Positions 1 to 64,000 of a stretch of DNA of 64,000 nt are shown one piece after another. Position 1 is the first letter of the stretch, and each line of letters starts with the position of its first letter. The notes under the pieces are model-generated. The model was not told where the DNA came from and searched no databases. It was given only the letters and a program-made list of their open reading frames with translations. This DNA is from Deltaproteobacteria bacterium (GTDB lineage: Bacteria > Desulfobacterota > Desulfuromonadia > Desulfuromonadales > BM103), in the NCBI GenBank assembly GCA_024279915.1, contig JAJRRB010000039.1, positions 652 through 64,651 on the forward strand. The letters are read 5' to 3'. The translations under genes were made by a program, and so were the position numbers.

Positions 1-1950
1 ATGAACAGAGAGTTTTCCAAGGGGCGCTTTATGCTCAAGGCCATATCAGCGTTATTTGTCCATCGCAAACCAGCTGTTCTTGCGATTAAGGTGGCACTGA
101 TCTGTCTGGCCTTTCTCTGTGCTTATGCGCTGCGTTTCGATCTGACGATTCCGTCTGTTTACTGGCCGACCATTCTCAAGCTGATTATTCCCCTGTTGGT
201 GATCAAACTGCTGGTGTTTCGCTACATGGGCTTGTCGACCGGCTGGTGGCGCTATGTTTCCATCTCCGATGCGCTGATTATCTTCAAAGCCAACCTGGCC
301 GCTTCGGCTGTCTTTATTCTCTACGTTACTTTTGTCCATCGGCTCGACAATGTGCCACGTTCGATCTTGCTCCTCGACGGCATCCTCTGTTTCCTCTTTG
401 CCTGTGGTATCCGCTTGCTGACCAGGGCTTACCGGGAAGACTATCTCTTCTTCTCGCGGCGAAGTCTCAAGGGCAAGACGCGGGTGATGATAATCGGTGC
501 CGGCAGTGCCGGGCAATCGATCGTGCGGGAAATGCGGCAGAACCCGGATCTGAAAATGATGGCGGTCGGCTATCTTGATGACGACCCATCGAAGCATAAG
601 AAAAGTTTTCAGGGCGTGCCGGTTTTAGGCGGTACCGATAAATTGACGGAATTGTGCAGTGCCACCCGGACAGATGAAGTGATCATCGCCATCCCTTCGG
701 CTTCGAGCAGCGTGATGAAGGAGATCGTGGCCTTGAGCCAGGCTGCAGAGGTCAAGTTCAAAACTTTGCCGGGGGTCGGTTGTCTGATCGATGGCAAGGT
801 CTCAGTACAGCAGATCCGCGATGTTGATATGGAAGACCTGCTTGGTCGTGAGGCGGCGCGCCTCGACATGGAGCAGATTAAAGAATACCTGACCGGCAAA
901 CGGATCCTGGTCACCGGTGCCGGCGGCAGTATTGGCAGTGAGCTCTGCCGTCAGGTGGCACGTTTCAAGCCTGCCCAGCTGATTCTTTTCGAGCATGCCG
1001 AGACGCCTCTCTTTCATATCGAAAACGAGCTGCGGATTGCTTTCCCCAACCTGAGCATTAAACCGGTGATCGGCGATATTCGTGACCGCTCACGCGTCAA
1101 TAATATTTTCAACAGTTGCCAGCCGGAGGTGGTTTTCCATGCGGCCGCTTACAAGCATGTGCCGATGATGGAAGAGAACCCCTGTTCGGCGGCCAACAAT
1201 AACGTGCGCGGTACGCGCGTGGTGGCGGAAGCCGCAGATCATTATGGCACTTCACACTTCGTGATGGTGTCGACTGACAAGGCGGTGAACCCGACCAATA
1301 TCATGGGCACTTCGAAGCGGGTTGCCGAGATTTTTGTGCAGAACCTGGCCCGCCGCAGCCAGACCCACTTTGTGACGGTGCGCTTCGGCAATGTGCTCGG
1401 CAGCAACGGCAGCGTCATCCCGACCTTCCGCGAACAGATCAAGAATGGCGGTCCGGTCACGGTGACCCATCGTGACGTGACGCGTTTCTTCATGTCGATC
1501 CCCGAGGCCGCTCAACTGGTATTGCAGGCCGGCTCAATGGGGCAGGGCGGAGAGATCTTTCTGCTCGACATGGGCGACTCGGTGAAGATTGTCGAACTGG
1601 CAGAAACGATGATCCGGCTTTCCGGTTTCGAGCCTTACGAAGAGATCGATATCGAGTTTACCGGTTTGCGCCCGGGTGAGAAACTCTACGAAGAGCTGCT
1701 CCTTGAAGGTGAAGGAATCAAGCCGACCAACCATGAAATGATCCGGGTTGCTTCTTCGACTGAACGGCCCTGGGAGGAATTGCTGCAGGATCTTGATGGC
1801 CTCTATGACGCTTCGCAGAATTACCGGGTTGATGAGGTGGTTGCCTTGATGCGGAAAATGGTGCCGGAGTATCAGCCGGTGATGAAGTTGGCGGCGGCGA
1901 AGAAGAATCAAGAGCTTTCTTCTCCAGCCAGAGAATCTAAATCTTATTAA
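1..1950 (+). CDS. CapD/PglF/WbpM-family membrane-anchored NDP-sugar 4,6-dehydratase/epimerase (polysaccharide biosynthesis protein)
   Basis: 649-aa ORF. Hydrophobic N-terminal helices are followed by two Rossmann glycine motifs (IIGAGSAG; VTGAGGSIGSEL), plus AAYKHVP and FGNVLGSNGSV motifs typical of this family. The ORF begins at base 1, so the 5' end may lie outside the window. Confidence 0.85.
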   Translation: MNREFSKGRFMLKAISALFVHRKPAVLAIKVALICLAFLCAYALRFDLTIPSVYWPTILKLIIPLLVIKLLVFRYMGLSTGWWRYVSISDALIIFKANLAASAVFILYVTFVHRLDNVPRSILLLDGILCFLFACGIRLLTRAYREDYLFFSRRSLKGKTRVMIIGAGSAGQSIVREMRQNPDLKMMAVGYLDDDPSKHKKSFQGVPVLGGTDKLTELCSATRTDEVIIAIPSASSSVMKEIVALSQAAEVKFKTLPGVGCLIDGKVSVQQIRDVDMEDLLGREAARLDMEQIKEYLTGKRILVTGAGGSIGSELCRQVARFKPAQLILFEHAETPLFHIENELRIAFPNLSIKPVIGDIRDRSRVNNIFNSCQPEVVFHAAAYKHVPMMEENPCSAANNNVRGTRVVAEAADHYGTSHFVMVSTDKAVNPTNIMGTSKRVAEIFVQNLARRSQTHFVTVRFGNVLGSNGSVIPTFREQIKNGGPVTVTHRDVTRFFMSIPEAAQLVLQAGSMGQGGEIFLLDMGDSVKIVELAETMIRLSGFEPYEEIDIEFTGLRPGEKLYEELLLEGEGIKPTNHEMIRVASSTERPWEELLQDLDGLYDASQNYRVDEVVALMRKMVPEYQPVMKLAAAKKNQELSSPARESKSY

Positions 1951-1966
1951 AGCGAAGCTTATATTC

Positions 1967-2093
1967 GCCGCGGATAAGGTCTGATAACATCTGATAAATC
2001 TTAAGACAAAACGCATAAGCTATTGAGTTTTAAGACTTTAACCTTAAGACCTGGCCTTTGACCTATCAGACTTGATCAGATCTTATCGGCGGC
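1967..2093. repeat. 127-nt intergenic element bounded by ~19-nt imperfect inverted termini (GCCGCGGATAAGGTCTGAT ... ATCAGATCTTATCGGCGGC); MITE/REP-like
   Basis: The termini are reverse complements with 2 mismatches. The interior carries three TTAAGAC units and CTGATAA units. Related termini (TTATCNGCGGC / GCCGCAGATAA) recur at 9333-9426 and 10363-10436. Confidence 0.6.
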
Positions 2094-2172
2094 TAAATGA
2101 ATTTTCAGGGCGAAGGGCTGCTTTGGAGGTTAATGGTTTTTGTTTCGCGCAGTCATTTAAGGCCCAGTTTTA

Positions 2173-2201
2173 TTGACTTCTAACTTGAATTGGTCTCTAA
2201 T
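2173..2201 (+). promoter_or_regulatory. Candidate sigma70 promoter upstream of the Ala-rich gene
   Basis: TTGACT (2173-2178), a 17-nt spacer, then TCTAAT (2196-2201). This would give a ~220-nt leader. Pattern match only. Confidence 0.25.
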
Positions 2202-2427
2202 CGCATGTTAATTACTTATATCAGGACTTTCTTGCCGCAAGGCTTGTTTGCTTTTGTTATTGCTAGTTACCGAGGGGGGGCTTCTCGAACCAAAAGATCC
2301 CCCATAAAGAGATACTGACTACACGATTTACATTTAGGGATTAAAGCACCCTGCGTAAGGGCTTGAAGTATATTCACACATTGAATTTAAACGGGATTTA
2401 TAATTTTTTCAAAGGAAGGGAATTGCC

Positions 2428-4641
2428 ATGAAACTGCAAAAGATTCTGGCTGTACTGATGATTTTCTCTCTGTCGCTTGGTTCGCTTGGAACCTTCGCGC
2501 CATCGGTGTCGGCCGCTGATGATCTGACGCCTGAACAGAACCTCACGCAATTGAAAGCTGCGGCCGATGCTGCGAAAGCCGCAAAGTTGGCGGCTCTCTC
2601 TGCGGCACAAGAAGCTGCCAGGATTAAAGCTATTGCTGAAGCTGCTCTCGTAACTCAGCAAGCTGTTCAAGTTGCCGCAGAAGCAGCCGCGCAAGTTGCC
2701 GCTGATGCTGCGCAAGCCGCTGCAGACAAGATTGCCCTGGCAACTACGGATGAAGCAAAGGTTGCAGCCATGAAAGAGGCCTTGAACGCGGAGTCGGCTG
2801 CCAAGGATGCCGCCGTTGAGGTTGCCCAGGCAAACCTGGCTGTCGAGTTGGCCAGCACCTCTGTTGCCGAGGCGACTGTTTCAGTTGTTGCGGCACAAAC
2901 CGAAGTCATGAAAGCCACCACGGTTGAAGCCACGGCGACGGCCAAGGAGACCGCAGCGGTTGCTGTGATCACTTCGAGCACCGCTGCAGGTGATGCCGCT
3001 GCTGCCAAGGCTGCTGCAGATGCGGCCGCTGCCGTCAAGGCTGAGGAAATCGCCAAGCTGGCCGCGATCGAAGCGGCCACAATTGCTGCCGATCTTGCCG
3101 TTGCTGAGAAACTCGCTGAGGCGACCCGGCTGGCTGAGATTGCCGCCGCCGCCGAAGCAACGGAAGCCGAAAAAGCTGCCGCTGATAAAGCCCTTGCCGA
3201 GCAATTTGTTGCTGAAGCTGTCGCTGCCAAAGCTGCTGCGGATGAAGCTGCGGCTGCCAAGGCGATAGAAGTGGCAACCATTGCCGCTGCTCAGGCCGCC
3301 GCCGATCAGGCCGCCGCCGCTCAGGCTGCTGCTGAGGCTGAAGTTGCTGCCCAGGCTGCTGCTCAGGCTGCTGCTGACCGGGAAATTGCCCAGATCGCCG
3401 CTGCGGAAATCGCTGCCGCCGAACAGGCCGCAGCTCAAGTTCGTGCCGAAGCTGCTGCCGCCCAGGCCGCTGCTGCTACTCTGGCTGCTGCCCAGGCCCA
3501 GGCCCAGGCCCAGGCCCAGGCTGCCGCCGCTGAGGCTGCCGCGCAAGCTGCTGCGCAAGCTGCCGCCGATGTAACCGCTGCTGAGTTAGCCACCGCCACT
3601 CAGGCTGCTGCTGAGAGGGCTGCAGCCGAAGCTGCTGTCGCCCAGGCCGCGGCCGTTGCCCAGGTCGTTGCTGATGCCGCCGCCGCCCAGGCCGCCGCTG
3701 ATGCCCAGGCCGCCGCTGATGCCGCTGCTGCTCAGGTCGCCGCTGATGCCGCTGCCGCTCAGGTTGCTGCTGAAGCTGCTGCCATCGCTGAAGCCGCCGC
3801 CGCCCAGGCTGCTGCTGCTGCCCTGGCTGCCGAGCAGGCTGCTGCTGCCGAAGCGGCCGCTGCCAAGGCTGTTCTGGTTGCTGAACTGGCTGCGGCCCAA
3901 GCCGCCGCCGCCGAAGCCGCTGCCGCTGCCGATGCTGCTGCTGCCGCTGCTGCTGCCGAGCAGAGTGCCGCTGAGATTGCCGCCGCCGCTGAAGCTGCTG
4001 CTGCTGCTGAAGCTGCTGCACAGCTTGTCGCTGCTGAAGCTGAAGCTCAGGCCGTTGCTGATGCTGCTGCCGCTCAAGCCCTTGCTGATGCCACTGCTTT
4101 AGCCGCTGCCGAACAGGCTGCTGCCGAAGCTGCCGCTGCCCAGGCCGCTGCCGATGCAGCTGCTGCTGAACTGGCTGCTGCCGAAGCTGCTGCTGCCGAG
4201 CAGGCTGCTGCCGATGCTGCTGCTGCCGAGCTGGCTGCGGCTGAAGCTGCTGCTGCTGCCGCTGCTGCCGAGTTGGCTGCTGCTGAAGCCGCTGCTGCCG
4301 CGATGGCTGCTTCCGAACTGGCTGCTGCCGAGCAGGCTGCTGCTGATGCTGCTGCTGCCGAGCTGGCTGCCGCTGAAGCCGCTGCTGCCGAGCTGGCTGC
4401 TGCTGAAACTGCTGCTGCCGAGTTGGCTGCTGCCGAAGCCGCTGCCGCCCAGGCTGAAGCCGACGCTGCTGCCCTGGTTGCTGCCGAAGCCGCTGCTGCC
4501 GAAGCTGATGCTGCTGCCGTGGCTGCTGCTGAAGCCGCTGCTGCTCAGGCTGCTGCAGATGCCGCCGCTGCCGCTGCTGCTCAGGCTGCTGCCGAAGCCG
4601 CTGCTGCTGAAGATGACGATCCCGCCAGCCCCAGCTCATAA
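2428..4641 (+). CDS. Secreted, extremely alanine-rich acidic low-complexity protein (737 aa), function unknown
   Basis: RBS GGAAGGGA lies upstream of the ATG. The signal peptide is MKLQKILAVLMIFSLSLGSLGTFAPSVSA/AD. The remainder is almost only A, E, Q, D, V, L (K and T only in the first third), with pentad-like units [E/D/Q]-x-A-A-A and 10/20-aa repeats (AAELAAAEAAAAEQAAADAA). It ends EDDDPASPSS and is followed by a 9-bp hairpin. All other frames are open only because of the GCN repetition. Confidence 0.8.
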   Translation: MKLQKILAVLMIFSLSLGSLGTFAPSVSAADDLTPEQNLTQLKAAADAAKAAKLAALSAAQEAARIKAIAEAALVTQQAVQVAAEAAAQVAADAAQAAADKIALATTDEAKVAAMKEALNAESAAKDAAVEVAQANLAVELASTSVAEATVSVVAAQTEVMKATTVEATATAKETAAVAVITSSTAAGDAAAAKAAADAAAAVKAEEIAKLAAIEAATIAADLAVAEKLAEATRLAEIAAAAEATEAEKAAADKALAEQFVAEAVAAKAAADEAAAAKAIEVATIAAAQAAADQAAAAQAAAEAEVAAQAAAQAAADREIAQIAAAEIAAAEQAAAQVRAEAAAAQAAAATLAAAQAQAQAQAQAAAAEAAAQAAAQAAADVTAAELATATQAAAERAAAEAAVAQAAAVAQVVADAAAAQAAADAQAAADAAAAQVAADAAAAQVAAEAAAIAEAAAAQAAAAALAAEQAAAAEAAAAKAVLVAELAAAQAAAAEAAAAADAAAAAAAAEQSAAEIAAAAEAAAAAEAAAQLVAAEAEAQAVADAAAAQALADATALAAAEQAAAEAAAAQAAADAAAAELAAAEAAAAEQAAADAAAAELAAAEAAAAAAAAELAAAEAAAAAMAASELAAAEQAAADAAAAELAAAEAAAAELAAAETAAAELAAAEAAAAQAEADAAALVAAEAAAAEADAAAVAAAEAAAAQAAADAAAAAAAQAAAEAAAAEDDDPASPSS
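3490..3519 (+). repeat. Perfect hexanucleotide microsatellite (GCCCAG)x5 inside the Ala-rich CDS, encoding (AQ)5
   Basis: Direct reading of gcccag repeated five times; the repeat is in-frame. Confidence 0.9.
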
Positions 4642-4667
4642 TTACAGGAAGATTGATATGCGTCTCT

Positions 4668-4693
4668 GTGCCGCGTGTTTCTCAACGCGGCAC
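4668..4693 (+). terminator. Stem-loop after the Ala-rich gene (GTGCCGCGT-8 nt-ACGCGGCAC); possible partial terminator or mRNA stabiliser
   Basis: Perfect 9-bp GC-rich stem 27 nt after the stop codon. There is no clear U-tract, so intrinsic termination is uncertain. Confidence 0.4.
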
Positions 4694-4739
4694 AGTTATG
4701 ATTTGACCTTTTGTTATTTCTCTATAAGGAGGTTTTAAG

Positions 4740-6011
4740 ATGTTTGTACTGACGAGAAGTCTGGCCCTTGCCAGCATTGTCCTTTTCTTTGCTGTTTCTC
4801 TCTGCAGCGCAGCTGATGAATCCGGTCAGCTGTTCGGTTTCGGTCAGGGGTATTTTCACCCCTCAGTGAAGGTCGCAACGGAATACAGTGATAACTACAA
4901 GGCTGTTGCCAGAGGCGAGCAGAGTAACTGGACAACCACGGTCAGCCCGGGGTTCTGGGTTTCTTTGCCTGCGTCTCACAAGAAGGCCTTCAAGATCGAG
5001 TCTTCCAACTCTGCACCGGGCGGCTATGGCATCTCGCGTTTTCGTGACCCGGAGGATAAAGGCTTCTATAGTTCGCTGATGTACAATGCCGATATTGTGC
5101 GTGGCCACGAACACACAGATGATGACCTGACCAAGCACCGTGGCCAGGGCATGCTGCAGTATGCTTTTGCCAGAGGCCTGGCTCTTGAGGTCTCTGACGT
5201 CTACATCAAGAGTGCTGATGAGAACGCTGATACTGTTGGTGTTGATCTGGAAAAGTACAACTCGAACCTAGCCACCCTGATCGCTTTTTACGATGTGAGC
5301 CCCAAGCTCAAGCTGCGGGTTGGCTATGCCAATTTCAACCTCGACTACACCTCGGGCACCGACGTTGATTACAAAGAGCGCGTTGATAATCGGGTCTCTG
5401 CTTATGTGCTCTACCGGGTTCTGCCGAAAACCGAACTGTTTGTTCAGTACGATTATATCGATATCGATTACGATCAGGATATTCTGGCCGATGGTGAGGA
5501 CCAGCATTATTTTGTGGGTGTCAAGTTCGATACCACTGCACGGATCAGCGGCCATGCGAAAATCGGTTACGGTGAATATGTTGCCGATATTAACAACAAT
5601 GATACTTTTGAAGACTTCATCGGCGACGCCTCTTTGAAGTATGCTTTCTGGGGAAATTCGAGCCTGACCCTCACGGCCCAGCAGATTGTTAACGTGACGG
5701 ATGATAATGCGACTCCAAGAAGTTACCAGAACATCCTCCACAGCGAGGTTGGTCTGGCGCTGTCGCATAAGTTTACGAAAAAAATTGGTGCTAAAGTCGG
5801 TGTCGCCTATAAAGAGGACGAGTATCGTTTTGACAGCAGTGACTCAGGTCGTGAAGATGAGGACTGGGTGACTAGGTTCAATCTCGATTACACCATGAAT
5901 AACTGGCTCAAACTGGGTACCAGTTACAGCTATACGGACCGGGATTCCAATGAAAATAATAATGATTATAAGGAAAACCAGCTGACGTTTACTGCTTCGG
6001 CATCGTTTTAA
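4740..6011 (+). CDS. Outer-membrane beta-barrel protein of EPS loci (signal peptide, alternating beta-strand pattern, C-terminal Phe)
   Basis: RBS AGGAGG. Signal peptide MFVLTRSLALASIVLFFAVSLCSA/AD. Many amphipathic Y/F/D-rich strand motifs, and a terminal ...LTFTASASF typical of BAM substrates. Its position directly upstream of the Wza-like gene fits an EPS-locus role. Confidence 0.7.
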   Translation: MFVLTRSLALASIVLFFAVSLCSAADESGQLFGFGQGYFHPSVKVATEYSDNYKAVARGEQSNWTTTVSPGFWVSLPASHKKAFKIESSNSAPGGYGISRFRDPEDKGFYSSLMYNADIVRGHEHTDDDLTKHRGQGMLQYAFARGLALEVSDVYIKSADENADTVGVDLEKYNSNLATLIAFYDVSPKLKLRVGYANFNLDYTSGTDVDYKERVDNRVSAYVLYRVLPKTELFVQYDYIDIDYDQDILADGEDQHYFVGVKFDTTARISGHAKIGYGEYVADINNNDTFEDFIGDASLKYAFWGNSSLTLTAQQIVNVTDDNATPRSYQNILHSEVGLALSHKFTKKIGAKVGVAYKEDEYRFDSSDSGREDEDWVTRFNLDYTMNNWLKLGTSYSYTDRDSNENNNDYKENQLTFTASASF

Positions 6012-6020
6012 AGTAACCAC

Positions 6021-6101
6021 AGGGACTGTCCCCGGGGTTAAGGGGGCTGTCCCATACCTGTAAATGAAAATCTGGGACAGGCACCTTCGGAGCCAGTCCC
6101 T
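6021..6101. repeat. Nested GGGAC-type dyads between the OMP and Wza genes
   Basis: AGGGACTG (6021-28) pairs with CAGTCCCT (6094-6101). CTGTCCCA (6047-54) pairs with TGGGACAG (6073-80). GGGACTGTCCC (6022-32) is itself a dyad. Confidence 0.6.
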
Positions 6102-6120
6102 AATGAGAGTTGTAAGTAAT

Positions 6121-6921
6121 ATGAAAACCGTTGTTCTGATGCTGCTCTGCTGTCTTTCTGTTGTTCTCCCATCCTGGGCCGATACCGCCCAGGATGATTA
6201 TTTGATCGGTGCGGATGCCGTTCTGAAAATTACAGTTTACGATCATACGGATCTGGATGTTGTCTCCCGCGTCAGCGGTGACGGGAGCGTCCAGTTTCCG
6301 CTTCTGGGCTCTGTAAACCTTGGTGGCTTAACCCTTAAAGAGGCGATCGAGGAGATCCAGAAGCAGCTGATGGATGGCTACCTGGTGAATCCGCAGGTGT
6401 CGATCTTTGTCGAAGAGTATCGCAGCAAGAAGGTGATGGTGATCGGTCATGTCGCTGAGCCCGGTGTTCTGGAGTTGAGCGGACCGACCCATCTTCTCGA
6501 AGTGCTGACCATGGTCGGTGGCTTACGTGAAAATGCCGGAGATGTGGCGACGATTAAACGAACCTTGTCCGGCGCTAAACAAGGCCAGAAGATTTTAAGG
6601 ATTGACCTTAAGCGTTTGCTGGAGACCGGTGATGAAAAACTGAATATCCAGATCATGGATAAAGACAGCGTGTTTATCGCCAAGGCCGGCATGGTTTACG
6701 TGACCGGCGAAGTCGGCAAACCGGATGCCTACAAGTACGAAGAAGGCACCACGGTCCTCAAGGCCATCAGCATGGCGGGCGGCTTCACCCAGATCGCCGC
6801 AAAAAACAAGATCCGTATTGTCCGCATCGTCGATGGCAAGGAACAGATCATGGAGAAGGTGTCTCTGCAGGAAGAGGTGAAATCGGGCGATGTGGTTGTT
6901 GTGCCGGAGAGTTATTTTTAA
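6121..6921 (+). CDS. Periplasmic polysaccharide export protein (Wza/ExoF/EpsA-like, Poly_export + SLBB domains)
   Basis: Signal peptide MKTVVLMLLCCLSVVLPSWA. The motifs YLIGADAVLKITVY...GDGSVQFPLLGSVNLGGLTLKEA and the C-terminal ...SGDVVVVPESYF are typical of this family. The ORF is open from 6064, but that extension lies in the repeat region. Confidence 0.85.
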   Translation: MKTVVLMLLCCLSVVLPSWADTAQDDYLIGADAVLKITVYDHTDLDVVSRVSGDGSVQFPLLGSVNLGGLTLKEAIEEIQKQLMDGYLVNPQVSIFVEEYRSKKVMVIGHVAEPGVLELSGPTHLLEVLTMVGGLRENAGDVATIKRTLSGAKQGQKILRIDLKRLLETGDEKLNIQIMDKDSVFIAKAGMVYVTGEVGKPDAYKYEEGTTVLKAISMAGGFTQIAAKNKIRIVRIVDGKEQIMEKVSLQEEVKSGDVVVVPESYF

Positions 6922-7024
6922 GCGACGAAACGGTCGCCATCTCAGCCATGATCGGTGGGCTGATAAAATCGAAAAAGAACTACATAAATAACAGTAGTAA
7001 GAAATAAGATCATGCTTTTCGCGC

Positions 7025-7048
7025 CCCTCGTCCCGCGTCCCGCGTTCC
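7025..7048. repeat. Heptamer array (CCCCTCG TCCCGCG TCCCGCG TTCCGTT), GGGACGY family in reverse orientation
   Basis: Direct reading; two perfect adjacent TCCCGCG units. Confidence 0.7.
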
Positions 7049-7103
7049 GTTGCATTTAAATATTTCCTCCTTTGCAACTAAACTGAAAACTGGATTGAAA
7101 CAT

Positions 7104-9200
7104 ATGAATCAAGAAGAATCCCAGCTACGAACCGAAGAAGTCCATTTACGCGATTACCTGCACGTGATCAACAAGCGTCGCAGTCTGGTGCTGGCTGTCT
7201 TTGCGGTAATCTTCGTGATGGTGGCTCTCTATACCTTTGCCAGTGTGCCGCTCTATCGTGGTACGACCAAGGTTTTGATTGAGAAGGCGTCTTCTTCGGC
7301 GCTGACAGGGAATTCGCCTTCGCGGATTTATGATCCGGAATTTTATGAGACCCAGTTCCAGTTGATCAAAAGCCGCGCGGTGGCCAAACGGGTGGTGGCA
7401 AGCCACGACCTGGTCGACAATTTCGCCAGTTATCGCGGCGGCAATGACGATGAGGGGCTGTTGTCGAATGTGGCCGGCTGGTTTTCGGCTGCGAAAGAGC
7501 TGATCAAAGGCCTGCTTGGCACGACACAACCGGTGGGTGAAGAGCTGGCGTCGGATCAACTGACAAAGACCGCGGACCTTCTCAACGCGGATATCGAGGT
7601 CAAACCGTTCAAGAACAGCCGCATCGTTACGATCAGCTACCTGGCGCCCACCCCCGAGTTCTCCGCCATGATCGCCAATGCCACCGCCAAGGCGTATATC
7701 CAGGAAACGATGGAGATGAAGCTCGACTCCACCCGGACCACCCTGGAGTGGATGACCAGAAAGGCAACCGAAGAGGGTGTGAAACTGCAAGCGACTGAAC
7801 AGGCGCTGCAGAACTACATGGTGGCCAACGACATCATCACCCTGCAAAACCGCATGTCGGTGACCCCGGAACAGCTTTCCCAGATCAGCACGCAGCTGGT
7901 GATCGCCGAGTCGAAGCGCAAACAGCTTGAGTCTCTCTACACCAAAGTGCGCAGCGTGGCGAATGACCACAAGAAGGCGGAGACGATCCCGGCGATTGTC
8001 GCCGATCCGGCGCTGCAAATGATCCGTGGCCAGATTCTTCAGGCGGAACAGGATCTGCGCGAGCTGTCCAGTACCTACCTGTCCAAACACCCGGGGATGA
8101 AGAAGGCCAAGGCCGATCTCGAAATCCTCTCTGAAAAACGCAATCAGGAGATCACGAGGATTATCGAATCGATTCACAATGAATACGAGTTTGCCATATC
8201 GGATGAAGAGAATCTGCATGCGCAGATGGAACGGACCAAGGCCCAGGCCCAGGGTTTGAGCGAACGTTTCATTCAGTATGGTGCCTTAAAGCGCGAGGTT
8301 GATACCAACCGCACCATGTATGACGCGCTGCTGATGAAGATCAAGGAGCAGAGCATTACCGAGGAGACGCACCCGGTTTCGCTGTGGATCGTCGAAGAAG
8401 CTATTGTTCCTGAAGCCCCGGTCAAGCCGAACAAGAAGAAGAACCTGCTGCTCGGACTGATTGTCGGTTTGATGGCGGGGATCGGCATGGCCTTTTTCGT
8501 CGAATACCTCGACAACACGATCAAGTACCCGGAAGAGACGGAGAAAGCTCTCGGCCTGCCAGTGTTAGGTCTGGTTTCGCTGTGGAAGGAAAAAGATACG
8601 TCGATTGAGCAGGCGGTTGAGAAGTCGCCGCGCAGTGCCGTTGCGGAAAGCTACAAAGCTCTGCGGACCTCGCTGATGCTCGCCTCGGCAGATGGTGCTC
8701 CCGGCAGAATCCTGGTGACCAGCGCCGCGGCCGCGGCAGGTAAGACGACAACCGCCTTAAACCTTGCTTTCGCCCTGGCCCAGGCGGGCAAAAGGGTGCT
8801 TCTGATCGATGCTGATATGCGCAAGCCGCGCATCCACAAAGCCTTGAAGATGACCAACACTAACGGCTTGTCCAACTACCTCTCCGGCGGCAAAAGCAGC
8901 ATCCTGAAAAAAAGTACGCACGAGAATCTCGATGTGATCACCTCGGGGCCGATTCCGCCGAACCCTTCGGAACTGCTCTCTTCTCGCCATATGCAGCAGC
9001 TGCTCGATAGCCTCAGCGCGAACTATGACGTGATCATCTGCGATTCGCCGCCCCTGCTTTCGGTGGCTGATGCGCGGATCATCACCCGGGTTTGCGACGG
9101 CACGATTCTGGTGGTGCGCGCCAAGCAGACGACTTTCGATCTGGCCCGCAAAGCGACCCGACAGCTCACCTCGATAATGCACCGATCCTCGGGATGGTGA
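7104..9200 (+). CDS. Wzc/GumC-like polysaccharide co-polymerase fused to BY-kinase (tyrosine autokinase); reading frame breaks near 9168-9172
   Basis: ATG at 7104. An N-terminal TM segment is followed by a long coiled-coil Wzz-type periplasmic region and a second TM segment. Next come Walker A (SAAAAAGKTTTALNLA), A' (VLLIDADMRKP) and B (DVIICDSPPLL). This frame ends abnormally (..RQLTSIMHRSSGW*). Confidence 0.85.
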   Translation: MNQEESQLRTEEVHLRDYLHVINKRRSLVLAVFAVIFVMVALYTFASVPLYRGTTKVLIEKASSSALTGNSPSRIYDPEFYETQFQLIKSRAVAKRVVASHDLVDNFASYRGGNDDEGLLSNVAGWFSAAKELIKGLLGTTQPVGEELASDQLTKTADLLNADIEVKPFKNSRIVTISYLAPTPEFSAMIANATAKAYIQETMEMKLDSTRTTLEWMTRKATEEGVKLQATEQALQNYMVANDIITLQNRMSVTPEQLSQISTQLVIAESKRKQLESLYTKVRSVANDHKKAETIPAIVADPALQMIRGQILQAEQDLRELSSTYLSKHPGMKKAKADLEILSEKRNQEITRIIESIHNEYEFAISDEENLHAQMERTKAQAQGLSERFIQYGALKREVDTNRTMYDALLMKIKEQSITEETHPVSLWIVEEAIVPEAPVKPNKKKNLLLGLIVGLMAGIGMAFFVEYLDNTIKYPEETEKALGLPVLGLVSLWKEKDTSIEQAVEKSPRSAVAESYKALRTSLMLASADGAPGRILVTSAAAAAGKTTTALNLAFALAQAGKRVLLIDADMRKPRIHKALKMTNTNGLSNYLSGGKSSILKKSTHENLDVITSGPIPPNPSELLSSRHMQQLLDSLSANYDVIICDSPPLLSVADARIITRVCDGTILVVRAKQTTFDLARKATRQLTSIMHRSSGW

Positions 9201-9295
9201 TCAACGCCCTGGATATGAAGAAGAGCGATCATTACTACCAGTATTATTACGGTTCGTACGGAACTTATGGGGAACAGCCTGAAGAAGAAAGCTGA
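9170..9295 (+). other. Out-of-frame C-terminal tail of the BY-kinase (LDNAPILGMVINALDMKK...YYQYYYGSYGTYGEQPEEES), containing the Tyr cluster
   Basis: The frame displaced by one base encodes the conserved xxGxVxN strand and a 7-Tyr C-terminal cluster, the expected autophosphorylation sites. Confidence 0.75.
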
Positions 9296-9474
9296 AAACT
9301 GAAAACTGGAAAAAACCAAAGACTAATTTATCGGCCGCAGATAAAATCTGATAAATTCGGATCATTGCAAAAGCAAAGGCTTTATAGCTTGTAGACATCA
9401 GATGTTATCCGATTGCATCTGCGGCTAAAATTGTTTTTGCTGCTGCCTTTAACTTACTGCTTACAGCTGGGTTT
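9292..9474. repeat. Composite intergenic repeat: CTGAAAA x2-3 heptamers, a TTATCNGCGGC-type inverted pair, then CTTAC(A/T)G heptamers
   Basis: CTGAAAA CTGAAAA CTGGAAA at 9292-9312 (contains the stop of the kinase tail). GGCCGCAGATAAAATCTGAT at 9333-52 is opposed by ATCAGATGTTATCC..TCTGCGGCT at 9397-9426. AACTTAC TGCTTAC AGCTGGG lies just before the phosphatase ATG. Confidence 0.65.
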
Positions 9475-10173
9475 ATGATCGATCTCCACTGCCATATCCT
9501 CTGGGACATCGATGACGGACCAAGTGATTTCGACGGTTCGATGGCGATGGCGCGTCTGGCTGCTGCGGATGGAACTCGCCAGCTGGTCGCGACACCCCAT
9601 GTGCAAGACATGCTGCACTCGCCTGAACTGATCGCTGAGAAGGTTGCACGGCTCAACCAGGCGTTGCGCGATGCCGAAATCGACCTGGAGATCCTTTCTG
9701 GTGGCGACAACCTCTACAACCTGGGTGTTGAGAATCTGGCCCGCTACTCGATTAACGGCACTCGCTACGTGCTGGTGGAATTCCCCCACACCCATCTGCC
9801 GGCCCAGGCTGGCGACACTCTCTTCGCTGCCTTAAATCACGGTCTGGTGCCGATTATCACCCATCCGGAACGCAACCCCTCTATCGTACAGAACCCGAAG
9901 CTGCTCTTCGAACTGGTTGAAAATGGCGCACTGGTGCAACTGACCGCCGATAGCCTGACCGGTGGTTTCGGTCCTGCCGCCAAGGCGTGTGCGCGTTACC
10001 TGTTAAAGAAAAAGATGGTCCATTTTCTCGCCTCGGACGGCCACTCCTCCAAACACCGCCCACCGACCATGTCCGCCGGATTTAAGGCTGCGTCGAAGAT
10101 TGTTGGTAAGGATGCTGCGCGTATGCTGGTGTTTGATAATCCGGCGAAAGTCGTACAGGGGATTGAGCTGTAA
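9475..10173 (+). CDS. PHP-family protein-tyrosine phosphatase (CpsB/CapC/YwqE type)
   Basis: MIDLHCHILWDIDDGP..., ATPH, VLVEFPH, ITHPERN, ASDGHS. This is the metal-binding His/Asp pattern of CpsB-type phosphatases, and the gene is adjacent to the BY-kinase. Confidence 0.9.
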   Translation: MIDLHCHILWDIDDGPSDFDGSMAMARLAAADGTRQLVATPHVQDMLHSPELIAEKVARLNQALRDAEIDLEILSGGDNLYNLGVENLARYSINGTRYVLVEFPHTHLPAQAGDTLFAALNHGLVPIITHPERNPSIVQNPKLLFELVENGALVQLTADSLTGGFGPAAKACARYLLKKKMVHFLASDGHSSKHRPPTMSAGFKAASKIVGKDAARMLVFDNPAKVVQGIEL

Positions 10174-10440
10174 GCTATAAGCTGCAAATCAAAAGCATCC
10201 TCACGCCCGTTCGTTCACTCACTCAGAGTACGCAGAGACTGCAGAGAGGGTATAAAGCTTTATGGTTTTAACCCAAAGAATTAGGTTTTAAGATTTTGAC
10301 TTCTCTGCTGTCTCTGCGTCTCTGCGAGAGTATGCTTTTGATTTGAGTTTATCAGATGTTATCAGATTTTATCCGCGGCTAAATGATTTGTAGTTTTTGA
10401 CCTTTAATACATGAGTTTTACTGGCCGCAGATAATATTTT
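10171..10440. repeat. Composite intergenic repeat including a ~161-nt imperfect palindrome (10185-10345) and a TTATCCGCGGC/GCCGCAGATAA pair
   Basis: TAAGCTA TAAGCTG heptamers contain the stop codon. CAAATCAAAAGCAT (10185-98) is perfectly complementary to ATGCTTTTGATTTG (10332-45). The arms are built from GCAGAGA / TCTCTGC heptamers. TTATCCGCGGC is at 10367-77 and GGCCGCAGATAA at ~10422-33. Confidence 0.7.
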
Positions 10441-10507
10441 TCAGTTGTTTTTACTCCACAAACCCTGCACTATTCTCTCTGGATAACTCACGATTTCAAG
10501 CCCTTAA

Positions 10508-10542
10508 CTTACAGTCTTAAAGCTCTACAGCTTACAGCTTGA
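10508..10542. repeat. Heptamer array CTTACAG TCTTAAA GCTCTAC AGCTTAC AGCTTGA
   Basis: Direct reading. It abuts and overlaps the possible TTG start (10539) of the next ORF. Confidence 0.65.
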
Positions 10543-10547
10543 ATCCT

Positions 10548-12092
10548 ATGCCCTTTTATCTCCTAATATTTACGCTGATTTTTGCCCCACTCGCCTATGG
10601 TACCACCCGGCCGCTCGCCATGACGATCGTGCAGGCAGTGATCCTTTTCGCGTTACTGTGGGTTTGCGTCGACGCGGCCTTAAAGCGGCGCAAGTTCTAT
10701 CGTCCTCCCGGCCTCTTGCCGCTCGGCCTGCTGGGTGGCCTGATGCTGTTGCAGATGATTCCCCTGCCTGCCGGGCTGTTGCAGGTCATCTCGCCGGTGA
10801 CCTGGCAACGCTATATGGACACGGTCTGGCTGCTGCAGCCGGACCTGTGGATGCCGTTGTCGTTCACCCTGCAGCGCACCGTGACAGCTTTTTGCTATTT
10901 CTTTGTCTGTGTGGCCTTTTATATACTCGCCACCCAGTGCCTGGCCGACAGCGCGCGACTGCGCAAGAGTGTGCGGATTGTTACCGTTTTTGCCGGACTC
11001 TACGCCCTGGTCTCGATCCTCGAGGCGTTGCTGCCGAATGGTCGCATCCTCTGGCTGCTGCAACCGTGGCCTGAGTATGCTGGAGAGTCCTTTGGCAGTT
11101 ATATCAACGGCAACCACTTCGCCGGCCTGATGGGTATGCTGTTGCCGCTCGTGGTGATCCTCTTCCTGGTGGACAAACCGCTGGCGCAGTACGGCGGCTG
11201 GAAGGATCGTCTGGTTGATTTCTGCAGCGACCCGCGCCTGGGCGCACATCTGCTGACCGGCTTTGCAGCACTGCTGGTGGCGGCTTCGATCTTTTTATCG
11301 CTCTCACGTGGCGGTATTTTGAGCACCCTCGGCGCCATGCTGGTGCTCTGCCTGTTGCTGGCCTGGCGTAGGCATTACCGCCGGCAGGCCTTGATCCTGA
11401 TTGGTTTCATCGTCATCCTGTTCTTCTTTATCGGTATCTTCGGCTGGACGAATATCTTTGACGCCTTTGCCAGAATCCGTAATCTACAGGGAGATATTGC
11501 CGATGCACGCCTGGTTTTCTGGCGCGACATCCTGACGCTGGTAAAGGATTTCCCTCTTTTCGGGACAGGCTTCGGCAGTTTTGTCGATAGCTACGGTGGT
11601 TACCAGACCATTTTCATGGGTGAGCGTATAGCGGTTTTTCATGCCCATAATGATTACCTGGAGTTGGCTGCTGAGGGCGGCTTAACGGGCCTGCTGCTGG
11701 CTGTCTGGGCCGCTTGGTGCGTACTCCGGCAAAGCTGGAAGGCTTTCGGTCGCCGACGCAAGCCATTTGCTATTACGCTTTACCTCGGTTGCCTGGCCGG
11801 GATCAGCGCGTTACTGTTGCATAGCCTGACCGACTTCAATCTGCATATCGGCGCCAACGGCCTCTATTTTACTTTCCTCGTTGCTCTGCTCGTTGCTGCC
11901 GCTTCCACCAGTTCACGCAGCGGCTCGCACTCGGAGCTGCCAAAAGTATCTCGTGGTCGGGTCAGTTTGGCTTTGCCTCTGATCGTGATCGGGCTGTGCG
12001 GTTCTTTACTCTTTAATGTTGGTGGTCTCGTCGCCGAGGCCACTTTAGTCCCAGTGGTGGGGGCCAACCTTGCCCAGATAGAAAGCCCGTAG
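10548..12092 (+). CDS. O-antigen ligase/polymerase family membrane protein (Wzy_C domain)
   Basis: More than 10 predicted TM helices. The motif HAHNDYLELAAEGGLTGLLL is typical of Wzy_C/O-antigen ligase proteins. ATG at 10548 (the ORF is open from TTG 10539). It ends at TAG 12090-92, in the same frame as the following TPR ORF. Confidence 0.8.
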   Translation: MPFYLLIFTLIFAPLAYGTTRPLAMTIVQAVILFALLWVCVDAALKRRKFYRPPGLLPLGLLGGLMLLQMIPLPAGLLQVISPVTWQRYMDTVWLLQPDLWMPLSFTLQRTVTAFCYFFVCVAFYILATQCLADSARLRKSVRIVTVFAGLYALVSILEALLPNGRILWLLQPWPEYAGESFGSYINGNHFAGLMGMLLPLVVILFLVDKPLAQYGGWKDRLVDFCSDPRLGAHLLTGFAALLVAASIFLSLSRGGILSTLGAMLVLCLLLAWRRHYRRQALILIGFIVILFFFIGIFGWTNIFDAFARIRNLQGDIADARLVFWRDILTLVKDFPLFGTGFGSFVDSYGGYQTIFMGERIAVFHAHNDYLELAAEGGLTGLLLAVWAAWCVLRQSWKAFGRRRKPFAITLYLGCLAGISALLLHSLTDFNLHIGANGLYFTFLVALLVAAASTSSRSGSHSELPKVSRGRVSLALPLIVIGLCGSLLFNVGGLVAEATLVPVVGANLAQIESP

Positions 12093-12098
12093 CGGGAC

Positions 12099-12893
12099 GT
12101 GGTGCTGCAAAGCGCCCGGCAAGCAGCTGTTTGGGCGCCGCTGGATAGCTCAAATCGCTATCTCGAGGCGAAAGTTCTGCAGGCAATGGGACAGGGTGAA
12201 GAGGCCTTTCTGGTCTTTGGTCGTGTTCTGCAATTGCGGCCGATCAATGCACTCTACCTGCAGCGTGCCGCAGGAGCTGCGCAAGATTTGGATAGAAGGG
12301 CACTTGCCGGTTCATTGTTCAAGTCCGGAACTGTTCTCGATCGGGCCGATCCGCGACGGAGCAAGCCTTACGCGCGTTGGCTGATTCGTCAGCAGCAGGA
12401 GGAGCAAGCCTTTGTCGAGATCAAACGGGCCCTGGAACTGGATCCGCGCCAGACCAGAAGCTTTGTTGACCTGATGCTTCTCAACGGTGTGCCATCAATT
12501 ATGATGGCGCAGGCGCTTCCGGAGAGCGCTTATGCCTGGTTGGCTTACGCACATTACCTGGTTGAGGTGAAACGCTTTAGTGCCGCGGAACGCGCTTTTC
12601 GCAAAGCCATGCTGTTGATGCCGAAGGAGGAAAGACCCACTTATCGAGCTCATTGGGCTTATTACAAGTTCCTCGCAAAGCGTGAACGGTTTGAAGAGGC
12701 GGTTGCGGTGATCCAGAAGGGCATTGAGTTGTTTCCCGATCATGTCGGGTTGCACAGCACGGCCGGCCGACTTTATGAACGGCAGCAGATCAATTATCGT
12801 GCTATTGAAGAGTATCGTCAGGCGCTGCTGCTTAATCCGAAGTTGGAGTGGGTGAGGAAGAGGTTGGAGCGGTTGGAGGGAGGACGGTTGTAA
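12099..12893 (+). CDS. TPR-repeat protein
   Basis: 264 aa with repeated A-x3-[FY]-x2-A-[LI]-x-L-x-P patterns (e.g. EEAFLVFGRVLQLRPIN; EQAFVEIKRALELDPRQ; RAIEEYRQALLLNPKL). GTG start, in frame with the upstream ORF across a single TAG. Confidence 0.7.
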   Translation: MVLQSARQAAVWAPLDSSNRYLEAKVLQAMGQGEEAFLVFGRVLQLRPINALYLQRAAGAAQDLDRRALAGSLFKSGTVLDRADPRRSKPYARWLIRQQQEEQAFVEIKRALELDPRQTRSFVDLMLLNGVPSIMMAQALPESAYAWLAYAHYLVEVKRFSAAERAFRKAMLLMPKEERPTYRAHWAYYKFLAKRERFEEAVAVIQKGIELFPDHVGLHSTAGRLYERQQINYRAIEEYRQALLLNPKLEWVRKRLERLEGGRL

Positions 12894-12913
12894 GCTTTAA
12901 GCTGTAGGGTGAA
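12842..12913. repeat. GTTGGAG-type then TAAGCTN-type heptamer arrays spanning the 3' end and stop of the TPR gene
   Basis: GTTGGAG at 12842, 12863 and 12872, then AGCTTTA AGCTGTA GGGTGAA after the stop. The array encodes the tail ..KLEWVRKRLERLEGGRL. Confidence 0.55.
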
Positions 12914-13049
12914 AATGCCAGAAATAGAGTCAAAAACCATAAATAACCCGTGTCCAAAAGTGCGCAACATGCTATAAAAAAATTAATTATAAGGTGCTGG
13001 TTTGCTGTTTTTTCTTACAGCTTACTGTGATCTGCCAAGGAGAGATTTT

Positions 13050-14174
13050 ATGTCAAAAGTCGCATTAATTACCGGCATCACCGGTCAGGACGGCGCGTAT
13101 CTCGCCGAATTTTTGTTGCGGAAGGGTTACATTGTTCACGGCATCAAACGCCGGGCATCTCTGTTTAATACGGATCGCATTGATCACCTTTATCAGGATC
13201 CGCACATTGAGCATCGTAATTTCATTCTTCACTATGGTGATCTGACTGATGCAACTAACCTGATCAGAATTATTCAGGAAGTTCAGCCAGATGAGATCTA
13301 CAATCTGGCGGCAATGTCGCACGTGGCGGTCTCCTTCGATACGCCGGAGTACACCGCCAACACTGACGGGTTAGGCACGCTACGCATTCTTGAGGCGATT
13401 CGTATTCTCGGTCTGGAGAAGAAGACGCGTTTTTATCAGGCATCGCCCTCGGAACTTTACGGTAAGGTTCAGGAGACACCACAGACGGAAACGACGCCAT
13501 TTTACCCGCGTTCACCCTATGGCGTGGCCAAACTCTATGCTTACTGGATTGTTGTCAACTACCGGGAATCATACGGCTATTTCGCTTGTAATGGTATTCT
13601 CTTTAACCATGAGTCACCGATTCGTGGTGAAACTTTTGTCACACATAAGATTACCCGCGCTGTGGCGCGTATGGCGCTCGGATTGCAGGACTGCCTCCAT
13701 TTGGGGAACCTTGATGCTAAGCGCGACTGGGGGCATGCCAGGGATTACGTTGAAGCCCAGTGGTTGATGCTGCAGCAGGATGAGCCGGAGGATTTTGTGA
13801 TTGCCACTGGCAAGCAGTACTCGGTACGTCAGATGGTGGAAACGGCAGCGACGGAACTCGGCATCGGCCTGCGTTGGGAAGGCGAGGGTCAGGACCAAAC
13901 CGGTATAGTTGACGATTTGAGTCAATTCAAAATTGAGAATTCAAAATTGATGACTAATGACATAGTCGTTCGCATCGATCCCAGGTATTTCAGGCCTGCG
14001 GAGGTTGAAACTCTACTTGGTGACCCGACCAAGGCGAAAGAGAAACTTGGCTGGGAACCGAAGGTGACTTTTCAGGAACTGGTGGTCGAGATGGTCAGGG
14101 CTGATTTGGAGTCGGCCAGGAAAGACGAATTGATTAAGGAACATGGTTATCAGACGTTTGATTATCACGAATAA
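13050..14174 (+). CDS. gmd: GDP-mannose 4,6-dehydratase
   Basis: RBS AAGGAGAG plus ATG. Motifs: [72 protein letters not shown]. Confidence 0.95.
13926..13960 (+). repeat. Heptamer array TTCAAAA TTGAGAA TTCAAAA TTGATGA CTAATGA inside gmd
   Basis: Direct reading. This is the same unit family as the intergenic arrays at 16953-17068. It is translated as ..[14 protein letters not shown].. in the variable loop before DPRYFRP. Confidence 0.8.
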
Positions 14175-14186
14175 CCCCTGGTGCGG

Positions 14187-14302
14187 GGGACGTGGTACGA
14201 GGGACATGGAAATCAAAGGCTGATTAACAGGGATGAAGGGGATGCAGGGGATAAATCAAGGACTTTGTCCCTTAACTATCCCCTTAATCCCCTTCATCCC
14301 TG
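14187..14302. repeat. GGGACGT GGTACGA GGGACAT GGAAATC array followed by a ~75-nt near-perfect hairpin (14228-14302) built of GGGGAT units
   Basis: CAGGGATGAAGGGGAT (14228-43) is the exact complement of ATCCCCTTCATCCCTG (14287-302). The inner pair is AGGGGATA/TATCCCCT (14246-53 / 14278-85). Confidence 0.8.
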
Positions 14303-14348
14303 TGAAATAATGTTACTGTTCACTGCTGAAAGCACTAAGAGGGGAAGC

Positions 14349-15356
14349 GTGGAAAAACAGTCGAAAATATTCGTGGCCGGTTCTGATGGTCTGGTCGGAT
14401 CAGCGATTGTCCGACGTTTGCAGGCTGGTGGTTATACGAACCTGTTAACCCCGGAGATCGATGAGCTGGATTTGGCTGATCCGCAGACCGTTGCCGTGTT
14501 TTTTGCGGCTGAACAGCCGGAATACGTGATTCTGGCGGCTGCCAAGGTGGGTGGCATTCATGCCAACAATACTTACCCGGCTGACTTCATTTACCTCAAT
14601 CTGTCGATCCAGAATACGGTGATTCACCAGGCTTATCTGCACGGTGTTAAGCGCCTGCTCTTCCTCGGTGCTTCGTGCATCTACCCGAAGTGCGCATCGC
14701 AGCCGATGAATGAGGACCACCTGTTGACTGGTCTGCTCGAACCGACCAACGAGCCTTACTCTCTGGCCAAGATTGCCGGTCTGAAGATGTGTGAATCATA
14801 CAATCGTCAATACGGTACGCAGTTCGTAGCGGTGATGCCGACCAATCTTTATGGTCCAGGCGATAACTTCCACCCTGAGAACTCGCACGTTCTTCCCGCA
14901 CTCATCCGCCGCTTTCACGAAGCGAAATTAAGCTCAATTCAAAATTCAAAATTAAGAATTCAAAATTCCCCAGACGAAGTCGTGGTCTGGGGCACCGGGA
15001 CGCCGATGCGTGAGTTCCTTTATGTCGACGATATGGCGGATGGATGCGTGTTTGTGATGGAGCTGGATGATGCCATTTTTGCAAGGGAACTGCTGAACTA
15101 TCCCGAACCATGTTTTGTGAACCTCGGAACCGGCGTTGATGTGACGATCAGGGCGTTGGCGGAAACAATTAAAGAGGTTGTTGGTTACGAAGGTAAACTG
15201 ATTTTTGATGCCACGAAACCGGATGGCACCATGCGTAAACTACTTGATGTCTCGCGGGCGAAAGGTTTGGGCTGGGAGGCGAGGGGTTCGCTTAGGGATG
15301 GGATTGAAAAGACTTATCAGTGGTTTTTGGAGAATCAGGAGTCTTTTAGAAAATAA
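14349..15356 (+). CDS. fcl: GDP-L-fucose synthase (GDP-4-keto-6-deoxy-D-mannose 3,5-epimerase/4-reductase)
   Basis: GTG at 14349 after RBS AAGAGGGGA. Motifs: [76 protein letters not shown]. The ORF is open from 14181, but that part is just translated repeat DNA. Confidence 0.9.
14926..14967 (+). repeat. TTCAAAA-family heptamer array inside fcl (TTCAAAA TTCAAAA TTAAGAA TTCAAAA at 14938-14965, with degenerate flanks)
   Basis: Direct reading. It is translated as ..[15 protein letters not shown].. between the conserved HEA and PDEVVVWG blocks. Confidence 0.8.
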
Positions 15357-15357
15357 T

Positions 15358-15449
15358 GGGACGAGGAACGCGGTACGCGGTACGAGGAAGTCAAGATCGG
15401 TTTTGACTGGTTTCGCGTCCCTCGTCCCGCATCCCTCGTCCCGTTTTTT
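15358..15449 (+). terminator. Long hairpin from two inverted GGGACGA-family heptamer arrays followed by T6; probable terminator/attenuator after fcl
   Basis: GGGACGA GGAACGC GGTACGC GGTACGA (15358-85) opposes GCGTCCC TCGTCCC GCATCCC TCGTCCC (15415-42), followed by GTTTTTT. The outer 9 bp are perfect (GGGACGAGG/CCTCGTCCC). Confidence 0.55.
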
Positions 15450-15454
15450 AAGGA

Positions 15455-16942
15455 ATGAACATGACGAATAAAAACAAGATCGTACCAGTAATTCTAAGCG
15501 GTGGCGCAGGCACACGCCTCTGGCCGTTATCACGCGAACTATATCCAAAACAACTTTTACCGCTGGTCGGGGAACAGACCATGCTGCAGGAGACCGTGCT
15601 GCGCTTGGAAGGGCTCGCTGACCTTGGTGCGCCGGTTGTGGTTTGTAACGACGCCCATCGTTTTATGGTGGCCGAGCAGCTGCGCCAGGTGAAGCAGGCG
15701 GCAGAGACCGTGATCCTTGAGCCGGTCGGTAGAAACACGGCTCCGGCTGTGGCTGTGGCGGCTCTACAGGCCATGGACGATGGTGAAGATCCGCTGCTGC
15801 TGGTGTTGGCTGCCGATCATGTGATCCGCGATGCGGCCGCACTCTGCACCGCAGTGACCAATGGTGTTGATGTGGTGCAGGATGGTGCGCTGCTGACTTT
15901 TGGGATTGTGCCGACAGCACCTGAGACGGGGTACGCTTACATCCGGTCGGGGGAGAGGCTTCGGGACGCGGGACGTGGGACGCGGGACGTGGAAAACCCA
16001 GCCTCCAGCCTCCAGTTACCAGCCCCAGAACTATATGATGTCCAGGAGTTTGTTGAGAAACCGGATCTGGATACGGCTGAAAAGTACCTTGCTAGCGGCG
16101 ACTACTACTGGAACAGCGGCATGTTTTTCTTTAAGGCCTCGGTCTTTCTGTCAGAATTGGAGAAATCTGCGCCGAAGATGTTGGCGGCCTGCCGCAAAGC
16201 CTGGCAGGGACGGTCATCTGACCTTGATTTTACCCGCCTAGATGCGGAGGCTTTTGCTGCCTGCCCCTCTGATTCTATCGATTATGCGGTGATGGAGAAG
16301 ACTGAGCGAGCTGTGGTGATTCCCCTCGATGCTGGTTGGAGCGATGTCGGCTCCTGGGCGGCGCTCTGGGAGGTTGGTGATGCTGATGACCATGGTAATG
16401 TCACCAGCGGTGATGTGAGCGAAGTTGCCTGCAAAGATAGTTATTTCTACGCCGGTTCGCGACTGGTCGCCGGGATCGGTCTGGAAGATACGATCGTGGT
16501 TGAGACGGCCGACGCCGTGCTGGTTGCCGCCAAGGATCGTGTCCAGGAGGTCAAAGAGATTGTCGCACGACTCAAAAAGCAGAATCGTGAAGAGTATCTG
16601 CTGCACAAACGCGTCAATCGACCCTGGGGCGCCTACGAGGGGCTCGATGCCGGTGACGGGTTTCTTGTCAAACGGATCATGGTGACACCCGGGGCCAGCC
16701 TTTCCCTGCAGAGCCATCAGCATCGCGCCGAGCACTGGGTGGTTGTGCGTGGGGTTGCAGAAGTGACTCTGGAGAATGTTGTGCAGACTGTTGAAGCCAA
16801 CCAGTCGATCTATATCCCGATTGGCCATAAGCACCGTTTCGCCAACCCCGGTGAGCAGGTTCTTGAGATCATTGAGGTGCAGACGGGCGACCATCTCTCT
16901 GAGGATGATATTGAGCGGTTTGATGATGAGTATGGACGTTAA
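15455..16942 (+). CDS. manC: Bifunctional mannose-1-phosphate guanylyltransferase / mannose-6-phosphate isomerase (type II PMI-GMP)
   Basis: Motifs: VILSGGAGTRLWPLSR..PKQ, GYAYI, FVEKPDLDTAEKYLASGDYYWNSGMFFF, and a C-terminal cupin (RPWG.Y, HRAEHWVVV.G). The start may be the second ATG at 15461 (better RBS spacing). Confidence 0.93.
   Translation: MNMTNKNKIVPVILSGGAGTRLWPLSRELYPKQLLPLVGEQTMLQETVLRLEGLADLGAPVVVCNDAHRFMVAEQLRQVKQAAETVILEPVGRNTAPAVAVAALQAMDDGEDPLLLVLAADHVIRDAAALCTAVTNGVDVVQDGALLTFGIVPTAPETGYAYIRSGERLRDAGRGTRDVENPASSLQLPAPELYDVQEFVEKPDLDTAEKYLASGDYYWNSGMFFFKASVFLSELEKSAPKMLAACRKAWQGRSSDLDFTRLDAEAFAACPSDSIDYAVMEKTERAVVIPLDAGWSDVGSWAALWEVGDADDHGNVTSGDVSEVACKDSYFYAGSRLVAGIGLEDTIVVETADAVLVAAKDRVQEVKEIVARLKKQNREEYLLHKRVNRPWGAYEGLDAGDGFLVKRIMVTPGASLSLQSHQHRAEHWVVVRGVAEVTLENVVQTVEANQSIYIPIGHKHRFANPGEQVLEIIEVQTGDHLSEDDIERFDDEYGR
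15963..16025 (+). repeat. 63-nt block of nine heptamers inside manC (GGGACGC GGGACGT GGGACGC GGGACGT GGAAAAC CCAGCCT CCAGCCT CCAGTTA CCAGCCC)
   Basis: Direct reading. 9 x 7 = 63 nt, the length of 21 codons; it spans 22 codons (offset by one base from the codon frame), read as RDAGRGTRDVENPASSLQLPAP between GERL and ELYDVQEFVEKP. Confidence 0.85.
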
Positions 16943-16952
16943 ATCACTCAAA

Positions 16953-17068
16953 TTTTGAATTTTGAATTCTTAATTTTTAATTGTAAGGTCAACAGTTAGA
17001 CAAAAGACGAAAGGGTTACGTGAAATGGTTCAGATTTTAATTCAAAATTCAAAATTCAAAATTGAGAA
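16953..17068. repeat. Inverted heptamer arrays (TTTTGAA x2, TTCTTAA, TTTTTAA ... TTCAAAA x3, TTGAGAA) flanking ~60 nt between manC and the phosphomannomutase gene
   Basis: The left array (16953-80) is the reverse complement of the right array's unit family (17041-68). Confidence 0.8.
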
Positions 17069-17074
17069 TTCGAT

Positions 17075-18427
17075 ATGAACATATCGTGTTTCAAAGCTTA
17101 CGATATCCGCGGTCGCATCCCCGACCAGCTCAATGAAGATGTCGCCTACCGCATCGGGCGCGCGTTTGCGCAATATCTGCACCCAAAAAGTGTCGTGGTC
17201 GGTCAGGATGTACGGCCAACCAGCCCAGCCTTGACGGCTGCTCTGATTAAGGGTTTGACCGAGGGTGGTGCCGATGTGCTTGATATTGGCCTGTGTGGTA
17301 CTGAGGAAGTCTATTTTGCCACATCGTATGCCAAGGCTGATGGTGGCATCATGGTAACGGCGAGTCATAACCCGGCTGATTACAACGGTATGAAGTTGGT
17401 GCGTGAGGAGAGCAAGCCGATCAGTGGTGATAGTGGTCTTGATCAGATCCGTCTGCTTGCAGAGCAGGGTGATTTCACTGTGCACGATCAAGTCGGCCAG
17501 GTGTCGCCTTATGAACACCGGGTTGCTTATATTCGTCATTTACTCAGCTATATCGATGCTTCTGCATTACGTCCACTGAAGGTGGTGGTGAATGCCGGTA
17601 ACGGTTGTGCCGGGCCCTTGCTCGATCTGCTGGAGAAGCAGCTACCGCTGGAGATCATCAAGATTTGCCACGAACCAGATGGCTCTTTTCCCAATGGCAT
17701 CCCTAATCCACTGCTGCCGGAAAACCGCGGCATCACGCGTGATGCTGTTCTGGAACATGGTGCCGGACTCGGGATAGCGTGGGACGGTGACTTTGACCGT
17801 TGTTTTTTCTTCAACGAGCATGGTGAGTTTATCGAAGGTTACTACATTGTTGGCCTGCTCGCGGAGGCGTTTCTGGCCAATCAGCCGGATGCTAAAATCA
17901 TCCATGACCCGCGTTTGACCTGGAATACCATCGATATCGTAGAACAGGCGGGTGGTCAGACTGTAATGAGCAAAACCGGCCATGCGTTTATCAAGGAGCG
18001 TATGCGCGCCGAGGATGCCATTTATGGCGGCGAGATGAGCGCTCATCACTATTTTCGCGACTTTGCTTACTGTGATAGTGGTATGATCCCATGGCTGCTG
18101 GTGGTTGAGTTGATGTGCCGTCAGCGCAAGCTGCTTTCCGAACTGGTTGGTGAGCGGATGCTCAAATTCCCTGCCAGTGGTGAAATCAACCTGACTCTCA
18201 AAAATCCGACGGCTGCAATCGCTGCGGTTGAGGAGAAATATGCGGCTGGTGCCATCGCAGTTGATCATACTGACGGGCTTTCGGTAGAGTATGAGAATTG
18301 GCGCTTTAATCTGCGGATGTCTAATACTGAGCCGGTGGTTCGGTTGAACGTGGAGTCACGCGGGGATCAAACACTTATGCAGGAAAGAACAGAGGAAATC
18401 CTGAGTTTTCTTGAGAAAGTTAACTGA
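17075..18427 (+). CDS. Phosphomannomutase/phosphoglucomutase (alpha-D-phosphohexomutase)
   Basis: The active-site loop [13 protein letters not shown], the metal loop WDGDFDRC, and [10 protein letters not shown] all match the ManB/AlgC family. Confidence 0.92.
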
Positions 18428-18518
18428 ACGATTGATGAACTCGTAAAGTCAAAAGCGTGTAAATTAATGTTTTTATGATTATAGTCTTAACTATTACGAA
18501 CAGCACCCAAGGTAAATC

Positions 18519-19589
18519 ATGAATCAAAGTGTTGAGATAAAATCAGATTCCCACGTCCCACGTCCCGCGTCCCGCGTCCCAGGTTTTAAGGTTCTGGTAA
18601 CCGGTGCCGCAGGCTTCATAGGTTCCCACCTCAGCCACCGTTTATTGGCCAGGGGTGATACGGTCATCGGTCTGGATAATCTGAACGATTACTATGAAGT
18701 ATCACTTAAGGAAAATCGTCTTAAGCGGTTAACTGGTAAAGAAAACTTTACCTTTGTAAAGTGTTCACTTGAAGATCGTGACGGCATAGATAAACTTTTT
18801 TCTGAGCATAACTTCGATGCGGTGGTTAACCTCGCAGCTCAGGCTGGGGTGCGTTATTCGTTGACCAATCCCCGTGCTTATGTCGATGCCAACCTGGTTG
18901 GTTTCATGAATATCCTTGAGGGGTGTCGACATCATCAGGTCGGTCATCTGGTTTATGCATCGTCCTCGTCAGTCTATGGCGCCAATACCAGCATGCCATT
19001 CTCGGTGCACGATAATATCGATCATCCACTGTCGCTTTACGCTGCGAGCAAGAAGGCCAATGAGTTGATGGCGCACACCTATGCGCATCTTTATAATTTG
19101 CCCTGTACCGGTTTGCGTTTCTTTACCGTTTACGGCCCTTGGGGACGTCCGGATATGGCTCTCTTTCTTTTTACTAAAGCGATTCTCGCTGGTGAGCCGA
19201 TCGATGTTTTCAATCATGGCCGTATGCGACGGGATTTTACCTATATTGACGATATTGTCGAGGGCGTTGTACGGGTAACTGATCAACCAGCACAGCCGAA
19301 CGCCGAATGGTCTGGCGATAACCCCGATCCGGGGACCAGTATGGCCCCTTATCGGGTCTACAATATTGGTAATAACAATCCGGTTGAGTTGATGCACATG
19401 ATCGAGACGTTAGAAAAAGCTCTGGGTAAGGTTGCGGTGAAAAATTTCCTTCCTATCCAGCCGGGTGATGTGCCTGCCACCTGGGCTAATGTCGATGCAT
19501 TGAGCGATGATGTCGGATTTCGACCGGCGACCTCGATTGAAGAGGGTGTTGGTCGGTTTGTTGAGTGGTATACGGGGTATTATTCATGA
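18519..19589 (+). CDS. NAD-dependent nucleotide-sugar epimerase, UDP-glucuronate 4-epimerase-like
   Basis: Motifs: [58 protein letters not shown]. It carries an unusual ~22-aa N-terminal extension that includes a translated heptamer array. Confidence 0.85.
18550..18584 (+). repeat. Heptamer array CCCACGT CCCACGT CCCGCGT CCCGCGT CCCAGGT within the 5' end of the epimerase CDS
   Basis: Direct reading. It is the reverse-complement family of GGGACGY and is translated as ..[12 protein letters not shown].. Confidence 0.8.
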
Positions 19590-20899
19590 GTTCAATTGTC
19601 GCTATAGTCGGTCGTCCCAATGTTGGCAAATCGACGCTTTTTAACCGCATCATAGGCAGACGTGTGGCCAGTGTTGAGGATGTGCCGGGTGTGACGCGTG
19701 ATCGTAATTATGCGGAGGTGACTCGCTACGAGAAGCGCTTCACTCTGATCGATACCGGTGGTTTTGAACCGGTCAGTAATGAACGCCTGCTCGCCCAGAT
19801 GCGTGAACAGTCACAGCTTGCGATGGAAGAGGCTGACATCATCCTTTTTCTGATGGATGGCCGCGAGGGTTTGAATCCTGCTGATGAAGAGGTCGCACAC
19901 ATGCTGCGCCAGGTCGATAAACCGGTGCTGTTTGTGGTCAACCAGGTCGATGGCCCAACCCAGGAAGCGAACCTTGGAGAGTTTTATGCCCTCGGTGTCG
20001 GTGAAATCCACTCCATTGCAGCTGAGCATCGTCTCGGTACGCGTGACCTGGTCGATGAAATCCAGGCTTTGCTGCCTGAGCAGGTCGATGATGATGAAGA
20101 CGTTACCGAAACTCGTCTGGCAATTATCGGTCGGCCCAATGTCGGCAAATCGTCGTTGGTCAATCGCATGCTCGGTTTTGAGCGGGTGGTCGCCAACCCG
20201 ACTGCCGGTACGACTCGTGACAGTGTTGATACGCCTTTTAACTACAATCAACGTCGTTATGTACTGATAGATACCGCCGGAATCCGCCGCAAGGGCAGGG
20301 TGTCACAGAAACTGGAAAAATATTCAGTCATTCTTGCGGTAAAAGCGATGGATCGAGCACATATTACCTTGGTGGTCATCGATGCTGAAGAGGGCATGAC
20401 CGATCAGGACCTGACGATTGCTGGTTATGCTCACGAACGCGGACGGGCCGTCATCCTGGTGGTGAATAAGTGGGATCTGGTCAAGAAGAATAATGCCACC
20501 ATGGGTGACTATATCAAGGAGGTGCGTGGGGCCTTCCGCTTTCTTCCTGACAGCCCTATTCATTTTGTTTCTGCTCTCAGTGGCCAGCGCATCAGCAAAA
20601 TCATGGCGGATGTGGAGATGGTCAACGATGAGTTTAACCGTAAGGTACCGACGTCTCAACTCAATAAACTACTGAAAGATGCGGAATATAACCATCAGCC
20701 GCCTATGTATCGCGGTAAACGCGTCAAGTTTTTCTACATTACCCAGACCGCTGTCCGCCCACCAACCTTTGTCGTTTTTGTCAACAAGGCCGATGGAGTT
20801 CATTTCTCCTATGAGCGCTATCTTATGAACTGCCTGCGTCAGGCCTTTGGCTTTACCGCATGCCCGATTCGCTTGAAATTTTCTGATCGTGAACATTAG
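19586..20899 (+). CDS. der: Ribosome-associated GTPase Der (EngA), double G-domain
   Basis: Two P-loops (GRPNVGKST / GRPNVGKSS), two DTGG/DTAG motifs and NQVD/NKWD motifs, plus a KH-like C-terminus. The ATG overlaps the upstream stop (ATGA). Confidence 0.95.
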
Positions 20900-20900
20900 C

Positions 20901-21012
20901 GCTGGAGGCTGGGGGTTGGAGATTAGGGGTTAACCCCAAGGGCCAAGGCTCTAAGATCCAGCCGCCTTACATCTTTACCGCCCTAAAACTTACAGCTTTA
21001 TAGCCTTTACTT
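20901..21012. repeat. ~110-nt intergenic tract made of concatenated short heptamer arrays (GCTGGAG GCTGGGG GTTGGAG ATTAGGG GTTAACC CCAAGGG CCAAGGC ... ACAGCTT TATAGCC)
   Basis: Direct reading in a 7-nt register from the der stop codon onward. Confidence 0.65.
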
Positions 21013-21108
21013 GACAGCCCTCATTGAAGTATATTGTTTGCTGTTTAATTTCCGATTGTTACGTCGTATTTGTGTCCCCTTTAGTGTTGATGTTTTTACG
21101 AAGAGCTT

Positions 21109-22790
21109 ATGAGTCTCGTTGGTAACCTTGAAGATCTCGGCCTGGGGGAAATCCTCCAGATTGTCAGCCTAAGCCGTAAGTCCGGCGTTTTGCAGTTGAC
21201 CAGCCGTGAACGGGAAGGGCGTGTCATTTTTTTGACGGCCAGGTCATTCGTGCGTCTGCTTCCACCCATCCAGAAAACCTGGGCGATCTGGTTCTGCGTG
21301 AGGGTATGGCTGACATGGAGACGCTTAAAAAGGCTCTGGTCATCCAGCAGAAAAGCGATGATGAGCGTCGCATCGGCGACATCCTGGTCAGTGATTTTGG
21401 GGTTGATCGCGAGGACATTGAGAAGGCTGTTCGTGAGCAGGTTGAAAAGGTTGTCTATAGTTTTTTCAGCTGGGATGAAGGGTCATTTTCTTTTGAGCTT
21501 GGTGACCCTGGAGAATTGGCGGCCACCAATCTGAACCCTCTGCAATTCATGCTCGACAGTGGCCTCAACCCGCAATGGCTGGCGATGGAAGGCAGCCGTC
21601 TTCTTGATGAAAGGCGCCATCGTGGTGAAACTGACGATGAACAGGGTGAATCTCTGGTCGATATTGATCAGCTGTTGGCTGAAGTCAAGGGTGAGGCCGT
21701 CACTGGCAAATCTGTGGCCTCAGAGGCTGAGAGTCAGTTGCTGGCTCACCGGTTTATCGTCGTTGACGACGATCCAGACACTGCCGAACAAAGCGCTACC
21801 CTGCTACAGGAGCGCAAGGCTCAGGTTCATGTTTTCACCAATTATCTCTCCTTTTTAGGAGCGGTGGAGGGTGCCGATCCGCAATCGACAACTCTTGTTA
21901 TCGATCTTATTATGCCTCGCCGTGATGGCAGTGGCGTTCTCGGTGGTCTTGGACTACTTGAGGAAGTTCGTCAGAAGTACCCTGATTTCCAAGTTCTCGT
22001 CATGTCGGATCATCCGAATCAGGAGGCGGAGCAGAGCGTACGCAACTTTGGTGTGCCGACTCTTTTCCCCAAACCGAAAAAAACTGATGTTCTAGACGAT
22101 CGTGGTCGTGATGGCTTGATTGCTCTGGTTGATGCAATTATCGCCCTCAGTGAAAAGCCCACTGACGATGAGCATGCAGCAGAAGGCATGTACAATATCG
22201 GCGCGGAACTGCTCAAGGAAATGGGTGAGGTGGCAACCGAAGTTTCGCCGCAAGCCTCCCTTCAGTCTCCTGGATTGCATCTGTTACGTGGCATGCTGCA
22301 AGAGCTGAGCAACCCTTCTCTCGGCGGTGGTATTATCTTGCTGATTCTGCGTTTTGCCAGCGAGTTGATGAATCGAGCTGTGATTCTTCTGGTTAAGGAA
22401 GAAGAGATCGTTGGTCTGGGACAGTTTGGGATTGAACTGGAAGGTGAGTCTGCAGATGTTCGGGTACGAAATATCAAGCTACCAAAAGCAGAAAAGCATG
22501 TCTTTACAGAAGCTTTGCAATCTTTTGCTCCCTACCGTAGGGAACCGAGAGAAACGGAGCTGAACAATTACTTCTTCGATCAACTGGGTGGGGAACGCCC
22601 TGGTGAGGTTTTTGTCGGTCCGTTGATTAGTGAAGGCAGAGTGGTCGCCGTTCTTTATGGTGATAACCTTCCTGACGAGAAGCCGGTTGGTGATACCGAA
22701 TCGCTGGAAATATTCCTTTCCCAGGCAGGCCTGGCGATGGAAAAAGCTCTACTTGAGCGCCGCATGATGAGTAAGCCTGCTAACGGTTAG
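21109..22790 (+). pseudogene. DUF4388 (PatA-N-like) + receiver-like + C-terminal GAF-like domain protein, split by a 1-nt frameshift at a T7 run (21227-21233)
   Basis: Frame 1 reads MSLVGNLEDLGLGEILQIVSLSRKSGVLQLTSREREGRVIF. The next frame continues with DGQVIRASASTHPENLGDLVLREGMADMETLKKAL.., which is contiguous DUF4388 consensus. Downstream are FIVVDDDPD...VIDLIMPRRDG (REC-like) and a GAF-like tail. T8 instead of T7 would restore a single ORF. Confidence 0.75.
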
Positions 22791-22792
22791 TT

Positions 22793-22836
22793 GGGAGCAG
22801 GGAGCTGGGAGCTAATCAGCTAATCAGCTAGAAACT
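22793..22836. repeat. Array GGGAGCA GGGAGCT GGGAGCT AATCAGCT AATCAGCT AGAAACT upstream of cheY
   Basis: Direct reading of 7- and 8-nt units; it runs into the RBS AAGGAG. Confidence 0.7.
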
Positions 22837-22851
22837 AAGGAGTCTGCTGTA

Positions 22852-23223
22852 GTGAATAAGAAAATTCTGATAGCTGAAGACTCGCTGACTATGCGCTCGC
22901 TCATTGTTTCGACAATCGTGGCGATGGGTGACTATGAAACTGTTGAGGCGGCTAATGGTTTTGAGGCCTTGCGGATTCTGCCGCGTGAAAAGGTAGACCT
23001 GATTATTACTGACATTAATATGCCGGATATTAACGGCCTGGAATTAGTCAGCTTCATCCGTAATAACGAAAACTATCGGGAAACCCCGCTCTTCATTATC
23101 AGTACTGAAGGAAGTGAGCGTGACAGGGAGAAGGGGATGGCTCTTGGTGCCAACGCCTATCTTGTCAAACCTTTTGCTCCGCATCAGTTGCAACAACTGA
23201 TACGCGAATACCTGGAGGGGTGA
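22852..23223 (+). CDS. cheY: CheY-like single-domain response regulator
   Basis: The motifs ILIAEDS, DLIITDINMPDINGLEL, and T...KAL/GANAYLVKPF give the D-D-T-K receiver signature. GTG start. Confidence 0.9.
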   Translation: MNKKILIAEDSLTMRSLIVSTIVAMGDYETVEAANGFEALRILPREKVDLIITDINMPDINGLELVSFIRNNENYRETPLFIISTEGSERDREKGMALGANAYLVKPFAPHQLQQLIREYLEG

Positions 23224-23224
23224 C

Positions 23225-25294
23225 TTGTCTGATAAGAACTCTTCACAAGCCCTCAAGGATTTCATCAGTGAAACCGAGGAAATTATCGGGTCACTTAATC
23301 TTGACCTGGTCAATCTAGCAGATTCTGTCGATTCAGGTGATTGTGACCCCGATGTGCTCAACGGTATCTTTCGGGGTGCTCATTCAATTAAGGGCCTGGC
23401 CGGTATGTTTGGCTTTGATGACCTTTCTGAGCTCTCCCACTCCATGGAAAATCTGCTGGATGGTTTGCGCCTTGGCAAAGTTCCTTTCAACCAATTTCTG
23501 GTCGACACCCTCTTCAGCTCTCTCGATGTTCTAATCAATCTGATTGATGGTAAAAGCAACGATGAGAACTTCACCCTCGATCTGAGTCCCATCCTGGCAC
23601 AGATGAGTCAGGCTGCTGTGGGTGATGTGCAGGCTGAAGAGGACCCCTTGGCCATCCTGAATATTGATTCGTCGATACTAAACGTTCTTACCGAGTACGA
23701 AGAGCACCGGCTACTCGAAAATATCCGTAAGGGCCGTCATATTCACATGCTGCGCATGGATTTCGACCTGGCCAGCTTTGATCAGGAACTCGCCGAAATT
23801 ACTCAGCAACTCAAGCAACAGGGTGAGGTTGTCAGTACGTTACCGTCGGTCGGTGATATCAGCGAACGGATTGCGTTTCAGATCCTATACGGCAGTGACT
23901 TGAATCCGGCCGATATCGAATTGCTGCTGAGTCGTGAAAATATTGATATTCACACTTACGGTGATGTGGTTGCTGAGCCCGAACCGGAAGGCTTTGTACT
24001 GGAGGAACCCTCAGCCGTTGCAACGGTTGCAGCTGAGTCACAGTTGCCTGCAGTGGTTGCAGATGTTGATGGTGGTAGCAGCTCATTACGGTCGATCAGC
24101 CGCACGGTCAGAGTTGATATCGACAAGCTTGACCTGCTGATGAATATCGTTGGCGAACTGGTTCTCTCAAAGAGTGCTATTGTCAATATTGGTGACCGTC
24201 TCAAGAAAACTGATGAAAAGGAGCTGGCCACAGATCTTGGTAAGACCACACGTATTCTTGAACGCCGTTTGCACGAGCTGCAAAAAGGCGTTATGGATGT
24301 GCGTATGGTTCCAGTGGGTCAACTCTTTGACAAGATGACTAGAATTGTGCGGCGGGTGTCCAATGAACAAGGTAAGAAAGTTGACCTTGATATCAAGGGT
24401 GCGGACACCGAACTTGATAAGCTGATCATTGAGGACGTCTCTGATCCACTCATGCATATCATCCGTAATGCGATCGATCACGGCCTGGAGACTCCCCAGG
24501 AACGCCGTGCCGCAGGTAAGCCTGAGAAAGGACTGGTGGAACTCTGGGCTTCTCAGAAAGGTAATCACGTCGTCATCGAAGTGCATGATGATGGTCGCGG
24601 TATCGATACTGATAAGGTCTGTCGCAAGGCGATTGAAAAAGGGTTGATCTCTGCGAACCAGACGCTGACCGAAGAGGAGATTTTTGAGCTGCTCTTTATG
24701 CCCGGTTTCTCAACTCGTGACGAGGTGAGTGATCTCTCTGGGCGCGGGGTCGGTATGGATGTTGTCAAGAATAATATAACGGCACTTTCCGGCATGATCG
24801 AGGTGAAAAGCCTGCCTGGACAGGGCTCCAGCATGATCATTACCTTGCCGATCACCCTGGCAATCATCAAGGCGCTGATTGTGCGTGTTGGTGACAAAAC
24901 CTATGCGATCCCCATTAACTCTGTGCTAGAGACTCTGATGATTGATGTCGATACTATTCAGACTGTTGAGCGGCGTGAAGTGATCGAGTTGAGAAAAAAC
25001 ACCGTATCGTTGCTACGTCTTGACCGGGTTTTTGATTTGCCTGCAGCGAACAATCATAATGAGCACCGTCTTTTTGTCGCAATTGTTGGCCTGGCTGAAA
25101 AGCGTATGGGTTTTGTCGTTGATGAGCTTTTGGGGCAGCAGGATGTTGTTATCAAATCTCTCGGTAAAGCGCTTGGTTTTGTCAAAGGGATTGCCGGAGC
25201 GGCGGAACTTGGCAATCAGAAAACCATTTTGGTTCTTGATGTTGCCGGGCTGATGACTGAAGCGCTGCGCGGTGAGTCTTCACTCCATTCATGA
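23225..25294 (+). CDS. cheA: Chemotaxis histidine kinase CheA
   Basis: HPt motif (FRGAHSIKGLAGMFG), dimerisation region, HATPase motifs (HIIRNAIDHGLE; HDDGRGID; GFSTRDEVSDLSGRGVGMDVV), and a C-terminal CheW-like domain. TTG start abuts the cheY stop. Confidence 0.93.
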   Translation: MSDKNSSQALKDFISETEEIIGSLNLDLVNLADSVDSGDCDPDVLNGIFRGAHSIKGLAGMFGFDDLSELSHSMENLLDGLRLGKVPFNQFLVDTLFSSLDVLINLIDGKSNDENFTLDLSPILAQMSQAAVGDVQAEEDPLAILNIDSSILNVLTEYEEHRLLENIRKGRHIHMLRMDFDLASFDQELAEITQQLKQQGEVVSTLPSVGDISERIAFQILYGSDLNPADIELLLSRENIDIHTYGDVVAEPEPEGFVLEEPSAVATVAAESQLPAVVADVDGGSSSLRSISRTVRVDIDKLDLLMNIVGELVLSKSAIVNIGDRLKKTDEKELATDLGKTTRILERRLHELQKGVMDVRMVPVGQLFDKMTRIVRRVSNEQGKKVDLDIKGADTELDKLIIEDVSDPLMHIIRNAIDHGLETPQERRAAGKPEKGLVELWASQKGNHVVIEVHDDGRGIDTDKVCRKAIEKGLISANQTLTEEEIFELLFMPGFSTRDEVSDLSGRGVGMDVVKNNITALSGMIEVKSLPGQGSSMIITLPITLAIIKALIVRVGDKTYAIPINSVLETLMIDVDTIQTVERREVIELRKNTVSLLRLDRVFDLPAANNHNEHRLFVAIVGLAEKRMGFVVDELLGQQDVVIKSLGKALGFVKGIAGAAELGNQKTILVLDVAGLMTEALRGESSLHS

Positions 25295-25312
25295 CTTGTT
25301 GCGAGTGTGTAA

Positions 25313-26122
25313 ATGTATGAAGCTTATTTTGGACTGCGTGAAAGGCCTTTCAGCAAAACTCCCGATCCGCGGTTTCTTTTCCTGAGCCATGGTCATCGCG
25401 AGGCCCTTGCTCGCATGCAGTATGCGGTTGAGGAGCGGGATCTGGTTCTGCTGACCGGCGAGATTGGTTGTGGCAAAACGACTCTGTCGCGTGCTCTGAT
25501 GGATACTCTTGATGACAGCTTCAAGGTCATCTGTTTGATCAACCCGCGTCTGACGCCGCTGGAGTTTTTACGCAGCCTGACGCGTCATCTCGGTGTTGAC
25601 GAGCCAGCACGCTTCAAAGTTGACCTGCTTGAACAGATAGGCAAAAAACTTTTCGAGTATTATGAGAACGGCATGACACCAGTCGTCGTTATTGACGAAG
25701 CGCAACTGGTTCCGCACAAGGAGACTTTTGACGAAATCAGGTTGTTGACCAACTTCCAGCTCGATGATCGCAACTTGATCAGTATTGTCCTTATGGGACA
25801 ACCAGAGTTAAAACGTCGGCTCAAACATCGTGCATATGAAGCATTGAGACAGCGGATCGGGATGCAATATGACTTGAAACCGCTCAACCTTGGGGAAACG
25901 GCTGAATATCTTGACTTCAGAATCATCAAGGCTGGTGGCCGAACGGGTCTGTTCAGTACGGTTGCGGTTGAGGCTATCTACGCATATTCTTCAGGAACGC
26001 CGCGCATGATTAATCATGCTGCTTCCCTGGCTCTGCTCGAATGTTTTGGCAGGGGAGAGGATCAGGTTGAAAAAGTGGTTATAGACGCAGTTATGTTGGA
26101 ACTGGAGAACTCTCTGAGTTAA
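25313..26122 (+). CDS. ExeA/GspA/MshM-like AAA ATPase
   Basis: MYEAYFGLRERPFSKTPDPRFLF.. with Walker A GEIGCGKTT and Walker B VVVIDEAQ matches the ExeA-type N-terminal ATPase architecture (269 aa, with no PG-binding extension). Confidence 0.75.
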   Translation: MYEAYFGLRERPFSKTPDPRFLFLSHGHREALARMQYAVEERDLVLLTGEIGCGKTTLSRALMDTLDDSFKVICLINPRLTPLEFLRSLTRHLGVDEPARFKVDLLEQIGKKLFEYYENGMTPVVVIDEAQLVPHKETFDEIRLLTNFQLDDRNLISIVLMGQPELKRRLKHRAYEALRQRIGMQYDLKPLNLGETAEYLDFRIIKAGGRTGLFSTVAVEAIYAYSSGTPRMINHAASLALLECFGRGEDQVEKVVIDAVMLELENSLS

Positions 26123-26126
26123 AGCT

Positions 26127-26903
26127 ATGGATATCGCAGAAATACGAAAAAAAGCAAAGGGGCAGCCCACAGTTCAGGTCAAGGCTCAGGATGAGAGTAA
26201 TGGTCTGGCAATGGCCGATAGCTTTGTTATCGAGCCAGCAGGGCCGCAGGCTTCAGAGTCAGCACAGGAACCTCTTGAAGTGCAGGACGAGGCCACAGGT
26301 GTTGCGACGTTATCAGATCCATTGGTTACCTCTGGAGAGGCTCTGGTTGCGACCCAGAAGCCTGGCGATGGGCTGGACCGACTCTTTGCTGCAACGGAAG
26401 AGTTTGTCATGGCTACGGATGAATCGTATGCGGACATTCTTGATGAGAAGGTAGATGCTCAAGCTCAAAGTAGTTGTCAGTATCTTGCTTTTCATCTTTG
26501 TGACGAGGAATATGCGCTGGACATCAGGAGAATTAGCGAGATAATCAAAGTCAGAGAATTTACTGATATTCCCAGGACTCCTGAGTTTATTCTGGGGATT
26601 ATTTCCCTACGTGGTGTTGTTGTTCCGGTTTTTGACCTGCGTTGTCGGCTTAATCTTGGTAAATCAGAGACAACATCGGCCTCTCGTATTGTTGTTTGTC
26701 AGCTTGATGACGTCACTGTCGGACTTTTGGTTGATAGTATAAATCAGGTCGTTAATCTCACTGATGCTGAAATCGAACCGCCACCGGGAGTTTTGGCTGG
26801 TGTGGACCGTGAGATGGTTTCCGGGATTGGTCGCTATCAGGGGCGCATGATTATTTTACTGAATTTGCATAGTGCATTGAACGTTGAACAGGATGAGTGT
26901 TGA
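26127..26903 (+). CDS. cheW: CheW-like coupling protein with ~110-aa acidic low-complexity N-terminal extension
   Basis: The C-terminal half (YLAFHLCDEEYALDIRRISEII...ISLRGVVVPVFDLR...VGLLVDSINQV) is a CheW domain. Confidence 0.85.
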   Translation: MDIAEIRKKAKGQPTVQVKAQDESNGLAMADSFVIEPAGPQASESAQEPLEVQDEATGVATLSDPLVTSGEALVATQKPGDGLDRLFAATEEFVMATDESYADILDEKVDAQAQSSCQYLAFHLCDEEYALDIRRISEIIKVREFTDIPRTPEFILGIISLRGVVVPVFDLRCRLNLGKSETTSASRIVVCQLDDVTVGLLVDSINQVVNLTDAEIEPPPGVLAGVDREMVSGIGRYQGRMIILLNLHSALNVEQDEC

Positions 26904-26934
26904 GTTTTATTGACGCTTTCGCAAGGAGATTGTT

Positions 26935-27303
26935 GTGATAAAGAAAAAAATTCTGATCGTTGAAGATGAAGAGAGCTTGCTCAAGTTGGAAAGTATCCTG
27001 CTGACCTCTAAAGGCTATGATGTCCATGGCGTCGGCGACGGTCAGGCCGCACTTGACGCGATTGCCAAGGTTAAGCCGGATCTGGTCCTACTTGATATCA
27101 TGCTACCGGAAATTGACGGTTTTGAAGTCTGTCGGCGTATCAAAGCGGATGATGAGACTAAGAACATCCCAGTGGTTATGCTAACGGCCAAGAAAAGTCG
27201 TGAAGACATGGCCCGTGGCGAGCAGGTCGGTGCTGACTGGTACATCACCAAGCCGTTTAAATCGGCCATGGTCATTGAAACTATCCAGAGATTTATTGAC
27301 TGA
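26935..27303 (+). CDS. Single-domain response regulator (receiver)
   Basis: The motifs ILIVEDEE, DLVLLDIMLPEIDGFEV, VVMLTAK and YITKPF mark a receiver domain. GTG start. Confidence 0.88.
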   Translation: MIKKKILIVEDEESLLKLESILLTSKGYDVHGVGDGQAALDAIAKVKPDLVLLDIMLPEIDGFEVCRRIKADDETKNIPVVMLTAKKSREDMARGEQVGADWYITKPFKSAMVIETIQRFID

Positions 27304-27305
27304 TT

Positions 27306-27818
27306 ATGTCTATGCATGCCGATGAAATATCTCTAGCTGGGGCTGATGAAAAAGTACAACGTCAAGAGATTCAGCTTGCCTGCTTTAAGGTTGGGCTGGA
27401 GTTGTATGCTCTGGATATAATGAAGATTAAGGAAATAATCCGTCCGCAAAAGTTGACGGCCATTCCCAAAGCACCATCCTTTATCGAAGGTGTCATTAAC
27501 CTGCGTGGTGCAGTGATCCCGGTTGCTGATATGCGCAAGCGCTTTGACCAGCCCATCAGTAAAGAAAATCGCAAGAATCGTATTGTGGTCTGCTCACTCG
27601 CTGGCAAGATTATCGGTTTGCTGGTCGATGAGGTGACCGAGGTGAAACGCTTCAGTCGCCAGGAAATTGCGCCAGCTCCCCAGTTTATCAAAGGTCCCAA
27701 CGCTGATTATTTCCTCGGTGTTGCTCGCCGCGATGACGATTTGATTATGCTGATTGACTTGGAAAAAGTCCTTTCAACTGACGAAAAAATCGAACTACAG
27801 AAATTGAGTCACGAATAA
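27306..27818 (+). CDS. cheW: CheW coupling protein
   Basis: LACFKVGLELYALDIMKIKEII...INLRGAVIPVADMR...IGLLVDEVTEV. Confidence 0.9.
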   Translation: MSMHADEISLAGADEKVQRQEIQLACFKVGLELYALDIMKIKEIIRPQKLTAIPKAPSFIEGVINLRGAVIPVADMRKRFDQPISKENRKNRIVVCSLAGKIIGLLVDEVTEVKRFSRQEIAPAPQFIKGPNADYFLGVARRDDDLIMLIDLEKVLSTDEKIELQKLSHE

Positions 27819-27887
27819 ATACGACAGACTCTTAGTCCAGAAGCATGTTTGTGCCGAAATTACCAGTCTCCCTGTTGAGGTTTGTTG

Positions 27888-28808
27888 ATGATTGTAAAAT
27901 GTCCTGCCTGTGCTGCCCGCTTCCGTCTGGATCGTAAAAAACTGGCCGGGAAACGGGTTACATTGCGTTGCGCTCGCTGTCGAAGCCCATTCAAAGTAGA
28001 GCTTCCGCATAGTCGCTCTGTTCAAAATGAGAAAAAAGTTAGAGTCATGATTGCCCATAGTGATCGTGAGCTATGTGGAACGATCAGAGATATTGTCGAA
28101 CATGCTGGTTATGAGGGTGTGCTTGGCCACGATGGCAGAGAAGTCCTTGCGGCGATGGACGCAGTACGTCCTCAGGTTATTGTTGTTGACGTTGCCCTAC
28201 AGGGGCTCTATGCCTTTGAAGTGGTTGATACGCTCAGGCGGCGGCCCGGGCTCGATAACGTTAAGATTATTCTTTTGCCTTCCGTTTACAACAAGGCGGC
28301 TTATAAACGCCAACCTAATTCGCTCTATGGTGCCGATGATTATATTGAAAAACACCACATCCCCGATGACTTGATTCTCAAAATAAATCGTCTTCTGGTT
28401 GGTGCTTCTGAAGCTGTTGCCCCCGCTGAGAAAGGTGAAGTGGAAGAGGCGGGCAAACAGTTGTCAGCCGCTGAAAATGTCTCTCAGTCGCTTGATTTTA
28501 TTCACTCTGTTAACAAGAAGATCCAGACGGCTGAAGATCATGAAGTCTCCGCAGACGGTGTTCCCGTGCGTGAGCGTGCTGAGCGGTTTGCCCGCATCAT
28601 TGTTGCTGATATCTCACTCTATTATCAGAACCGTATTGATGAGGGAATCCTTGAAGGCAACTGGTCGGAACTGTTGGCTACGGAAATCAAAGAGGCAAGG
28701 CGTTTGTTCAGCGAACGATTCCCCGACCCTGTCATCCAAAACAGTAAAATTCTGGAGGCTACCTTTCTTGATCTGTTGGAAAGACGGAGTCGGGAATTGG
28801 GGGTTTAG
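27888..28808 (+). CDS. MJ0042-type zinc-ribbon protein fused to a degenerate receiver-like domain and an uncharacterised C-terminal domain
   Basis: MIVKCPACAARFRLDRKKLAGKRVTLRCARCRSPF supplies CxxC...CxxC. Then VRVMIAHSD...VIVVDVALQGLYAFEVV, where the receiver fold lacks the acidic pocket and phospho-Asp context. The C-terminal ~110 aa are unassigned. Confidence 0.65.
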   Translation: MIVKCPACAARFRLDRKKLAGKRVTLRCARCRSPFKVELPHSRSVQNEKKVRVMIAHSDRELCGTIRDIVEHAGYEGVLGHDGREVLAAMDAVRPQVIVVDVALQGLYAFEVVDTLRRRPGLDNVKIILLPSVYNKAAYKRQPNSLYGADDYIEKHHIPDDLILKINRLLVGASEAVAPAEKGEVEEAGKQLSAAENVSQSLDFIHSVNKKIQTAEDHEVSADGVPVRERAERFARIIVADISLYYQNRIDEGILEGNWSELLATEIKEARRLFSERFPDPVIQNSKILEATFLDLLERRSRELGV

Positions 28809-28839
28809 GGTCGGGTGAAGCATTAGAGGAACAGGAAGA

Positions 28840-30852
28840 ATGATGGAAAAAAATGAACACATTACCAGTGCATTGAATTCCCCGGACGAAGAAATCCGCT
28901 TGCAGGGGTTGCGTGATCTGGCTGCTGGCGATCCACTTGCTGGGCTTGATTTGGTCTTTGCGGCCTTTGGTGATGTCAGTTGGCGAGTGCGCAAACAGTC
29001 GATTGACTTATTTCTGAGTATGCCTGTCAGTCGTGAGTTAGTCGGTGAAATTATTGAACTACTCCATGCCGAAGAAAATGCCGGTTTGCGTAATGCCGCA
29101 GTTGAAACCTTGACCCGTATTGGCAGGGATGCTGTGCCGATGCTCCTGAGCCAGGCCCGTTGTCCTGATCACGATGTCCGTAAATTTATGATCGATATCC
29201 TTGGCGACATTGCTGATCCTGAGGCCATTCCAATGCTGATCCGTGGTCTTGAGGATGATGACAGCAATGTGCGCGCTGCGGCAGCTGAGAACCTCGGTAA
29301 GTTGAAAACAGCAGAAGCTGTACCTGCTCTACTTAAAGCCATGCAGCATCCGGATCTTTTACTTCAATTTACTATTCTTGATGCCTTGAGCCGAATCGCT
29401 GCACCTGTCTCTCTCTCGGCACTTCTTCCCTATAAAAATGAGAAGCTACTACGCAAGGCGCTGATTGACTGCCTTGGCAAGGCAGGAGATGCCACGGCAA
29501 TCAGTGAGCTGGTTGCAGCTTTGACAGACTCCATGCGCAATGTACGTGAGGCCGCTGTCCTGGCTCTGGTAGACTCTTATGAACGTCATCCGGAGCAAGT
29601 CAAAGAGCACTTGTCCGGTTGTGAAAAAGGGCCTGCTGCTGCTGTTGTCTCCAGTTACCTTGATGATGAATTTAATGATTCGCTAAAACGGGCGTCAATC
29701 AGAATTCTTGGTTGGCTTGGCGCTGCTGATGTGGTTGAGCCCCTGTTGCGATTGCTGGAATATGAATCTCTGCAACAGGAGGCACTCGCTGCCCTTGTCG
29801 ATATCGGCTGTGCCAACTGCCAGGCGTTGATTGGGACATGGCCTGTTGTTGATGGTCCACAGCGCGCCTATCTTGCCTATGTTCTGGGTGAGTCAGGCTG
29901 TTCCGAAGGGTTGTCGCTGCTGCAACAAGGCTTGCACGATGTTGATCAGCAAATTGTTCGCATGTCTGCCTATGCTCTTGGTAAAATTGGGGCAACTCAG
30001 ATGTTGCCGGATCTGGTTGCTTGTCTGCAGAGTCATTCCAACGAAGTACAGGAAGCAGCATCGCAGGCTTTGGTTGCTTTGGGACAGAAATCCCCGGATG
30101 AAACGTTCGCTGCATTGCATCCGCTTTTGGCTCACAGTGATCCTGTGCAAAGAATGTTTGCGGTGATGGTCTTAAGAGAACTGGACAACCCTGCTGTTCT
30201 GGATGCTCTGAGTCTGGCCATCAAGGACTCTGCCGTCGAGGTTAGAAGAGCTGCAGTTAAAGTCTTTGAGCGTTATGACGTTGGTGAACATATCAGCACG
30301 CTACTTCTCTCTTTAACAGATGAGGACGCCGAGGTCCGCCGGGCGGTCGTTGAAATCCTTGGTAATTGCAATGATGAGGATGCTCTTGATGGCTTGCAAC
30401 TTGCCTTGCAGGATGAGGATGTCTGGGTTAGGTCTTCCGCTGTGCGTGGCCTGGCCCGTATCGCCGGTGAAAGTTGCATACCACTGGTGGAACAGGCTCT
30501 GACTGATCCTGTCGGGCTGGTAAGTATTGCGGCGCTCGAAACTCTGGCTGATCTTGCTGGTGCCAATGCCTGCCCGCAAATGATCGCTGCTCTGGATCAT
30601 GCAGACGAGGAGGTTGTGACAGCGGCCATGAACCTCTTGACCCATTATGGAGCAGGGAGCTGGATTAATGCTCATGGCGAGAGGTTGATTAATCACCCTT
30701 TCTGGGTGGTTCGAGCGCAGATCGCCAGGAGTGCTGTTGAAGTGCTTGGTACGAGCTCACGTGCCCTGCTGGAAGCCCGATTAGCTGTTGAAACTGAGGA
30801 AGTGGTCCGTCAGCAGTTGACAGAGCTGCTTGCCGAACTACCAGTGAACTGA
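28840..30852 (+). CDS. HEAT-repeat (PBS-lyase-like) protein, ~670 aa
   Basis: Roughly 18 tandem ~31-aa repeats of the form D..VR..A...LG.(I/L)... (e.g. DHDVRKFMIDILGDIADPEAIPML; DSNVRAAAAENLGKLKTAEAVPAL). Confidence 0.8.
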   Translation: MMEKNEHITSALNSPDEEIRLQGLRDLAAGDPLAGLDLVFAAFGDVSWRVRKQSIDLFLSMPVSRELVGEIIELLHAEENAGLRNAAVETLTRIGRDAVPMLLSQARCPDHDVRKFMIDILGDIADPEAIPMLIRGLEDDDSNVRAAAAENLGKLKTAEAVPALLKAMQHPDLLLQFTILDALSRIAAPVSLSALLPYKNEKLLRKALIDCLGKAGDATAISELVAALTDSMRNVREAAVLALVDSYERHPEQVKEHLSGCEKGPAAAVVSSYLDDEFNDSLKRASIRILGWLGAADVVEPLLRLLEYESLQQEALAALVDIGCANCQALIGTWPVVDGPQRAYLAYVLGESGCSEGLSLLQQGLHDVDQQIVRMSAYALGKIGATQMLPDLVACLQSHSNEVQEAASQALVALGQKSPDETFAALHPLLAHSDPVQRMFAVMVLRELDNPAVLDALSLAIKDSAVEVRRAAVKVFERYDVGEHISTLLLSLTDEDAEVRRAVVEILGNCNDEDALDGLQLALQDEDVWVRSSAVRGLARIAGESCIPLVEQALTDPVGLVSIAALETLADLAGANACPQMIAALDHADEEVVTAAMNLLTHYGAGSWINAHGERLINHPFWVVRAQIARSAVEVLGTSSRALLEARLAVETEEVVRQQLTELLAELPVN

Positions 30853-30860
30853 CCCAATAG

Positions 30861-31742
30861 ATGTTATTCCTGACTCCTGAAATACCGATGAGTACTGATG
30901 AATTTCGCTTGCTGCGAGATTTCGTCTACCAGCATTGCGGGTTGAACTTTACCGAAGATTCCAAATATTTGTTGGAAAGACGCTTGGGTAAGCGCCTGCA
31001 GTTACACAATCTGAAGACGTTTAAGGATTATTATTATTTTTTACGCTACAACCCGAACAAAGATCAGGAGCTCTCAGAGGTTATCGATCAGTTGACGACC
31101 AACGAGACCTACTTCTTTCGGGAAGATTTTCAACTCCGCACCTTTGTTGAAGACGTCCTGCCGGAAATTCGCAAGCGTAAAGAGCTTGAAGGTAAGAAGC
31201 CTCTGCGGATCTGGAGTGCAGGCTGTTCTTCTGGCGAAGAGCCTTATACGATTGCTATGTTGCTCCTTAACCTGCCTTGGCTGAAATCCTGGCGCATTGA
31301 AGTTATAGGTACCGACATCAGCCAACGGGTTCTGCGTATGGCCCGCGAAGGTGTCTACGGTGAGGCCTCTTTCCGCAGTACGGATGCTTTACTGAAACAG
31401 CAGTTTTTTGTCGATCATGAGGGAAAATCACGTATTAAGGATGAAGTCAGAAACCTGGTTTCTATCAGTCATCTTAACCTTTTTGATACAACACGGATTG
31501 CTCTGTTGGGCAAGATGGATGTGATCTTCTGCCGTAATGTCATTATTTACTTCGACCCGGCTGGAAAAAAGAATGTTATTGAAAACTTCTTCCAGAGGCT
31601 GGTTCCTGATGGTTTCTTATTGTTGGGTCACTCTGAGTCTTTGATTAATCTGAGCACCTCCTTTCAGTTGCGACATTTCCAGCATGATATGGTTTACCAG
31701 AAACCTCTGATGACAAATAGACTTTCCGGGGGGTTGTTATGA
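30861..31742 (+). CDS. cheR: Chemotaxis protein methyltransferase CheR
   Basis: TNETYFFRE, RIWSAGCSSGEEPYTIAM, FCRNVIIYFD. The start may be at 30888 (MSTDEF..). Confidence 0.9.
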   Translation: MLFLTPEIPMSTDEFRLLRDFVYQHCGLNFTEDSKYLLERRLGKRLQLHNLKTFKDYYYFLRYNPNKDQELSEVIDQLTTNETYFFREDFQLRTFVEDVLPEIRKRKELEGKKPLRIWSAGCSSGEEPYTIAMLLLNLPWLKSWRIEVIGTDISQRVLRMAREGVYGEASFRSTDALLKQQFFVDHEGKSRIKDEVRNLVSISHLNLFDTTRIALLGKMDVIFCRNVIIYFDPAGKKNVIENFFQRLVPDGFLLLGHSESLINLSTSFQLRHFQHDMVYQKPLMTNRLSGGLL

Positions 31743-32821
31743 ACTCATCCAAAGTCAGGGCGCTGGTTATAGACGATTCTGCTTTTAATCGTCGCACTAT
31801 TGTCAAGATGCTGGAGTCGTTGCCAAACGTTGAAGTTGTCGGCTATGCCTGTGATGGAGAGGAGGGTTTGCGCAAGGTGATTGATTTGCGCCCGGATCTG
31901 ATCACCCTCGATCTTGAAATGCCGCGCATGGATGGCTTCACTCTATTGCGCATCGTTATGCAGAAACAGCCTACGCCTATTATCGTTGTTTCTTCACGAT
32001 CCGATGATGAGGATGTTTTCAAGGCTCTTGAGCTTGGAGCTGTCGAGTTTGTGCCAAAACCGTCTTCAAAGGTTTCGCCCATCCTTATGAATATTCGTGA
32101 AGAGCTGCTGGCGAAAGTCCGGGAAGTCACATCTGCCAATCTGAAGAATGTTATGGCTCGCACCAATACGGCCAGCCAACAGCGCGATAAGGTGCCAAAA
32201 CGTTCAGCCAGGCTCAATGCCTTTACAGATGCTGTTCGTCAGGATTTTCGTATGGTTGTGATTGGTTCTTCAACTGGTGGTCCGCCAGCTTTGCAGAATA
32301 TTTTTTCTGCCATTCAGGATGAAATCCCTGTTGCCTTTGCCGTTGCTCAACATATGCCGCCAGATTTTACCCGTGCTTTTGCCGAACGACTCAACCGTTT
32401 CTCAGCCCTCAAAATACGTGAGGCAGAAAATGGGGATGTTGTCAGACCGGGCGAGGTATTGATTGCCCCCGGTGGCAAAAATCTTGAGTTCTTTCCACAA
32501 GGCTCAGATATCATTGCCAAAGTTTCTGAACCGAAAGGTCACCAGCGTTATCTGCCGTCAGTAGATACCATGTTCTCGAGCGCTGCGATGATTTTCGGCC
32601 GTCGCTTGCTTGGTGTCGTGCTGACCGGGATGGGCAATGACGGGGCTATGGGGGTGCATGCTATAAAACAGAATGGTGGTTCTGCATTCGCTGAAGCTGA
32701 AGAGAGTTGTGTGGTCTTTGGCATGCCGAAAGAAGCCATTGCGACTGGCATGGTTGATCAGGTCATTGCTTTGCCCCTGATCTGTAAGGAGATTCTGCAC
32801 TCGTGCGGATATGGCCACTGA
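31739..32821 (+). CDS. cheB: Chemotaxis response regulator protein-glutamate methylesterase CheB
   Basis: An N-terminal receiver (VIDDSAFNR...LITLDLEMPRMDG) plus an esterase domain (GSSTGGPPAL, HMPPDFT, LTGMGNDGA). ATGA overlap with cheR. Confidence 0.93.
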   Translation: MNSSKVRALVIDDSAFNRRTIVKMLESLPNVEVVGYACDGEEGLRKVIDLRPDLITLDLEMPRMDGFTLLRIVMQKQPTPIIVVSSRSDDEDVFKALELGAVEFVPKPSSKVSPILMNIREELLAKVREVTSANLKNVMARTNTASQQRDKVPKRSARLNAFTDAVRQDFRMVVIGSSTGGPPALQNIFSAIQDEIPVAFAVAQHMPPDFTRAFAERLNRFSALKIREAENGDVVRPGEVLIAPGGKNLEFFPQGSDIIAKVSEPKGHQRYLPSVDTMFSSAAMIFGRRLLGVVLTGMGNDGAMGVHAIKQNGGSAFAEAEESCVVFGMPKEAIATGMVDQVIALPLICKEILHSCGYGH

Positions 32822-33069
32822 CCATGAGGTTGCCGGGCTATGGCGTTCAGTAGCGAGTTTATCTGCTCTGTACTTGTAAGTCAGTGCATGATTATTAACT
32901 CTGGATATTTTTCAGTAGGATTGTTATTATCCACAGGTTTTAGCTAGTGACCAAACTAGGAACTTATGCTGCATCCGCCCAGCGATTCAAGATGGGGCTT
33001 AAACATAGGAACCTGACGCGTTACGCGTTGTCAGCTTCGACAGGCAGTTGAGAATAATAAACGAGGAGT

Positions 33070-33906
33070 ATGTTCATGAGTCATCATGACGAAGAAACAG
33101 ACGCAGCTAGCCGTGCAGACGAATTTCTGCAGGTTTTTAAGAAGGGAGCTGAGTTCACTCAGGATCTTCTCAAGGAAAACGAGCGGCTCAGATTTCGTGT
33201 CGTTAAGCTGGAGGAAACCCTTAAGGAAAAGGGCTATGACACTGTCGACGAATCTCCTGATGCTATTGAACTGAAGAAGAAAATCGCGGCCCTGGAGCAA
33301 GAGAAAGAAGAAATCCTGGGGCAAATAAAGGTTGTTGAAGAGGAAAACCTGAATTTTGCAAATCGGTATGTTGAGATTGAAGAAGAGAATAACATGCTCG
33401 CCAATCTCTACATTGCTTCCTACCAGTTGCACTCTACTCTTGATTTCAAAGAAGTACTGCAGATCATTCTTGAAATTGTCATCAATCTGATTGGCGCTGA
33501 AGAATTCGGCGTGCTGCTTTTGGATGAGAAAACCAACCGTCTCGAACCTGTCGCCAGTGAGGGCCTTGTGACCTCAGAATTGCCTTCTGTTGCAGTTGGC
33601 AAAGGGATTATAGGTGAGGCCGTCCATTCCGGTGAAAACTACTTTATTGATTCGATGGAAGGTTATGAACGGGATTTTGAAAAGCCGATTGTCTGCATTC
33701 CACTCAAAATTAAGGATCATGTCATCGGTGTGATTGCGATCTACAAGTTGTTTACCCAAAAAGATGAATTCACCAATGTCGATTATGAACTTTTTACCCT
33801 GTTGGCCGGCCACGCAGCTACGGCGGTTTTCTCATCGAGGATGTATTCCGACTCTGAGCGGAAACTATCGACCATTCAGGGCTTTATTGATTTGCTGACC
33901 AAATAA
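33070..33906 (+). CDS. Coiled-coil + GAF-domain protein
   Basis: The N-terminal ~110 aa are heptad-rich (LKENERLRFRVVKLEETLKEK...EEENLNFANRYVEIEEENNMLANLY). A GAF-like fold follows (VLQIILEIVINLIGAEEFGVLLLDE...CIPLKIKDHVIGVIAIY). Confidence 0.7.
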   Translation: MFMSHHDEETDAASRADEFLQVFKKGAEFTQDLLKENERLRFRVVKLEETLKEKGYDTVDESPDAIELKKKIAALEQEKEEILGQIKVVEEENLNFANRYVEIEEENNMLANLYIASYQLHSTLDFKEVLQIILEIVINLIGAEEFGVLLLDEKTNRLEPVASEGLVTSELPSVAVGKGIIGEAVHSGENYFIDSMEGYERDFEKPIVCIPLKIKDHVIGVIAIYKLFTQKDEFTNVDYELFTLLAGHAATAVFSSRMYSDSERKLSTIQGFIDLLTK

Positions 33907-33922
33907 ACTGGGGAGAATTTCC

Positions 33923-34297
33923 ATGACTGGCTATAAGGTTCTTGTTGTTGAAGATTCACCCACCATGCGACAGTTGATTGTCTTTGCGTTGAAGCGTATT
34001 CGTGGCTTCCAGATTGTTGAGGCCAACGATGGCGTGGATGGTCTGAAAAAGCTGAGCGCAGAGAAGTTTGACCTCATTCTTACCGATATCAATATGCCGA
34101 TTATGGATGGCTTGAAGTTGGTGAGTATGGTTCGCAATGATCCGAACTATAAAGAAACGCCGATCATCGTCATCACCACGGAAGGGGCGACAGAAGATCG
34201 TGAAAGAGCCTTGGCTCTGGGCGCCAATGAATATATTACCACGCCGATCCAGACGATGAAGATTCTGGAAACGGGGAAAAAACTCATGAGTGTCTGA
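33923..34297 (+). CDS. cheY: CheY-like single-domain response regulator
   Basis: VLVVEDSPTMRQL, DLILTDINMPIMDGLKL, IVITTEG, ANEYITTP. Confidence 0.88.
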   Translation: MTGYKVLVVEDSPTMRQLIVFALKRIRGFQIVEANDGVDGLKKLSAEKFDLILTDINMPIMDGLKLVSMVRNDPNYKETPIIVITTEGATEDRERALALGANEYITTPIQTMKILETGKKLMSV

Positions 34298-34331
34298 TCC
34301 TCAGTTAACGTAGCAATATCAGGAGGCTGGT

Positions 34332-34550
34332 TTGTCAAAAGAAGAAGCAATTGAAGTAGAAGGTAGTGTTATAGAGCCATTGCCAAATGCAATGTTCAAG
34401 GTTGAGCTCGATAACGGGCACGTTGTTCTGGCACATATTTCCGGGAAAATGCGTAAATATTATATCCGCATTCTACCTGGGGATCGGGTGACGGTAGAGC
34501 TTTCGCCTTATGACCTTACCCGTGGTCGCATTACCTATCGCGCCAAGTAA
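34332..34550 (+). CDS. infA: Translation initiation factor IF-1
   Basis: [72 protein letters not shown] start after AGGAGG. Confidence 0.95.
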
Positions 34551-34656
34551 TCTGGTTTTCAGGTGGTCCTGCAGATTTGTTGAACTTCTGCAGAGACCTT
34601 GCCTATGAGAATAACCGGCTTATGCCGGTTTTCATGTTTCAGGTCGCGGAGGAAGT

Positions 34657-37218
34657 ATGCTGGAACGCTACAAACCCTTGGAAATTGAGAAAAAATGGCA
34701 GGACCAGTGGCTGGAAAATCAGCCGTGGAAAGTTTCCGAGGGTGGTAATAAACCGAAATATTATCTTCTGGAGATGTTCCCGTATCCGTCTGGTCGTATT
34801 CATATGGGACACGTACGGAATTACTCAATAGGTGATGTTGTTGCTCGTTTCAAGCGTCTGCAGGGTTACAATGTCCTGCATCCGATGGGCTGGGATGCTT
34901 GTGGAATGCCAGCAGAGAATGCTGCTATCCAGCATGGAACTCACCCTGCGATATGGACGAAAGACAATATTGCTAATATGCGGACCCAACTTAAACGTAT
35001 GGGGCTTTCCTACGACTGGAGCCGGGAGTTGGCGACCTGCGAACCTGATTATTATCGCTGGGAACAACTGATCTTTCTGAAGATGTTTGAGAAAGGTCTG
35101 GCCTATAAAAAGAGTGCTGCTGTTAACTGGTGCCCACAGTGTGAGACGGTTCTGGCCAATGAACAGGTAGAGGAAGAGTGTTGCTGGCGTTGCGAGAACA
35201 AGGTTGAGCAGAAAGAGCTCGACCAGTGGTTCTTCCGAATCACCTCTTATGCAGAGGAATTGCTTGAGTGCACCGAAAAGTTACCTGGCTGGCCTGATTC
35301 CGTACTGACGATGCAGCGTAACTGGATTGGCAAGAGCACGGGTGCTGAGATCGAATTTGCTGTTGAGGGTCAAGCTGAAACCGTACGGGTTTTTACCACG
35401 CGTCCTGATACATTGTTTGGTGCCACCTTCATGAGTCTGGCCTCAGAGCATCCTCTGGTAGAGGCTCTTACGGTGCCTGATCGTAGCGAAGAAGTCGCAG
35501 AATTTATCAAAAAAGTACAGAATATCGACCAGGCCCAACGCTCAACTGATGACTATGAGAAAGAGGGTGTCTTTACCGGGTCCTACTGTATTAACCCAAT
35601 GAATGGAGCAAAAATGCCTGTGTACCTGGCTAATTTTGTCCTCATGGGCTATGGCACCGGGGCTGTCATGGCTGTACCGACACATGATCAGCGTGATTTT
35701 GAGTTTGCGCGAAAGTACGACCTGCCGATGCAAGTGGTTATTCAACCTGAAGGTGAGGCTCTCAACCCTGCGACGATGACTGAGGCCTGGGAAGGACCGG
35801 GAACGATGGTCAACTCAGGTGACTTCGATGGTCTTGCTAATAATATCGGCAAAGAGAAAATCTCAGAGGCTCTGGAAACACAGGGAGCTGGGCAGAACTC
35901 GGTCAATTACCGCATACGCGACTGGCTGGTGTCGAGGCAGCGTTATTGGGGAACGCCGATTCCAGTTATCTATTGTAACGATTGCGGAGCAGTGCCGGTT
36001 CCCGAACAAGACCTGCCGGTGAAGTTGCCGATTGATATAGAGTTTACCGGTGAGGGCGGTAGCCCCCTGGCAAAGCTTGAGTCTTTTGTGAATACTTCAT
36101 GCCCACAATGTGGACAACCGGCCAGGCGAGAGACGGATACCTTTGACACTTTTGTTGAAAGCTCCTGGTATTTTCTTCGCTATGCCAGCCCGCATTGTGA
36201 GACGTCGCCTGTCGATGCGGCTGCCGTCGATTACTGGCTGCCAGCAGATCAGTATATTGGTGGTGTAGAACATGCCGTCATGCACCTTCTTTATGCACGT
36301 TTCTGGACTAAAATCTTGCGTGATCTGGAGATGATCTCGCTTGATGAACCTTTTGAGAACCTGCTGACGCAGGGGATGGTCTGTATGGAAACCAGCTCCT
36401 GTCCGGAACATGGCTGGCTCTATCCTGAAGAGATAGAAAATGGTCGTTGTTCCCGTTGTCAGGCCGAAGTTGTTTCAGGGCGCAACGAAAAAATGAGTAA
36501 GTCCAAGAAGAACGTGATTGATCCTGATGGGCTTATCAAACGATATGGTGCTGATACTGCGCGTCTTTTTACTCTTTTTGCCGCGCCTCCGGAAAAAGAC
36601 CTCGAATGGAATGATCAAGGGGTGGAGGGGTGCTTCCGCTTTTTGAACCGGGTTTGGCGTCTGGTGTATGACAACCTTGCCACGATTGATGAGGTTGCTG
36701 GCATTGATGCCGGAAAGTTGACGCCTGCGGCGAAGGACCTGCGTCGACTGGTTCATCGCACGATTAAAAAGGTAACTGAGGATATCGACGGTAGTTTTCA
36801 CTTTAATACTGCGATAGCCGCTGTTATGGAGCTGGTTAATGGTATCTCCGTTGCTCCTGATAAAGAAGCGGCACCGGAAGTTTTGCGTGAGGCAATCGAA
36901 TCAGTTGTCCGCCTGATGGCACCATTTGTGCCTCATATTTGTGAAGAGTTGTGGCAGGAACTTGGCTATGAGGACTCTCTGGAAGAGTGTGGATGGCCGG
37001 TTTGGGATGAAGATGCGTTGCTCGCCGATACTCTTCTGATCGTTGTACAGGTCAATGGTAAAGTCCGTGGCAAAGTGACAGTACCTGCCGATGCAGGCAA
37101 GGATGCAGTAGAAGCGGCAGCTTTGGCCGACACGAATGTCATTCGTTTTATTGAGGGCAAAATAGTTCGTAAGGTGATAGTTGTCCCTGGTCGACTCGTC
37201 AACATCGTCGTAGGATAA
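34657..37218 (+). CDS. leuS: Leucine--tRNA ligase
   Basis: 853 aa with the HIGH-type motif ([12 protein letters not shown]), the KMSKS motif ([10 protein letters not shown]), and a CP1 editing region. Confidence 0.97.
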
Positions 37219-37223
37219 AGCCC

Positions 37224-37748
37224 ATGCGTATTGTTTCAATCCTCCCTGCCATTGCTATCCTCTTTATTGCTCTCATAGCAGGGTGTGGTTATCATACGCC
37301 CGATTCGTCAGATAGCTGGGTTGGTGGTGATGCACGCATTCTCTACCTGCAGCTATTTGAAAATCAGACAACAGAACCGTACCTTGAGAACTATATTACC
37401 GATGCTCTGGTTGCTGAGTTAGCCAGAACGAGACTTTTGGAGTTGACAGAGGATCCAGCCTTAGCAGAGGTTCGGTTGGTTGGAGAGGTGAAAGATTTGC
37501 GTAGCACTGCCCGTGCCTACGGTACATCTGACCAGATAACGGATTATCTGGCAACAATGACACTGTCCGTAAGGCTTCTGGATAAAGAGAGTAACGAAAT
37601 CCTCTGGCAGGGCAATTTAAAGCGTAGTGAAGATTACCTGGCCACGGTTAATAAGAACCTGCAACTTGAAGGTGAACGTCAGGCTGCACGTCAGGTTTCG
37701 AAACGACTTGCCGAAGACATCTACAGTAATCTGTTGAACAGTTTCTGA
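37224..37748 (+). CDS. lptE: LPS-assembly lipoprotein LptE-like
   Basis: The lipobox is LIAGC. The size (~174 aa) and the conserved leuS-lptE-holA gene order support the call, but the sequence itself is weakly diagnostic. Confidence 0.6.
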   Translation: MRIVSILPAIAILFIALIAGCGYHTPDSSDSWVGGDARILYLQLFENQTTEPYLENYITDALVAELARTRLLELTEDPALAEVRLVGEVKDLRSTARAYGTSDQITDYLATMTLSVRLLDKESNEILWQGNLKRSEDYLATVNKNLQLEGERQAARQVSKRLAEDIYSNLLNSF

Positions 37749-37762
37749 GGTCCTTCTCCCTA

Positions 37763-38767
37763 ATGTCTTTAAATCAATTGCGAAATATCATTCAGGCCGG
37801 ATCTCTTCCCGGCCTGATTTTGCTTTATGGGCAGGAATCCTATTTTGTTGAAGAAGGGCTTCGGGCTATCCGTGATGCTGTTGTGCTTCCGGAGAACCGG
37901 GATTTCAACCTGACTCAGTTTTATGGACGAGATTTCAAGGCCATTGATATTGTTGAACAGGCCAGAACTTTTCCGGTTTTTTCCGATCGTCGTCTGGTTA
38001 TAATCAAAAACATTGACGAGGCTTCAGCAGACCAAATGGATGGTTTACTCTCTTATGTCGAGGATCCGGTTCCGGAAACTGTGTTGTTGCTGACTGCTGA
38101 GAAGATTGACGCCCGCCGTAAGTTTTATCAAGTTCTCAAAAAGACTGGCACAGCAATCGAATTTAAGAAAATCTATGACAACCAGTTGCCATCATTTGTT
38201 CGTGATCTGGCTAAATCATTTAATGTGACTTTGACTGGTGGCGCCTTGAAACTCTTCTGCAAAAGAGTTGGCACAAATCTCGTTGAAGTTCAGGGAGAAC
38301 TGGAAAAACTGGTTGGTTATCTTGGTGAACGTGACCTCGCTGATGAGAAAGATGTTGCTGCGATTGTTTCTGATACTCGCATTGAAAGTGTGTTTGATCT
38401 AACGGATGCTTTGGGGCAAGGTGATAGTTCCACAGCTTTGCAACTGCTTGATCGTCTGCTGACAGAAGGGCAGGCTCCACTCATGGTCCTGGCTATGATG
38501 ACCCGGCATTTCAGGCAAATGTGGAAGATTCGTGAGCTGATTGCTCAGAAAGTGTCACAAAGCGAATTCCCGAAAAGGGTTGGCGTCAGTCCCTATTTTC
38601 TAAAAGGTTTGATGCAGCAGGCATGCAGGTTTGAAAATCAGCATTATCGTCAGGTGTTTAATGCCTTCCTGATAACGGATCTGGCTTTGAAGTCAAGTGG
38701 CAGTGTGCCGAGAATGTGTATGGAGACGCTGGTTCTTGAGATTGCTGATCTAGGGAAAAGTAGATAA
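37763..38767 (+). CDS. holA: DNA polymerase III delta subunit
   Basis: 334 aa, with LILLYGQESYFVEE near the N-terminus and the typical position after lptE. Confidence 0.8.
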   Translation: MSLNQLRNIIQAGSLPGLILLYGQESYFVEEGLRAIRDAVVLPENRDFNLTQFYGRDFKAIDIVEQARTFPVFSDRRLVIIKNIDEASADQMDGLLSYVEDPVPETVLLLTAEKIDARRKFYQVLKKTGTAIEFKKIYDNQLPSFVRDLAKSFNVTLTGGALKLFCKRVGTNLVEVQGELEKLVGYLGERDLADEKDVAAIVSDTRIESVFDLTDALGQGDSSTALQLLDRLLTEGQAPLMVLAMMTRHFRQMWKIRELIAQKVSQSEFPKRVGVSPYFLKGLMQQACRFENQHYRQVFNAFLITDLALKSSGSVPRMCMETLVLEIADLGKSR

Positions 38768-38797
38768 AAAGGGAGCCCCTGCTTTCAGGTGCTCCCC
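38766..38797 (-). terminator. Rho-independent terminator of rpsT (GGGAGC-loop-GCTCCC followed by T5 on the minus strand)
   Basis: The reverse complement reads GGGGAGCACCTGAAAGCAGGGGCTCCCTTTTTATC. Confidence 0.6.
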
Positions 38798-38822
38798 TTG
38801 TCACTTGTTCTTTACGATTTAT

Positions 38823-39095
38823 TTATTCAGCAGCACTAGTGCTGCTGACAAGTTTGGTCAGACGGCTGATTTTGCGGCTTGCTGTTGCTTTGTGAATGAC
38901 ACCTTTGGTGGCTGCTTTGTCGATGTAAGGGACAACTTTTTCAAGGAGAGTCTTTGCGGTCTCTACGTCACCCTCAGTACTGGCAATACGAAGCTTTTTT
39001 ACCAGGCTACGCATGGTTGATCGGATATGAGTGTTGCGAGCATTGCGGATTTTATTTTGACGATTACGTTTCTCTGCTGATTTGTGATTAGCCAC
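38823..39095 (-). CDS. rpsT: 30S ribosomal protein S20
   Basis: MANHKSAEKRNRQNKIRNARN... 90 aa, basic. Confidence 0.95.
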   Translation of the reverse strand: MANHKSAEKRNRQNKIRNARNTHIRSTMRSLVKKLRIASTEGDVETAKTLLEKVVPYIDKAATKGVIHKATASRKISRLTKLVSSTSAAE

Positions 39096-39282
39096 TTTTG
39101 TTTCCTCCGGAACTGTTTCCTGTGTGTATTATTGTTTGAGCGTCAGATTTATATCATTCGTCGAGGACCTAGTCAAGATAAAAAGATTCCAATATAGAAA
39201 AAAATATCGTTAAATATAAGTATGTTATGAATGGATTTTGGGGGATTAATGAAAAATAATACTATATCTTGGGTAAAGCAGA

Positions 39283-40875
39283 GTGTCTGTCGTTAACCAC
39301 GAAAAGAAACAGATAGCCAAAGCAGCCAGCGTGCTTACCGTAGCGACCATGATCAGTCGAGTTGCTGGGCTGGTTCGTGACATGGTTGTCGCTGCGGTTT
39401 TTGGTGCCGGTTTAGTGACGGATGCTTTCTGTGTCGCGTTTACACTTCCCAACCTGTTGCGCAGGTTCTTCGCAGAAGGGTCGCTTACCGCTGCATTTGT
39501 ACCGACATTTACCGATGTCTTGCAGCAAGAAGGAACTGATGAAGCCCGCCGGGTCGTGCGCATCTGCTGGACGCTGTTACTCCTGGTCCTTGCAGGTGTG
39601 ACTCTAATCGGTATCCTTTCCTCTCCCTGGCTGGTTAAGTTGATCGGCTATGGTTTTTCCGGTAGTGCCGGAAAATTGGCTCTGACAGATCTTCTCAACA
39701 GGTTAATGTTCCCATATATCTTCTTTGTCAGTCTGGTCGCTCTCTTCGCAGGTGTGTTGAATGTTTCAGGACATTTCCTTTTGCCTGCGCTTTCCCCGGT
39801 TATGCTGAATCTGGCCATGATCGGCTCTGCGTTGGTGCTTGCGCCAAGAATGGAACAACCGATCATCGCACTGGCCTGCGGTGTCCTGATCGGTGGAGCT
39901 GTCCAGTTTGCCATGCAAATTCCTGTACTCTATCGCTTTGGCTATGATTTACGTCTTGATTTTAATTTCCGTCATACCGCTGTCGTCAGGGTCGCTAAAC
40001 TTATGTTGCCGGGGATTTTCGGGGTCGCCATCTATCAGGTTAACGTGGTCGTTACGCGTCTGTTAGCCTCTTTCCTGCAAGAGGGAAGTGTGTCCTGGCT
40101 CTATTATGGTCAGCGGCTCTTTGAATTCCCACAAGGGGTTTTTATCGTTTCTCTGGCGCAGGCTATCCTGCCAGCCATGAGTCGTCAGGCTGCGGCTGAT
40201 GATATGGACGGTTTCCGTGAATCACTTCGCTTTGCACTAGTTCTGATCCTGTTGGTTACAATCCCTGCCACTTTGGGTTTGATCCTCTGTAACCAGGCCG
40301 TTTACAGCCTCTTCTTTATGCGTGGAAGTTTCTCTTCCTTTGATGTCTCGCAAGCGGGGCTCGCGTTAGCATGGTACGCTCCGGCACTTCTTTTCGTTGG
40401 CATCAGCCGTGTCATTGTACCATCCTTTTACGCGATGAAGGACACACGCACCCCGGTCCTGGTCTCATTCTGGACACTTTTGGTGAATGTTGTCGCCGGG
40501 CTTTTGTTAATGCAAACAATGGGACATGCAGGACTGGCTCTCGCCTTGACTATCGCTTCTGTTTTTAATGCTGTTGTCCTGACTCTGCTTCTATCGAGAC
40601 GTCTTGGCGATCTTAACTTGTCGACTATTCCACGTACTCTGGTCCGTATGGTTCCAGGGTTATGTCTCATGACTGTCGTTGTGTCGCTGCTGCTTGCCCA
40701 GGTTGACTGGTTGACTCCAGGACCTTTTGTAACGCGTTCTGCTTGGCTTGGCTCTGCGGTTTTATGTGGCTGCCTGGTTTATGTTGTCAGCCTTTGGTTG
40801 TTTGGCATCAAAGAGATAAAACAGGCCTGGGCAATGCTGGCAAAAAAACTTTCTTTACCATCTTTTGAAGGATGA
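39283..40875 (+). CDS. murJ: Lipid II flippase MurJ (MviN)
   Basis: 530 aa with ~14 TM helices. The N-terminal motif is TMISRVAGLVRDMVVAAVFGAG..TDAF.VAF.LPNLLRR.FAEG. GTG start. Confidence 0.9.
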   Translation: MSVVNHEKKQIAKAASVLTVATMISRVAGLVRDMVVAAVFGAGLVTDAFCVAFTLPNLLRRFFAEGSLTAAFVPTFTDVLQQEGTDEARRVVRICWTLLLLVLAGVTLIGILSSPWLVKLIGYGFSGSAGKLALTDLLNRLMFPYIFFVSLVALFAGVLNVSGHFLLPALSPVMLNLAMIGSALVLAPRMEQPIIALACGVLIGGAVQFAMQIPVLYRFGYDLRLDFNFRHTAVVRVAKLMLPGIFGVAIYQVNVVVTRLLASFLQEGSVSWLYYGQRLFEFPQGVFIVSLAQAILPAMSRQAAADDMDGFRESLRFALVLILLVTIPATLGLILCNQAVYSLFFMRGSFSSFDVSQAGLALAWYAPALLFVGISRVIVPSFYAMKDTRTPVLVSFWTLLVNVVAGLLLMQTMGHAGLALALTIASVFNAVVLTLLLSRRLGDLNLSTIPRTLVRMVPGLCLMTVVVSLLLAQVDWLTPGPFVTRSAWLGSAVLCGCLVYVVSLWLFGIKEIKQAWAMLAKKLSLPSFEG

Positions 40876-40878
40876 CAA

Positions 40879-41385
40879 GTGGTGAATGAACGTTGGGATA
40901 TGGTATCGTTTGAATGTGGCAGTGTTGCTGTTGTTGCGAGCGGAGAACGTTTAGTCCGTATCTGTTTTGAATGCTCCCCTGATAATGTCTATTCGTCAAT
41001 CAACTGCTTTCATCCAAAGGCAGAACAGGGTTGTCAGCCGCTGATAGATGAAGGCTTGAAGCAACTTACGGAGTATTTTCTTGGTAAACGCCGTATTTTC
41101 ACTCTGCCGTTAGATAATGGTGCACTGACCCCTTTTGCCTGCAAGGTTCAACAAGCGTTGCTCAAGGTGCCTTATGGATCGGTCATCTCCTATGGTGCCC
41201 TGGCGATTGTGGCAGGCTCTCCAAGGGCAGCCAGGGCTGTTGGTGGTGTTATGTCATCGAACCCTTTTCCGTTGGTTGTACCGTGTCATCGTGTTGTGAA
41301 TGCCGATGGCCGTATTGGTCAATATTCAGCGGCGCACGGCACCAAGACCAAAGCCTGGTTGATCGACTTTGAACGTGCCAGCTAG
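40879..41385 (+). CDS. ogt: Methylated-DNA--protein-cysteine methyltransferase
   Basis: The active site VPCHRVV is preceded by YGSVISYGALA...ARAVGGVMSSNP. The start is uncertain (GTG 40879 or ATG 40900). Confidence 0.85.
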   Translation: MVNERWDMVSFECGSVAVVASGERLVRICFECSPDNVYSSINCFHPKAEQGCQPLIDEGLKQLTEYFLGKRRIFTLPLDNGALTPFACKVQQALLKVPYGSVISYGALAIVAGSPRAARAVGGVMSSNPFPLVVPCHRVVNADGRIGQYSAAHGTKTKAWLIDFERAS

Positions 41386-41499
41386 TTTCTGGTTTCCAAA
41401 CCAGAAACGTACACTGTGCCCATACAGAGTTTCGAAATGGACACTAGAATTGTTGTTCTTACTCTGCAACACATTGACTTCAAGGTGATCATGCTTTAC

Positions 41500-42567
41500 A
41501 TGCGACGATTATACCTCTTTGCTATTATCCTTTGCCTTCTGTTCTTGAATGCCTGTAGTGAGAGTCAGTATCTCGCACAGTGTGTTGAAGGGCATTTGTC
41601 CATAATGTCGAAAGTAAAACCTATTGAAGATATTCTTGCGCAAGAAACCGAGCCACAGAACGTTCGTGACCAACTGACTAAAGTCGTCAAAATGCGAGAG
41701 TTTGCCATTCACTCACTGCATTTGCCGGATTCTGGCAGTTATAGAAAATACGCCGACCTTGGTCGACCTTACGTGGTTTGGAATCTGGTTGCTGCCCCCG
41801 AGTTCTCTCTCAAGCTTAATCAATGGTGTTTCCCTATTGCTGGTTGCGTTACCTACCGTGGCTATTTTGATGAGGCCTCAGCCGTAAAGATGGCGAAGGA
41901 TCTCTCGTCACAAGGTTACGATGTTGATGTCTACGGTGTGCAGGCCTATTCAACTCTCAATTGGTTTGATGACCCTGTTCTGAATACTTTTCTTACGGAT
42001 GACGATATCCGTTTAGCAACGCTCCTGTTTCATGAAATGTCCCACCAGGTGATCTACGTTAAGAATGACACCATTTTCAATGAATCTTTTGCCAAGACCG
42101 TAGAGATGGAAGGGTTGCGGCGTTGGTTGCAGGCATACGGTTCTCATGATTTTTGGCAACAATGCTTGCTGCGCGAAGCTCAATCTGCAAATTTTAACAA
42201 ATTCCTTGGAAAGGTTCGTGCGGAGTTACGCCAGGTCTATGCTTCTGAGCTTGATAATGACCAGAAACGTCTAGCGAAGCAGGACGTTATCATGCGTGCT
42301 TTTGATGAATACGAGCAGGTGAAGCAGAGCTGGAACGATTATGATGGCTTTGATCAGTGGATGAGTGGTGGTCTAAATAATGCTCGTTTGGCGTCCATGG
42401 CAACCTATTACGAACTGGTCCCGGCGTTTCAGATGTTGTTGCGGCAAGTTGATTCCGATCTGAATGAGTTTTATGTAAAAGTTAAAGCTCTTGGTTCTCT
42501 ACCTAAAAATGAACGTCATGCCAAGTTAGAGAAGATGTTGTCCAGCCTGTCGGATAATCAGGGCTGA
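41500..42567 (+). CDS. Predicted lipoprotein zinc aminopeptidase (DUF2265-type)
   Basis: Lipobox LFLNAC, the zinc motif LFHEMSHQV, and YRGYFD. The ORF is open from 41416. Confidence 0.65.
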   Translation: MRRLYLFAIILCLLFLNACSESQYLAQCVEGHLSIMSKVKPIEDILAQETEPQNVRDQLTKVVKMREFAIHSLHLPDSGSYRKYADLGRPYVVWNLVAAPEFSLKLNQWCFPIAGCVTYRGYFDEASAVKMAKDLSSQGYDVDVYGVQAYSTLNWFDDPVLNTFLTDDDIRLATLLFHEMSHQVIYVKNDTIFNESFAKTVEMEGLRRWLQAYGSHDFWQQCLLREAQSANFNKFLGKVRAELRQVYASELDNDQKRLAKQDVIMRAFDEYEQVKQSWNDYDGFDQWMSGGLNNARLASMATYYELVPAFQMLLRQVDSDLNEFYVKVKALGSLPKNERHAKLEKMLSSLSDNQG

Positions 42568-42871
42568 AGCGAAAATTTGAATGTTTGAGGCCAGATTTTG
42601 ACTCATTTGAGAGTAATAGCCGTAGCTATTGGTCGAAAAGGAGCTGAAATATGGACCAAATAGACGAATTTGCAGCCAGTTTATTGATTGTCCGATAGGC
42701 TGGTAGCCTCAAGGTTGCTCTTGATTCGTCTCCTCGCTAACTGATCTTCCTGGCCGACAATTTGTCTGATTAAGGCGAGAGCTTAGCTGCGGCTAATTAA
42801 CTTGAGTCTAATGCTATGGTATGTATAATGAGAATTAATACCATCCAGGGGATACCTTCCTAGGAGGATCT

Positions 42872-43630
42872 ATGCTTGGTGCCATTGCAGGAGATATCAT
42901 CGGTTCGCGGTTTGAGCACGCCAGGATCAAAAGCAAGGAATTTGAATTGTTCAATCGTCAAAGTGTTTTCACTGACGATACGGTTCTTACTATCGCTGTC
43001 GCAGACAGCCTTCTGCATAAAATCCCCTACCACAAAAAGTTCCGCGAATATTTCCATTACTACCCAGCCGCCGGTTATGGTGGCCGATTCCGGCGCTGGG
43101 CCCGATCACCTAAACCCGCCCCCTATGGCAGTTACGGAAACGGTTCTGCTATGCGTGTCAGTCCCATTGCCTGGCACTATGATTCTTTATCTGATGTCCT
43201 CAATGAAGCGCTCCATAGTGCTGAAATGACACATAATCACCCGGAGGGGATCAAGGGTGCCCAAGCGGTTGCAGCCGCAATATATCTAGCACGCAAAGGC
43301 TCCAGTAAAGATGAAATCAAGTCTTATATAGAAGAGCAGTTCAACTACGATCTCTCCTCAAACATCAATGCCATCAGAGAGAATTACGGCTTTGAAATCT
43401 CCTGCCAGAAGTCAGTGCCACAAGCTATTATTGCGTTCCTTGAGTCGATTGATTTCGAGGATGCGGTTCGTAATGCTGTTTCTCTGGGCGGGGATAGTGA
43501 TACTTTGGCCTGTATGGCCGGGGGAATTGCTGAGGCGTTTTATGGCGGTATTCCCACCGATATTGCAGAAGAGACACTTCGCAGGCTTGATGAACGCATG
43601 AATGATATCTACACGCAATTCACTCATTGA
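42872..43630 (+). CDS. ADP-ribosylglycohydrolase family protein
   Basis: MLGAIAGDIIGSRFE, TDDTVLT, HNHPEG, and GGDSDTLACMAGGIAEAFYG are the ARH/DraG-family metal-binding motifs. Confidence 0.8.
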   Translation: MLGAIAGDIIGSRFEHARIKSKEFELFNRQSVFTDDTVLTIAVADSLLHKIPYHKKFREYFHYYPAAGYGGRFRRWARSPKPAPYGSYGNGSAMRVSPIAWHYDSLSDVLNEALHSAEMTHNHPEGIKGAQAVAAAIYLARKGSSKDEIKSYIEEQFNYDLSSNINAIRENYGFEISCQKSVPQAIIAFLESIDFEDAVRNAVSLGGDSDTLACMAGGIAEAFYGGIPTDIAEETLRRLDERMNDIYTQFTH

Positions 43631-43702
43631 TGAGTTGTCGAAGCAGTTGCTTAACCGTTGGCTGAGAAGGTTTGTACGCGAAGGGTGTTTCCGCAGGATG
43701 TT

Positions 43703-43746
43703 AAAATGGGGCAGTTTACTCTGAATCAGTAAACTGCCCCGTTTTT
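43703..43746. terminator. Bidirectional rho-independent terminator (GGGGCAGTTTACT-7 nt-AGTAAACTGCCCC flanked by A4/T5)
   Basis: A perfect 13-bp stem lies between the convergent ARH and SH3b genes. Confidence 0.85.
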
Positions 43747-43758
43747 AATGGTATCAGA

Positions 43759-44208
43759 TCACTCGCCCCAAACCAGGAAGTCAACGATCCAGCCTTTTTT
43801 TAGATCGGCAGTTTGTATGAGCAGCCATTTTTCCTGTTTTTCAATGAGTTTTGCGGTCATTCCCTTTGAAAGCTGAAAGGAGACAGGATGGCTAGTGCCG
43901 GGACCCTGGCGAACATTGGCGCTGTCGCCAGTGACCACCACACCTTGTGTGTTGCTCAACAGTGAACGATGTACCCATCCGCTACGGCCGCGATAATCCT
44001 TGACCTTGTAATAGTCAGCGCCTTTCTCAACAACTGTCAACGGAGAGTAGGGGAGGAGCTTGGCAACAACCTTGGAAGCCATCGCGTTTGGTGCAGAACG
44101 CATCTCTGTGCCTGATAAGCCAACAGACATATTCTCTGCATAACTGGTTGATAGGGTTGCAAAGCATGCCAGCATGATTAAGCATGCCAAGGCAGTATAT
44201 TTTTTCAT
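43759..44208 (-). CDS. Secreted tandem bacterial SH3 (SH3b) domain protein
   Basis: A signal peptide (MKKYTALACLIMLACFATLSTSYA) is followed by two repeats of the ..R..P......V.......L.V......(W/Y)..V.....GW(V/I).. pattern. Confidence 0.7.
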   Translation of the reverse strand: MKKYTALACLIMLACFATLSTSYAENMSVGLSGTEMRSAPNAMASKVVAKLLPYSPLTVVEKGADYYKVKDYRGRSGWVHRSLLSNTQGVVVTGDSANVRQGPGTSHPVSFQLSKGMTAKLIEKQEKWLLIQTADLKKGWIVDFLVWGE

Positions 44209-44356
44209 GGGGCTCTCCTCTGATTGATTGAATATGATTTAAAAATAATCATGCTAAGATAGTCTATCTTCTGATAATTTCAATTAAAAAATCAATATGA
44301 AACGAGCCTATTGAAAATCATCCATAGATAAAGAAGAAAATCACTATGTCCAATTT

Positions 44357-44701
44357 ATGATTTTTGTTTGTTTTGGTTTTCTTCTATACGTCAAAACATT
44401 TGGCCATGCTTGGACGTTTGATGATTATTTTGTCATTTTAAACAATCTGGATATACGTTCAATTAAGGACTTTATTAATATTGAGTATCCGGGGAGACCG
44501 TTACGTGAATTGAGTGCCATGCTCGATTACAAACTGTTCGGTTTTGATCCAAAATATTAGCATATCCAGAATTGTCTCATCCATTTGATAAATGCCTGGC
44601 TGATTTACCTTCTGTTGATGAATTTATCCAGATCAAAGCTTTTGTCCTGGCTGAGTTCCTTGTTCTTTGCGAGACAGAAAAGCTTTTGCCTACCTCTATA
44701 A
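44357..44701 (+). pseudogene. Truncated remnant of a TMTC/DUF1736-like (PMT_2-type) membrane protein with an in-frame TAG at 44558
   Basis: ..FGHAWTFDDYFVILNNLDIRS...LFGFDPKY*HIQNCLIHLINAWLIYLLL.. matches the N-terminal F.YDD..I..N ... G..P.gYH..N...H..N pattern of these large TPR-containing proteins. Only ~113 codons remain before a second stop at 44699. Confidence 0.5.
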
Positions 44702-44896
44702 GTTGTACGTAGAATTTATCTTGTTGATGAACAATTTTGTGTGCAATAGATAAGCAACTATTGTTTGGACTTGCCTAGTTTGTGAACATAGTGTGTTCCC
44801 CATGCATGATTTATTCTCAGAGTTAAATTTGCTTGTCGATGAAAAAGTCTGGCAAAGTCAGTCAGTTATCTCCTTTCGTCAGTTTGCCTCACGTTT

Positions 44897-44912
44897 AGGC
44901 AAGCAATTTGCT
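44897..44912 (+). promoter_or_regulatory. Candidate sigma54 (-24/-12) promoter upstream of glnB-glnA
   Basis: AGGCAAGCAATTTGCT compared with the consensus TGGCAC-N5-TTGCW: GG and GC sit at the canonical 12-nt offset. It lies ~130 nt upstream of the glnB ATG. Confidence 0.45.
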
Positions 44913-44966
44913 ATTGATCGGGGGGTGCCGGGTCTGATAGATGCCTAGACCTAGGCTCAAAGATGA

Positions 44967-45380
<414 letters not shown>

Positions 45381-45453
45381 AGTTTAGCAGGCCATTCCAT
45401 ATAACTTAAAATCAGTAGTTAAAGACATTATTCTAAAGGAGAAAGTGAAAACG

Positions 45454-46863
45454 ATGACCCCACAAGAAGTAGTCAAGTTTGCCGAGGACAATAATTGCAA
45501 AATGGTCGATTACAAGTTTCTCGACTTCGTTGGTATATGGCAGCATTTTTCCACGCCGCTCGCGGAATTCAGTGAAGACACATTTGAAGAGGGTATCGGT
45601 TTTGATGGTTCTTCAATTCGCGGCTGGCAGCCGATTCATAACTCGGACATGCTGATCATGCCTGATCCGACTACGGCCAAGGTTGATCCTTTTGTCAAGG
45701 TCGCGACCCTCAGCCTGATCTGTAACATCATTGATCCGATCACCAAAGAAGGCTACACCCGCGACCCGCGTTTCATCGCTCAGAAAGCTGAAGCTTATCT
45801 GAAGTCAACTGGTCTTGCTGATACCGCATACTTCGGTCCCGAGCCTGAATTTTTCATCTTTGACGATGTCCGTTATGCATCAACGGCAAACGAGTCTTTC
45901 TACTCGGTTGACTCGGTTGAAGGCGTTTGGAACACTGGCCGTGAAGAATTCCCGAACCTCGGTTACAAGCCGCGTCACAAGGAAGGCTACTTCCCTTGTG
46001 CTCCGACTGATAGCATGATCGACCTGCGCAACGAAATGGTCGAAGTTCTGCAGAGTGTCGGCATGACCATCGAAGCCGTCCATCACGAAGTTGCTAGCGG
46101 TGGCCAGGCCGAAATCGACATGCGTTTCGATTCTCTGCTCAGCATGGGTGATACCCTGCAGTGGTTCAAGTACATCGTCAAGAACGTCGCCATGCGGAAC
46201 GGCAAGACCGTTACTTTCATGCCGAAGCCAATCTTCGGTGACAACGGTTCCGGTATGCACTGCCACATGTCGCTCTGGATGAAAGGCGAAAACCTCTTTG
46301 CCGGTGACGGCTACGGCGGCCTCTCCAAGATGGCCATGTACTACATTGGCGGCATCATGAAGCATGCCAAGGCTCTCTGCGCCTTCACCAACCCAAGCAC
46401 CAACTCCTACAAGCGCTTGGTGGCCGGCTACGAAGCCCCGGTCAACCTGGCCTATTCGAACCGTAACCGTTCCGCTTCTCTGCGCATCCCGGTGACCGAC
46501 AATCCGAAATCGAAGCGGGTCGAGTACCGTACGCCTGACCCGAGTTGCAACGGCTACCTGGCCTTTGCTGCGCTGATGATGGCTGGTCTCGACGGTATTG
46601 AGAACAAGATTGATCCGGGCGATCCGCTCGACAAGGATATCTACGGTCTGTCCCCTGAAGAGTTGAAAGACATTCCGAATGTCGCTGGTTCTCTCGGCGA
46701 AGCTCTGGATTGCCTGGAAGCTGATCACGACTTCCTGCTCAAGGGAGATGTCTTCACCAAAGATGTTATTGAAATGTGGGTTTCCTACAAGCGTGAAGCT
46801 GAGGTTGACGCAGTGCGTATGCGTCCATGCCCGGAAGAGTTCGCTCTTTACTTCGACTGTTAA
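45454..46863 (+). CDS. glnA: Glutamine synthetase type I
   Basis: Motifs: [65 protein letters not shown], plus an adenylylation-loop-like DKDIYGL. ATG 45454 is preferred over GTG 45445 on RBS spacing. Confidence 0.95.
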
Positions 46864-46887
46864 GAAAGAAAATGTGAAATGTGGAAC

Positions 46888-46923
46888 GAGAAAGCCCCCA
46901 GTCACCAGACTGGGGGCTTTCTC
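46888..46923. terminator. Strong bidirectional hairpin terminator (GAGAAAGCCCCCAGT-6 nt-ACTGGGGGCTTTCTC)
   Basis: A perfect 15-bp stem lies between convergent glnA and the DUF3179 gene. Confidence 0.8.
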
Positions 46924-46957
46924 TGCTTATCTCTCTAATTGCATTAAACTTTTGGAT

Positions 46958-47887
46958 TTAAGGGTCATAGATGTTTGATCCTGGATATATCCCTTTCCAG
47001 ACAAACCAGTAAAGGATCATGTGATCGATGCTGTTACCCTTCTGGTCTTTGACGGTCAGGCTGTCAGTTTTCGCTTCAAATTTCAATATTATTTCTGTGG
47101 TTCCGATAGTGTCACTGATCTGCTTTTCTGCGCGCAGCTCTTTAAGTTTGTACGCCTTGGATGTTCCACCTATCTCAATACCAACCACCAACTCCTTCTC
47201 TTCCGCACCAGGTCCTCCTTTAAGAAACCCAAACAGGCCGCTGCGGCTTTCGTAGTAGCTTTCATAAGGGTCTTTTGAATAATCACGTACATGGCCGGTT
47301 GCTGGCGTTAGAGCCTCTGTATCAGGATGCTTTTTACGCCATTTGCCCCAGGTTGTCAGCGTCGAAGGCAGACGAGTCAGCTTTGTGTTGGTCATGGGAC
47401 CAGTCACGGCGTATTGCAACACCTGTGACCAGAGAGACTCGGTTTGCTGGTCGTACATCAAAACATTGGATTTGTAGAGCAGACCGGAAACGCCGAAACG
47501 GTAGGTCTGGTTGTTTATCTTCCGGGAGTACACGGCTCCCGCAAAAGCAAGTGGTCACCAGCTGACCAGTAACGGGTCGCCACCAAAATCATCATTGACC
47601 AGTTCGTGCCAGGAGAGAATACGGGTAGGATAGGCGCGGGCGATGCCGTTATGAAACACGCCAAGGACTTGATCGTCATCGGTCAGGAAATCCACCCATT
47701 TTGCCGGTAGCGTTTTCGGTTCAAAGAGGGCTGGGATGCCGTCGCGCGGAGGTCCACCGGACTGGATCTGGTCGATGTCGATACTGTGCTTGGAGTAGTC
47801 CCAGCCGGAGAGTGCAGAGGCTGGGAAGGTCAGGGTGATGAAGGCCGAGGTAATAAAGAGAATGGCCAGTGAAAGAATGCGTGTCAT
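46958..47887 (-). CDS. DUF3179-family secreted protein with an in-frame TGA (47555-47557) at the first Cys of the family's CPLC motif; candidate selenoprotein (or a nonsense pseudogene)
   Basis: RBS GGAGGTG plus ATG 47887 gives the signal peptide MTRILSLAILFITSAFITLTFPASA. The sequence ..RAYPTRILSWHELVNDDFGGDPLLVSW[TGA]PLAFAGAVYSRKINNQTYRFGVSGLLYKSNVLMYDQQTESLWSQ.. follows. Both halves are in the same frame, and 198 codons remain open after the TGA. Confidence 0.6.
47518..47546 (-). promoter_or_regulatory. SECIS-like stem-loop 9-37 nt downstream of the in-frame UGA
   Basis: The mRNA reads UGA-CCACUUGC-UUUU-G-CGGGAG-CCGUGUA-CUCCCG-G-AAGA. This gives a 6-bp GC-rich upper stem, a 7-nt loop containing GU, and a 4-bp lower stem across a G.G mismatch. 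The apical loop starts 19 nt after the UGA. Confidence 0.4.
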
Positions 47888-48000
47888 GATCACCTCCGTA
47901 ATGGTCAATCCCATTATCTCAATCTGACCACAGGCAAGTCAAATGAGTGGAGAAGTTTTGTTCATACGCCATATCCGAATCACGATTAAACCAATTGGCG

Positions 48001-49389
48001 CTACAAAGCATTCTCCGCAAGGTACGATTTGACAGTGTCAGTCGATGCATCAATCGTCTCGCAACGGCGTTCACGCTCTTCAAGGCCTTCTAAACTGGCT
48101 GGCCGCTCTGGATCTTTACCGGTTGCCTGGTTGACGGCGTCTGGGAATTTGGCCGGATGAGCTGTTGCCAGGCAGATGACAGGATATTCCCCACCGGAGA
48201 GATCCTTGCCCGCTTTGATTCCCGTTGCTGTGTGCGGGTCCAGGACGTAACCGGTGGCCTTGTGGAAATCGCGAATGGTCGCCAGAGTTTGATCATTATT
48301 CACGGAAGTTGCCAGGAATATTTCGTTGATCTCAGCTATCTGTTCATCGGTAAATGACAGCTGTCCTGTTTCGGAAAACTGTCGCATGGCTGAGGCCAGT
48401 CGCTCTGAATTTTCATTGAAGAGATAGAAAAGATAACGCTCCAGATTGCTCGCGTTCTGGATGTCCATCGATGGCGAGAAGGTCGGGTGGACATCGCCTG
48501 TCGAGTAGTCACCATCATTAACGAAGCGCGAGAGGATGTTGTTGGCGTTGGTAGCCAGCACCAGCTTTTCGATTGGCAGCCCCATCCTTTTTGCGATGTA
48601 ACCGGCAAAAATATCTCCGAAGTTTCCGGTTGGTACCGAGAAGTAGACTTTATCCGCTCCAGTTTGCTTGCGAACCTGGCCCCAGGCGTAGAAGTAATAG
48701 ACGACCTGGGCGAGAACGCGTGCCCAGTTAATTGAATTAACGGCGCCGAGAGCATGTTGCTTCTTGAACTCCAAGTCGCCAAAGATCTCTTTGACGATTT
48801 GTTGGCCGTCGTCGAAGGTCCCTTCAATGGCAAGATTGAAAACATTTGCGTCAGTAACCGTTGTCATTTGCAATTCCTGCACTGCCGAGACTTTTTTATG
48901 CGGGTGAAGGATGAAAATTTTGATGTTTTTTTTGCCACGCACACCGTAGATGGCTGCACTGCCGGTGTCTCCGGAGGTTGCGCCGATGATGTTCATATGC
49001 TCACCAGACTCTGCGAGCAGGTACTCGAACAGGTTGCCCAGAAATTGCAGCGCAACGTCTTTGAAGGCGAGGGTGGGGCCGTGAAAGAGTTCAAGGATGT
49101 AGAGACCATCTTTGTGCACGACCGGAGTGATGTCAGGGTTCGTAAAGCTGGCGTAGGATCGATCAATCATATCTTTCAGCTTTGCGGCTGGGATATCTTC
49201 GATGAAATAACTCATGACCTGGAAGGCAAGCTCCGGGTAAGCCAGCATTGCCAGAGCGTCGAGATCGCCAGGAGTAAGTTGTGGAATCGTCTCAGGTAAC
49301 AGCAGACCGCCATCCTCTGCCAGGCCCATCATAACTGCCTGTTTAAATGGGATGTTTTTGACCTGACCACGGGTACTTTGGTATTTCAT
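48001..49389 (-). CDS. thrC: Threonine synthase
   Basis: MKYQSTRG...; the PLP-lysine context is FHGPTLAFKDVALQ; also GATSGDTGSAA. 462 aa. Confidence 0.93.
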   Translation of the reverse strand: MKYQSTRGQVKNIPFKQAVMMGLAEDGGLLLPETIPQLTPGDLDALAMLAYPELAFQVMSYFIEDIPAAKLKDMIDRSYASFTNPDITPVVHKDGLYILELFHGPTLAFKDVALQFLGNLFEYLLAESGEHMNIIGATSGDTGSAAIYGVRGKKNIKIFILHPHKKVSAVQELQMTTVTDANVFNLAIEGTFDDGQQIVKEIFGDLEFKKQHALGAVNSINWARVLAQVVYYFYAWGQVRKQTGADKVYFSVPTGNFGDIFAGYIAKRMGLPIEKLVLATNANNILSRFVNDGDYSTGDVHPTFSPSMDIQNASNLERYLFYLFNENSERLASAMRQFSETGQLSFTDEQIAEINEIFLATSVNNDQTLATIRDFHKATGYVLDPHTATGIKAGKDLSGGEYPVICLATAHPAKFPDAVNQATGKDPERPASLEGLEERERRCETIDASTDTVKSYLAENAL

Positions 49390-49566
49390 CTTGTCTCTTC
49401 CTTATGTTCGTATTGTGGACGGCATTTTAACAGGACTTTCTCCTTCAGCAAAGGGGAAACCGGGACTTGAGACGCGAAAGACAAAAGCATCATCATAACA
49501 AAAGCAAAGAGGGCAACCCATGGTGGGCTGCCCTCTAAATTTTCACGTTCTGTGTTTCTCGTACCG

Positions 49567-51834
49567 TTATTTCTTGCTTCCGGCATACTCCTGAGCATCG
49601 ACAACCGCAACCGCTGACATGTTGACAATGTCAGCAACAGCATCACCGCGCTGCAGGATATGAACAGGTTTCTTCATGCCCATGAGGATTGGTCCGATCT
49701 GCTCAGCCCCACCCAGTTTATGCAGCAGTTTGTAAGCAATATTTCCGGACTGCAGGTCGGGGAAGATGAAGACGTTGGCATCACCTTTGAGCTTGGAGAA
49801 GGGGTATTGTTGTTCGACCAGTTCCGGATCGAGGGCCACGTTGGCCTGCAATTCACCTTCAACAATCAGGTCAGGAGACTGGGCTTTAACCAGTGCAGTG
49901 GCCTTCTTGACCTTAGTTGTCAGGGGATGTGGGGCACTACCGAAGTTGGAAAATGACAGCATGGCAACTTTCGGTTCGAAATCGAACTGCGCGGCTTTCT
50001 GAGCCGTCAGGATAGCGGTCTCGGCCAACTCTTCAGCCGTTGGTTCGATGGCCACGGTGGTGTCGGCGAAGAAGGTTGCTTCTTTCTTGGTAACCATCAT
50101 GTACATACCGTGGACCTTGGAGAGGCCTTCACGCTTGCCGATGATCTCAAGGGCCGGACGGATGGTCTCAGGATAGTGATGATTAATTCCCGAGAGCAGG
50201 GAGTCTGCATCACCTTTGAGAACCATCATTGAACCAAAGTGGTTACGGCTTGTGCTGATAGTTCGTCGGGCCTCGGCCTGGGTTACACCTTTACGCTGAC
50301 GCATGACGTAGAATTCTTCGGTGTAACTTTCTATCATATCGCTTTTAACAGGATCAATAATTGTAATGCCGGTCAAATCCAGGTTAGCATTGGCAGCATT
50401 GGCCCTGATTTCAGCTTCGTCTCCAAGCAGGATCGGTTTGGCGATACCTTCGTCGACGAGGATCTGGGCTGCACGTATGATCTTCTCTTCTTCACCTTCA
50501 GGGAAGACGATCCGTTTCGGGCATGCCTTGGCCTTGTTGATCAGAGTCCGCATAATCTGCTTGGAATGACCCTGCATTGCTTCCAGACGCTCCTTGTATT
50601 CATCCATATTCTCGATAGGGCGACGGGCAACACCCGAATCCATGGCGGCCTGCGCGACAGCTGGAGCGACGTGCAACAGAACACGTGGATCGAAAGGCTT
50701 GGGGATGATGTACTCGCGACCGAATTTGATCTCTTCCCCGGCGTAAGCTTTACGCACTGAATCGGGAACGTCCTCTTTGGCCAATTCGGCCAGAGCCTTA
50801 ACACAAGCCAACTTCATCTCGTCGTTGATGGCGCTGGCATGGGTATCGAGTGCGCCTCGGAAGAGGAAGGGGAAGCAGAGCACGTTGTTGACCTGGTTGT
50901 TGTAATCAGAGCGACCAGTGCCAATGATGACGTCACCTCTAACGGCTTTGGCTTCTGGTGGGGTAATCTCGGGGTCGGGATTGGCCATGGCAAAGACGAT
51001 CGGGTCTTTAGCCATTGATTTCAACATGTCGGTCGTGAGAGCACCTTTGGCCGATACGCCGAAGAAGATGTCCGCGTCAACCATAGCATCTGCAAGAGTC
51101 CTGGCCTCAGTTTCGGCTGCCAGGCGCTCTTTGTATTCGTTCATCCCTGCGGTGCGTCCTTTGTAGATAACGCCTTTGGTGTCGCAGAGGATGACGTTGT
51201 TCTTGTCGATGCCCATGGTGATCGCGAGGTTGGCGCAGGCGATGCCAGCCGCACCGGCACCATTGACTACGATTTTGGATTTAGTGATGTCTTTACCGAC
51301 GATCTCAAGCGCATTCACCATGCCAGCCGCAGAAATGATTGCGGTACCGTGTTGATCGTCATGAAAGACCGGGATGTTCATGATCTTATTGAGCTCTTCT
51401 TCGATATAGAAGCACTCAGGCCCTTTGATATCTTCGAGGTTGATGCCGCCAAAGGTTGGTTCAAGCAGCTTGACGGTGCGGATCAGTTCGTCGGAGTCCT
51501 TGGTGTTGAGTTCGATGTCGAACACGTCAACGTCGGCAAAACTCTTAAAGAGAACCCCTTTGCCTTCCATGACTGGTTGGCCTGCCAGGGCGCCGATATC
51601 GCCGAGGCCAAGTACTGCGGTACCATTTGATACAACCGCGACCAGATTCCCTTTTGCGGTATATTTATAGGCATCATCAGGATTCTTTTCTATTTCCAGG
51701 CAAGGCTCAGCAACCCCAGGGCTGTAAGCCAGCGAGAGATCTCTGCTTGTGGCACATGGTTTGGTGGTAATAACTTCGATTTTACCTTTGCGCCCCATTG
51801 AGTGATAATCAAGCGCTTCCTGACGTTTTGACAT
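49567..51834 (-). CDS. maeB: NADP-dependent malic enzyme (malic enzyme + phosphotransacetylase-like domain)
   Basis: 755 aa. The N-terminus reads ALDYH...GKIEV..TKP, then [25 protein letters not shown] and NGAGAAG, followed by a C-terminal PTA-like domain. Confidence 0.92.
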
Positions 51835-52303
51835 GTTTGATGCCTCCCTGGCTCGTTGCGTAAAGCCAATAATTGTTCCTGATTTTTGTTTTAGTAAAAA
51901 AATTTAGCAATAATAAAAAGTCTAGATAATGCTCATAACAACACTTTGTCAAGGAAAAACGCCTTGACCAGCAAGAGTTGCTCATTTACAGATCGGCAAG
52001 ATTATACATATCTCAGATAGCAATGCTGATGCCAATCTGTAGACTTAGGTAAAAAAATCCAAGTAACACTAAAGTTATCGCTTTTATCGTGGGCGTCAAG
52101 TTGTGTCAGCGATCAAAGAGATGAGAAAAGGTGGTGCCTTTGTGGCTGAAATTGGCCGAGGAAGGCTATTATTCAGCATTTTTTGCCAGAAAGATTGACA
52201 GGTCAGTTTCCAGACTATAATTAAGAGGCGTCATTTTTTGACGTACAATAATTGAAACTCAATTATTTTTGCTATTATTCTTAAAATCAGGTTGTCTTTA
52301 AAG

Positions 52304-52816
52304 ATGAATAGTTTTTCTGATTCACCGTTAAGAATAGCAGTCCTCTCAGATACTCATCTTGCCGATTCAGTCGATGCACATGCTTTCTTGTTGAAACTGA
52401 TTGAAGATGTACTTGCTCCGGTTGATATGATTTTACATGCAGGTGACCTGGTTGCTCCTGACCTTTTGAGTGCATTTGATGGTTATCCACTCCACGCTGT
52501 CCGTGGCAATATGGACTTGGCAATATCGGGCGTGCCGACGAAAAAAATCATTAAAGTTGGCGATTATACGATAGGGATGATCCACGGCTGGGGGCCGCAC
52601 AAGGGGATAGAGGAAAGAGCTTACGCAGAGTTCTCATCGGTTTCGCTCGACTGCCTGGTCTATGGGCATAGCCACATTCCTGTATGCCATCGACGCGAGG
52701 GTGTTTTGTTCTTTAACCCTGGTAGTGCAACAGACAGGCGAAGTATGGCGTACCATAGCATCGGTCTGCTAGAGGTTGGTAACGACATTCAGGGAACGAT
52801 CATCCGGCTTGATTGA
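52304..52816 (+). CDS. YfcE/MJ0936-family metallophosphoesterase
   Basis: RIAVLSDTHL, HAGD, GNMD, and VYGHSHIP are the metallophosphoesterase motifs. The ORF is open from 52292 (TTG). Confidence 0.8.
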   Translation: MNSFSDSPLRIAVLSDTHLADSVDAHAFLLKLIEDVLAPVDMILHAGDLVAPDLLSAFDGYPLHAVRGNMDLAISGVPTKKIIKVGDYTIGMIHGWGPHKGIEERAYAEFSSVSLDCLVYGHSHIPVCHRREGVLFFNPGSATDRRSMAYHSIGLLEVGNDIQGTIIRLD

Positions 52817-52843
52817 TGGCGTCGTAAATAAGTTGGGAGGCAA

Positions 52844-53329
52844 ATGATGGATCGATTATGGGCACCCTGGCGGGTTGAATACATTCAGGGGCCGGAAGAG
52901 GATCATTGCATATTCTGTGTCGATGAAGATCCTGCCAATGATCAGGCACGCCTGATTATGGCTCGCGGCAAACATAGCTATGTCATTATGAATCGTTACC
53001 CCTACTCAAGTGGCCACCTTATGGTCGCTCCCTACCGGCATCTGGCAGATACCGCCGAACTTGAAAATCATGAGGCTCTTGAAATCCATCAGATGATGGT
53101 TCGTAGTCAAAGAGTGCTGCGTGACGTCTGTGTCGCTAAGGGCTTTAATATCGGCTGGAACATTGGCAAGGCTGCCGGAGCGGGCGTCGCGGATCATATC
53201 CACATGCATATCGTGCCTCGCTGGGCCGGTGATAGTAACTTTATGCCAATTCTTGCGGAGACCAGGGTGATTCCTGAGCATATAGAAACGACCTATTCTT
53301 TACTCACCAAGGCTTGTGTCGAAATATAG
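52844..53329 (+). CDS. HIT-family nucleotide hydrolase/transferase
   Basis: The CIFC zinc-type motif, NRYPYSSGHLMV, and the histidine triad HIHMHIVPRW. Confidence 0.85.
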   Translation: MMDRLWAPWRVEYIQGPEEDHCIFCVDEDPANDQARLIMARGKHSYVIMNRYPYSSGHLMVAPYRHLADTAELENHEALEIHQMMVRSQRVLRDVCVAKGFNIGWNIGKAAGAGVADHIHMHIVPRWAGDSNFMPILAETRVIPEHIETTYSLLTKACVEI

Positions 53330-53464
53330 TCAATGAGTCGTGGTTTTCATTGTATTCCTGTATAAAAACTAATAAAATCAGTTGGATGACATCGTGTTGT
53401 TACTCGTCTTGCGCTGATGGCATCCTCGCCTATGACCTTAATCTTCTAAGGAGTTCTGATCAAT

Positions 53465-54064
53465 ATGTGGCTCGTTATCCAAAAAGGCGGATACTTGATG
53501 TATCCGATTGCTCTCTGTTCCATCATCGCTCTCGGGATTTTTCTGGAACGTCTCTGGACCTATATCAAGGTACGGCAGCAGTTTAGAGAGCTTGCTCATC
53601 AGGTTGAGCCATTAGTCGCCAAAGAACACCATGATGAAGCTGTTGCCATTTGTCATAAGTCTGACTCTCCCTTAGCCCAGGTTTTCCTTGCCGCACTGCG
53701 CGCCGTTGGTCGCAACCGCGAGCAGATCAAGGTGGTTGTCGAGGAAACCGGTCGTCGTGAAGCGGCACCTTTGCAGCGTTTTCTGGGTCTACTGGGAACC
53801 ATCGCGACGATTTCTCCGCTATTGGGATTGCTCGGTACCGTGTTAGGCATGATCCGGGCTTTTAACGTGATCGCAACCCAGGGTATGGGTACGCCAGCCA
53901 CTCTGGGTGGTGGTATCTCGGAAGCTCTGGTGACCACCGCTGCTGGTATGACCGTTGCTATACCAGTTATCCTTGCGCACCGCTATTTAACCGGCCGTCT
54001 CGACCAGTTAATTATTGAAATGGAGGAATATTCTCTTCGTCTGGTGGATCTGTTGGGGGAATAA
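53465..54064 (+). CDS. exbB: MotA/TolQ/ExbB-family proton channel
   Basis: Three TM helices. LGLLGTVLGMIRAF...GISEALVTTAAGMTVAIP is the family signature. Confidence 0.85.
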   Translation: MWLVIQKGGYLMYPIALCSIIALGIFLERLWTYIKVRQQFRELAHQVEPLVAKEHHDEAVAICHKSDSPLAQVFLAALRAVGRNREQIKVVVEETGRREAAPLQRFLGLLGTIATISPLLGLLGTVLGMIRAFNVIATQGMGTPATLGGGISEALVTTAAGMTVAIPVILAHRYLTGRLDQLIIEMEEYSLRLVDLLGE

Positions 54065-54475
54065 ATGAGTTTTCAGCGCAAACAAAGTGATGATGAGCCG
54101 AGAATCGACATGACGCCAATGGTCGATGTGGTTTTCCTGTTGTTGATTTTCTTTATGATCTCTACGACTTTTGTCGAAAGCCCTGGTATCTCTATCAAAC
54201 TTCCCGAAGCATCATCACAGACGGTTGATCGCGAACCGAAAGAAATCAAAATCTATCTTTCCAGTGCAGGTGATATCTTTTACCATGACAAGAAAATCTC
54301 CATTGATGGGTTCAGAGAATTGCTTTTCGAACATCAGTCTGCCGCTGACAAAACGACGATCCTGCTGTTAGCAGATCAGGAGTCACGACACGGTAAGGTT
54401 GTGACTTTGATGGATCTTGCTCGCGACGCAGGTTTTGTCAAACTGGCCATTGCGACAGAACAGCGCAAAAAATGA
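54065..54475 (+). CDS. exbD: ExbD/TolR-family biopolymer transport protein
   Basis: The N-terminal IDMTPMVDVVFLLLIFFM is followed by a periplasmic domain. The stop/start is adjacent to exbB. Confidence 0.85.
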   Translation: MSFQRKQSDDEPRIDMTPMVDVVFLLLIFFMISTTFVESPGISIKLPEASSQTVDREPKEIKIYLSSAGDIFYHDKKISIDGFRELLFEHQSAADKTTILLLADQESRHGKVVTLMDLARDAGFVKLAIATEQRKK

Positions 54476-54507
54476 AAAGTAAAAAGTTAAAGGTGAAAGG
54501 TTAATGA
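54473..54507. repeat. Heptamer array TGAAAAG TAAAAAG TTAAAGG TGAAAGG TTAATGA bridging the exbD stop and the pfkA start
   Basis: Direct reading. The first unit contains the TGA stop and the last contains the ATG. Confidence 0.7.
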
Positions 54508-55604
54508 GTCGTACTATAGCAATATTGACCGGCGGTGGAGATTGCCCTGGCTTGAATGCCGTCATTCGTGGTGTTGTCCGCAGTGCCATTTTAGAGCGTA
54601 ACTGGCGGGTGATCGGTATTGAGGATGGTTTTGATGGCTTGGTCGGGGAGCCTCGCTGGCGTGAACTGACTCTTGACTCTGTGCGCGGTATTTTACCTCG
54701 CGGCGGGACGATTCTGGGGACCAGCAACCGCGGTAATCCGCTTGCTTATCCTGTTGAAGAGAATGGCAAGACGCGTTTGGTTGATCTTTCTTCCGAAGTG
54801 GTCGAGAACTTTAAGCGACTCGGTGCGTCTGCTCTGATTGCTGTCGGTGGTGACGGTACTCTTAAAATTGCCCGCACCTTACAGGAGAAGGGTATGCCGA
54901 TGGTGGGCATACCAAAAACAATCGATAATGACTTACGCGGCACGGATGTGACTTTTGGTTACAACACTGCTGTGGGCATTGTTACGGAGGCGCTGGACAG
55001 GCTGCACAGCACGGCAGAGAGCCATCATCGAATCATGGTTGTAGAAGTCATGGGGCGGGATGCTGGTTGGATTGCTCTCGAATCAGGTCTTGCCGGATCT
55101 GCTGATGTTATCCTGATTCCAGAGATTCCTTTTGACCTGAATTCTGTATGCGATGCTATTCAGCTACGCAGATCGCGAGGTAGCAAATTCTCAATTGTTG
55201 TTGCTGCGGAGGGTGCTTTCCCCGCAGAAGGTCAGAAAGTTGTTCAGTGTACAGGCGCCGAAAATAGTGGCGTTGAACGGCTGGGTGGCATTGGGGCCTT
55301 TGTTGCAGATGAGATTGCCAGACGGATTCAGATTGAAACCAGGGTTGTCGTGCTCGGTCACGTGCAGCGTGGTGGTACGCCTTCACCCTTTGACAGGATC
55401 CTTGGCTCACGTTTTGGTGTCAAGGCAGTCGAATTGATAGAAAAGGGCCAATATGGGCGTATGGTTTCACTACAGGGACGGCTGATTTGTGACGTTGATA
55501 TTGATGATGCCGTTGATTCGCTAAATCGCGTTGAGCCGGATGGTGGCCTGGTCAGGTCTGCCGAGGCTTTGGGGATCACGCTCGGGCGACCGATGCTTCG
55601 ATAA
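54504..55604 (+). CDS. pfkA: ATP-dependent 6-phosphofructokinase
   Basis: Motifs: ILTGGGDCPGLNAVIRG, VGGDGTL (Gly at the ATP/PPi discriminator position), PKTIDNDL, MGRDAGW. Confidence 0.9.
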   Translation: MSRTIAILTGGGDCPGLNAVIRGVVRSAILERNWRVIGIEDGFDGLVGEPRWRELTLDSVRGILPRGGTILGTSNRGNPLAYPVEENGKTRLVDLSSEVVENFKRLGASALIAVGGDGTLKIARTLQEKGMPMVGIPKTIDNDLRGTDVTFGYNTAVGIVTEALDRLHSTAESHHRIMVVEVMGRDAGWIALESGLAGSADVILIPEIPFDLNSVCDAIQLRRSRGSKFSIVVAAEGAFPAEGQKVVQCTGAENSGVERLGGIGAFVADEIARRIQIETRVVVLGHVQRGGTPSPFDRILGSRFGVKAVELIEKGQYGRMVSLQGRLICDVDIDDAVDSLNRVEPDGGLVRSAEALGITLGRPMLR

Positions 55605-55623
55605 GATATTCAGGAGAAATGCA

Positions 55624-57636
55624 GTGTCAATAACCGAAATATTTAAAGGCAGTAGTGATAAACGTGAGATTGCCTATGCCGCTGGTGGTATGTTGCTAGG
55701 TGTGATGGCTCCGGTTGGCTGGATTATTTTACGTCTGATGTTGTTCTGGGACGATAGCAGCTCACTGCCTGATCAGGTCCTTCAAGACATCATGGGGACG
55801 GAACAGAGCCGATACATGTACAGCTACATGTGTGGTGGCACGATGATGGTTCTTGGCTCCTTTGGCTACTTTATCGGCCGGGCGTCTCAGCAGATTCATG
55901 ATCGTGCTATGAAACTGGATATCCTCAATAAGGAAGTTGATGAGCAGAAAAGATCTTTCGAGCGTCGGTTTACCGACCTTGATCGTAGTATCAAGAATTT
56001 TCACATCATCAATACCGATCTCCAGAAAAGTACCAATCGTCAGGAGATCCTACGGCTTACTGCCGATGGTCTGCACGAAGTAATCGGTTTTGATCGCGTC
56101 AATATTCTGATGGTAGACGAGGCAGAACAACAACTTTATTTCGCCGTCTGTCGAGGTGCCAATCTCGATGGAACTGAATCTCAGGCCAAGGGTAAGCTGC
56201 CTCTCGACGAGCGGGCTGGCTGTCTCTATAAGTCAATTACTGACCGTCAGGTCATGTTGATAGATGACATTACCAAAATGCCGGAAGAGTATCATCTGCA
56301 GCCACCCTGCGATGCCGTGCCGCAACTGCGTTCTCGCAATTTTATTCTCTGTCCGATTATTGTACGTAATCAGGCCATTGGCTTACTGGCTGTCGATAAC
56401 AAATACAAACGTCAAAAGCTCTCCGATACCGATGTCGACACGGTCAAACTCTTTGCTGATCAGATCTCTTCTTCGATGATGCGCATCAATCTGCTTGATG
56501 CTGTTGAGTCTCTGACTCAGCAGCTTGAGCATACCTTCAATGAGTTTCTTAAGTATCGTGATGAACATACTGAACTTATAACCTCTTTACGTTTGGCTAT
56601 ATCCTCAACGACAAGTGCTACATCTGATATCTCAGGCGGAGCAGGGGTCATTCTGGAATCAGTCAATTCAACGCGTTCGGCAGTTGGGCAAATCTCTGTA
56701 TCTATCGATCAGGTGTCCAATAACCTCAAGTCTCTCAACGAGTTCATGGAGAGCTCGATTGCTTCGATGACTGAGATTCAATACACGGTCAGTGCCGTGG
56801 AGGAGAGGAGTGTTCGTTCCCAGACAATGTCGGAGACAGTCACGGAGCGTGCAGAGCATGGAGTCGAGACTGTCACACAGGTTCTCGACGGTATGCGTGA
56901 CATTGTGACTGCTGTTGAGCAGGCAGAAGGAGTCATCGTGAATCTTTCTGCCAAAGGTGAAGAGGTTGGTACCATCACCTCAGTGGTGACGGAATTGACG
57001 CAGAAGACCAGTTTGTTGGCGTTGAATGCTGCAATTATAGCTTCTCAGGCTGGTGAGCATGGACGTTCCTTTGCTGTTGTTGCCGACGAAATCAGGACCC
57101 TTGCCCGGGAATCCGCAGCGTCGACCGACCAGATCAACCAGATTATTGAGGAGATCCAAAAATATACCCGGGAGACTGTTGATCATATCCACCGTACTCA
57201 TCAATTGGTTGACGAAGGTATGCAGCAGGGCGAGGAGATGTCTGAAGTTCTCTCCCAGATTCTGGGAAGCTCTCCACAGGCTATGGAAATGGCTTCTGAT
57301 ATCCGTAAATCCAATCAGGAGATTTCCCAATCAGTGATTGGGGTGAGTAACTCGATAGAAGAACTGGGCGAGATGTCGTCACAAGTTTCAAGGGCGTCCC
57401 GTGAAGAAGCCAATGGCGCCAAGAGCATTGTTGCTGCCGTCGAGGAAGTCCGGTCAATGACTGACGATATGGTCTCAGCAACCTCCCGTCAATCAGAGAA
57501 TACTCTACAGATAGAGACCTCCGTAGACCGCGTCAGTGATATGGCCCAGCGGATTTTTGATGAGATGGATGATCGTCGTAAGGGGAGCCTGCAAGTTATT
57601 GAGGATCTACGCAGGTTGAAGGAAAAGACGGGCTGA
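55624..57636 (+). CDS. Methyl-accepting chemotaxis protein with two N-terminal TM helices and a cytoplasmic GAF domain
   Basis: GTG start after CAGGAGA. GAF-like region: LRLTADGLHEVIGFDRVNILMVDE...AIGLLAVDN. MCP signalling hairpin: EEVGTITSVVTELTQKTSLLALNAAIIASQAGEHGRSFAVVADEIRTLA. The ORF extension from 55531 overlaps pfkA and is rejected. Confidence 0.85.
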   Translation: MSITEIFKGSSDKREIAYAAGGMLLGVMAPVGWIILRLMLFWDDSSSLPDQVLQDIMGTEQSRYMYSYMCGGTMMVLGSFGYFIGRASQQIHDRAMKLDILNKEVDEQKRSFERRFTDLDRSIKNFHIINTDLQKSTNRQEILRLTADGLHEVIGFDRVNILMVDEAEQQLYFAVCRGANLDGTESQAKGKLPLDERAGCLYKSITDRQVMLIDDITKMPEEYHLQPPCDAVPQLRSRNFILCPIIVRNQAIGLLAVDNKYKRQKLSDTDVDTVKLFADQISSSMMRINLLDAVESLTQQLEHTFNEFLKYRDEHTELITSLRLAISSTTSATSDISGGAGVILESVNSTRSAVGQISVSIDQVSNNLKSLNEFMESSIASMTEIQYTVSAVEERSVRSQTMSETVTERAEHGVETVTQVLDGMRDIVTAVEQAEGVIVNLSAKGEEVGTITSVVTELTQKTSLLALNAAIIASQAGEHGRSFAVVADEIRTLARESAASTDQINQIIEEIQKYTRETVDHIHRTHQLVDEGMQQGEEMSEVLSQILGSSPQAMEMASDIRKSNQEISQSVIGVSNSIEELGEMSSQVSRASREEANGAKSIVAAVEEVRSMTDDMVSATSRQSENTLQIETSVDRVSDMAQRIFDEMDDRRKGSLQVIEDLRRLKEKTG

Positions 57637-57729
57637 GGGTTGTAAAATAAGATGAACAGTTAAGGTGGATCGGTTTAACAAAATCCGTGTTCTATTACAA
57701 GTTTTCCAAAGAGCTTTAGTCTCTGCATG

Positions 57730-58704
57730 CTAATCATTCTGCATGGTTGAATCGTTCAGGCGGGTTTTCTGCTCGTCTTTTGCATGACGAATCCTCTGGG
57801 CAGGGCACATCTCACGCCCAGGGCAGTCGCGCCTTTGACATGGCTCGATGTGAATAGTGACATCCGTTCCGGTGATCTTCTCGCCGATTTTCTTCTCGAG
57901 ATAATCAGTAACGTCGTGGGCCTCTTCGACCGAAAGGTGCTTGCAGACAGTCAGGTGAAAATCAATCAATTTCTGTGACCCGGCACGACGGGTACGGAGG
58001 TTGTGAAAGTCGAACAGTTCATCTTTGTGGTCGTTGATTAACTCCTCGATTTCGTTGCGAATGGTTTCTGGAAGCTGCTCGTCCAGAATATCGCGCAAGC
58101 CTTGCCGCAACAGGCGCAACGATTCGAAAAGGATATAAATTGCAACCAGAACCGACATGACCGGGTCGAGCCAGGGCAGGTCAAAAAAGGTAATGAGGAC
58201 CAGCCCAATCAGGAGTGCCAGGTTGGTATAGACATCCATTGAAAAATGTAGAGAATCTGCTTCCAGAGCTGAAGAATCTGTTTCTTTGGCAACCCGGAGC
58301 AAATGGCGACTGATCATAAAGGACGCCACCGTACTGATGGACATAACGACTATGCCGATACCGGTCTGTTTGATCGGGCTGGGCTCGATCATACGCTGAG
58401 TCGCCTCATAGATGATCCAGACGCCGGAGGCCGCTATGACAAAAGATTGAAAGATCGTTGCCAGAGTCTCAAACTTACCGTGACCGTATGCATGACCCTC
58501 GTCAGCCGGTTGTTCCGCATGGCGAATCGCCATCAGGTTGATACCGGACATGAGAATATCGAGCAGTGAATCAATCGCTGATGTCAGAACAGCAAGGCTG
58601 CCGGTAAAGAAGCCGGTCAATAGCTTTAGAATAGCTAGAAAAAGTGCGGTGAATATGGAGAGACTGGCCGCCGCGATCTTGGGTGATTTGGTTCTCTCTG
58701 CCAT
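57730..58704 (-). CDS. Cation diffusion facilitator (CDF) family metal efflux transporter
   Basis: Six TM helices, SAIDSLLDI / HFSMDVYTN-type motifs, and a cytoplasmic C-terminal domain (..DFHNLRTRRAGS..IDFHL). The tail is Cys/His-containing. Confidence 0.85.
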   Translation of the reverse strand: MAERTKSPKIAAASLSIFTALFLAILKLLTGFFTGSLAVLTSAIDSLLDILMSGINLMAIRHAEQPADEGHAYGHGKFETLATIFQSFVIAASGVWIIYEATQRMIEPSPIKQTGIGIVVMSISTVASFMISRHLLRVAKETDSSALEADSLHFSMDVYTNLALLIGLVLITFFDLPWLDPVMSVLVAIYILFESLRLLRQGLRDILDEQLPETIRNEIEELINDHKDELFDFHNLRTRRAGSQKLIDFHLTVCKHLSVEEAHDVTDYLEKKIGEKITGTDVTIHIEPCQRRDCPGREMCPAQRIRHAKDEQKTRLNDSTMQND

Positions 58705-58706
58705 AA

Positions 58707-59231
58707 CTATTCTGCCGCGGGCTCAATAGGGCAAGCTTGCCGCCAGTCATTATAACCGTCACCTTCAATGGCCCAGAAGTCGTCAATCCTCTGTTGATAA
58801 TAGTCAAGCTCCTGGCATTGAAACGTAATCTCGTTGGCCATGGTTTCGGTAATCAGCTTTTGTCTGGCGAGGAACTGATAGAACTCATCTGTCCCGGAGA
58901 GAATGTTTTTCAACTCGGTAAGATTGGGTTCTGTCGTACGGACGATGTACCAGTGTCCGGCAAATTGACGGATATGTATAGGCGTTGCTTCAAACAGGTT
59001 GATACGACGATCAGCAACGATAAACTCGCGCAAAAAGTAGTCGGCCCCATGGCAAAACTCACCCGCCTGCTCGGGGGCTGTTTTACTTTGTTGGGTCAGC
59101 TCCTGATAAAGATGACGCAATAGGTCAAAGCAAAGCTTGTCGACACGAATTTCATCGTCAAGAGTCTCTACATTGTAATCCGTTTTGTTGAGCCCCTGCA
59201 GCAGGGGAGATAGCTTGTTCGAAGGTGTCAT
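58707..59231 (-). CDS. Hypothetical protein (174 aa), apparently co-transcribed with the CDF transporter
   Basis: The ORF ends 2 nt before the CDF start. I recognise no motif. Confidence 0.5.
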   Translation of the reverse strand: MTPSNKLSPLLQGLNKTDYNVETLDDEIRVDKLCFDLLRHLYQELTQQSKTAPEQAGEFCHGADYFLREFIVADRRINLFEATPIHIRQFAGHWYIVRTTEPNLTELKNILSGTDEFYQFLARQKLITETMANEITFQCQELDYYQQRIDDFWAIEGDGYNDWRQACPIEPAAE

Positions 59232-59456
59232 GAAAACGCAGAATCTCCTTTGTTCAGTCTGGTTCTAACCATAATGCACTTGGTGGTGTGTTGGCAACAG
59301 TCAGAATTCTCTGTTTTTTCGCTAAAATATCTACGAACCGAGTCTTTGCTGTTTACAGTCAACTTGCCGTTTTGTTAACATAATATCTTATGAAAGTGTG
59401 GAATCTAAAATAGCAAAAGCCAACCAACTGGTTGTTTTTTAGGAATAGTGCGTTTG

Positions 59457-62063
<2,607 letters not shown>

Positions 62064-62068
62064 ACTCT

Positions 62069-63823
62069 ATGAACCGTGTTGCGATTTACATATTGACTCT
62101 TGTTTGCCTGTTTTTACCGGTGACGACTTTTGCTGAGAGCGTTGAAACGGCTTACCAGAAGGCAAGAGATGCTTACTATTCGCTACAAAATTCATCACGC
62201 AAGCAAATGTATCGTGATCAGTGGCAAAGTGTTTACAAGCAATTTGAGTCAGTACACGAGCGCTTTCCAAAGACTAAGCGCGGTGCTGATGCTCTGTATA
62301 TGTGTGGCAAGACGACAGCTGGCCTCTATACCATCAGTCGCATCAAAACTGATGCACAACGTGCGGTTGAACTTTTCGAACAAATGGCTGAGAGATATCC
62401 GGACAGCTCTCTTGCTGATGACGCTCTGCTGCGGGCCGGTAAGCTTCAGGAAGAAGCGCTTGGTAATAAAACCGGTGCCTACATTATTTATCATCGCCTG
62501 GTAAAAACCTTTCCTTTCGGTGATATGACAAAAAAAGCCAAGGCTCGTTTGACGGCGCTTGCCACGTATGCACCGCCCAAAAAACCTCTGGTTAAAGTCG
62601 CTGAGAAAAGAGTTGATCAAACCTTTGTGAAGTCAGCAGTTGGTTCGGCCGCTTCGGCTGGAGGTGGCCGCCTGACCGCGGTTCGCTACTGGTCCAACCC
62701 CGGTTACACGCGGATCGTTCTGGATGTCTCCCGCGACACACAGTTTTCTACCCATTATCTTGTGCCTGACCCCAAAGAGGGTAATCATCCACGGCTCTAT
62801 GTCGATATTGAAAAGACCCGCTTATCTGATGGTTTGAAAGAGCCTACGGTTGTTGATGATGGTCTGCTACGTCAGATCCGTACCGGTTCTCCACAGGAAG
62901 ATACGGTGCGTGTTGTTCTGGACTTGGACAGCATGAGTGATTACAAGGTCTTCCCGTTAAGCGATCCGTGGCGCATTGTGATTGATGTCGCAGGAGATAA
63001 GGCTCCCGAACTGAAACGTCGAGAGACAGAAATCAGTGCATTGCCTGATTCGGCGAACGATGCCATCGCCAAGGTCCTTAAAGAAGCGCCGAAAGATCAA
63101 CAACCTTTGCATATTCCCAATATGCCTGCGGCAAACACCCTGCGTCGAATCGTCGTCGATGCTGGACATGGCGGCAAAGACCCCGGTGCGGTCGGGCCGA
63201 GCGGTGTCTACGAGAAAACTGTCACACTCAAGATGGCCAAAGCGCTCGCAAAGGAGTTGAGGCGACAGATCGGCTGCGAGGTTATTCTGACCCGTAGTGG
63301 TGACGTTTATCTCCCCCTCGAAGAGCGTACAGCTATTGCCAACAAAGTGGGTGCCGACCTGTTTATCTCACTGCATGCTAATGCCAATAAGAGTCGCAAG
63401 CCATACGGCATAGAGACGTACTATCTCAACTTCTCAAAAAATGATAAGGCTGCTGCTGTTGCTGCGCGTGAGAACGGCACGTCACTCAAGCAAGTGTCAG
63501 ACCTTGAGCTAATTCTGTTTGATCTGATGGCAAATGCCAAGATCAATGAATCAAGCCGTTTGGCGACAGAAATTCAGGAGAGCCTGGTGAAACGAGTCAG
63601 TAAGAAATATAGCAAGGTACGGGATCTTGGTGTCCGTCAGGGTCCGTTCTATGTCCTGCTTGGCGCCACAATGCCCTCTGTTCTGGTGGAAACGGCTTTT
63701 CTCAGTAATCCCCGTGAAGAAAAGCGACTGAACAGCAGCGCCTACCAGAAAACTGCTGCTGAAGCGATTGCCCATGCAGTCAAAAATTATGCAGTCAACA
63801 ACAAGCTGATAGCGGTCCGTTAA
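62069..63823 (+). CDS. N-acetylmuramoyl-L-alanine amidase (Amidase_3) with N-terminal TPR/YbgF-like and AMIN domains
   Basis: A signal peptide, then an AMIN-like region (LTAVRYWSNPGYTRIVLDV...RVVLDL), then the catalytic domain (IVVDAGHGGKDPGA...FISLHANA...VLVETAFLSNP). Confidence 0.88.
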   Translation: MNRVAIYILTLVCLFLPVTTFAESVETAYQKARDAYYSLQNSSRKQMYRDQWQSVYKQFESVHERFPKTKRGADALYMCGKTTAGLYTISRIKTDAQRAVELFEQMAERYPDSSLADDALLRAGKLQEEALGNKTGAYIIYHRLVKTFPFGDMTKKAKARLTALATYAPPKKPLVKVAEKRVDQTFVKSAVGSAASAGGGRLTAVRYWSNPGYTRIVLDVSRDTQFSTHYLVPDPKEGNHPRLYVDIEKTRLSDGLKEPTVVDDGLLRQIRTGSPQEDTVRVVLDLDSMSDYKVFPLSDPWRIVIDVAGDKAPELKRRETEISALPDSANDAIAKVLKEAPKDQQPLHIPNMPAANTLRRIVVDAGHGGKDPGAVGPSGVYEKTVTLKMAKALAKELRRQIGCEVILTRSGDVYLPLEERTAIANKVGADLFISLHANANKSRKPYGIETYYLNFSKNDKAAAVAARENGTSLKQVSDLELILFDLMANAKINESSRLATEIQESLVKRVSKKYSKVRDLGVRQGPFYVLLGATMPSVLVETAFLSNPREEKRLNSSAYQKTAAEAIAHAVKNYAVNNKLIAVR

Positions 63824-63824
63824 T

Positions 63825-64000
63825 ATGTCAAACCAATCAACCCATCCCGATTTTTTTGCGACAGAACTGATGATGGCCGGGGATGTCTCTTTTGAAGAGA
63901 GACGTTCCTTTATCCTTGAAGCGGCACGCGGTTATCTGGAGTTTTATCGCAACCTCTGTCACGAAATGCACGATGCCGGCGGCAGCGGTCGTGAGGTCGT
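63825..64000 (+). CDS. glnD: 5' end of a probable [protein-PII] uridylyltransferase (GlnD); truncated by the window edge
   Basis: MSNQSTHPDFFATELMMAGDVSFEERRSFILEAARGYLEFYRNLCHEMHDAGGSGREVV resembles GlnD N-termini (..h..G.SG.EV..). Only 58 codons are visible. Confidence 0.35.
   Translation, partial: MSNQSTHPDFFATELMMAGDVSFEERRSFILEAARGYLEFYRNLCHEMHDAGGSGREV

Follow-up and report, generated by a model that had tools for sequence, protein, structure and literature searches.

Short tandem heptanucleotide arrays at gene boundaries and in enzyme loops of a Desulfuromonadales polysaccharide gene cluster

Heptanucleotide arrays in the polysaccharide cluster

The stretch of DNA analysed (the window, 64,000 nucleotides) includes a 16-kb polysaccharide (EPS) gene cluster of a Desulfuromonadales bacterium that is rich in short tandem arrays of 7-nt units. 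TRF detected ~15 period-7 arrays from 7020 to 22813, with one more at 54468 (Table 1). Our own scorer (threshold ≥10, Ala-rich repeat gene masked) found 10 period-7 arrays, whereas 30 dinucleotide shuffles averaged 0.07 and never exceeded 1. This is ~150-fold over chance and confirms the presence of the period-7 arrays described in an earlier note on this DNA; each other period from 4 to 15 gave 0–3 arrays. Array density was 62 per 100 kb at 6.9–23 kb and 0 at 23–64 kb; in manC loci of other bacteria (715 kb) it was ~1 per 100 kb, the cluster in the window being ~60-fold higher. All robust arrays lie at 7.0–22.8 kb, and the remaining 41 kb holds a single weak array. The earlier note had rightly placed most arrays in the EPS locus, but its phrase "genome-wide-looking" does not fit, the arrays in the window forming one local cluster. 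Spacers of 200–750 nt elsewhere in the window are empty of arrays, so spacer availability does not account for the 16-kb restriction.

The arrays are degenerate and 2–5 units long, most with at most two identical neighbouring units. Two-unit matches with mismatches occur at chance level unless the family recurs, and several of the at least 17 sites first listed fall below par: 12093 amounts to one GGGACGT unit, the run at 12842 lacks regularity, 9445 and 20992 comprise only 2–3 degenerate units, and 10220–10330 has an arm period of 8–9. The pattern that the note described exists, but within tighter limits. Among the families scanned in the window, only GGGACGN (6 sites within 12 kb versus 0.23 expected), AATTCAA (about 4–5 versus 1.1) and TAAGCTG (3 versus 0.4) recur beyond chance, whereas CCAGCCT, GGGAGCW and TGAAAGG, also put forward as recurring, do not, and neither does AAACTGA. 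Arrays can carry a non-repetitive flank with them: the combination [GNNACGN]n + GRANNTCAARR is present at 6 sites across the window and the related loci L122 and L206 and is missing from 1.55 Mb of other loci; a looser copy lies inside the L207 fcl coding sequence. Judged from sequence, array and flank appear to travel as one module.

Table 1. Arrays and hairpins in the window (z, RNA folding z-score versus shuffles)
Feature	Position	Strand	Context	Evidence
Solitary GGGACGN array, ~4 units	7020..7049	-	wza-wzc spacer	TRF, family scan; z -0.6, unstructured
Two AAACTGA units	7080..7095	+	end 8 nt 5' of wzc start	weak; family at chance level
CTGAAAA array, 3.7 units	9287..9312	+	natural wzc stop codon inside array	TRF
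Hairpin, GCCGCAGATAA...TCTGA terminal inverted repeats, not period 7	9334..9425	.	nested between two wzc-cpsB spacer arrays	z -5.3
CTTACNG units, ~3, degenerate	9447..9468	+	end 6 nt 5' of cpsB start	
TAAGCTN array	10164..10184	+	includes cpsB stop codon; outer 5' arm of nested palindrome filling cpsB-wzy spacer	
Inner hairpin, arms of 8-9-nt GCAGAGA-type units	10185..10345	.	cpsB-wzy spacer	TRF; z -5.1
CAGCTTA-type array	10508..10541	+	ends 6 nt 5' of wzy start; outer 3' arm, pairs with 10164-10184	
TAAGCTT TAAGCTG TAGG array	12891..12911	+	TPR-gene stop codon inside array	family scan
AATTCAA-family array	13924..13950	+	in frame in gmd, codons 293-302, QFKIENSKL	TRF
GGGACGT GGTACGA GGGACAT array	14187..14209	+	begins 12 nt 3' of gmd stop	TRF, family scan
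Hairpin, 40-nt arms of 9-nt GGGATGAAG units	14224..14306	.	gmd-fcl spacer	TRF; z -9.1
AATTCAA-family array	14936..14968	+	in frame in fcl, codons 198-209	TRF
Hairpin, GGGACGN arms, 4 units each	15351..15449	.	fcl stop codon to T6 run just before manC ribosome-binding site	z -5.0
GGGACGY x4 then CCAGCCT x2.6	15962..16015	+	in frame in manC, codons 170-187, hypervariable loop	TRF
Hairpin, AATTTTG / AATTCAA arms	16948..17073	.	manC-pmm spacer, 8 nt after stop to 3 nt before start	z -2.8
GGGACGN array, 4.7 units	18549..18581	-	in frame in epimerase, codons 11-21, before Rossmann motif	TRF
GCTGGAG-type array	20901..20925	+	begins 1 nt 3' of der stop codon	family scan
GGGAGCW x3 then AGCTAATC x2.6	22792..22830	+	fills 61-nt spacer before cheY	TRF
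TGAAAGG-type array, degenerate, 4.4 units	54468..54501	+	ends 2 nt 5' of pfk start; only array outside cluster	TRF

Gene boundaries, hairpins and in-frame inserts

In eight intergenic spacers an array starts between -10 and +12 nt from the upstream stop codon (joint chance ~1e-8), and six arrays end 2–11 nt 5' of a start codon, in agreement with the proposal that arrays overlap or abut flanking stops and starts. The wider statement that they occupy gene boundaries holds for the intergenic arrays but not for five that lie inside coding sequence, all in frame, in Gmd, Fcl, ManC and an epimerase. Compared with E. coli GDP-fucose synthetase, Fcl has 10 extra residues at its array. Units that present a stop codon in all reading frames (TAAGCTG, CTGAAAA, the reverse of AATTCAA) are confined to gene ends and intergenic DNA, and the arrays inside genes read in the stop-free orientation. 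The earlier note did not remark that one array in three forms part of a gene, in frame.

Inverted array pairs give long hairpins, as had been predicted, with RNA z-scores of about -3 to -9 relative to shuffles; the whole cpsB-wzy spacer reaches -9.4. Some of these hairpins place the upstream stop codon beside the downstream start, and a U-tract is present in only one. The solitary arrays at 7020, 20901 and 22792 showed no folding in the z-score test, so a hairpin role cannot account for all arrays. A scan of 40 larger ORFs of the window revealed no transposase, integrase or reverse transcriptase.

Array turnover among relatives

Relatives carry arrays at the same positions, often with other unit families and unit numbers. 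The Gmd loop holds AATTCAA in the window, L124 and L206, GGGACGN in L207 and no array in L121–L123; the Fcl loop holds AATTCAA in the window and L206, GGGACGC in L207, and GAGGCGT plus ACCCCTC in L124, where ACCCCTC is found in the manC loop as well. A recognisable period-7 array occupies the ManC loop in six of eight aligned sequences, with a different leading family in each, and degenerate remnants are all that is left in L121 and L122. Some ManC proteins share 97–98.7% identity in the rest of the chain, yet their loops are unrelated or differ by 6–8-residue indels, which means that arrays turn over much faster than point divergence accrues.

The spacers change likewise. At the wzc stop, L121 has a GGGACTG array where the window has CTGAAAA; L206 carries CGCGCCA before three genes, and its spacers contain larger elements bounded by the same GCCGCAGATAA...TCTGA ends as the wzc-cpsB hairpin. 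The hairpin of 9-nt GGGATGAAG units lies between gmd and fcl in the window and L124 and downstream of manC in L207, and the manC-pmm spacer of L124 and L125 contains a hairpin of another unit family. Unit-number polymorphism, for which the earlier note had proposed looking, is seen in the fcl-manC hairpin: 4 units per arm in the window, 3 in L207, 2 in L122 and ~1 in L124, the element being absent in L121 and L123. Its folding potential is kept although both arms change unit number.

Some arrays are long-lived, since those of the Gmd loop and the epimerase tail are of the same family in the window and L124, whose ManC proteins are 78% identical; this would also fit a function. In L124 and L125 the epimerase tail carries a GGGACGN array at the corresponding position, whereas L123 has none. 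The L124 epimerase frame is broken by a 1-nt indel just 3' of the array, and that assembly has many homopolymer errors. The arrays of L124 and L125 (96% identical) otherwise differ by base substitutions, with no 7-nt indel in the alignment.

Related repeats and possible origins

The arrays are STRR-like short tandem 7-nt units (8–9 nt in some elements), as the earlier note had thought, and not conserved sequence signals. They are a known kind of repeat, already described in cyanobacteria and, contrary to the note's belief that the lineage had no described equivalent, in Geobacter metallireducens. That genome has tandem heptanucleotides (GGGACCG x4, Gmet_H4xx) at 49 inter- and intragenic sites and inverted pairs of 7–9-nt tandem arrays between cistrons (class 1–3 sites); binding of a regulator or a regulatory RNA was offered as their function, and relatives were not compared (Aklujkar et al. 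2009, PMC2700814). It belongs to the same bacterial class, and the likeness extends to 7–9-nt units in runs of 3–5, one family with a GGGAC core, opposite-strand pairs at variable distance, the placing of copies in intercistronic DNA as well as within genes (linkers), and the grouping of several in one operon (there flg, cob and sucB). The G. metallireducens elements are chromosome-wide, whereas one 16-kb cluster is visible in our 64 kb, and GGGACCG or MTYCTGA arrays were not found in the window.

Cyanobacterial STRRs form hairpins in the hupS-hupL spacer, for which a role in transcript stability or translational coupling has been proposed (PMC2670836), and STRRs are also reported within a structured gene, that of RNase P RNA, in a region that tolerates them (Vioque 1997). 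Tandem 7-bp units, several families per genome and hairpins in operon spacers are common to both; unlike STRRs, the present arrays belong to another phylum and prominently occupy enzyme loops in frame, and STRR1–3 units were not found in the window (the GGGACTG of L121 is a rotation of the STRR1 complement). TAACTGA repeats of Beggiatoaceae, cyanobacteria and Bacteroidetes occur in 2–6 copies, mostly a few nt 5' of start codons; others run across stop codons, which the unit supplies in all three frames, and a few lie within ORFs, near their edges (MacGregor 2015, PMC4679880). Heptamer runs near start codons, some across stop codons, are found here too, but in several families and many inverted pairs, whereas the TAACTGA system has a single dominant unit and one indirect repeat as its rare inverted pair. 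AAACTGA in the window, not significant as a family, is one base from TAACTGA.

REP/BIME and REPIN elements of enterobacteria and pseudomonads are likewise intergenic hairpin repeats within operons, with inverted pairs and dispersed family copies, and stabilise upstream mRNA; REP arms, however, are not tandem arrays, and the RAYT transposase that mobilises REP was not among the window ORFs scanned. Rickettsia palindromic elements are selfish repeats tolerated as in-frame inserts at the surface of housekeeping proteins, a tolerance that the present arrays share, but they are 100–150-nt palindromes and not heptamer arrays.

The account that we favour, at a little better than even probability, is that the arrays are STRR-like repetitive DNA subject to local copy-paste and slippage, kept where harmless and possibly forming intercistronic RNA hairpins. 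Slippage would change unit number, and template switching or gene conversion could copy arrays from site to site within a chromosomal neighbourhood; such local copying would give each genome a small set of preferred unit families, spread over many neighbouring sites. Selection would retain only harmless copies, tolerated in the gap from a stop codon to the following ribosome-binding site, at the very end of a gene where the unit supplies the stop codon, or in frame in permissive enzyme surface loops or N-terminal tails. Inverted arrays would fold polycistronic RNA or single-stranded DNA, the hairpin base setting the upstream stop beside the downstream start. Judging by this geometry, the hairpins probably work in the manner of the intercistronic REP or STRR hairpins, perhaps as barriers to 3' exonucleases, as partial terminators, or by keeping translation coupled across inserted DNA. 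The arrays, their positions, their hairpin potential and their rapid turnover among relatives are observed directly; the copying and any RNA-level function we infer. No copying event was caught in the act, and we know of no enzyme for it.

Alternatively, these could be ordinary long SSRs produced by independent polymerase slippage at each site, without dispersal, period 7 being a property of the replisome and shared families a matter of coincidence or composition. In most prokaryote genomes, heptanucleotides are reported to outnumber every other class of long SSR, for which polymerase slippage was suggested (Mrazek 2007, as summarised in PMC4679880), and 8-kb segments around GGGACGN arrays in many phyla have 32 period-7 arrays per 100 kb (~17 without the seeds) in ~100 unit families, against 0.7–4.7 for other periods. 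We regard this as unlikely, given the clustering of one family far above expectation, the recurrence of array plus flank, the occupation of different spacers by whole hairpin elements in different genomes, and the poor slippage substrate that degenerate 2–5-unit arrays offer. Slippage in situ, together with selection favouring a small number of sequences, could reproduce some of the pattern. The arrays might instead be sites for DNA-bending or global regulators (IHF/HU-like or others), with a protein bound to each arm of an inverted pair looping the DNA and so regulating the EPS operon. The number of GGGACGN sites, the length of three units (21 bp, two helical turns) and the same suggestion made for the very similar paired 7–9-nt arrays of G. 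metallireducens (PMC2700814) are consistent with this. It is nonetheless quite unlikely: orthologous sites in relatives carry unrelated families, unit number and spacing vary, the close relatives L121 and L123 lack arrays altogether, arrays are also found within enzyme loops, and in both orientations, and in other phyla GGGACGN arrays occur alongside ~100 distinct unit families.

Start-adjacent arrays could also be places where mRNA is bound by a post-transcriptional regulator such as ribosomal protein S1, CsrA or cold-shock proteins, given the six arrays before start codons and the presence in GGGACGN of GGA, the CsrA core motif. MacGregor (2015, PMC4679880) proposes the same for the TAACTGA repeats of Beggiatoaceae. 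We consider this improbable here, as equally many arrays are intragenic or at stop codons, transcripts contain them in either orientation, pairing within the hairpins takes up the GGA motifs, and the unit family at a given start codon differs between relatives. Least probable, and very improbable in our judgement, is that the arrays are contingency loci in which gain or loss of a 7-nt unit shifts the frame (epimerase codons 11–21) or 5' UTR spacing, giving phase variation of a surface polysaccharide. The location in an EPS locus would suit such a role, as would the array in the 5' coding region of the epimerase, where a one-unit change would shift the frame, and wzc does carry a frameshift and wzy-TPR an in-frame stop codon (TAG). 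Neither lesion falls within an array, however; the tracts are short and imperfect, every relative keeps all intragenic arrays in frame, the L124 and L125 arrays differ by substitutions alone with the L124 indel outside the array, and another member of the order carries the same families in housekeeping operons.

Density and setting of the period-7 arrays

TRF reported about 15 period-7 arrays at 7020-22813, plus one at 54468. With our own scorer (simple match/mismatch scoring, the Ala-rich repeat gene masked, cut-off score ≥10), 10 arrays of period 7 were found versus 0.07 in dinucleotide shuffles (maximum 1), and every other period from 4 to 15 gave 0-3 arrays, so that the period-7 signal proposed in the earlier note stands well above shuffled sequence. 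Between 6.9 and 23 kb this scorer gave an array density of 62 per 100 kb, and between 23 and 64 kb it gave zero. Loci with manC from other bacteria, 715 kb in total, gave a background of ~1 per 100 kb; they are the metagenome ManC matches listed, mostly 50-60% relatives that were not treated as orthologues. What had been described as genome-wide-looking is therefore one cluster in this window. Many unit families had likewise been said to recur; only GGGACGN (6 sites versus 0.23 in shuffles), AATTCAA (5 versus 1.1) and TAAGCTG (3 versus 0.4) do so above shuffles, all three within 16 kb. The remaining 41 kb of the window has no site of these families, despite many 200-750-nt spacers, and no long inverted repeats. 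Among the individual sites proposed, 12093 proved to be one unit and 12842 irregular, and the arms at 10220/10302 have a period of 8-9 by TRF.

The first 27 kb is, on the plus strand, an exopolysaccharide (EPS) and sugar-nucleotide cluster encoding a Polysacc_synt_2 protein, an Ala-rich secreted protein, a beta-barrel porin, Wza, Wzc, CpsB, Wzy, a TPR protein, Gmd, Fcl, ManC, phosphomannomutase, an epimerase and Der. A chemotaxis-like cluster comes next, and the remainder of the window is housekeeping (leuS, holA, murJ, glnA, thrC, pfk, mutS). The nearest ManC homologues share 77-88% identity and belong to metagenome-assembled genomes that carry the label Desulfuromonadales or 'Deltaproteobacteria'.

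Several features of the window lie apart from the arrays. The Ala-rich protein (2428-4641, 737 residues) is a signal peptide followed by near-pure Ala/Glu/Gln low-complexity repeats and has no Pfam match; its gene is the source of all TRF rows of period 9-45 at 2.6-4.6 kb. In wzc, which encodes a BY-kinase, the region 9170-9200 has a 1-nt deletion near 9176, outside any array, relative to L121, a syntenic locus from a relative. Owing to this deletion the called ORF ends at 9200, leaving the Tyr-rich C-terminal tail, which extends to 9295, out of frame; this reflects either a pseudogene or a sequencing error. An in-frame TAG at 12090-12098 lies between wzy and the TPR ORF; in L121 the two form a single 782-residue protein, and the tblastn alignment crosses the window's TAG in one frame. 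Upstream of glnA, a 1.8-kb AT-rich stretch (43630-45445, G+C 0.43) without an ORF of ≥150 aa holds a strong terminator-like hairpin (43703-43745) and an inverted repeat (44226/44421).

Placement relative to genes and predicted folding

The claim that arrays occupy gene boundaries was upheld for the intergenic arrays, which sit at stop and start codons, but not for five others, which are intragenic and all in frame. In eight spacers the array begins -10 to +12 nt from the upstream stop codon, placements with a joint probability of ~1e-8 under uniform placement, and six arrays finish 2-11 nt ahead of a start codon. As had been noted, arrays often hold the flanking stop: the unit itself supplies it in three of the eight spacers, namely the TGA of wzc (CTGAAAA) and the TAA of both cpsB and the TPR gene (TAAGCTN). 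Units with a stop in every frame (TAAGCTG, CTGAAAA and the reverse of AATTCAA) are confined to gene ends and intergenic sequence, and intragenic arrays occur only in stop-free orientations. The Fcl array forms a 10-residue insert relative to the sequence of the E. coli GDP-fucose synthetase structure, and alignment places the Gmd array in a poorly conserved stretch.

These placements matter for annotation, as arrays can provide stop codons, prolong ORFs upstream through hairpins, and put low-complexity inserts into conserved enzymes. Stop-free arrays can lengthen ORFs artificially, fcl being an example: its longest ORF begins at GTG 14181 and runs through the hairpin at 14224-14306, and comparison with relatives and E. 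coli Fcl places the true start near GTG 14343.

Positions of hairpins, intragenic arrays and MITE-like repeats (z, RNA fold stability relative to shuffled sequence; negative values are more stable)
Feature	Position	Units or frame	z
Hairpin	15351-15455	GGGACGN arms, then U6	-5.0
Hairpin	14220-14310	9-nt units	-9.1
Hairpin	10200-10345	8-9-nt units	-5.1
Hairpin	16945-17076	AT-rich arms	-2.8
Gmd array	codons 293-302	in frame	
Fcl array	codons 198-209	in frame	
ManC, two adjacent arrays	codons 170-187	in frame	
Epimerase array	codons 11-21	in frame	
MITE-like family, window	1962-2098, 9334-9425, 10345-10440		
MITE-like family, spacers of L206 (ManC-homologue locus of a relative)	5700-6160, 7190-7480, 9000-9180		

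The prediction that inverted pairs form long hairpins was confirmed by folds far more stable than shuffles (z -2.8 to -9.4). In the cpsB-wzy spacer, all 388 nt fold as a nested quasi-palindrome (z -9.4), whose TAAGCTN array, at the cpsB stop, is base-paired to the CAGCTTA array before the wzy start. Pairing across the whole of cpsB (9445 with 10171) was dropped in favour of the 10164-10508 pairing inside the spacer, which the fold supports. In the fcl-manC and manC-pmm hairpins, as in cpsB-wzy, the base adjoins both the upstream stop and the next start. The solitary arrays at 7015, 20895 and 22785 are unstructured as RNA. The window's intragenic ManC arrays form no hairpin (z +1.0); those of L124, another relative's locus, do.

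In the window, only the hairpin at 15351-15449 is followed by a T run (T6), and its counterparts in L207 and L122 have T7 and T5; the consensus terminator scan omits this hairpin, its loop being too long. Sigma-70 promoter and terminator scans gave counts equal to shuffles, and nothing in the whole window matched Rfam at gathering score. The hairpins may plausibly act as intercistronic stabilizers, partial terminators or coupling devices.

A second, MITE-like repeat family has terminal inverted repeats GCCGCAGAT(N)AAATCTGA and internal units of ~10 nt (TCTGATAA); five of its ends occur in the window versus 0.5 expected. In L206 these elements are nested within the heptamer-array hairpins of three spacers.

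Array turnover among related loci

Syntenic loci obtained via ManC homologues (L121-L125 and L206-L208) were compared with the window. L121, whose ManC is 89% identical to the window's in pairwise comparison, is almost array-free; L124/L125, L206 and L207 are array-rich. In the Gmd loop, the window, L124 and L206 carry AATTCAA and L207 carries GGGACGN; L121-L123 have no array there. The Fcl loop has AATTCAA in the window and L206, GGGACGC in L207, and GAGGCGT plus ACCCCTC in L124. In the ManC loop, six of eight aligned sequences have a recognizable period-7 array, with a different leading family in each, and L121 and L122 retain only degenerate remnants; among ManC proteins with 97-98.7% identity outside it, the loops are unrelated or differ by indels of 6-8 residues. 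Throughout the aligned loci the intragenic arrays are in frame.

The spacers vary similarly. The fcl-manC hairpin has four units per arm in the window, three in L207, two in L122, about one in L124 and none in L121 and L123, and is significant wherever present. In the window and L124 the 9-nt-unit hairpin occupies the gmd-fcl spacer; in L207 it lies downstream of manC. One family fills several nearby sites within a genome, and a module of array plus flank, [GNNACGN]n + GRANNTCAARR, occurs at six sites in the window, L122 and L206 versus none in 1.55 Mb of other loci. Taken together, these comparisons show that arrays turn over fast at fixed permissive places and appear to have been copied between sites together with their flanks. 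The pattern does not fit conserved sequence signals.

The locus and its relatives provide a compact comparative series in which the same spacers and loops are empty, hold 1-4 units or hold other families, and in which the loop encoded by the array is completely different between proteins that share 97-99% identity elsewhere. In such a series one can measure how arrays turn over, how symmetrical the two arms are and how far in-frame inserts are tolerated. Two arrays of L121 resemble cyanobacterial units: GGGACTG x3 right after the wzc stop (3368-3389) is a rotation of the complement of STRR1 (CCCCAGT), and CAGTTAA/CAGTAAA (15334-15352; complement ACTGTTN) resembles STRR3 (CAACAGT).

Known repeat systems, interpretation and wider distribution

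STRR-like heptamer arrays (short tandemly repeated repetitive sequences) were described in cyanobacteria in 1990. The window shares with STRRs, and with heptanucleotide long SSRs generally, head-to-tail 7-nt units above chance and hairpin-forming inverted arrays in within-operon spacers. STRR hairpins with 7-bp units lie between hupS and hupL in cyanobacteria (PMC2670836); TAACTGA runs adjoin start codons, overlap stop codons and sit at the ORF periphery (MacGregor 2015, PMC4679880); and heptanucleotides, in the summary of Mrazek 2007 given in PMC4679880, are the most abundant long SSR class in most prokaryote genomes. The earlier note knew of no equivalent in this lineage, but Aklujkar et al. 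(PMC2700814) had already published the same phenomenon in Geobacter metallireducens: inverted pairs of 3-5 tandem 7-9-nt units, one between proB and proA. Their Table S4 places multiple copies in single operons, in flg, cob and the sucB linkers. The G. metallireducens GGGACCG elements (Gmet_H4xx) and the window's arrays alike lie between and inside genes, several per operon; the window has no GGGACCG array, but its GGGACGN shares the GGGAC core. None of the published units (GGGACCG, STRR1-3, TAACTGA) forms an array in the window, where STRR1-3 (CCCCAGT, TTGGTCA, CAACAGT) lack even a tandem pair with ≤1 mismatch. The locus is not a new kind of element. It is a real, dense cluster of a known repeat kind in a new organism, and the comparative detail is useful.

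The best reading, which we hold at slightly better than even, is STRR-like repetitive DNA that would change by slippage, be copied to nearby sites through template switching or gene conversion, and be left by selection only at harmless places. Such a filter would account for arrays hugging stop and start codons, compact operon junctions leaving no other room, for units with stop codons capping genes, and for the stop-free orientations of intragenic arrays. Hairpins that stay symmetrical as unit number varies would fit selection acting on the structure, or else correction of the palindrome through template switching within the strand.

Four alternatives ranked below this reading. The arrays might bind a regulator, or be targets of mRNA-binding regulators. 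They might change by in-situ slippage only, a reading against which the array-plus-flank modules present at several sites count. They might also be phase-variable contingency loci. Unit-number polymorphism in the one close pair, L124 and L125, was rejected: the frame disruption between them comes from a single-nucleotide indel that lies downstream of the array in an error-rich assembly. No 7-nt indel was seen between the two, and all intragenic arrays are in frame. An integron attC reading was rejected: the right end of the 14224-14306 hairpin, GTGAAAT, misfits the GTTRRRY core, no integrase was seen among the 40 larger window ORFs scanned, and relatives have the neighbouring housekeeping genes in synteny. 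No RAYT (Y1 transposase) domain, as in REP/REPIN systems, was found among those ORFs.

Beyond the window, L055, a Desulfuromonadales fragment with focA-pheA-tyrA-aroA, carries GGGACGN, an AATTCAA-family array and a GGGTAGC hairpin, and L206 has arrays around sulfate-assimilation genes. Since these operons are unrelated, the order does not tie the families to EPS genes. More widely, GGGACGN x3 was found in at least 120 stretches, at one genome per species, the matches listed including Gemmatimonadota, Actinomycetota, Bacteroidota, Planctomycetota, Armatimonadota, Acidobacteriota and others, and many of the stretches being flanked by other heptamer arrays or inverted partners. Among the L001-L120 stretches, which come from many phyla (e.g., L004, L011, L027, L031, L040 and L052), the units beside GGGACGN arrays include CCTTGAA, CAACTAC, CAACCGT, CTTCGTG and GGGGTCA, and L052 has a 90-nt higher-order repeat containing such arrays. 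In 8-kb windows around the matches listed, period-7 arrays reached 32 per 100 kb (~17 without seeds) in ~100 unit families, versus 0.7-4.7 per 100 kb for other periods.

A bolder proposal, which we consider improbable, is that GGGAC-core and accompanying 7-nt arrays are written and copied in many phyla by a dedicated process, whether an enzyme system or a particular pathway of the replisome or of repair, that acts in chromosomal patches, builds palindromic spacers and rewrites permissive loops. If it were true, the gmd-fcl-manC operon of Desulfuromonadales would offer a natural before-and-after series for that process.

What the first reader, a model, noticed from the sequence alone, without database searches (positions are those of the whole stretch)
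2428..4641. 737-aa secreted poly-alanine/acidic protein encoded as the first gene of the EPS export block
After a clean Sec signal peptide, the protein is, by eye, well over half Ala. The rest is almost only Glu, Gln, Asp, Val and Leu. Past the signal peptide there is no Cys or Trp and no internal Pro, almost no Gly and only a stray Phe, and no basic residues in the C-terminal two-thirds. The C-terminal half shows a 5-residue periodicity ([E/D/Q]-x-A-A-A) nested in 10- and 20-residue repeats (AAELAAAEAAAAEQAAADAA). It is followed by a hairpin and then immediately by an OM beta-barrel, Wza and Wzc, which suggests a protein component of the extracellular matrix exported or anchored with the polysaccharide. 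A very long polyanionic helix or fibre could act as a cation/metal-binding scaffold. The pentad spacing also leaves open a pentapeptide-repeat-like beta-helix. I know of no characterised family with this composition.
Basis: partly seen in the sequence, partly recalled or inferred. Interest (0 to 1): 0.78.

Follow-up and report, generated by a model that had tools for sequence, protein, structure and literature searches.

The report
Secreted poly-alanine acidic helical protein
A real, conserved gene at the head of a polysaccharide-export operon in a Desulfuromonadales bacterium encodes a secreted 708-residue protein that is 57% alanine and strongly acidic. It is most likely a long, negatively charged alpha-helical rod that works with the exported sugar polymer, it matches no described protein family, and current protein databases largely miss it.

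Summary
Window 2428-4641 (+) is the only open frame, with a good RBS, a Sec signal peptide and a downstream hairpin. The mature protein is 708 aa, 57% Ala, net charge -78, with no Cys/Trp/His/Tyr.

It is a real gene. Three orthologues were found by synteny in metagenome contigs. The complete one (727 aa, ~70% identical, collinear) differs mainly at third codon positions (124/140/374) and gives dN/dS 0.21.

The acidic residues follow an alpha-helix rule. D/E pairs at i+3 and i+4 are absent (0/0, ~8.8 expected), depleted at i+1, i+7 and i+11, and enriched at i+5 and i+10. There is no hydrophobic seam. This fits a uniformly charged rod, not a coiled coil or a pentapeptide beta-helix.

In related Desulfuromonadales loci the same slot, just upstream of an 18-strand porin, short OPX, PCP, phosphatase and Wzy_C-TPR gene, always holds a signal-peptide, Ala-rich, low-complexity protein. 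Their bodies are unrelated, but 11 of 14 share a C-terminal Ser-Pro tail.

The closest precedent is E. coli GfcA/YjbE, by position and architecture only. Function and final location remain inferred. Verdict: a new variant of a poorly understood kind, of moderately high interest.

The parts
1964..2096 (.). Imperfect 33-nt inverted repeat built from 10-nt-phased [T/G]C[T/G]GATAA words. It lies between the CapD-like gene and the target and may be a terminator, a REP-like element or a regulatory element.
   Evidence: The arms at 1964-1996 and 2064-2096 are 82% complementary. The word array occurs 11 times in the window against 0.47 expected, and 10 of those hits are in intergenic gaps of this EPS block. 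It gave only a spurious sub-threshold Rfam hit.
2357..2427 (+). Conserved promoter-proximal leader. It includes a -35-like TTGAAG (2363-2368), a -10-like TTTAAA (2386-2391) and the RBS GGAAGGG (2414-2420).
   Evidence: This is the only block of the upstream region that aligns well with the L007 orthologous locus. The promoter assignment is inference; the sigma-70 scan found no + strand site upstream of the gene.
2428..4641 (+). Coding sequence of the 737-aa poly-Ala acidic protein, stop codon included.
   Evidence: Purifying selection against the L007 orthologue is shown.
2428..2514 (+). Sec signal peptide, residues 1-29, with predicted cleavage VSA|AD. There is no lipobox Cys.
   Evidence: The n/h/c regions can be read directly. 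It contains the only KD-19 window above 1.6 (2.07 at residues 6-24). The region is conserved in L007.
2515..3327 (+). N-terminal region, residues 30-300. It is 40% Ala, contains Lys and has more complex sequence than the rest.
   Evidence: Composition by segment is. It holds 19 E/K pairs at i+3/i+4 against 1 in the rest of the protein.
2728..3027 (+). Best-conserved block, residues 101-200. It is rich in Ser/Thr/Val, with TVSVVAAQ.EVMKATTVEATATAKETAA invariant between orthologues.
   Evidence: dN/dS is 0.10 here against 0.21 overall. It holds 18 of the 43 Ser+Thr residues, and the alignment is. AF2 confidence drops below 50 across residues 157-206.
3328..4617 (+). Polyanionic Ala-rich helix region, residues 301-730. 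It is 62-67% Ala with acidic residues spaced to avoid same-face positions.
   Evidence: D/E pairs: 0 at i+3 and 0 at i+4 (~8.8 expected; 0 of 2000 shuffles that low); i+5 is 22 against 8.8 and i+10 is 18 against 8.5. There is no amphipathic moment at 98-103 degrees. AF2 predicts helix throughout.
3928..4617 (+). Pentad/decad repeat zone, residues 501-730, built on (AAELAAAEAA)-type units with no basic residues.
   Evidence: It is the only part that draws hits in the exhaustive HMMER search, all of them to unrelated proteins with pentad linkers.
4609..4638 (+). C-terminal tail EDDDPASPSS: an acidic patch followed by a Ser-Pro motif.
   Evidence: D730, D731, P732, A733, S734 and P735 are invariant in L007. 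An SP dipeptide falls within the last 10 residues in 11 of 14 slot proteins, against a per-protein chance of 0-6.6% and 2 of 37 other window genes.
4666..4695 (+). GC-rich hairpin followed by a U-rich tract, between the target and the OMP gene. It is a putative attenuator or mRNA-stabilising element.
   Evidence: Comparable hairpins occur in L008, L003, L009, L010 and L011. They are weak or absent in L007 and L001.
4740..6011 (+). Outer-membrane beta-barrel (BBP2_2 family, 18 strands, Wzp/EpsL-like), the immediate downstream partner.
   Evidence: Pfam BBP2_2 at 8.8e-22. EpsL and TIGR03016 match below their cut-offs. The AF2 model has pLDDT 74, pTM 0.68 and 18 strands. Foldseek gives TM ~0.5 to the OprD/Occ family and AlgE.
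6064..6921 (+). Short OPX protein (Poly_export plus 2 SLBB domains, 285 aa, no Wza_C hit), class-3-like.
   Evidence: The OPX classes are defined in PMC9603273.
7104..9200 (+). PCP / tyrosine autokinase (Wzc-like).
   Evidence: The 698-aa product starting at 7104 is the form held in the public collection.
9475..10173 (+). CpsB/CapC-type PHP tyrosine phosphatase.
   Evidence: Pfam CpsB_CapC at 1.1e-51.
10539..12893 (+). Wzy_C-TPR membrane protein (ligase or polymerase family). In this window it is split by an in-frame TAG at 12090-12092.
   Evidence: Wzy_C at 4.4e-22 and TPR hits. It is a single 777-778-aa ORF in L001, L020 and L021, and orthologues have Glu/Asp at the stop position.

Best explanation
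The gene encodes a Sec-exported structural or accessory protein of the polysaccharide-export module. It is an enlarged, polyanionic counterpart of the small low-complexity 'leader' proteins (GfcA/YjbE type) that head some OPX/beta-barrel export operons.

Proposed mechanism:
- The signal peptide is cleaved at VSA|AD, leaving a 64-kDa mature chain (pI ~4, net charge -78).
- That chain folds almost entirely into long alpha-helices. Ala supplies the helix propensity.
- The ~100 acidic residues sit mostly five apart and never three or four apart. Like charges therefore never stack on one helix face and no hydrophobic seam forms.
- The result is a stiff, soluble, uniformly negative rod or set of rods, up to ~100 nm if fully extended.
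- The conserved Ser/Thr/Val-rich block (residues 101-200) and the conserved acidic Ser-Pro C-terminal tail are the likely contact or attachment points to the export machinery or the polymer.
- A hairpin after the gene probably lets it be expressed in excess over the downstream 18-strand porin, short OPX, PCP and phosphatase.
- It most likely ends up at the cell surface or in the capsule/EPS layer, as a charged, hydrated protein component.

Shown here: a real gene under purifying selection, the signal peptide, the composition, the helix-compatible charge pattern and the conserved slot. Inferred: helical rod geometry, excess expression, physical association with the EPS machinery and extracellular location.
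For: Gene reality:
- It is the only open frame and has the best codon score.
- The complete orthologue L007:861-3044 is 727 aa, ~70% identical and collinear.
- Differences fall 124/140/374 by codon position; dN/dS is 0.21 overall and 0.10 in residues 101-200.
- 173 of 334 conserved Ala columns use different codons.
- Two further partial orthologues exist, in L008 and L010.

Helix:
- AF2 predicts helix for almost the whole mature chain.
- D/E pairs are 0/0 at i+3 and i+4 (expected 8.7-8.8; 0 of 2000 shuffles), depleted at i+1, i+7 and i+11, and enriched at i+5 and i+10.
- The i+3/i+4 avoidance persists in L007 (1/1 against 9.4-9.5 expected), although its pentad signal is weaker.
- The hydrophobic moment at 98-103 degrees is insignificant in every segment.
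- There is no TM segment in the mature chain.
- Pentad arrays of the same type, (AAAEK)n and (AAELAAAEAA)n, recur as internal linkers in unrelated multidomain proteins.

Link to the export module:
- In 13 related loci (14 with this window) the gene directly upstream of the BBP2_2 porin always encodes a signal-peptide, Ala-rich (15-62%), low-complexity protein with few Cys or aromatic residues. Most are acidic.
- 11 of 14 have SP within the last 10 residues.
- The spacer to the porin gene is 91-118 nt in 12 of 14.

Surface exposure (indirect):
- Flanking genes are 74-88% identical between loci, but the porin is only 58-68% and the slot gene is replaced outright.

Precedent:
- E. coli gfcA and yjbE are first genes with a signal peptide, ~20% Ala, no Cys, few or no aromatic residues, and hydroxyl-rich C-termini. 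Each is followed by a 106-113-nt spacer with a hairpin before the next export gene.
Against: - There is no transcript, peptide or localisation evidence.
- Only a Sec signal is present, so the default location is the periplasm. No mechanism for crossing the outer membrane is shown.
- AF2 confidence is low (mean pLDDT 55, single sequence), and Ala-rich input is biased towards helix.
- The hairpin is weak or absent in the closest complete orthologous locus L007 and in L001.
- The long and short slot proteins share no detectable homology beyond the signal peptide, so pooling them rests on position and the tail motif only.
- The L008 orthologue is ~137 residues shorter over the comparable region, so length is not fixed.
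- GfcA/YjbE themselves have no established function (PMC8592465).
Confidence: 0.5

Rival explanations
1. Periplasmic accessory. The protein stays in the periplasm as a spacer, scaffold or polyanionic 'lubricant'. It would bridge or insulate the PCP, the short OPX (which cannot span the outer membrane) and the porin, or keep the nascent polymer from sticking to the envelope.
For: Only a Sec signal is present and there is no lipobox, TM segment or sorting signal. The OPX is the short class-3-like type that needs a separate porin, so additional periplasmic parts are plausible. A rod of tens of nanometres matches periplasmic dimensions if it folds into helical hairpins, as the AF2 helix breaks suggest.
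Against: The slot gene and porin evolve much faster than the periplasmic and inner-membrane components, and the slot gene is swapped for unrelated sequences between close relatives (CapD 88% against slot unrelated in L006). That is unusual for a part that must dock precisely onto conserved machinery. Length differs among orthologues.
Confidence: 0.2
2. Glycan carrier. The Ser/Thr of the conserved C-terminal SP tail (and possibly the S/T-rich block at residues 101-200) is O-glycosylated with the locus polysaccharide by the conserved Wzy_C-TPR protein. The TPR domain would recognise the C-terminal peptide, and the protein-polysaccharide conjugate would leave through the OPX/18-strand porin.
For: The SP tail occurs in 11 of 14 otherwise unrelated slot proteins. 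A Wzy_C-TPR gene is a constant member of the module. Wzy_C is the domain shared by O-antigen ligases and PglL/TfpO O-oligosaccharyltransferases, and TfpO-type enzymes modify a C-terminal Ser of pilin (established knowledge, not tested here). The same idea was proposed for GfcA (PMC8592465). GfcA and YjbE also end in Ser/Thr-rich tails.
Against: The Wzy_C-TPR proteins show no PglL_A domain and only far sub-threshold matches to PEP_O_lig_1 (29.7 bits against a cut-off of 188) and TfpM (19.3 against 600). They could simply be the Wzy polymerase. In this window the gene carries an in-frame TAG. Three slot proteins lack the SP tail. No glycosylation data exist.
Confidence: 0.15
3. Neighbour only. 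This would be a real secreted low-complexity protein whose function is unrelated to the polysaccharide, such as a stress, desiccation or cation buffer, or a nitrogen-poor filler protein, and which merely sits in a recombination-prone intergenic slot.
For: The slot is a hot spot: a toxin-antitoxin pair is inserted there in L001, unrelated genes occupy it in different lineages, and repeat arrays flank it.
Against: Orientation, the ~100-nt spacing to the porin gene, the signal peptide and the SP tail are kept across at least seven unrelated body types and several genera, including Trichloromonas and Geothermobacter. The E. coli gfcA/yjbE operons show the same layout.
Confidence: 0.1
4. Pentapeptide-repeat-like right-handed beta-helix formed by the C-terminal pentads, with 20 residues per coil.
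For: There is 5-residue periodicity. AELAA superficially fits the A(D/N)LXX consensus. Some pentapeptide-repeat proteins are acidic DNA mimics (established knowledge).
Against: No Pentapeptide HMM hit appears even at E<=10. The residue after the acid (the pentad centre) is Ala in 24 of 39 cases and L/I in only 8, so the core would be unfilled. The lag-20 signal is weak. Acidic spacing also avoids i+7 and i+11, and in L007 the i+3/i+4 avoidance survives where the pentad register is weak, which is an alpha-helical rule. AF2 gives no strands.
Confidence: 0.02
5. Not a gene. This would be a GC-rich simple-repeat region in which a long open frame arises by chance, or the true gene would lie in another frame or on the other strand.
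For: GCN-rich repeats leave long shadow ORFs on both strands, for example 387 aa on the minus strand and Ala-rich antisense frames. The exact protein is absent from the 15-billion-protein collection. At the orthologous L010 locus the public gene call used a different, Leu-rich frame.
Against: A 737-codon frame with an RBS and a signal peptide is open only in +0. Orthologues keep this frame with a third-position excess of substitutions and dN/dS 0.21. None of the alternative-frame ORFs is in the collection either, and neither is the called L007 protein, so absence there is uninformative.
Confidence: 0.01

Closest known systems
E. coli GfcA (YmcD) and YjbE (Pfam PF11106), the first genes of the gfcABCDE-etp-etk and yjbEFGH polysaccharide operons
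   Same: Each is the first gene of an operon that continues with an outer-membrane beta-barrel and, for gfc, an OPX, a phosphatase and a tyrosine kinase. Each has a Sec-type signal peptide and a low-complexity mature chain with ~20% Ala, no Cys and few or no aromatic residues. Each ends in a hydroxyl-rich C-terminal tail. Each is followed by a 106-113-nt spacer with a hairpin before the next gene, against 91-118 nt here. Function is unknown, and a role as a glycosylated cargo of the barrel has been speculated (PMC8592465).
   Different: They are 80-101 aa against 737 aa here. They are Thr/Ser/Gly-rich and uncharged (net -1 and 0) against Ala/Glu/Gln-rich with net -78. They show no pentad periodicity. 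There is no sequence match: PF11106 hits YjbE at 5e-33 but not GfcA, the target or any slot protein. GfcB and GfcC lie between GfcA and the barrel, and the GfcD barrel is much larger.
(EAAAK)n-type rigid helical linkers and natural (AAAEK)n, (AAADK)n or (AAELAAAEAA)n pentad arrays in multidomain proteins
   Same: They show the same Ala-rich pentad with one acidic residue per five. These arrays are the only significant hits of the exhaustive HMMER search (E down to 8e-18, all to residues ~500-730). One of them, P0019, carries the identical K-free AAELAAAEAAAA unit. They are regarded as stable monomeric alpha-helical spacers (established knowledge).
   Different: In those proteins the arrays are linkers of 100-450 residues between globular domains, and usually carry a Lys that can pair with Glu. 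Here the array is the bulk of a protein with no globular domain, has no basic residue over 257 residues, and is secreted on its own. The similarity is in composition and repeat, not homology.
ER/K single alpha-helix (SAH) domains
   Same: They are long, non-amphipathic, highly charged helices that are stable as monomers and lack a hydrophobic seam.
   Different: SAH stability comes from dense E-K/R i,i+4 salt bridges. Residues 301-737 here have a single such pair. Stability must instead come from Ala propensity, with like charges kept apart.
Pentapeptide-repeat proteins (Rfr fold, e.g. MfpA/Qnr)
   Same: Five-residue repeat and acidic surface.
   Different: There is no HMM match, the pentad centre is mostly Ala, and the charge spacing follows an alpha-helix-specific rule.
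Class 3 OPX plus Wzp 18-strand porin export modules (Myxococcus WzaX/WzpX and others; PMC9603273). This describes the context, not the protein.
   Same: The downstream genes are a 285-aa OPX with Poly_export plus 2 SLBB and no Wza_C hit, next to an 18-strand barrel.
   Different: No low-complexity leader protein turned up in that paper in a term search of its text. The barrel family here is BBP2_2/EpsL-like, and membership of the Wzp group was judged only by strand number and pairing.

Membership tests
YjbE/GfcA leader proteins of EPS export operons | Sequence match to Pfam PF11106 (YjbE) | tested here: not met
   No Pfam family appears at E<=10 for the target, or at E<=0.1 for L007 and the short slot proteins. 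The positive control YjbE scores 5e-33, while GfcA itself is not hit.
YjbE/GfcA leader proteins of EPS export operons | First gene of the export block, same strand, followed by an OM beta-barrel and export proteins | tested here: met
   Searches show this for the window. Searches show it for 13 related loci. Searches give the E. coli layout.
YjbE/GfcA leader proteins of EPS export operons | Sec signal peptide plus a low-complexity, Cys- and aromatic-poor mature chain with a hydroxyl-rich C-terminus | tested here: met
YjbE/GfcA leader proteins of EPS export operons | Small size (80-101 aa), Thr/Ser/Gly-rich, near-neutral | tested here: not met
   The target is 737 aa, 57% Ala and 5.8% Ser+Thr, with net charge -78. 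GfcA and YjbE are described.
Pentapeptide-repeat proteins | Match to the Pentapeptide HMMs / A(D/N)LXX consensus with L/F at the pentad centre | tested here: not met
   No hit at E<=10. The centre residue is Ala in 24 of 39 cases and L/I in 8 of 39.
Pentapeptide-repeat proteins | Beta-helical fold | tested here: inconclusive
   AF2 predicts only helix, but at low confidence. The charge-spacing statistics favour an alpha-helix. An experiment is needed.
ER/K single alpha-helix domains | Dense alternating E and K/R with i,i+4 pairs | tested here: not met
   There is one opposite-charge i+3/i+4 pair in residues 301-737 and 19 in residues 31-300. No basic residue follows K480.
Canonical coiled coil | Heptad or hendecad hydrophobic seam | tested here: not met
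   Hydrophobic moments at 102.9, 100 and 98.2 degrees are 0.01-0.12 in all segments. Every segment's maximum moment falls outside 98-103 degrees (at 71-80, 121 or 146-148 degrees); where it exceeds shuffles it is mostly at the pentad harmonics near 72 and 144 degrees.
PEP-CTERM / exosortase substrates | C-terminal PEP motif, TM helix and basic cluster | tested here: not met
   The protein ends ...AAAAEDDDPASPSS, with no C-terminal hydrophobic segment. The neighbours match EpsL/EpsE/EpsF-type models only below their cut-offs.
Bacterial lipoproteins | Lipobox with Cys at +1 | tested here: not met
   There is no Cys in the protein.
Substrates of PglL/TfpO-type O-oligosaccharyltransferases (novel-case reading) | A cognate O-OTase with Wzy_C plus PglL_A-type features encoded nearby | tested here: inconclusive
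   A Wzy_C domain is present (4.4e-22) and fused to TPR in orthologues. No PglL_A domain is found. The TfpM and PEP_O_lig_1 matches are far below their cut-offs.
Substrates of PglL/TfpO-type O-oligosaccharyltransferases (novel-case reading) | A glycan attached to Ser/Thr in an Ala/Ser/Pro-rich or C-terminal segment | not testable with these tools
   This needs mass spectrometry. Only the candidate acceptor tail is shown.
Class 3 OPX + Wzp porin module (context) | OPX without an OM-spanning Wza_C segment, paired with an adjacent 18-strand barrel | tested here: met
   The OPX is 285 aa with Poly_export and two SLBB domains only. The barrel model has 18 strands at pLDDT 74. The definition comes from PMC9603273.

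The most novel reading that the evidence does not exclude
The slot proteins are protein acceptors of the polysaccharide, a bacterial 'proteoglycan' capsule. The conserved C-terminal acidic Ser-Pro tail would be recognised by the TPR domain of the module's Wzy_C-TPR enzyme. That enzyme would ligate the Und-PP-linked polymer to the tail. The conjugate would then be threaded out through the short OPX and the 18-strand porin. The 100-nm-scale polyanionic poly-Ala helix would serve as a rigid, charged stalk that holds the glycan away from the cell or anchors it. The outright replacement of the protein body between close relatives would then be surface-antigen-like diversification.
Probability: 0.12. 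Interest if true: 0.88.

Novelty: new variant of a known kind. Interest (0 to 1): 0.6.

Why it matters
Wzx/Wzy-type export modules with a short OPX and a separate porin were recognised only recently. The role of the small low-complexity 'first gene' proteins (GfcA, YjbE) has been open for about two decades.

This locus family shows that such a slot is conserved well outside the enterobacteria. It carries a shared C-terminal Ser-Pro tail and can hold anything from a 160-aa Ala/Thr/Val-rich protein to a 737-aa, 57%-Ala polyanion under clear purifying selection. That gives concrete, testable handles on what these proteins do: the tail, the Ser/Thr block and the Wzy_C-TPR partner.

The protein is also a natural experiment in helix design. 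It appears to be a K-free, uniformly negative, non-amphipathic helix hundreds of residues long, whose charge spacing obeys an i+3/i+4/i+7/i+11 avoidance rule.

There is a practical lesson too. The family is essentially invisible to protein databases and gene callers. One orthologue was called in the wrong frame and the others are missing from a 15-billion-protein collection, so similar proteins are probably under-counted.

Tried and rejected
- Pfam, NCBIfam, PDB sequence search and Foldseek on the target gave nothing.
- A word-indexed search with the N-terminal 300 aa gave no hit.
- The exhaustive HMMER search of 1.84 billion representatives gave 105 hits, all to the C-terminal repeat zone of unrelated multidomain proteins. 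I rejected these as homologues.
- These negative searches are uninformative, because even the called L007 orthologue is absent from the collection.
- The genome-contig scan with the single OMP found nothing. With the OMP alignment it found only two MAGs.
- The metagenome scan with the conserved N-terminal block found nothing. With the OMP alignment it gave five loci and no new long orthologue.
- A riboswitch or known RNA in the 477-nt leader: none. The only sub-threshold hit (MIR7993) is an artefact of a palindrome.
- Homology between long and short slot proteins: BLASTP gave E 0.27 and 14, and hhalign aligned the signal peptide only.
- The molecular-ruler idea (fixed length): window and L007 differ by only 10 aa, but L008 is ~137 aa shorter over the comparable region, so I dropped it.
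- The coiled-coil reading was rejected for lack of any heptad or hendecad moment.
- The sigma-70 consensus scan found no + strand promoter upstream. The conserved -35-like hexamer is inference only.
- Exact look-up of alternative-frame ORFs, to see how the source record was annotated, found none.
- Literature search: no paper combines 'alanine-rich' with Wza and Wzc.
- The source organism could not be named. Housekeeping proteins are singletons from an NCBI contig of 135,922 bp. The nearest named relatives by PCP identity are Trichloromonas sp. (70%), Geothermobacter (61%) and Desulfuromonas versatilis (55%).

Full report
**1. The observation**

Window 2428-4641 (+) is a 737-codon ORF. It is preceded by GGAAGGG seven bases upstream of the ATG. 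An 11-bp GC-rich hairpin follows at 4666-4695. It is the only open frame across the region and has by far the best codon log-odds against 21 other genes of the window: +0.69 per codon, against <=0.10 in the other frames, which carry 4-49 stops.

The product is 55% Ala (57% once residues 1-29 are removed), with E 9.6, Q 6.6, V 5.2, L 5.0 and D 4.2%. It has no Cys, Trp, His or Tyr. The mature chain has one Gly and one Phe, and Pro only at 35, 732 and 735. Its net charge is -78, its pI 4.05 and its mass 64 kDa.

Residues 1-29 form a textbook Sec signal: MKLQK, an 18-residue hydrophobic core, then VSA|AD. They contain the only Kyte-Doolittle window above 1.6.

The pentad periodicity is real. In residues 500-730 the E/D/Q autocorrelation gives z=5.2 at lag 5 and 4.1 at lag 10, and the DNA shows 15-nt and 30-nt tandem periods.

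Eight basic residues lie in the C-terminal two-thirds, the last being K480, so only the final 257 residues are free of them. The 20-residue super-repeat is weak.

**2. It is a real gene**

Direct homology searches failed. Pfam, NCBIfam and the PDB gave nothing. A word-indexed search with the N-terminal 300 aa gave nothing. An exhaustive HMMER search of 1.84 billion representatives returned 105 hits, all confined to residues ~500-730. These were unrelated multidomain proteins that use (AAAEK)n, (AAADK)n or (AAELAAAEAA)n arrays as linkers.

I therefore used the adjacent porin as an anchor. It has 15 homologues at 50-68% identity, and I read their contigs.

- L007, a JGI metagenome contig, has a complete 727-aa, 54%-Ala orthologue directly upstream of the porin.
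- L008 holds a 5'-truncated orthologue of at least 440 aa with 62% Ala.
- L010 holds a C-terminal fragment. There the public gene call took a Leu-rich wrong frame.

Window and L007 align collinearly at ~70% identity with only 1-3-residue gaps. Nucleotide differences fall 124/140/374 by codon position. Nei-Gojobori dS is 1.05 and dN 0.22, so dN/dS is 0.21 overall and 0.10 in residues 101-200. In 173 of the 334 columns where both proteins have Ala, the codon differs. So the amino-acid sequence, poly-Ala included, is under purifying selection in this frame.

Neither the target nor the called L007 protein is present in the 15-billion-protein collection. The negative protein searches therefore say little about how common the family is.

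**3. Structure**

AF2 on the single sequence predicts helix for nearly the whole mature chain, at low confidence (mean pLDDT 55). Foldseek finds nothing.

Stronger evidence comes from the sequence itself. In residues 300-730, which hold 62 D/E, acidic pairs are absent at i+3 and i+4 (0 and 0; 8.7 and 8.8 expected; 0 of 2000 shuffles that low). They are depleted at i+1, i+7 and i+11, and enriched at i+5 (22 against 8.8) and i+10 (18 against 8.5).

The avoided spacings i+3, i+4, i+7 and i+11 are the same-face positions of an alpha-helix. In L007 the i+3/i+4 avoidance is kept (1 and 1 against 9.4-9.5) although its pentad signal is much weaker. The rule is therefore 'keep like charges off the same helix face', and the pentad is one way of meeting it.

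No segment has a significant hydrophobic moment at 98-103 degrees. The maxima lie outside that range (near 72, 121 or 146 degrees), and those that exceed shuffles are mostly at the pentad harmonics near 72 and 144 degrees. So there is no coiled-coil seam.

Opposite-charge i+3/i+4 pairs number 19 in residues 31-300 but only one afterwards. The C-terminal 430 residues are thus not an ER/K-type single alpha-helix either. They are a K-free, uniformly negative, Ala-stabilised helix.

The pentapeptide beta-helix alternative fails on several counts. There is no HMM hit at E<=10. The pentad centre is Ala in 24 of 39 cases. The helix-specific spacing rule argues against it as well.

If fully extended, 708 residues would span ~106 nm. 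AF2 breaks the chain into helices of 20-190 residues, so a bundle or hairpin arrangement cannot be excluded.

**4. Context**

The window is chromosomal DNA of a poorly sampled Desulfuromonadales lineage. GlnA and LeuRS are singletons at 90% identity. The PCP is 70% identical to Trichloromonas sp., 61% to Geothermobacter and 55% to Desulfuromonas versatilis.

Gene order is as follows:
- a CapD-like dehydratase, then a 477-nt AT-rich gap;
- the target, then a 98-nt spacer with the hairpin;
- a BBP2_2 porin, modelled with 18 strands at pLDDT 74, with TM ~0.5 to the OprD/Occ family and AlgE;
- a 285-aa OPX with Poly_export plus two SLBB domains and no Wza_C;
- a PCP/tyrosine kinase;
- a CpsB phosphatase;
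- a Wzy_C-TPR protein;
- GDP-sugar enzymes.

The short OPX next to an 18-strand barrel is the class 3 OPX + Wzp arrangement described in PMC9603273.

**5. The slot is conserved and its content is not**

In all 13 related loci, the gene directly upstream of the porin encodes a protein with a signal peptide, 15-62% Ala and few Cys or aromatic residues. Most are acidic. Besides the three long orthologues (four long versions with the window) there are at least six other body types:
- 255-261 aa with (EAPVE)n or (PEPEPQ)n repeats;
- 216 aa;
- 191-208 aa with VTAAVTAAPEQASAI repeats;
- 307 aa in a Trichloromonas MAG;
- 160 aa;
- 168 aa in cultured Geothermobacter ehrlichii.

They show no detectable homology to the target beyond the signal peptide (BLASTP E 0.27 and 14; hhalign aligns residues 1-25 only). 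No Pfam or NCBIfam family reaches its curated cut-off for any of them; most have no hit at all and a few have only weak sub-threshold hits.

Yet 11 of the 14 carry Ser-Pro within their last ten residues: DPASPSS, DPASPT, ESVSPSS, CDSPP, TSVSPAV..., RSVPSPTC, KPGSPV, LSVSPSN, KSVSPAS and STVSPSAVQ. The per-protein chance is 0-6.6%, and only 2 of 37 other genes of the window have it. The spacer to the porin gene is 91-118 nt in 12 of 14 loci.

Between loci the flanking genes are 74-88% identical. The porin is only 58-68% identical, and the slot gene can be replaced outright: L006 has a CapD gene 88% identical to the window's but an unrelated 216-aa slot protein. Fast evolution of the porin and the slot protein, with conserved inner components, is what would be expected if both face the outside. 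This is an inference.

A hairpin follows the slot gene in most loci. It is strong in the window and L008, present in L003, L009, L010 and L011, and weak in L007 and L001.

**6. Closest precedent**

E. coli gfcA and yjbE are the first genes of polysaccharide operons that continue with a barrel and, for gfc, with an OPX, a phosphatase and a kinase. I extracted them from K-12.

Both have a Sec signal, ~20% Ala, no Cys, few or no aromatic residues, and Ser/Thr-rich C-termini. Each is followed by a 106-113-nt spacer with a hairpin.

However, they are 80-101 aa, Thr/Ser/Gly-rich and uncharged. PF11106 recognises YjbE (5e-33) but not GfcA, the target or any slot protein.

Their function is unknown. 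[quoted passage not shown] I therefore treat the target as working like a GfcA/YjbE-type leader protein, but not as a member of that family.

**7. Most likely mechanism, and rivals**

Best explanation (confidence about 0.5). This is a Sec-exported, abundant, polyanionic alpha-helical rod that is a functional partner of the export module and ends up with the polymer at the cell surface. The conserved Ser/Thr/Val block (residues 101-200) and the acidic Ser-Pro tail would be the interaction or attachment sites.

Within that statement the confidence differs by part. 'Real secreted gene' is near certain. 'Mostly helical, non-amphipathic polyanion' is probable (~0.75). 'Surface or matrix location and EPS partnership' is inferred (~0.5).

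Rivals:
- a purely periplasmic spacer or scaffold (0.2);
- a glycan carrier, modified on the tail by the Wzy_C-TPR enzyme (0.15; it overlaps with the main model and is the most novel reading);
- an unrelated neighbour in a recombination-prone slot (0.1);
- a pentapeptide beta-helix (0.02);
- not a gene (0.01).

The Wzy_C-TPR protein cannot be assigned as ligase or polymerase. It has no PglL_A domain and only far sub-threshold PEP_O_lig_1 and TfpM matches. In this window it carries an in-frame TAG.

**8. Novelty and verdict**

No paper in the searchable library combines an alanine-rich protein with Wza and Wzc, and no family model or solved structure matches. The kind, a low-complexity secreted leader protein of an OPX/barrel export operon, is known but not understood.

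What is new is this variant: 737 aa, 57% Ala, net -78, with helix-rule charge spacing. Also new is the recognition of a conserved slot with a shared Ser-Pro tail across Desulfuromonadales.

I rate it a new variant of a known kind, with interest 0.6. The decisive data (expression, localisation, CD/SAXS, glycoproteomics, deletion phenotypes) are experimental and are listed under next steps.

Noticed in passing
window 1970-2090, 9337-9412, 10339-10376; L003 3834-3851 and 11679-11696; L021 5048, 5166, 5274, 8868, 12013: There are 10-nt-phased arrays of [T/G]C[T/G]GATAA words, often as inverted pairs that can form long hairpins. They occur 11 times in the window against 0.47 expected, and 10 of the 11 are in three intergenic gaps of the EPS block. 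Related GCGGATAA words occur 10 times (0.6 expected), all on the operon strand, in intergenic gaps of the Geothermobacter ehrlichii locus. They may be REP-like elements, RNA structures or phased binding sites of a locus regulator. A faint resemblance to the ops element was not tested.
   Followed up: partly
window 12090-12092 (within 10539-12893): The Wzy_C-TPR gene is a single 777-778-aa ORF in L001, L020 and L021. In this window it is split by an in-frame TAG where orthologues have Glu/Asp. This could be a nonsense mutation, a sequencing error or two separate products.
   Followed up: partly
L010 165-449 versus frame +1 of L010 2-418; window 2428-4641; L007 861-3044: The public gene call at L010 is a 94-aa Leu/Pro-rich ORF in the wrong frame of an Ala-rich orthologue. 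The target and the called 727-aa L007 protein are both absent from the 15-billion-protein collection. Extreme poly-Ala genes seem to be systematically lost or mis-called, and contigs tend to break at them.
   Followed up: yes
L001 3823-4608, L003 5124-5909, L016 137-904, L006 1498-2148, L009 1881-2456, L011 242-868, L013 1246-2169, L020 394-876, L021 5339-5845: A set of short (160-307 aa) secreted Ala/Thr/Val-rich proteins occupies the same slot. No Pfam or NCBIfam family reaches its cut-off for any of them. They contain repeated 'xxVVxxAxxxGxxxx'-like helix-turn units, some have (EAPVE)n or (PEPEPQ)n tracts, and most have a Ser-Pro C-terminal tail.
   Followed up: partly
window 4740-6011 compared with 6064-9200, against L001, L003 and L006: The porin is markedly more diverged between loci (58-68%) than the OPX (74-83%), the PCP (79-82%) and CapD (82-88%). 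The boundary of the variable segment seems to lie between CapD and the OPX, as in serotype-like cassettes.
   Followed up: partly
L001 2742-3427; L006 4600-4965; L019 2388-2729: Small mobile-looking genes are inserted in intergenic gaps of the module. A Gp49/HTH_37 toxin-antitoxin pair sits between CapD and the slot gene in L001. A 23S_rRNA_IVP-family gene sits after the OPX in L006 and after the PCP in L019.
   Followed up: no
L007 530-566; L020 1-120: Short tandem repeats lie upstream of the slot gene in other loci: (CGTGGGA)n in L007 and a repeated ~21-nt unit in L020. The region upstream of the slot gene is repeat-rich and poorly conserved, apart from the last ~90 nt.
   Followed up: no
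window 2428-4641: Ala codon choice is skewed to GCT (51%) and GCC (37%), with GCG and GCA at 12% together against 36% in 21 other genes. GAT, GTT and GAA are also favoured, and GC3 (0.47) is below the genome's (0.56). This may reflect translational selection or avoidance of GC-rich DNA or RNA structure in a repeat-rich gene.
   Followed up: no

What the first reader, a model, noticed from the sequence alone, without database searches (positions are those of the whole stretch)
14926..14967. In-frame heptamer-array insertion in fcl between HEA and PDEVVVWG
TTCAAAA TTCAAAA TTAAGAA TTCAAAA (plus degenerate flanks) encodes [15 protein letters not shown]. From memory, E. coli Fcl has only about 5 residues here (HEATAQNAPDVVVWG), so roughly 10 extra residues derive from repeat DNA. 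Two adjacent perfect units mean that slippage by one unit (7 nt) would frameshift the gene. This is a potential contingency switch for GDP-fucose supply.
Basis: partly seen in the sequence, partly recalled or inferred. Interest (0 to 1): 0.65.

Follow-up and report, generated by a model that had tools for sequence, protein, structure and literature searches.

The report
Dispersed heptamer-repeat insert inside fcl
The repeat tract in the GDP-fucose synthase gene is real, but it is one in-frame copy of a small 33-base repeat element scattered through this genome and many others. It sits in a surface loop as a tolerated passenger and does not look like an on/off switch.

Summary
Window 14936-14968 is a 33-nt array of 4.7 AATTCAA-type heptamers inside fcl (14349-15356). 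It adds 11 residues between HEAK and VVVWG. Cutting it out gives a 324-aa protein with the canonical loop, which is 10 residues from HEA to WG in 58 of 58 orthologues from other bacterial groups.

The contingency-switch reading is not supported, for four reasons:
- Only two perfect units are adjacent.
- Orthologous copies in relatives (Fcl 84-87% identical) keep the 33- or 30-nt length and decay by point substitution. The closest relative differs by an in-frame 21 nt.
- The same array family sits in frame in gmd and flanks the manC-manB spacer. A second family (GGGACGY) sits in manC, in an epimerase N-terminus and in several spacers.
- The exact 33-mer occurs in 15 unrelated metagenome contexts, and coverage spikes over it in eight metagenomes.

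It is therefore a copy of a dispersed tandem-heptanucleotide element with a typical length of about 30-33 nt. This kind was already noted in Geobacter metallireducens, cyanobacteria and Beggiatoaceae. Here it is tolerated in a permissive loop.

Two things stay unexplained. This loop is the only internal indel site among 120 close Fcl homologues and carries several different array families. How the arrays spread is also unknown. Heterogeneity of +/-7 nt could not be tested because no raw reads were available.

The parts
14349..15356 (+). fcl (GDP-L-fucose synthase, 335 aa), GTG start, host gene of the insert
   Evidence: E = 1.8e-123 to E. coli GDP-fucose synthetase 1bsv over the full length. 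Identical to P0001, 335 aa. Y136, K140, C109 and H179 are conserved, but the Ser107 position is Ala.
14936..14968 (+). 33-nt heptamer array AATTCAA AATTCAA AATTAAG AATTCAA AATTC. It is an in-frame insertion that lengthens the loop by 11 residues (loop reads [18 protein letters not shown]).
   Evidence: TRF. 11-residue gap against E. coli Fcl. Excision restores 324 aa and the loop LSSPDE. Coverage island with sharp ends at 14933-36 and 14965-70 in 8 metagenome runs. The exact 33-mer lies in 15 unrelated contexts.
13924..13950 (+). Array of the same family (AATTCAAAATTGAGAATTCAAAATTGA), in frame inside gmd (13050-14174), encoding [10 protein letters not shown]
   Evidence: An orthologous array is present in gmd of L081, L082 and L084. 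It lies in a variable loop relative to E. coli Gmd 1db3.
16951..16982 (-). Array of the same family in antisense orientation, just after the manC stop. It is the left arm of an inverted pair.
   Evidence: It can pair with the fcl and gmd arrays (-24 kcal/mol) and with 17039-17071 (-21 kcal/mol).
17039..17071 (+). 33-nt array of the same family (AATTCAA x3, AATTGAG, AATTC), ending 3 nt before the manB ATG at 17075. It is the right arm of the inverted pair.
   Evidence: The fold of 16935-17080 is only weakly better than shuffles (z = -1.8).
15358..15443 (+). Inverted pair of arrays of the second family (GGGACGY / CGTCCCR: 15358-15390 and 15414-15443) right after the fcl stop, followed by TTTTTT. 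Terminator-like hairpin.
   Evidence: RNA fold -48.8 kcal/mol, z = -4.84, 0 of 200 shuffles as good. An orthologous hairpin that appears about 2 units shorter per arm is present in L001.
14179..14209 (+). GGGACG-family array in the gmd-fcl intergenic region
15962..16015 (+). GGGACGY array (15962-15992) plus an adjacent CCAGCCT array (15998-16015), in frame inside manC (GRGTRDVENPASSLQLP)
   Evidence: The manC loop at this site is hypervariable among relatives.
18549..18581 (+). 33-nt CGTCCCR-family array in frame in the N-terminal extension of the downstream epimerase/dehydratase ORF (18519-19589; [11 protein letters not shown])
   Evidence: L081 carries an array of a different unit (CCACGCG) at the same site.
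7020..7049 (+). CGTCCCR-family array, intergenic, upstream of ORF 7050-9200

Best explanation
The tract is one copy of a dispersed tandem-heptanucleotide mini-element with unit AATTCAA and variants AATTAAG and AATTGAG. Arrays of this kind are typically 4-5 units long (about 30-33 nt).

This copy became inserted into the codon region for the loop between the helix ending RRFHEAK and the strand VVVWGTG of GDP-fucose synthase. Its length is 33 nt (3 x 11), and it contains no stop codon in this orientation and frame. It is therefore simply translated, giving 11 extra loop residues.

The insert arose in an ancestor of a Desulfuromonadales-like subclade. It is inherited vertically and decays by point mutation. 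It occasionally changes by whole multiples of three units, as in the 21-nt loss in the closest relative. It has no dedicated role in Fcl. It survives because this loop tolerates extra residues.

Outside genes, arrays of the same kind usually occur as inverted pairs that form hairpins, some of them terminator-like. That may be the form in which they spread, or the form in which they are useful.

Shown: the insertion and its exact limits, dispersal, orthology and decay, in-frame-only variants, and the peaked array length. Inferred: neutrality, retained enzyme activity, and the mode of spread.
For: - Excising 14936-14968 restores the canonical loop and the 324-aa length. The loop is invariant at 10 residues in 58 of 58 orthologues from other bacterial groups.
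- The same family occurs 4 times within 3.2 kb of the window, and a second family occurs about 7 times, both inside and between genes.
- Period 7 is uniquely enriched: 9 arrays against 0-1 for other periods. Arrays of period 7 or 14 run at about 0.24 per kb in Desulfuromonadales fcl loci against 0.036 per kb in other bacteria.
- Array length peaks at 27-35 nt, 77 of 148 arrays.
- Metagenome coverage rises from 5-50 to 170-990 over the array only, with unrelated flanks on either side.
- The exact 33-mer occurs in 16 contigs and 15 contexts, GC 35-64%, mostly as inverted pairs. The family is also in 38 viral contigs.
- Orthologous, point-mutated copies are present in L084 and L081, and a copy 21 nt shorter in L083.
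- The AlphaFold model places the insert as a helix extension plus loop before strand 212-216, with block pLDDT of 73-86.
- Precedent: G. metallireducens has 49 elements of four GGACCGG heptamers, found 'within genes ... as well as between genes' (PMC2700814).
Against: - No enzyme, target-site duplication or other mark of an insertion mechanism was found.
- Neutrality and enzyme activity are inferred, not measured.
- This Fcl uniquely has Ala at the catalytic Ser107 position, so full activity cannot be taken for granted.
- Passive filtering does not easily explain why this one loop is the only internal indel site in 120 homologues while holding at least four different array families.
- The structure model is mediocre (mean pLDDT 71).
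Confidence: 0.7

Rival explanations
1. Contingency locus. Slipped-strand mispairing at the two perfect TTCAAAA units adds or removes 7 nt at high frequency. This would reversibly switch fcl, and so GDP-fucose supply, off and on.
For: A +/-7-nt change truncates the protein at codon 200 or 224. fcl feeds surface-polysaccharide synthesis, a typical class for phase variation. Arrays do change by whole units over evolutionary time: 21 nt in L083, and apparently about 2 units per arm in the L001 hairpin. H. influenzae PittAA has an intragenic (AATTTTG)14 tract with the same unit and a frameshift (PMC2651432).
Against: Only 2 perfect units are present, against 8-38 in heptanucleotide tracts linked to phase variation. 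The tract lies mid-gene and is interrupted. Orthologous copies decay by point mutation with the length conserved. All 56 expanded loops among 120 homologues are in frame. Identical arrays sit in gmd, manC and the spacers, so the array was not shaped for fcl. No +/-7 variant appears in any contig, which is weak evidence because contigs drop rare variants.
Confidence: 0.05
2. Cis-acting nucleic-acid element. The arrays would be binding sites for a protein that reads tandem heptads, or would pair with one another in the operon mRNA. The intragenic fcl and gmd copies, together with the antisense copy after manC, would then co-regulate stability, processing or termination of the gmd-fcl-manC-manB transcript.
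For: All four copies of the AATTCAA family in 64 kb lie within this one operon. The fcl and gmd arrays can each form a 25-bp duplex with 16951-16982 at -24 kcal/mol, against -6.3 +/- 2.4 for shuffles. The GGGACG pair after fcl forms a strong hairpin followed by a U-run. The preference for 4-5 units parallels G-rich heptamer repeats placed near ORF ends in Xanthomonas and Nostoc (PMC4692102). A regulatory role has been proposed for the Geobacter and Beggiatoaceae arrays.
Against: The intergenic partners are absent from the close relatives L081 and L084, whose spacers carry unrelated repeats. The intragenic copies decay by point mutation. Complementarity follows automatically from family membership. 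No binding protein is known, and there is no Rfam match.
Confidence: 0.15
3. Local de novo microsatellite. The array would have grown in place by slippage from a chance proto-repeat in the fcl loop, rather than arriving as a pre-formed element.
For: Heptanucleotide repeats were reported as the most abundant class of long simple repeats in most of the prokaryotic genomes surveyed (cited in PMC4679880). Unit-number changes do occur.
Against: The identical 33-mer, with the variant unit AATTAAG in the same third position, lies in 15 unrelated contexts with sharp ends. The canonical loop sequences contain no proto-repeat. Lengths peak at 30-33 nt instead of falling off monotonically.
Confidence: 0.05
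4. Selected protein feature. The 11 extra residues would give Fcl a new property, for example in oligomerisation or in contact with Gmd.
For: The insert has kept its length across lineages whose Fcl is 84-87% identical. It is modelled partly as a helix extension.
Against: Relatives carry unrelated peptides at the same site (GRGTRDAGRE, PLTPHPS, GLSPHGDC) or none at all. The same DNA is found in other proteins and, in other contigs, within open frames of other phases and orientation whose coding status was not checked. Residues within the insert are not conserved: [33 protein letters not shown].
Confidence: 0.05

Closest known systems
Gmet_H4 elements of Geobacter metallireducens: four tandem GGACCGG heptanucleotides, 49 copies (Aklujkar et al. 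2009, PMC2700814)
   Same: Same order-level lineage (Desulfuromonadales). 4-5 tandem 7-nt units, multi-copy, found both between and within genes, function unknown.
   Different: The unit sequences differ (AATTCAA and GGGACGY here). The 2009 text retrieved here shows no analysis of in-frame consequences, orthologous decay, inverted pairing or distribution across taxa.
Heptamer arrays of cyanobacteria and Beggiatoaceae: Calothrix tandem heptanucleotides (STRR, name from memory), TAACTGA direct repeats (MacGregor 2015, PMC4679880) and GGGNATC repeats (Rehm et al. 2015, PMC4692102)
   Same: Dispersed tandem heptamers. Preference for about four units. Positions close to ORF ends. Patchy distribution across phyla with no known transfer mechanism. 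Different heptamer families are mixed side by side. Contig L092 carries both TAACTGA-type and AATTCAA arrays. An AATTCAA array lies upstream of jamI in Lyngbya (PMC2799420).
   Different: Those arrays are mostly intergenic. TAACTGA contains stop codons, so it cannot be read through in the forward orientation. The AATTCAA array cannot form a G-quadruplex.
REPINs, which are REP doublets mobilised by RAYT transposases (Bertels & Rainey 2011, PMC3116915)
   Same: Short (about 30 nt) dispersed repeats. They typically occur as inverted pairs separated by a spacer and form hairpins. Singletons look like remnants.
   Different: REPs are imperfect palindromes, not tandem heptads, and are extragenic. 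No RAYT gene has been linked to the arrays here. The fcl copy is an intragenic singleton.
Simple-sequence contingency loci, for example the H. influenzae heptanucleotide tracts at hmw1A/hmw2A and a TonB-dependent receptor (Power et al. 2009, PMC2651432)
   Same: 7-nt unit, so a change of one unit inside an ORF shifts the frame. One H. influenzae intragenic tract uses the same unit (AATTTTG).
   Different: Those tracts have 8-38 units and vary in unit number between strains. This one has 2 perfect units, keeps a stable length across relatives and is decaying.

Membership tests
Phase-variable simple-sequence contingency locus | Long uninterrupted repeat tract, typically 6-8 or more units for multi-nucleotide units | tested here: not met
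   Only 2 perfect adjacent units (TTCAAAATTCAAAA). The third unit is TTAAGAA. H. influenzae heptanucleotide tracts linked to phase variation have 8-38 units.
Phase-variable simple-sequence contingency locus | Unit length not a multiple of 3 inside an ORF, so a one-unit change shifts the frame | tested here: met
   -7 nt gives a stop at codon 200 and +7 nt a stop at codon 224.
Phase-variable simple-sequence contingency locus | Unit-number polymorphism, including out-of-frame alleles, among close relatives or within populations | tested here: inconclusive
   Between lineages only in-frame states are seen (0, 12, 30 or 33 extra nt, and others). The protein database is biased towards intact ORFs. 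Within-population variation is not testable because only contigs of other strains are available.
Phase-variable simple-sequence contingency locus | Tract purity maintained over time | tested here: not met
   The orthologous copies in L084 and L081 differ by point substitutions that break the units.
Dispersed tandem-heptanucleotide elements (Gmet_H4 / STRR-like) | About 4-5 tandem copies of a 7-nt unit | tested here: met
   4.7 copies, 33 nt. The length peak is 27-35 nt across 148 arrays.
Dispersed tandem-heptanucleotide elements (Gmet_H4 / STRR-like) | Many copies of the same unit family at unrelated sites, both intergenic and intragenic | tested here: met
   4 copies in the window. Coverage islands in 8 metagenomes. 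The exact 33-mer lies in 15 contexts. The family is in 38 viral contigs.
Dispersed tandem-heptanucleotide elements (Gmet_H4 / STRR-like) | Same unit sequence as a described family (GGACCGG, TAACTGA, GGGNATC, or the Calothrix units CCCCAGT / TTGGTCA / CAACAGT, the last recalled from memory) | tested here: not met
   The units here are AATTCAA and GGGACGY. The only literature trace of AATTCAA arrays is an unremarked stretch upstream of jamI in Lyngbya.
REPIN / MITE-like mobile element | Inverted pair of repeats forming a hairpin | tested here: inconclusive
   Met for the extragenic copies (16951/17039, 15358/15414, and the pairs in L085-L093). Not met for the fcl copy, which is a singleton.
REPIN / MITE-like mobile element | Target-site duplication, or an associated transposase such as a RAYT | tested here: inconclusive
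   No duplication flanks the fcl copy beyond an ambiguous TC dinucleotide, and the flanks of 15 other copies share nothing. The window's ORFs were not screened for a transposase.
GDP-L-fucose synthase (Fcl / WcaG / GMER, extended short-chain dehydrogenase/reductase) | Full-length similarity to characterised Fcl, and a genomic position next to gmd and manC | tested here: met
   E = 1.8e-123 to E. coli GMER over residues 3-320. Gene order gmd-fcl-manC-manB.
GDP-L-fucose synthase (Fcl / WcaG / GMER, extended short-chain dehydrogenase/reductase) | Catalytic residues Ser107, Tyr136, Lys140, Cys109 and His179 (E. coli numbering; roles recalled from memory of Rosano et al. 2000) | tested here: inconclusive
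   Tyr, Lys, Cys and His are present. The Ser107 position is Ala (GCT), whereas the other 119 of the 120 aligned sequences have Ser.

The most novel reading that the evidence does not exclude
Desulfuromonadales, and judging by the contigs other phyla and phages too, may host an active and so far undescribed process that writes or pastes arrays of about 33 nt made of 7-nt units, in many unit 'flavours'. Under this reading the process acts preferentially at or next to existing arrays. A few protein loops (Fcl HEA-WG, one ManC loop, the epimerase N-terminus) would then become hypervariable cassettes whose array family is swapped between close relatives. That would imply a dedicated enzyme, for example a template-repeating polymerase, reverse transcriptase or hairpin-specific transposase, rather than plain slippage followed by selection.
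Probability: 0.12. Interest if true: 0.8.

Novelty: new member of a known kind. Interest (0 to 1): 0.4.

Why it matters
For annotation, short heptamer tracts inside housekeeping genes of Geobacter-like bacteria should not be read as phase-variation switches or as assembly errors. They are a lineage-wide mutational phenomenon that lengthens otherwise length-invariant enzyme loops.

For biology, the case gives a clean natural experiment. The exact insert is known and the exact pre-insertion state can be reconstructed. Orthologous copies at different stages of decay are available. Together these show how tiny repeat elements colonise coding sequence and how proteins tolerate it.

The case also sharpens an open question that earlier reports left unresolved. 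It is still unknown how tandem-heptamer arrays with a typical length of 4-5 units arise, spread across distant lineages, and keep landing at the same sites.

Tried and rejected
- Looked for +/-7-nt heterogeneity in public runs. All 17 runs found are held as Logan contigs, with at most 31% of the sampled words shared. No contig of the same strain spans the array, so the test was not possible.
- Rfam scan of 6.5-23.5 kb. It gave only two spurious plant miRNA hits on repeat hairpins, and no known RNA family.
- Consensus terminator scan. It missed the array hairpins because their loops exceed 8 nt. The fold was used instead.
- The manC-manB inverted pair as a stable hairpin. It is only marginally better than shuffles (z = -1.8), so no terminator claim is made for it.
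- Literature on the S107A mutant of E. coli GMER. Nothing in the searchable library, so the effect of the Ala substitution is left open.
- NJ tree of 120 Fcl sequences, to separate a single ancient insertion from repeated hits. The loop state is scattered, but the tree of such close sequences is too weak to count events.
- Assembly artefact was considered and rejected. Independent assemblies (L081, L082, L084) carry the orthologous insert.
- Adapter or synthetic contamination as the source of the exact 33-mer was considered and rejected. It lies inside contigs with unrelated natural flanks, often paired with an imperfect inverted partner.

Full report
**1. The observation**

Tandem Repeats Finder reports an array at 14936-14968 with period 7, 4.7 copies and 84% matches. 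It reads AATTCAA AATTCAA AATTAAG AATTCAA AATTC.

It lies inside an ORF whose product matches E. coli GDP-fucose synthetase (PDB 1bsv and others) at E = 1.8e-123 over the whole length. The real start is the GTG at 14349, which gives 335 aa identical to database protein P0001.

The alignment to the E. coli enzyme shows 11 extra residues between HEA(T) and VVVWG. That is 33 nt, exactly the length of the array.

The pattern is far from chance:
- TTCAAAATTCAAAA with up to 2 mismatches occurs 11 times in the window against 1.33 expected, and 0 of 100 shuffles reach 11.
- Outside one Ala-rich repeat gene, strict period-7 arrays number 9, against 0-1 for every other period from 4 to 12.

**2. It is a discrete insertion**

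Deleting 14936-14968 leaves TTA AGC TCC CCA GAC GAA, which encodes LSSPDE, and a 324-aa protein. That is exactly the length of the array-free close homologues. The loop resembles LAGSPE and VTEAPE of Geomonas.

In all 58 scored Fcl orthologues from other bacterial groups, the distance from HEA to WG is exactly 10 residues. Those fetched loci include Alpha-, Beta- and Gammaproteobacteria, Bacteroidota, Bacillota and others. Only Desulfuromonadales-like loci have 11-41 residues. The extra residues do come from repeat DNA.

**3. It is not special to fcl**

The same unit family occurs in three more places:
- In frame in gmd, at 13924-13950 ([10 protein letters not shown]).
- As an inverted pair around the manC-manB spacer, at 16951-16982 (antisense) and 17039-17071 (33 nt, ending 3 nt before the manB ATG).

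A second family, GGGACGY with reverse complement CGTCCCR, occurs at these places:
- 7020-7049.
- 14179-14209.
- 15358-15390 and 15414-15443, an inverted pair right after the fcl stop.
- 15962-15992, in frame in manC.
- 18549-18581, 33 nt, in frame in the N-terminal extension of the next epimerase gene.

The pair after fcl folds into a hairpin of -48.8 kcal/mol followed by U6. Its z-score is -4.84, and 0 of 200 shuffles fold as well. It looks like a terminator.

**4. It is a dispersed element**

When contigs of eight marine or sediment metagenome runs are laid on the region, depth jumps from about 5-50 in the fcl flanks to 170-990 over 14938-14971 only. Dozens of contigs end their match at 14933-36 and 14965-70 and continue into mutually unrelated sequence.

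The exact 33-mer, including the variant unit AATTAAG in third position, occurs in 16 JGI metagenome contigs. These represent 15 different contexts with GC 35-64%. In most of them a reverse-complement array lies 25-130 nt upstream. In L086, two of three such pairs enclose the same core of about 100 nt. That layout resembles REPINs or MITEs.

The family also occurs in 38 IMG/VR viral contigs with GC 22-63%. It is printed, without comment, upstream of jamI of the cyanobacterium Lyngbya majuscula (PMC2799420). Contig L092 carries it next to TAACTGA-type arrays.

Their lengths peak at 27-35 nt, 77 of 148 arrays, rather than falling off monotonically.

**5. Evolution at the fcl site**

The organism is Desulfuromonadales-like. 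The best genome hits are 'Deltaproteobacteria bacterium IMCC39146' at 83% and Desulfuromonadales metagenome-assembled genomes.

Relatives L084 (Fcl 87% identical) and L081 (84%) carry the insert at the same site with point differences:
- Window: AATTCAAAATTCAAAATTAAGAATTCAAAATTC
- L084: AACTCAAAATTCAAAATTAAACATTCAAAATTC
- L081: AATTCAAAATGCAAAATACAGAATACAAAATTG

The insert is therefore old. Its length is stable and its repeat purity is decaying. The closest relative, L083 (P0002, 90% identical), is 21 nt shorter in this loop, which is three units and so in frame.

Among the 120 closest homologues, 56 have extra residues at this loop. It is the only internal indel site in the whole protein. The extra peptides fall into several array-derived types:
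- IQNSK..., from the AATTCAA family.
- GRGTRDAGRE, from the GGGACG family.
- PLTPHPS and VRGEVSG, from the CCTCACC and GTGAGGG families.
- GLSPHGDC, from a small GC hairpin.

Two types sometimes lie side by side. On a rough NJ tree the loop states are scattered among close relatives. ManC and the epimerase N-terminus behave in the same way, with arrays of different unit families at the same site in different genomes. The intergenic spacers of the operon are almost unrelated between relatives and each is filled with its own small repeats. The exception is the hairpin after fcl, which is orthologous in L001 and appears about two units shorter per arm.

**6. Is it a switch?**

The mechanical premise is right. 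A -7 change gives a stop at codon 200 and a +7 change a stop at codon 224. Unit-number changes clearly do happen over evolutionary time. The features that define contingency loci are nevertheless missing:
- Only two perfect units are present, against 8-38 in the H. influenzae heptanucleotide tracts linked to phase variation (PMC2651432).
- The tract is interrupted and lies mid-gene.
- Tract purity is not maintained.
- Only in-frame lengths are seen among relatives.
- The array is a generic element found in several genes and spacers.

The decisive population test could not be run, because no raw reads and no same-strain data were available. I put the switch reading at about 5%.

**7. Most likely mechanism**

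The tract is a tolerated, translated passenger copy of a dispersed heptamer-array element in a permissive loop.

The AlphaFold model (mean pLDDT 71, so only indicative) shows the insert as an extension of helix 183-203 plus a loop before strand 212-216.

What remains inferred is that the enzyme is unaffected. This Fcl also has Ala (GCT) at the position of the triad Ser107, where the other 119 of the 120 aligned sequences have Ser. Its activity should therefore be measured, not assumed.

A cis-regulatory role is the main rival, at about 15%. All four AATTCAA copies in 64 kb lie in this operon. The fcl and gmd copies can each form a 25-bp duplex of -24 kcal/mol with the antisense copy after manC. 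Against this, the partners are not conserved in relatives.

**8. Relation to what is known**

Tandem-heptanucleotide elements of four to five units, found inside and between genes, were annotated in Geobacter metallireducens as Gmet_H4: GGACCGG x4, 49 copies (PMC2700814).

Heptamer arrays with a preference for four units, positions near ORF ends and a patchy distribution across phyla are described for Xanthomonas and Nostoc (PMC4692102) and for Beggiatoaceae, cyanobacteria and Bacteroidetes (PMC4679880). Inverted-pair hairpin elements recall REPINs (PMC3116915).

The present case is a new member of this known kind, with new unit families and a well-resolved in-frame insertion. It is not a new kind of system.

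The unexplained parts are the hot-spot behaviour of one otherwise length-invariant loop, the swapping of families at fixed sites, the 30-33-nt length peak, and the spread across GC-diverse genomes. These are the only route to something more novel. I give that about 12%.

Noticed in passing
window 14670-14672: Fcl has Ala (GCT) at the position of the catalytic-triad Ser107 (E. coli numbering), in the motif FLGASCIYP. The other 119 of the 120 aligned sequences have Ser there (TCT or TCG in L083, L084 and L081). The same substitution was engineered in E. coli GMER (PDB 1e7q). It could be a sequencing error, or this enzyme could be impaired.
   Followed up: partly
window 14224-14306: Near-perfect hairpin with 40-nt arms built from 9-nt tandem units (GGGGATGMA) in the gmd-fcl spacer. 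It produced a spurious Rfam MIR408 hit.
   Followed up: no
window 2428-4641: ORF of 737 aa, very rich in Ala, Gln and Glu, made almost entirely of nested tandem repeats with periods of 9, 12, 15, 18, 27, 30 and 45 nt.
   Followed up: no
window 9334-9425 and 10185-10345; L084 intergenic spacers: Another small intergenic hairpin family (GCCGCAGAT...ATCTGCGGC, with TCTGATAAA-type repeats). It is present in the window and in many copies in the operon spacers of relative L084.
   Followed up: no
window 17039-17075: The 33-nt array ends 3 nt before the manB ATG and supplies the GAG of the probable ribosome-binding site. This recalls the TAACTGA arrays that lie just upstream of start codons in Beggiatoaceae.
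   Followed up: no
L086 4690-4861 and 6303-6475 (GC 63% metagenome contig): Two copies of an intergenic element of about 170 nt. A conserved GC-rich core of about 100 nt is flanked by inverted AT-rich AATTCAA arrays. A third pair at 1222-1406 has a different core. The layout is MITE- or REPIN-like.
   Followed up: partly
L013 6574-6684; P0012 and P0018: In some relatives the Fcl loop carries an inverted pair of heptamer arrays (GGAGTSA... then CCTCACC...) inside the coding sequence, adding up to 31 residues. P0018 sits among sister sequences that have an 8-residue loop.
   Followed up: partly
L001 6571-6609; P0011 and P0039: A non-heptamer small palindrome (GGACTGTCCCCGAACGGGGACTG, encoding GLSPNGDC or GLSPHGDC) occupies the same Fcl loop in other relatives. 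The site therefore accepts more than one class of small element.
   Followed up: no

Follow-up and report, generated by a model that had tools for sequence, protein, structure and literature searches.

How does a tandem repeat with a unit of seven nucleotides come to lie within the reading frame of an intact gene, and does it do anything there? The question is raised by manC, in a stretch of DNA of 64,000 nucleotides that was analysed as a whole and is referred to below as the window.

The array and its host gene

Positions 15963-16025 read GGGACGC GGGACGT GGGACGC GGGACGT GGAAAAC CCAGCCT CCAGCCT CCAGTTA CCAGCCC, a pattern that can be written as (GGGACGY)x4 + GGAAAAC + (CCAGNNN)x4. Sequence, reading frame and the intactness of the ORF all agree with a preliminary description of this DNA, which had reported nine heptamers, 63 nt in all, lying in frame in manC. 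(A technical note: the count of nine is reached only if GGAAAAC, CCAGTTA and CCAGCCC are admitted as degenerate units, and the edges of the array are fuzzy by about one unit. GGAAAAC, which had been counted as the fifth unit, is present as stated; it belongs to the preceding G-rich module as its tail and is not an independent unit.) TRF finds a repeat of period 14 at 15963-15992 (2.1 copies, 100% matches), just as expected from the 14-nt unit that had been said to be present twice, and a repeat of period 7 at 15998-16015 (2.6 copies, 100% matches). The accompanying warning that slippage would frameshift manC is also correct: a change of 7 or 14 nt does break the frame. The array extends from the second base of codon 170 to the first base of codon 191; the ORF at 15455-16942(+) is translated across it as ...GERLRDAGRGTRDVENPASSLQLPAPELYDV..., giving the protein about 21 additional residues that are hydrophilic and disordered (RDAGRGTRDVENPASSLQLPAP), with DVENPASSLQLPAPELYDVQEFVEKPDLDTAEK as an example of a tryptic peptide that spans the insert.

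The identity of the host gene is secure: its product matches TIGR01479 over its full length and above the cut-off (E 7e-205, with a score of 681 bits where the cut-off is 373; a single stretch of residues 9-495 aligned to profile positions 1-467), and its homologs show Pfam nucleotidyltransferase and cupin domains. Sequence matches in the PDB are 2x5s, 2qh5 and 2cu2, and Foldseek matches the AlphaFold2 model of the protein to the GMP structures 2x65 and 2cu2. The gene is the third of an operon with the order gmd-fcl-manC-manB-epimerase; wza-, wzz-, cpsB- and wzy-like genes lie upstream of the operon.

Three lines of evidence place the insert, as extra sequence, at the tip of a β-hairpin: 1) Solved GMP structures align with ManC on both sides of the insert and not across it (the flanking query residues are 171/194, 166/190 and 169/195); between query residues 166-171 and 190-195, the chains of 2x5s, 2qh5 and 2cu2 advance by only 0-5 residues. 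2) The spacer between the ETGYGYI and FxEKP motifs is 13-17 aa long in 59 of 72 outgroup loci, with a mode of 14, and 35 aa long here; removing the 63 nt leaves, by computation, 14 aa, so the earlier statement that deletion would leave about the usual spacing of ManC/AlgA enzymes holds. 3) In the AlphaFold2 model residues 172-189 have pLDDT values below 50, while the flanking strands (162-168 and 194-200) are confidently placed. Comparison with structures had been proposed as a way of finding out whether the segment is a surface loop; what it reveals is a disordered hairpin tip at which the PDB alignments break. The insert is extra sequence relative to the wider ManC family.

Table 1. Heptamer arrays of the window and their setting (coordinates are those of the window)
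Feature	Position	Strand	Remarks
G module copy	7022-7049	-	upstream of wzz-like ORF at 7050
AATTCAA-family array in gmd	13924-13950	+	in frame; encodes QFKIENSKL; native loop replaced, -3 nt relative to relatives
G module copy	14180-14213	+	gmd-fcl intergenic region
AATTCAA-family array in fcl	14936-14968	+	in frame; +30 nt relative to L081
Inverted G-module pair	15358-15443	+	intergenic, just 5' of manC start codon; long hairpin followed by U run
manC, host of the insert	15455-16942	+	495 aa, intact; bifunctional mannose-1-phosphate guanylyltransferase / mannose-6-phosphate isomerase
G-rich module in manC	15963-15990	+	four heptamers = a 14-mer twice; with the next unit encodes (R)DAGRGTRDV
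GGAAAAC, A-rich conserved tail of G module	15991-15997	+	comparable tail in 6 of 6 family copies
C-rich array in manC	15998-16025	+	CCAGCCT CCAGCCT CCAGTTA CCAGCCC; encodes PASSLQLPA(P)
Inverted AATTCAA pair, manC-manB intergenic	16951-17071	arms: 16951-16982 -, 17039-17071 +	fold z -2.32
Reverse G module	18547-18580	-	in frame, N-terminal tail of epimerase ORF 18519-19589; +27 nt relative to L083
CCAGCCY array, second window copy	20902-20919	-	pattern match

Dispersed families of heptamers

The units found in manC recur elsewhere in the window. Allowing up to three mismatches, (GGGACGN)x3 has 15 overlapping matches at six loci, where 0.02 would be expected in 64 kb, and the C-rich pattern CCAGCCTCCAGCCTCCAG has 3 against an expectation of 0.07. 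When four-unit arrays are counted by period (the Ala-rich repeat gene being excluded), 11 have period 7, each other period from 4 to 12 yields 0-2, and 50 shuffled sequences yield none. Such enrichment over expectation and over shuffles excludes chance as the source of the manC repeats.

The G module (four GGGACGN-type units followed by a tail resembling G(G/C)GAAA(A/T)C) occurs at 7022-, 14180+, 15358+, 15442-, 15963+ and 18580-, the signs denoting strands; two of these six copies are coding (in manC and the epimerase gene) and four are intergenic. Another family, AATTCAA, is represented four times, by arrays of about 4-4.7 units (Table 1). In-frame arrays thus number five in four genes (gmd, fcl, manC twice, and the epimerase gene); all five fall within one 5-kb operon, and all are in an orientation that is free of stop codons. 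Read in antisense, AATTCAA contains TGA, and the sole antisense copy of that family is intergenic. Intergenic copies tend towards inverted pairs. The genes that host these arrays retain recognizable domains: the Pfam Epimerase domain begins at residue 25 of the epimerase ORF, and residues 3-331 of the fcl product align with positions 2-307 of NF047922.

Neither a transposase nor a RAYT nor a reverse transcriptase was found, using NCBIfam or Pfam, among 34 ORFs of the window, which comprise 32 of the 43 ORFs of at least 200 aa together with gmd and fcl at trimmed starts; outside the scan lay nine minus-strand ORFs that overlap plus-strand genes, the ORFs at 59448-62063 and 62060-63823, and the 3' regions 43631-45444, 51835-54503 and 58705-64000.

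Beyond the window, (GGGACGN) arrays of at least four units are widespread in metagenome contigs (at least 120 stretches); among the matches listed, 87 arrays were analysed, of which 44 have four units and 24 have five. Ten array-bearing ORFs were tested for Pfam domains, and in two of them the array lies in frame inside a matched domain: UPF0182 in contig L116, and MgsA AAA_assoc_2 in contig L137, where the four-unit array entails zero net change in length relative to the Pfam profile. (Two side observations: the array of L097 has an interdomain position; and L115 specifies a nearly identical array peptide, by which it is taken to be a further case.) In metagenome contigs of high GC content, a long ORF running across an array is in many cases probably not a real gene.

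The same site in relatives

The closest homologs of this ManC are metagenome proteins assigned to Desulfuromonadales or "Deltaproteobacteria", with up to 88% identity and lengths of 401-502 aa (468-502 aa for those that are full-length), and their loop is without exception hypervariable. At this site the DNA of eight relatives, 76-86% identical in manC, shows a periodicity of seven, in several versions. L083 has a G array of GGGAYGC type (GGGATGC GGGACGC GGCACGC GGGATGA) without the C-rich array; in L086 a single GGGACGC unit and TAAAAC precede a long C-rich array with CCAGCCY-type units. In L208, GGAGCGC GGCGCGC GGGGCGT (GGNGCGY type) is followed by GACGAGAAA and four CCAGCCC-type units; in L207, GGCGCGC GGCGTGT GGCGTGT (GGCGYGY type) is followed by GGCGGGAAT and CCAATCC-type units. 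CCAGCCY arrays without a G array of GGGACGN type occur in L082 and L084, to which L084 adds three units of TGTCAGT, and L085 has arrays of GAGGAGT type and of ACCCCTC (x4). (Another technical note: fcl and der are split in L085, which was taken as a sign of poor assembly quality and not as biology.) Most of the relatives have in common a composite in which a G-rich and a C-rich array are joined by an A-rich spacer; in L083, L081 and L085 it can be recognized only in part.

The composite is older than the split between lineages whose manC DNA today has 76-86% identity; it is neither a private nor a recent insertion. The preliminary description had treated the 63 nt as inserted, a view that a homologous, non-inserted segment in relatives would contradict: within the clade a homologous segment is in part what one finds, and it is by comparison with the outgroups that the extra length shows. 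The units are more alike inside one array than between orthologous arrays, which points to concerted evolution, and on a neighbour-joining tree from which the loop was left out, loop composition tracks phylogeny poorly. The G array of the window is perfectly regular and the arrays of the relatives are decayed, which suggests that something keeps the window's array fresh; at the edges, the arrays of the window and L084 differ by whole units.

Might the peptide matter? The window and L083 share RDAGRGTRD identically, and four of the five substitutions between their arrays are at third codon positions (p ~0.045 by our own estimate). The identity of the peptide and the third-position bias hint, faintly, at selection on RDAGRGTRD over pure neutrality.

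Is there a rule of length? An insert in an intact gene is necessarily a multiple of three nucleotides long. The preliminary description had gone further, regarding 9x7 = 21x3 as the kind of length to be expected of arrays within genes; this does not hold generally, since the other coding arrays of the window have net effects of -3, +27 and +30 nt, and the G module by itself is 28 nt long. The manC loops of the eight relatives measure 66, 81, 84, 87, 87, 99, 105 and 105 nt, and differ from that of the window by 0, 6, 18, 21, 24 or 39 nt. Quantisation of the loop in steps of seven residues was considered and rejected: among 119 homologs loop length peaks at 22, 27 and 35 aa. Frame-preserving steps of three units may nevertheless have occurred, as is faintly suggested by 1) the difference between four G units in the window and one in L086, roughly 21 nt, and 2) the loop length of 105 nt that is common to the most regular composites (window, L084 and L085; n=3, with fuzzy array edges). 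A further demand that heptamers come in sets of three is something that the data do not show.

What is the array, and what does it do?

The best explanation, to which we would give a probability of roughly 0.7, is that the manC insert is a translated and structurally tolerated copy of dispersed heptanucleotide elements, situated in a permissive loop, ancient in its clade, and of a kind that has been described before. The 63 nt would then be two adjoining elements, the G-rich module and the C-rich CCAGCCY array, lodged in codons for the β-hairpin tip of the nucleotidyltransferase domain. Both families are scattered through this region of the genome, most copies being intergenic, where inverted pairs are predicted to form long, terminator-like hairpins; inside genes, arrays would persist only where their orientation is stop-free, their net length is 3n, and they fall in a permissive surface loop or a protein tail. 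ManC would most likely work normally with its added residues, which are presumed to be neutral. The composite is old, and its units have drifted together in each lineage, probably by way of slippage that keeps the frame or of gene conversion; the steps by which arrays arise, spread and are homogenised are in this account those that we infer. Against it count the hint of selection on RDAGRGTRD, the regularity of the window's G array beside the decayed ones of relatives, the negative search for a transposase, RAYT or reverse transcriptase among the 34 ORFs, and the crowding of all five coding arrays into a single operon of 5 kb, for which it offers no reason.

One can think of the same observations in more dynamic terms. 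There is a small but real chance, estimated for the following three propositions jointly, that an active process operating in a 7-nt register (polymerase or repair slippage, or templated patching) makes and refreshes the arrays, genes included; that it overwrites or extends the codons of surface loops, as in gmd, where a loop has been replaced at nearly constant length, with the units at orthologous sites turning over in concert; and that only net-3n outcomes survive, RDAGRGTRD being a stretch of repeat origin that is now subject to selection. A process of this kind, if real, would generate loop diversity in housekeeping enzymes.

Unlikely is the proposal that the arrays are regulatory elements at the level of RNA or DNA, the G module serving as an RNA G-quadruplex or as a binding site for a heptamer-recognizing factor. 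Arrays within gmd, fcl, manC and the epimerase gene, and those in every intervening intergenic region, would then jointly control the GDP-mannose/fucose operon, for instance by pausing translation, by attenuation or by an effect on mRNA stability. The concentration of arrays in one operon speaks for it, and so does the strong hairpin with its U run formed by the intergenic pair 5' of manC: the RNA of 15358-15443 folds at -47.9 kcal/mol (z -5.46; none of 200 shuffles as stable), and the U run that follows comes just before the manC ribosome-binding site. (A simple terminator scan missed this hairpin because of its limits on stem and loop, and the fold calculation was used in its place.) Counted by eye, the units in its two arms are 4/4 in the window, 3/3 in L084, about 2 in L082 and 1/1 in L085, so that the arms appear to be matched.

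The insert itself behaves otherwise. The manC composite folds no better than shuffled sequence (z +1.26; 183 of 200 shuffles fold as well), and does not form the hairpin or imperfect palindrome of REP, REPIN or MITE-like elements. A single hairpin spanning the G and C arrays was ruled out by this z score, by the fact that their units are complementary at only 5 of 7 positions, and by the relatives that carry one array without the other. In favour of a quadruplex, the G module of manC has, on the sense strand, four GGG tracts separated by 4-nt loops (G3N4G3N4G3N4G3), and ViennaRNA with its G-quadruplex option gives -11.2 vs -9.3 kcal/mol, for the isolated 41-nt manC segment only; in the 91-nt manC context the predicted quadruplex is not the minimum-free-energy structure. 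The near-fixed number of four units in the window, and the prevalence of four in metagenomes, would also fit, since G4-forming GGGNATC repeats have the same preference (PMC4692102). As a unifying property, however, the quadruplex is ruled out: three of the six G-module copies (those at 15358, 14180 and 7022) lack four G3 tracts, and the AATTCAA and CCAGCCT arrays share the four-unit habit yet cannot form one. It also counts against regulation that the epimerase and MgsA copies place the C-rich strand in the mRNA, and that L083 keeps the peptide with one G tract lost. Rfam offers no family match, only chance matches of microRNA precursors to the intergenic hairpins.

Could the array instead have grown where it stands? 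That native loop codons expanded by slippage in a 7-nt register, their likeness to the other copies being convergent or the result of spread outward from manC, is quite improbable. In many bacteria, long simple repeats are most often heptamers, whose origin has been ascribed to polymerase slippage (Mrazek 2007, as related in PMC4679880); different unit sequences occupy the same manC site in different relatives, and the array edges of the window and L084 differ by whole units. Set against this is the pattern of four units with a GGAAAWC tail, which the manC module has in common with the five other window copies and with intergenic copies in L082, L084 and L207, and which argues for a defined, dispersed element.

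The notion that slippage by 7 or 14 nt within the 14-mer duplication toggles manC, and hence the GDP-mannose available for surface polysaccharide, has very little to recommend it: granted that the unit does not amount to a whole number of codons, that the perfect period-14 repeat is 30 nt long, and that a surface-polysaccharide cluster (wza, wzz, wzy, gmd, fcl) is the typical setting of a contingency locus, the array has only four units (two 14-mers), far fewer than known switches, the loop is in frame and intact in 119 of 119 close homologs in which it was located (in a database of called proteins, which is biased against frameshifts), and similar arrays occur elsewhere in cytosolic housekeeping genes.

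With the insert read as a tolerated copy of a dispersed element, what does the locus teach? It shows that repeats with a non-triplet unit can be found inside intact enzyme genes, at loop tips and in protein tails, where they are stop-free and 3n in net length; that inserts of this type can last through the divergence of species and undergo concerted evolution; and that, for purposes of annotation, an odd low-complexity loop in a conserved enzyme need not be an error. It is relevant, too, to the way in which repeat elements give rise to variation in protein length.

Comparison with known heptamer repeats

Several systems of tandem heptamers and comparable simple repeats have been described in bacteria. 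Length-polymorphic contingency tracts of tetra- and heptanucleotides in Haemophilus and Neisseria likewise place a non-triplet unit in or near a surface-polysaccharide gene; those tracts are long, whereas the manC array is short and interrupted, and none of the relatives examined has it out of frame. Closer in form are the cyanobacterial STRR and the TAACTGA repeats of Beggiatoaceae, tandem heptamers of about 2-6 units with several unit families per genome; in a review of heptamer repeats, stop-codon content is seen to limit overlap with genes (MacGregor 2015, PMC4679880), and in those systems, as here, it sets the orientation in which a repeat is able to overlap coding sequence. TAACTGA, in marine Beggiatoaceae, has stops in its forward orientation and is almost wholly intergenic; GGGACGN, in contrast, is free of stops in all six frames and can therefore occupy any gene in either orientation.

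The GGGNATC and GGGGAYT heptamers of Xanthomonas and Nostoc form G-quadruplexes and prefer arrays of four units (Rehm et al. 2015, PMC4692102). The window's repeats share with them the G3N4 heptamer, the preference for four units, a mostly intergenic location or one near gene ends, and inverted pairs. They differ in that half of the window's G copies are without four G tracts, and in that AATTCAA and CCAGCCT behave in the same way as the G family.

The nearest counterpart is in Geobacter metallireducens, for which 49 elements, Gmet_H401-H449, each with four GGGACCG repeats, were listed by Aklujkar et al. (2009, PMC2700814); many are annotated as lying "within" cobS, cbiD, cobQ, lpdA, sucB and other genes, and the authors named them predicted regulatory RNAs, without evidence. 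The points in common are a GGGACNN heptamer repeated four times, in multiple copies on both strands, intergenic and also inside housekeeping genes, sometimes several to a gene, in a related host lineage (Desulfuromonadia). At least one member also has an A-rich tail (GGGAAAACCC): Gmet_H401 ends in ...GGGACCGGGAAAACCC, which is A-rich like the GGAAAAC tail of the window, while the tails of H402 and H403 are unlike it. The differences are that the unit is GGGACGY in the window and GGGACCG in Geobacter, diverging at positions 6-7, that the manC copy is fused to a C-rich array, and that the 2009 study did not analyse frame, location in loops, or evolution. Elements of four heptamers inside genes were, then, already catalogued for Geobacter in 2009, and the manC locus is no new system.

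Distribution of the heptamer arrays

The tandem 7-nt repeats are not scattered evenly: all five arrays that lie in coding sequence (in gmd, fcl, manC and the epimerase gene), together with most of the intergenic ones, fall within or beside the 6-kb gmd-fcl-manC-manB-epimerase operon (13000-19600 in the window), and they are almost absent from the other ~40 kb, which holds mostly housekeeping genes.

The AATTCAA array in gmd has added no length to its gene; the net difference from relatives is -3 nt. Where the relatives have a conserved loop (SVATDRGVLAGALQPGQV), about 17 of its codons have been exchanged here for an 18-residue stretch bearing the array. Judged from these sequences, the gmd array is a replacement and not an insertion.

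Intergenic hairpins

A hairpin followed by a U run separates fcl from manC and is conserved in relatives (L084, L082 and L085). The numbers of heptamer units in its two arms, counted by eye on the intergenic sequences, seem matched: 4/4 in the window, 3/3 in L084, ~2 in L082 and 1/1 in L085. The stem thus seems to have grown or shrunk symmetrically, by 7-nt steps.

A second hairpin element, ~100-150 nt long, is made of 9-mers (GGGATGAAG ... CTTCATCCC) and preceded by a G module (four G-rich heptamers) plus GGAAATC. It occupies the gmd-fcl spacer in the window but lies downstream of manC in L082, L084 and L207; because of this difference in location, it looks mobile or rearranged. Its Rfam match, to MIR408, was judged spurious.

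Other arrays, and split genes in a relative

The wzz-cpsB intergenic site carries GAAAACT x3 in the window, whereas the orthologous site in L081 carries GGGACTG x4 (in shifted phase, ACTGAAA and ACTGGGG, respectively); different units thus occupy one and the same site.

In L085, fcl and der are each broken into two or three called genes. These splits are taken as assembly or frameshift errors; repeat-driven frameshifting was set aside since the fcl break lies away from the heptamer site.

Positions of repeat features and split genes in the window and in loci of relatives
Feature	Positions	Remark
gmd segment with the AATTCAA array	window 13869-13997	
fcl-manC hairpin	window 15358-15443; L084 3269-3354; L082 9909-10000; L085 9969-10000	
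9-mer hairpin element	window 14207-14321; L084 4843-5025; L207 1786-1988; L082 11462-11684; L085 8734-8940	
wzz-cpsB array	window 9287-9312; L081 3368-3396	
TGGGAGC x3 then AGCTAATC x2.6	window 22792-22830	after response-regulator ORF
A-rich period-7/14 array	window 54467-54504	ends at pfk start codon
Split fcl and der	L085 8941-9968 and 14320-15599	
Ala-rich ORF	window 2428-4641	737 aa

Organization of the window

The Ala-rich ORF, located within the polysaccharide export cluster, consists almost entirely of GCN-type tandem repeats with periods of 6-45 (many TRF rows); it has no Pfam match. The long ORFs are almost all encoded on the + strand, and GC skew stays positive across the whole window, its cumulative value climbing monotonically except for two small dips near 8-12 kb; ORF orientation and skew together fit a leading-strand region. 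At its 3' end the window shares synteny with L081 in the mutS and AMIN-amidase genes, but compared with L081 it has ~35 kb of extra genes between manC and these two.
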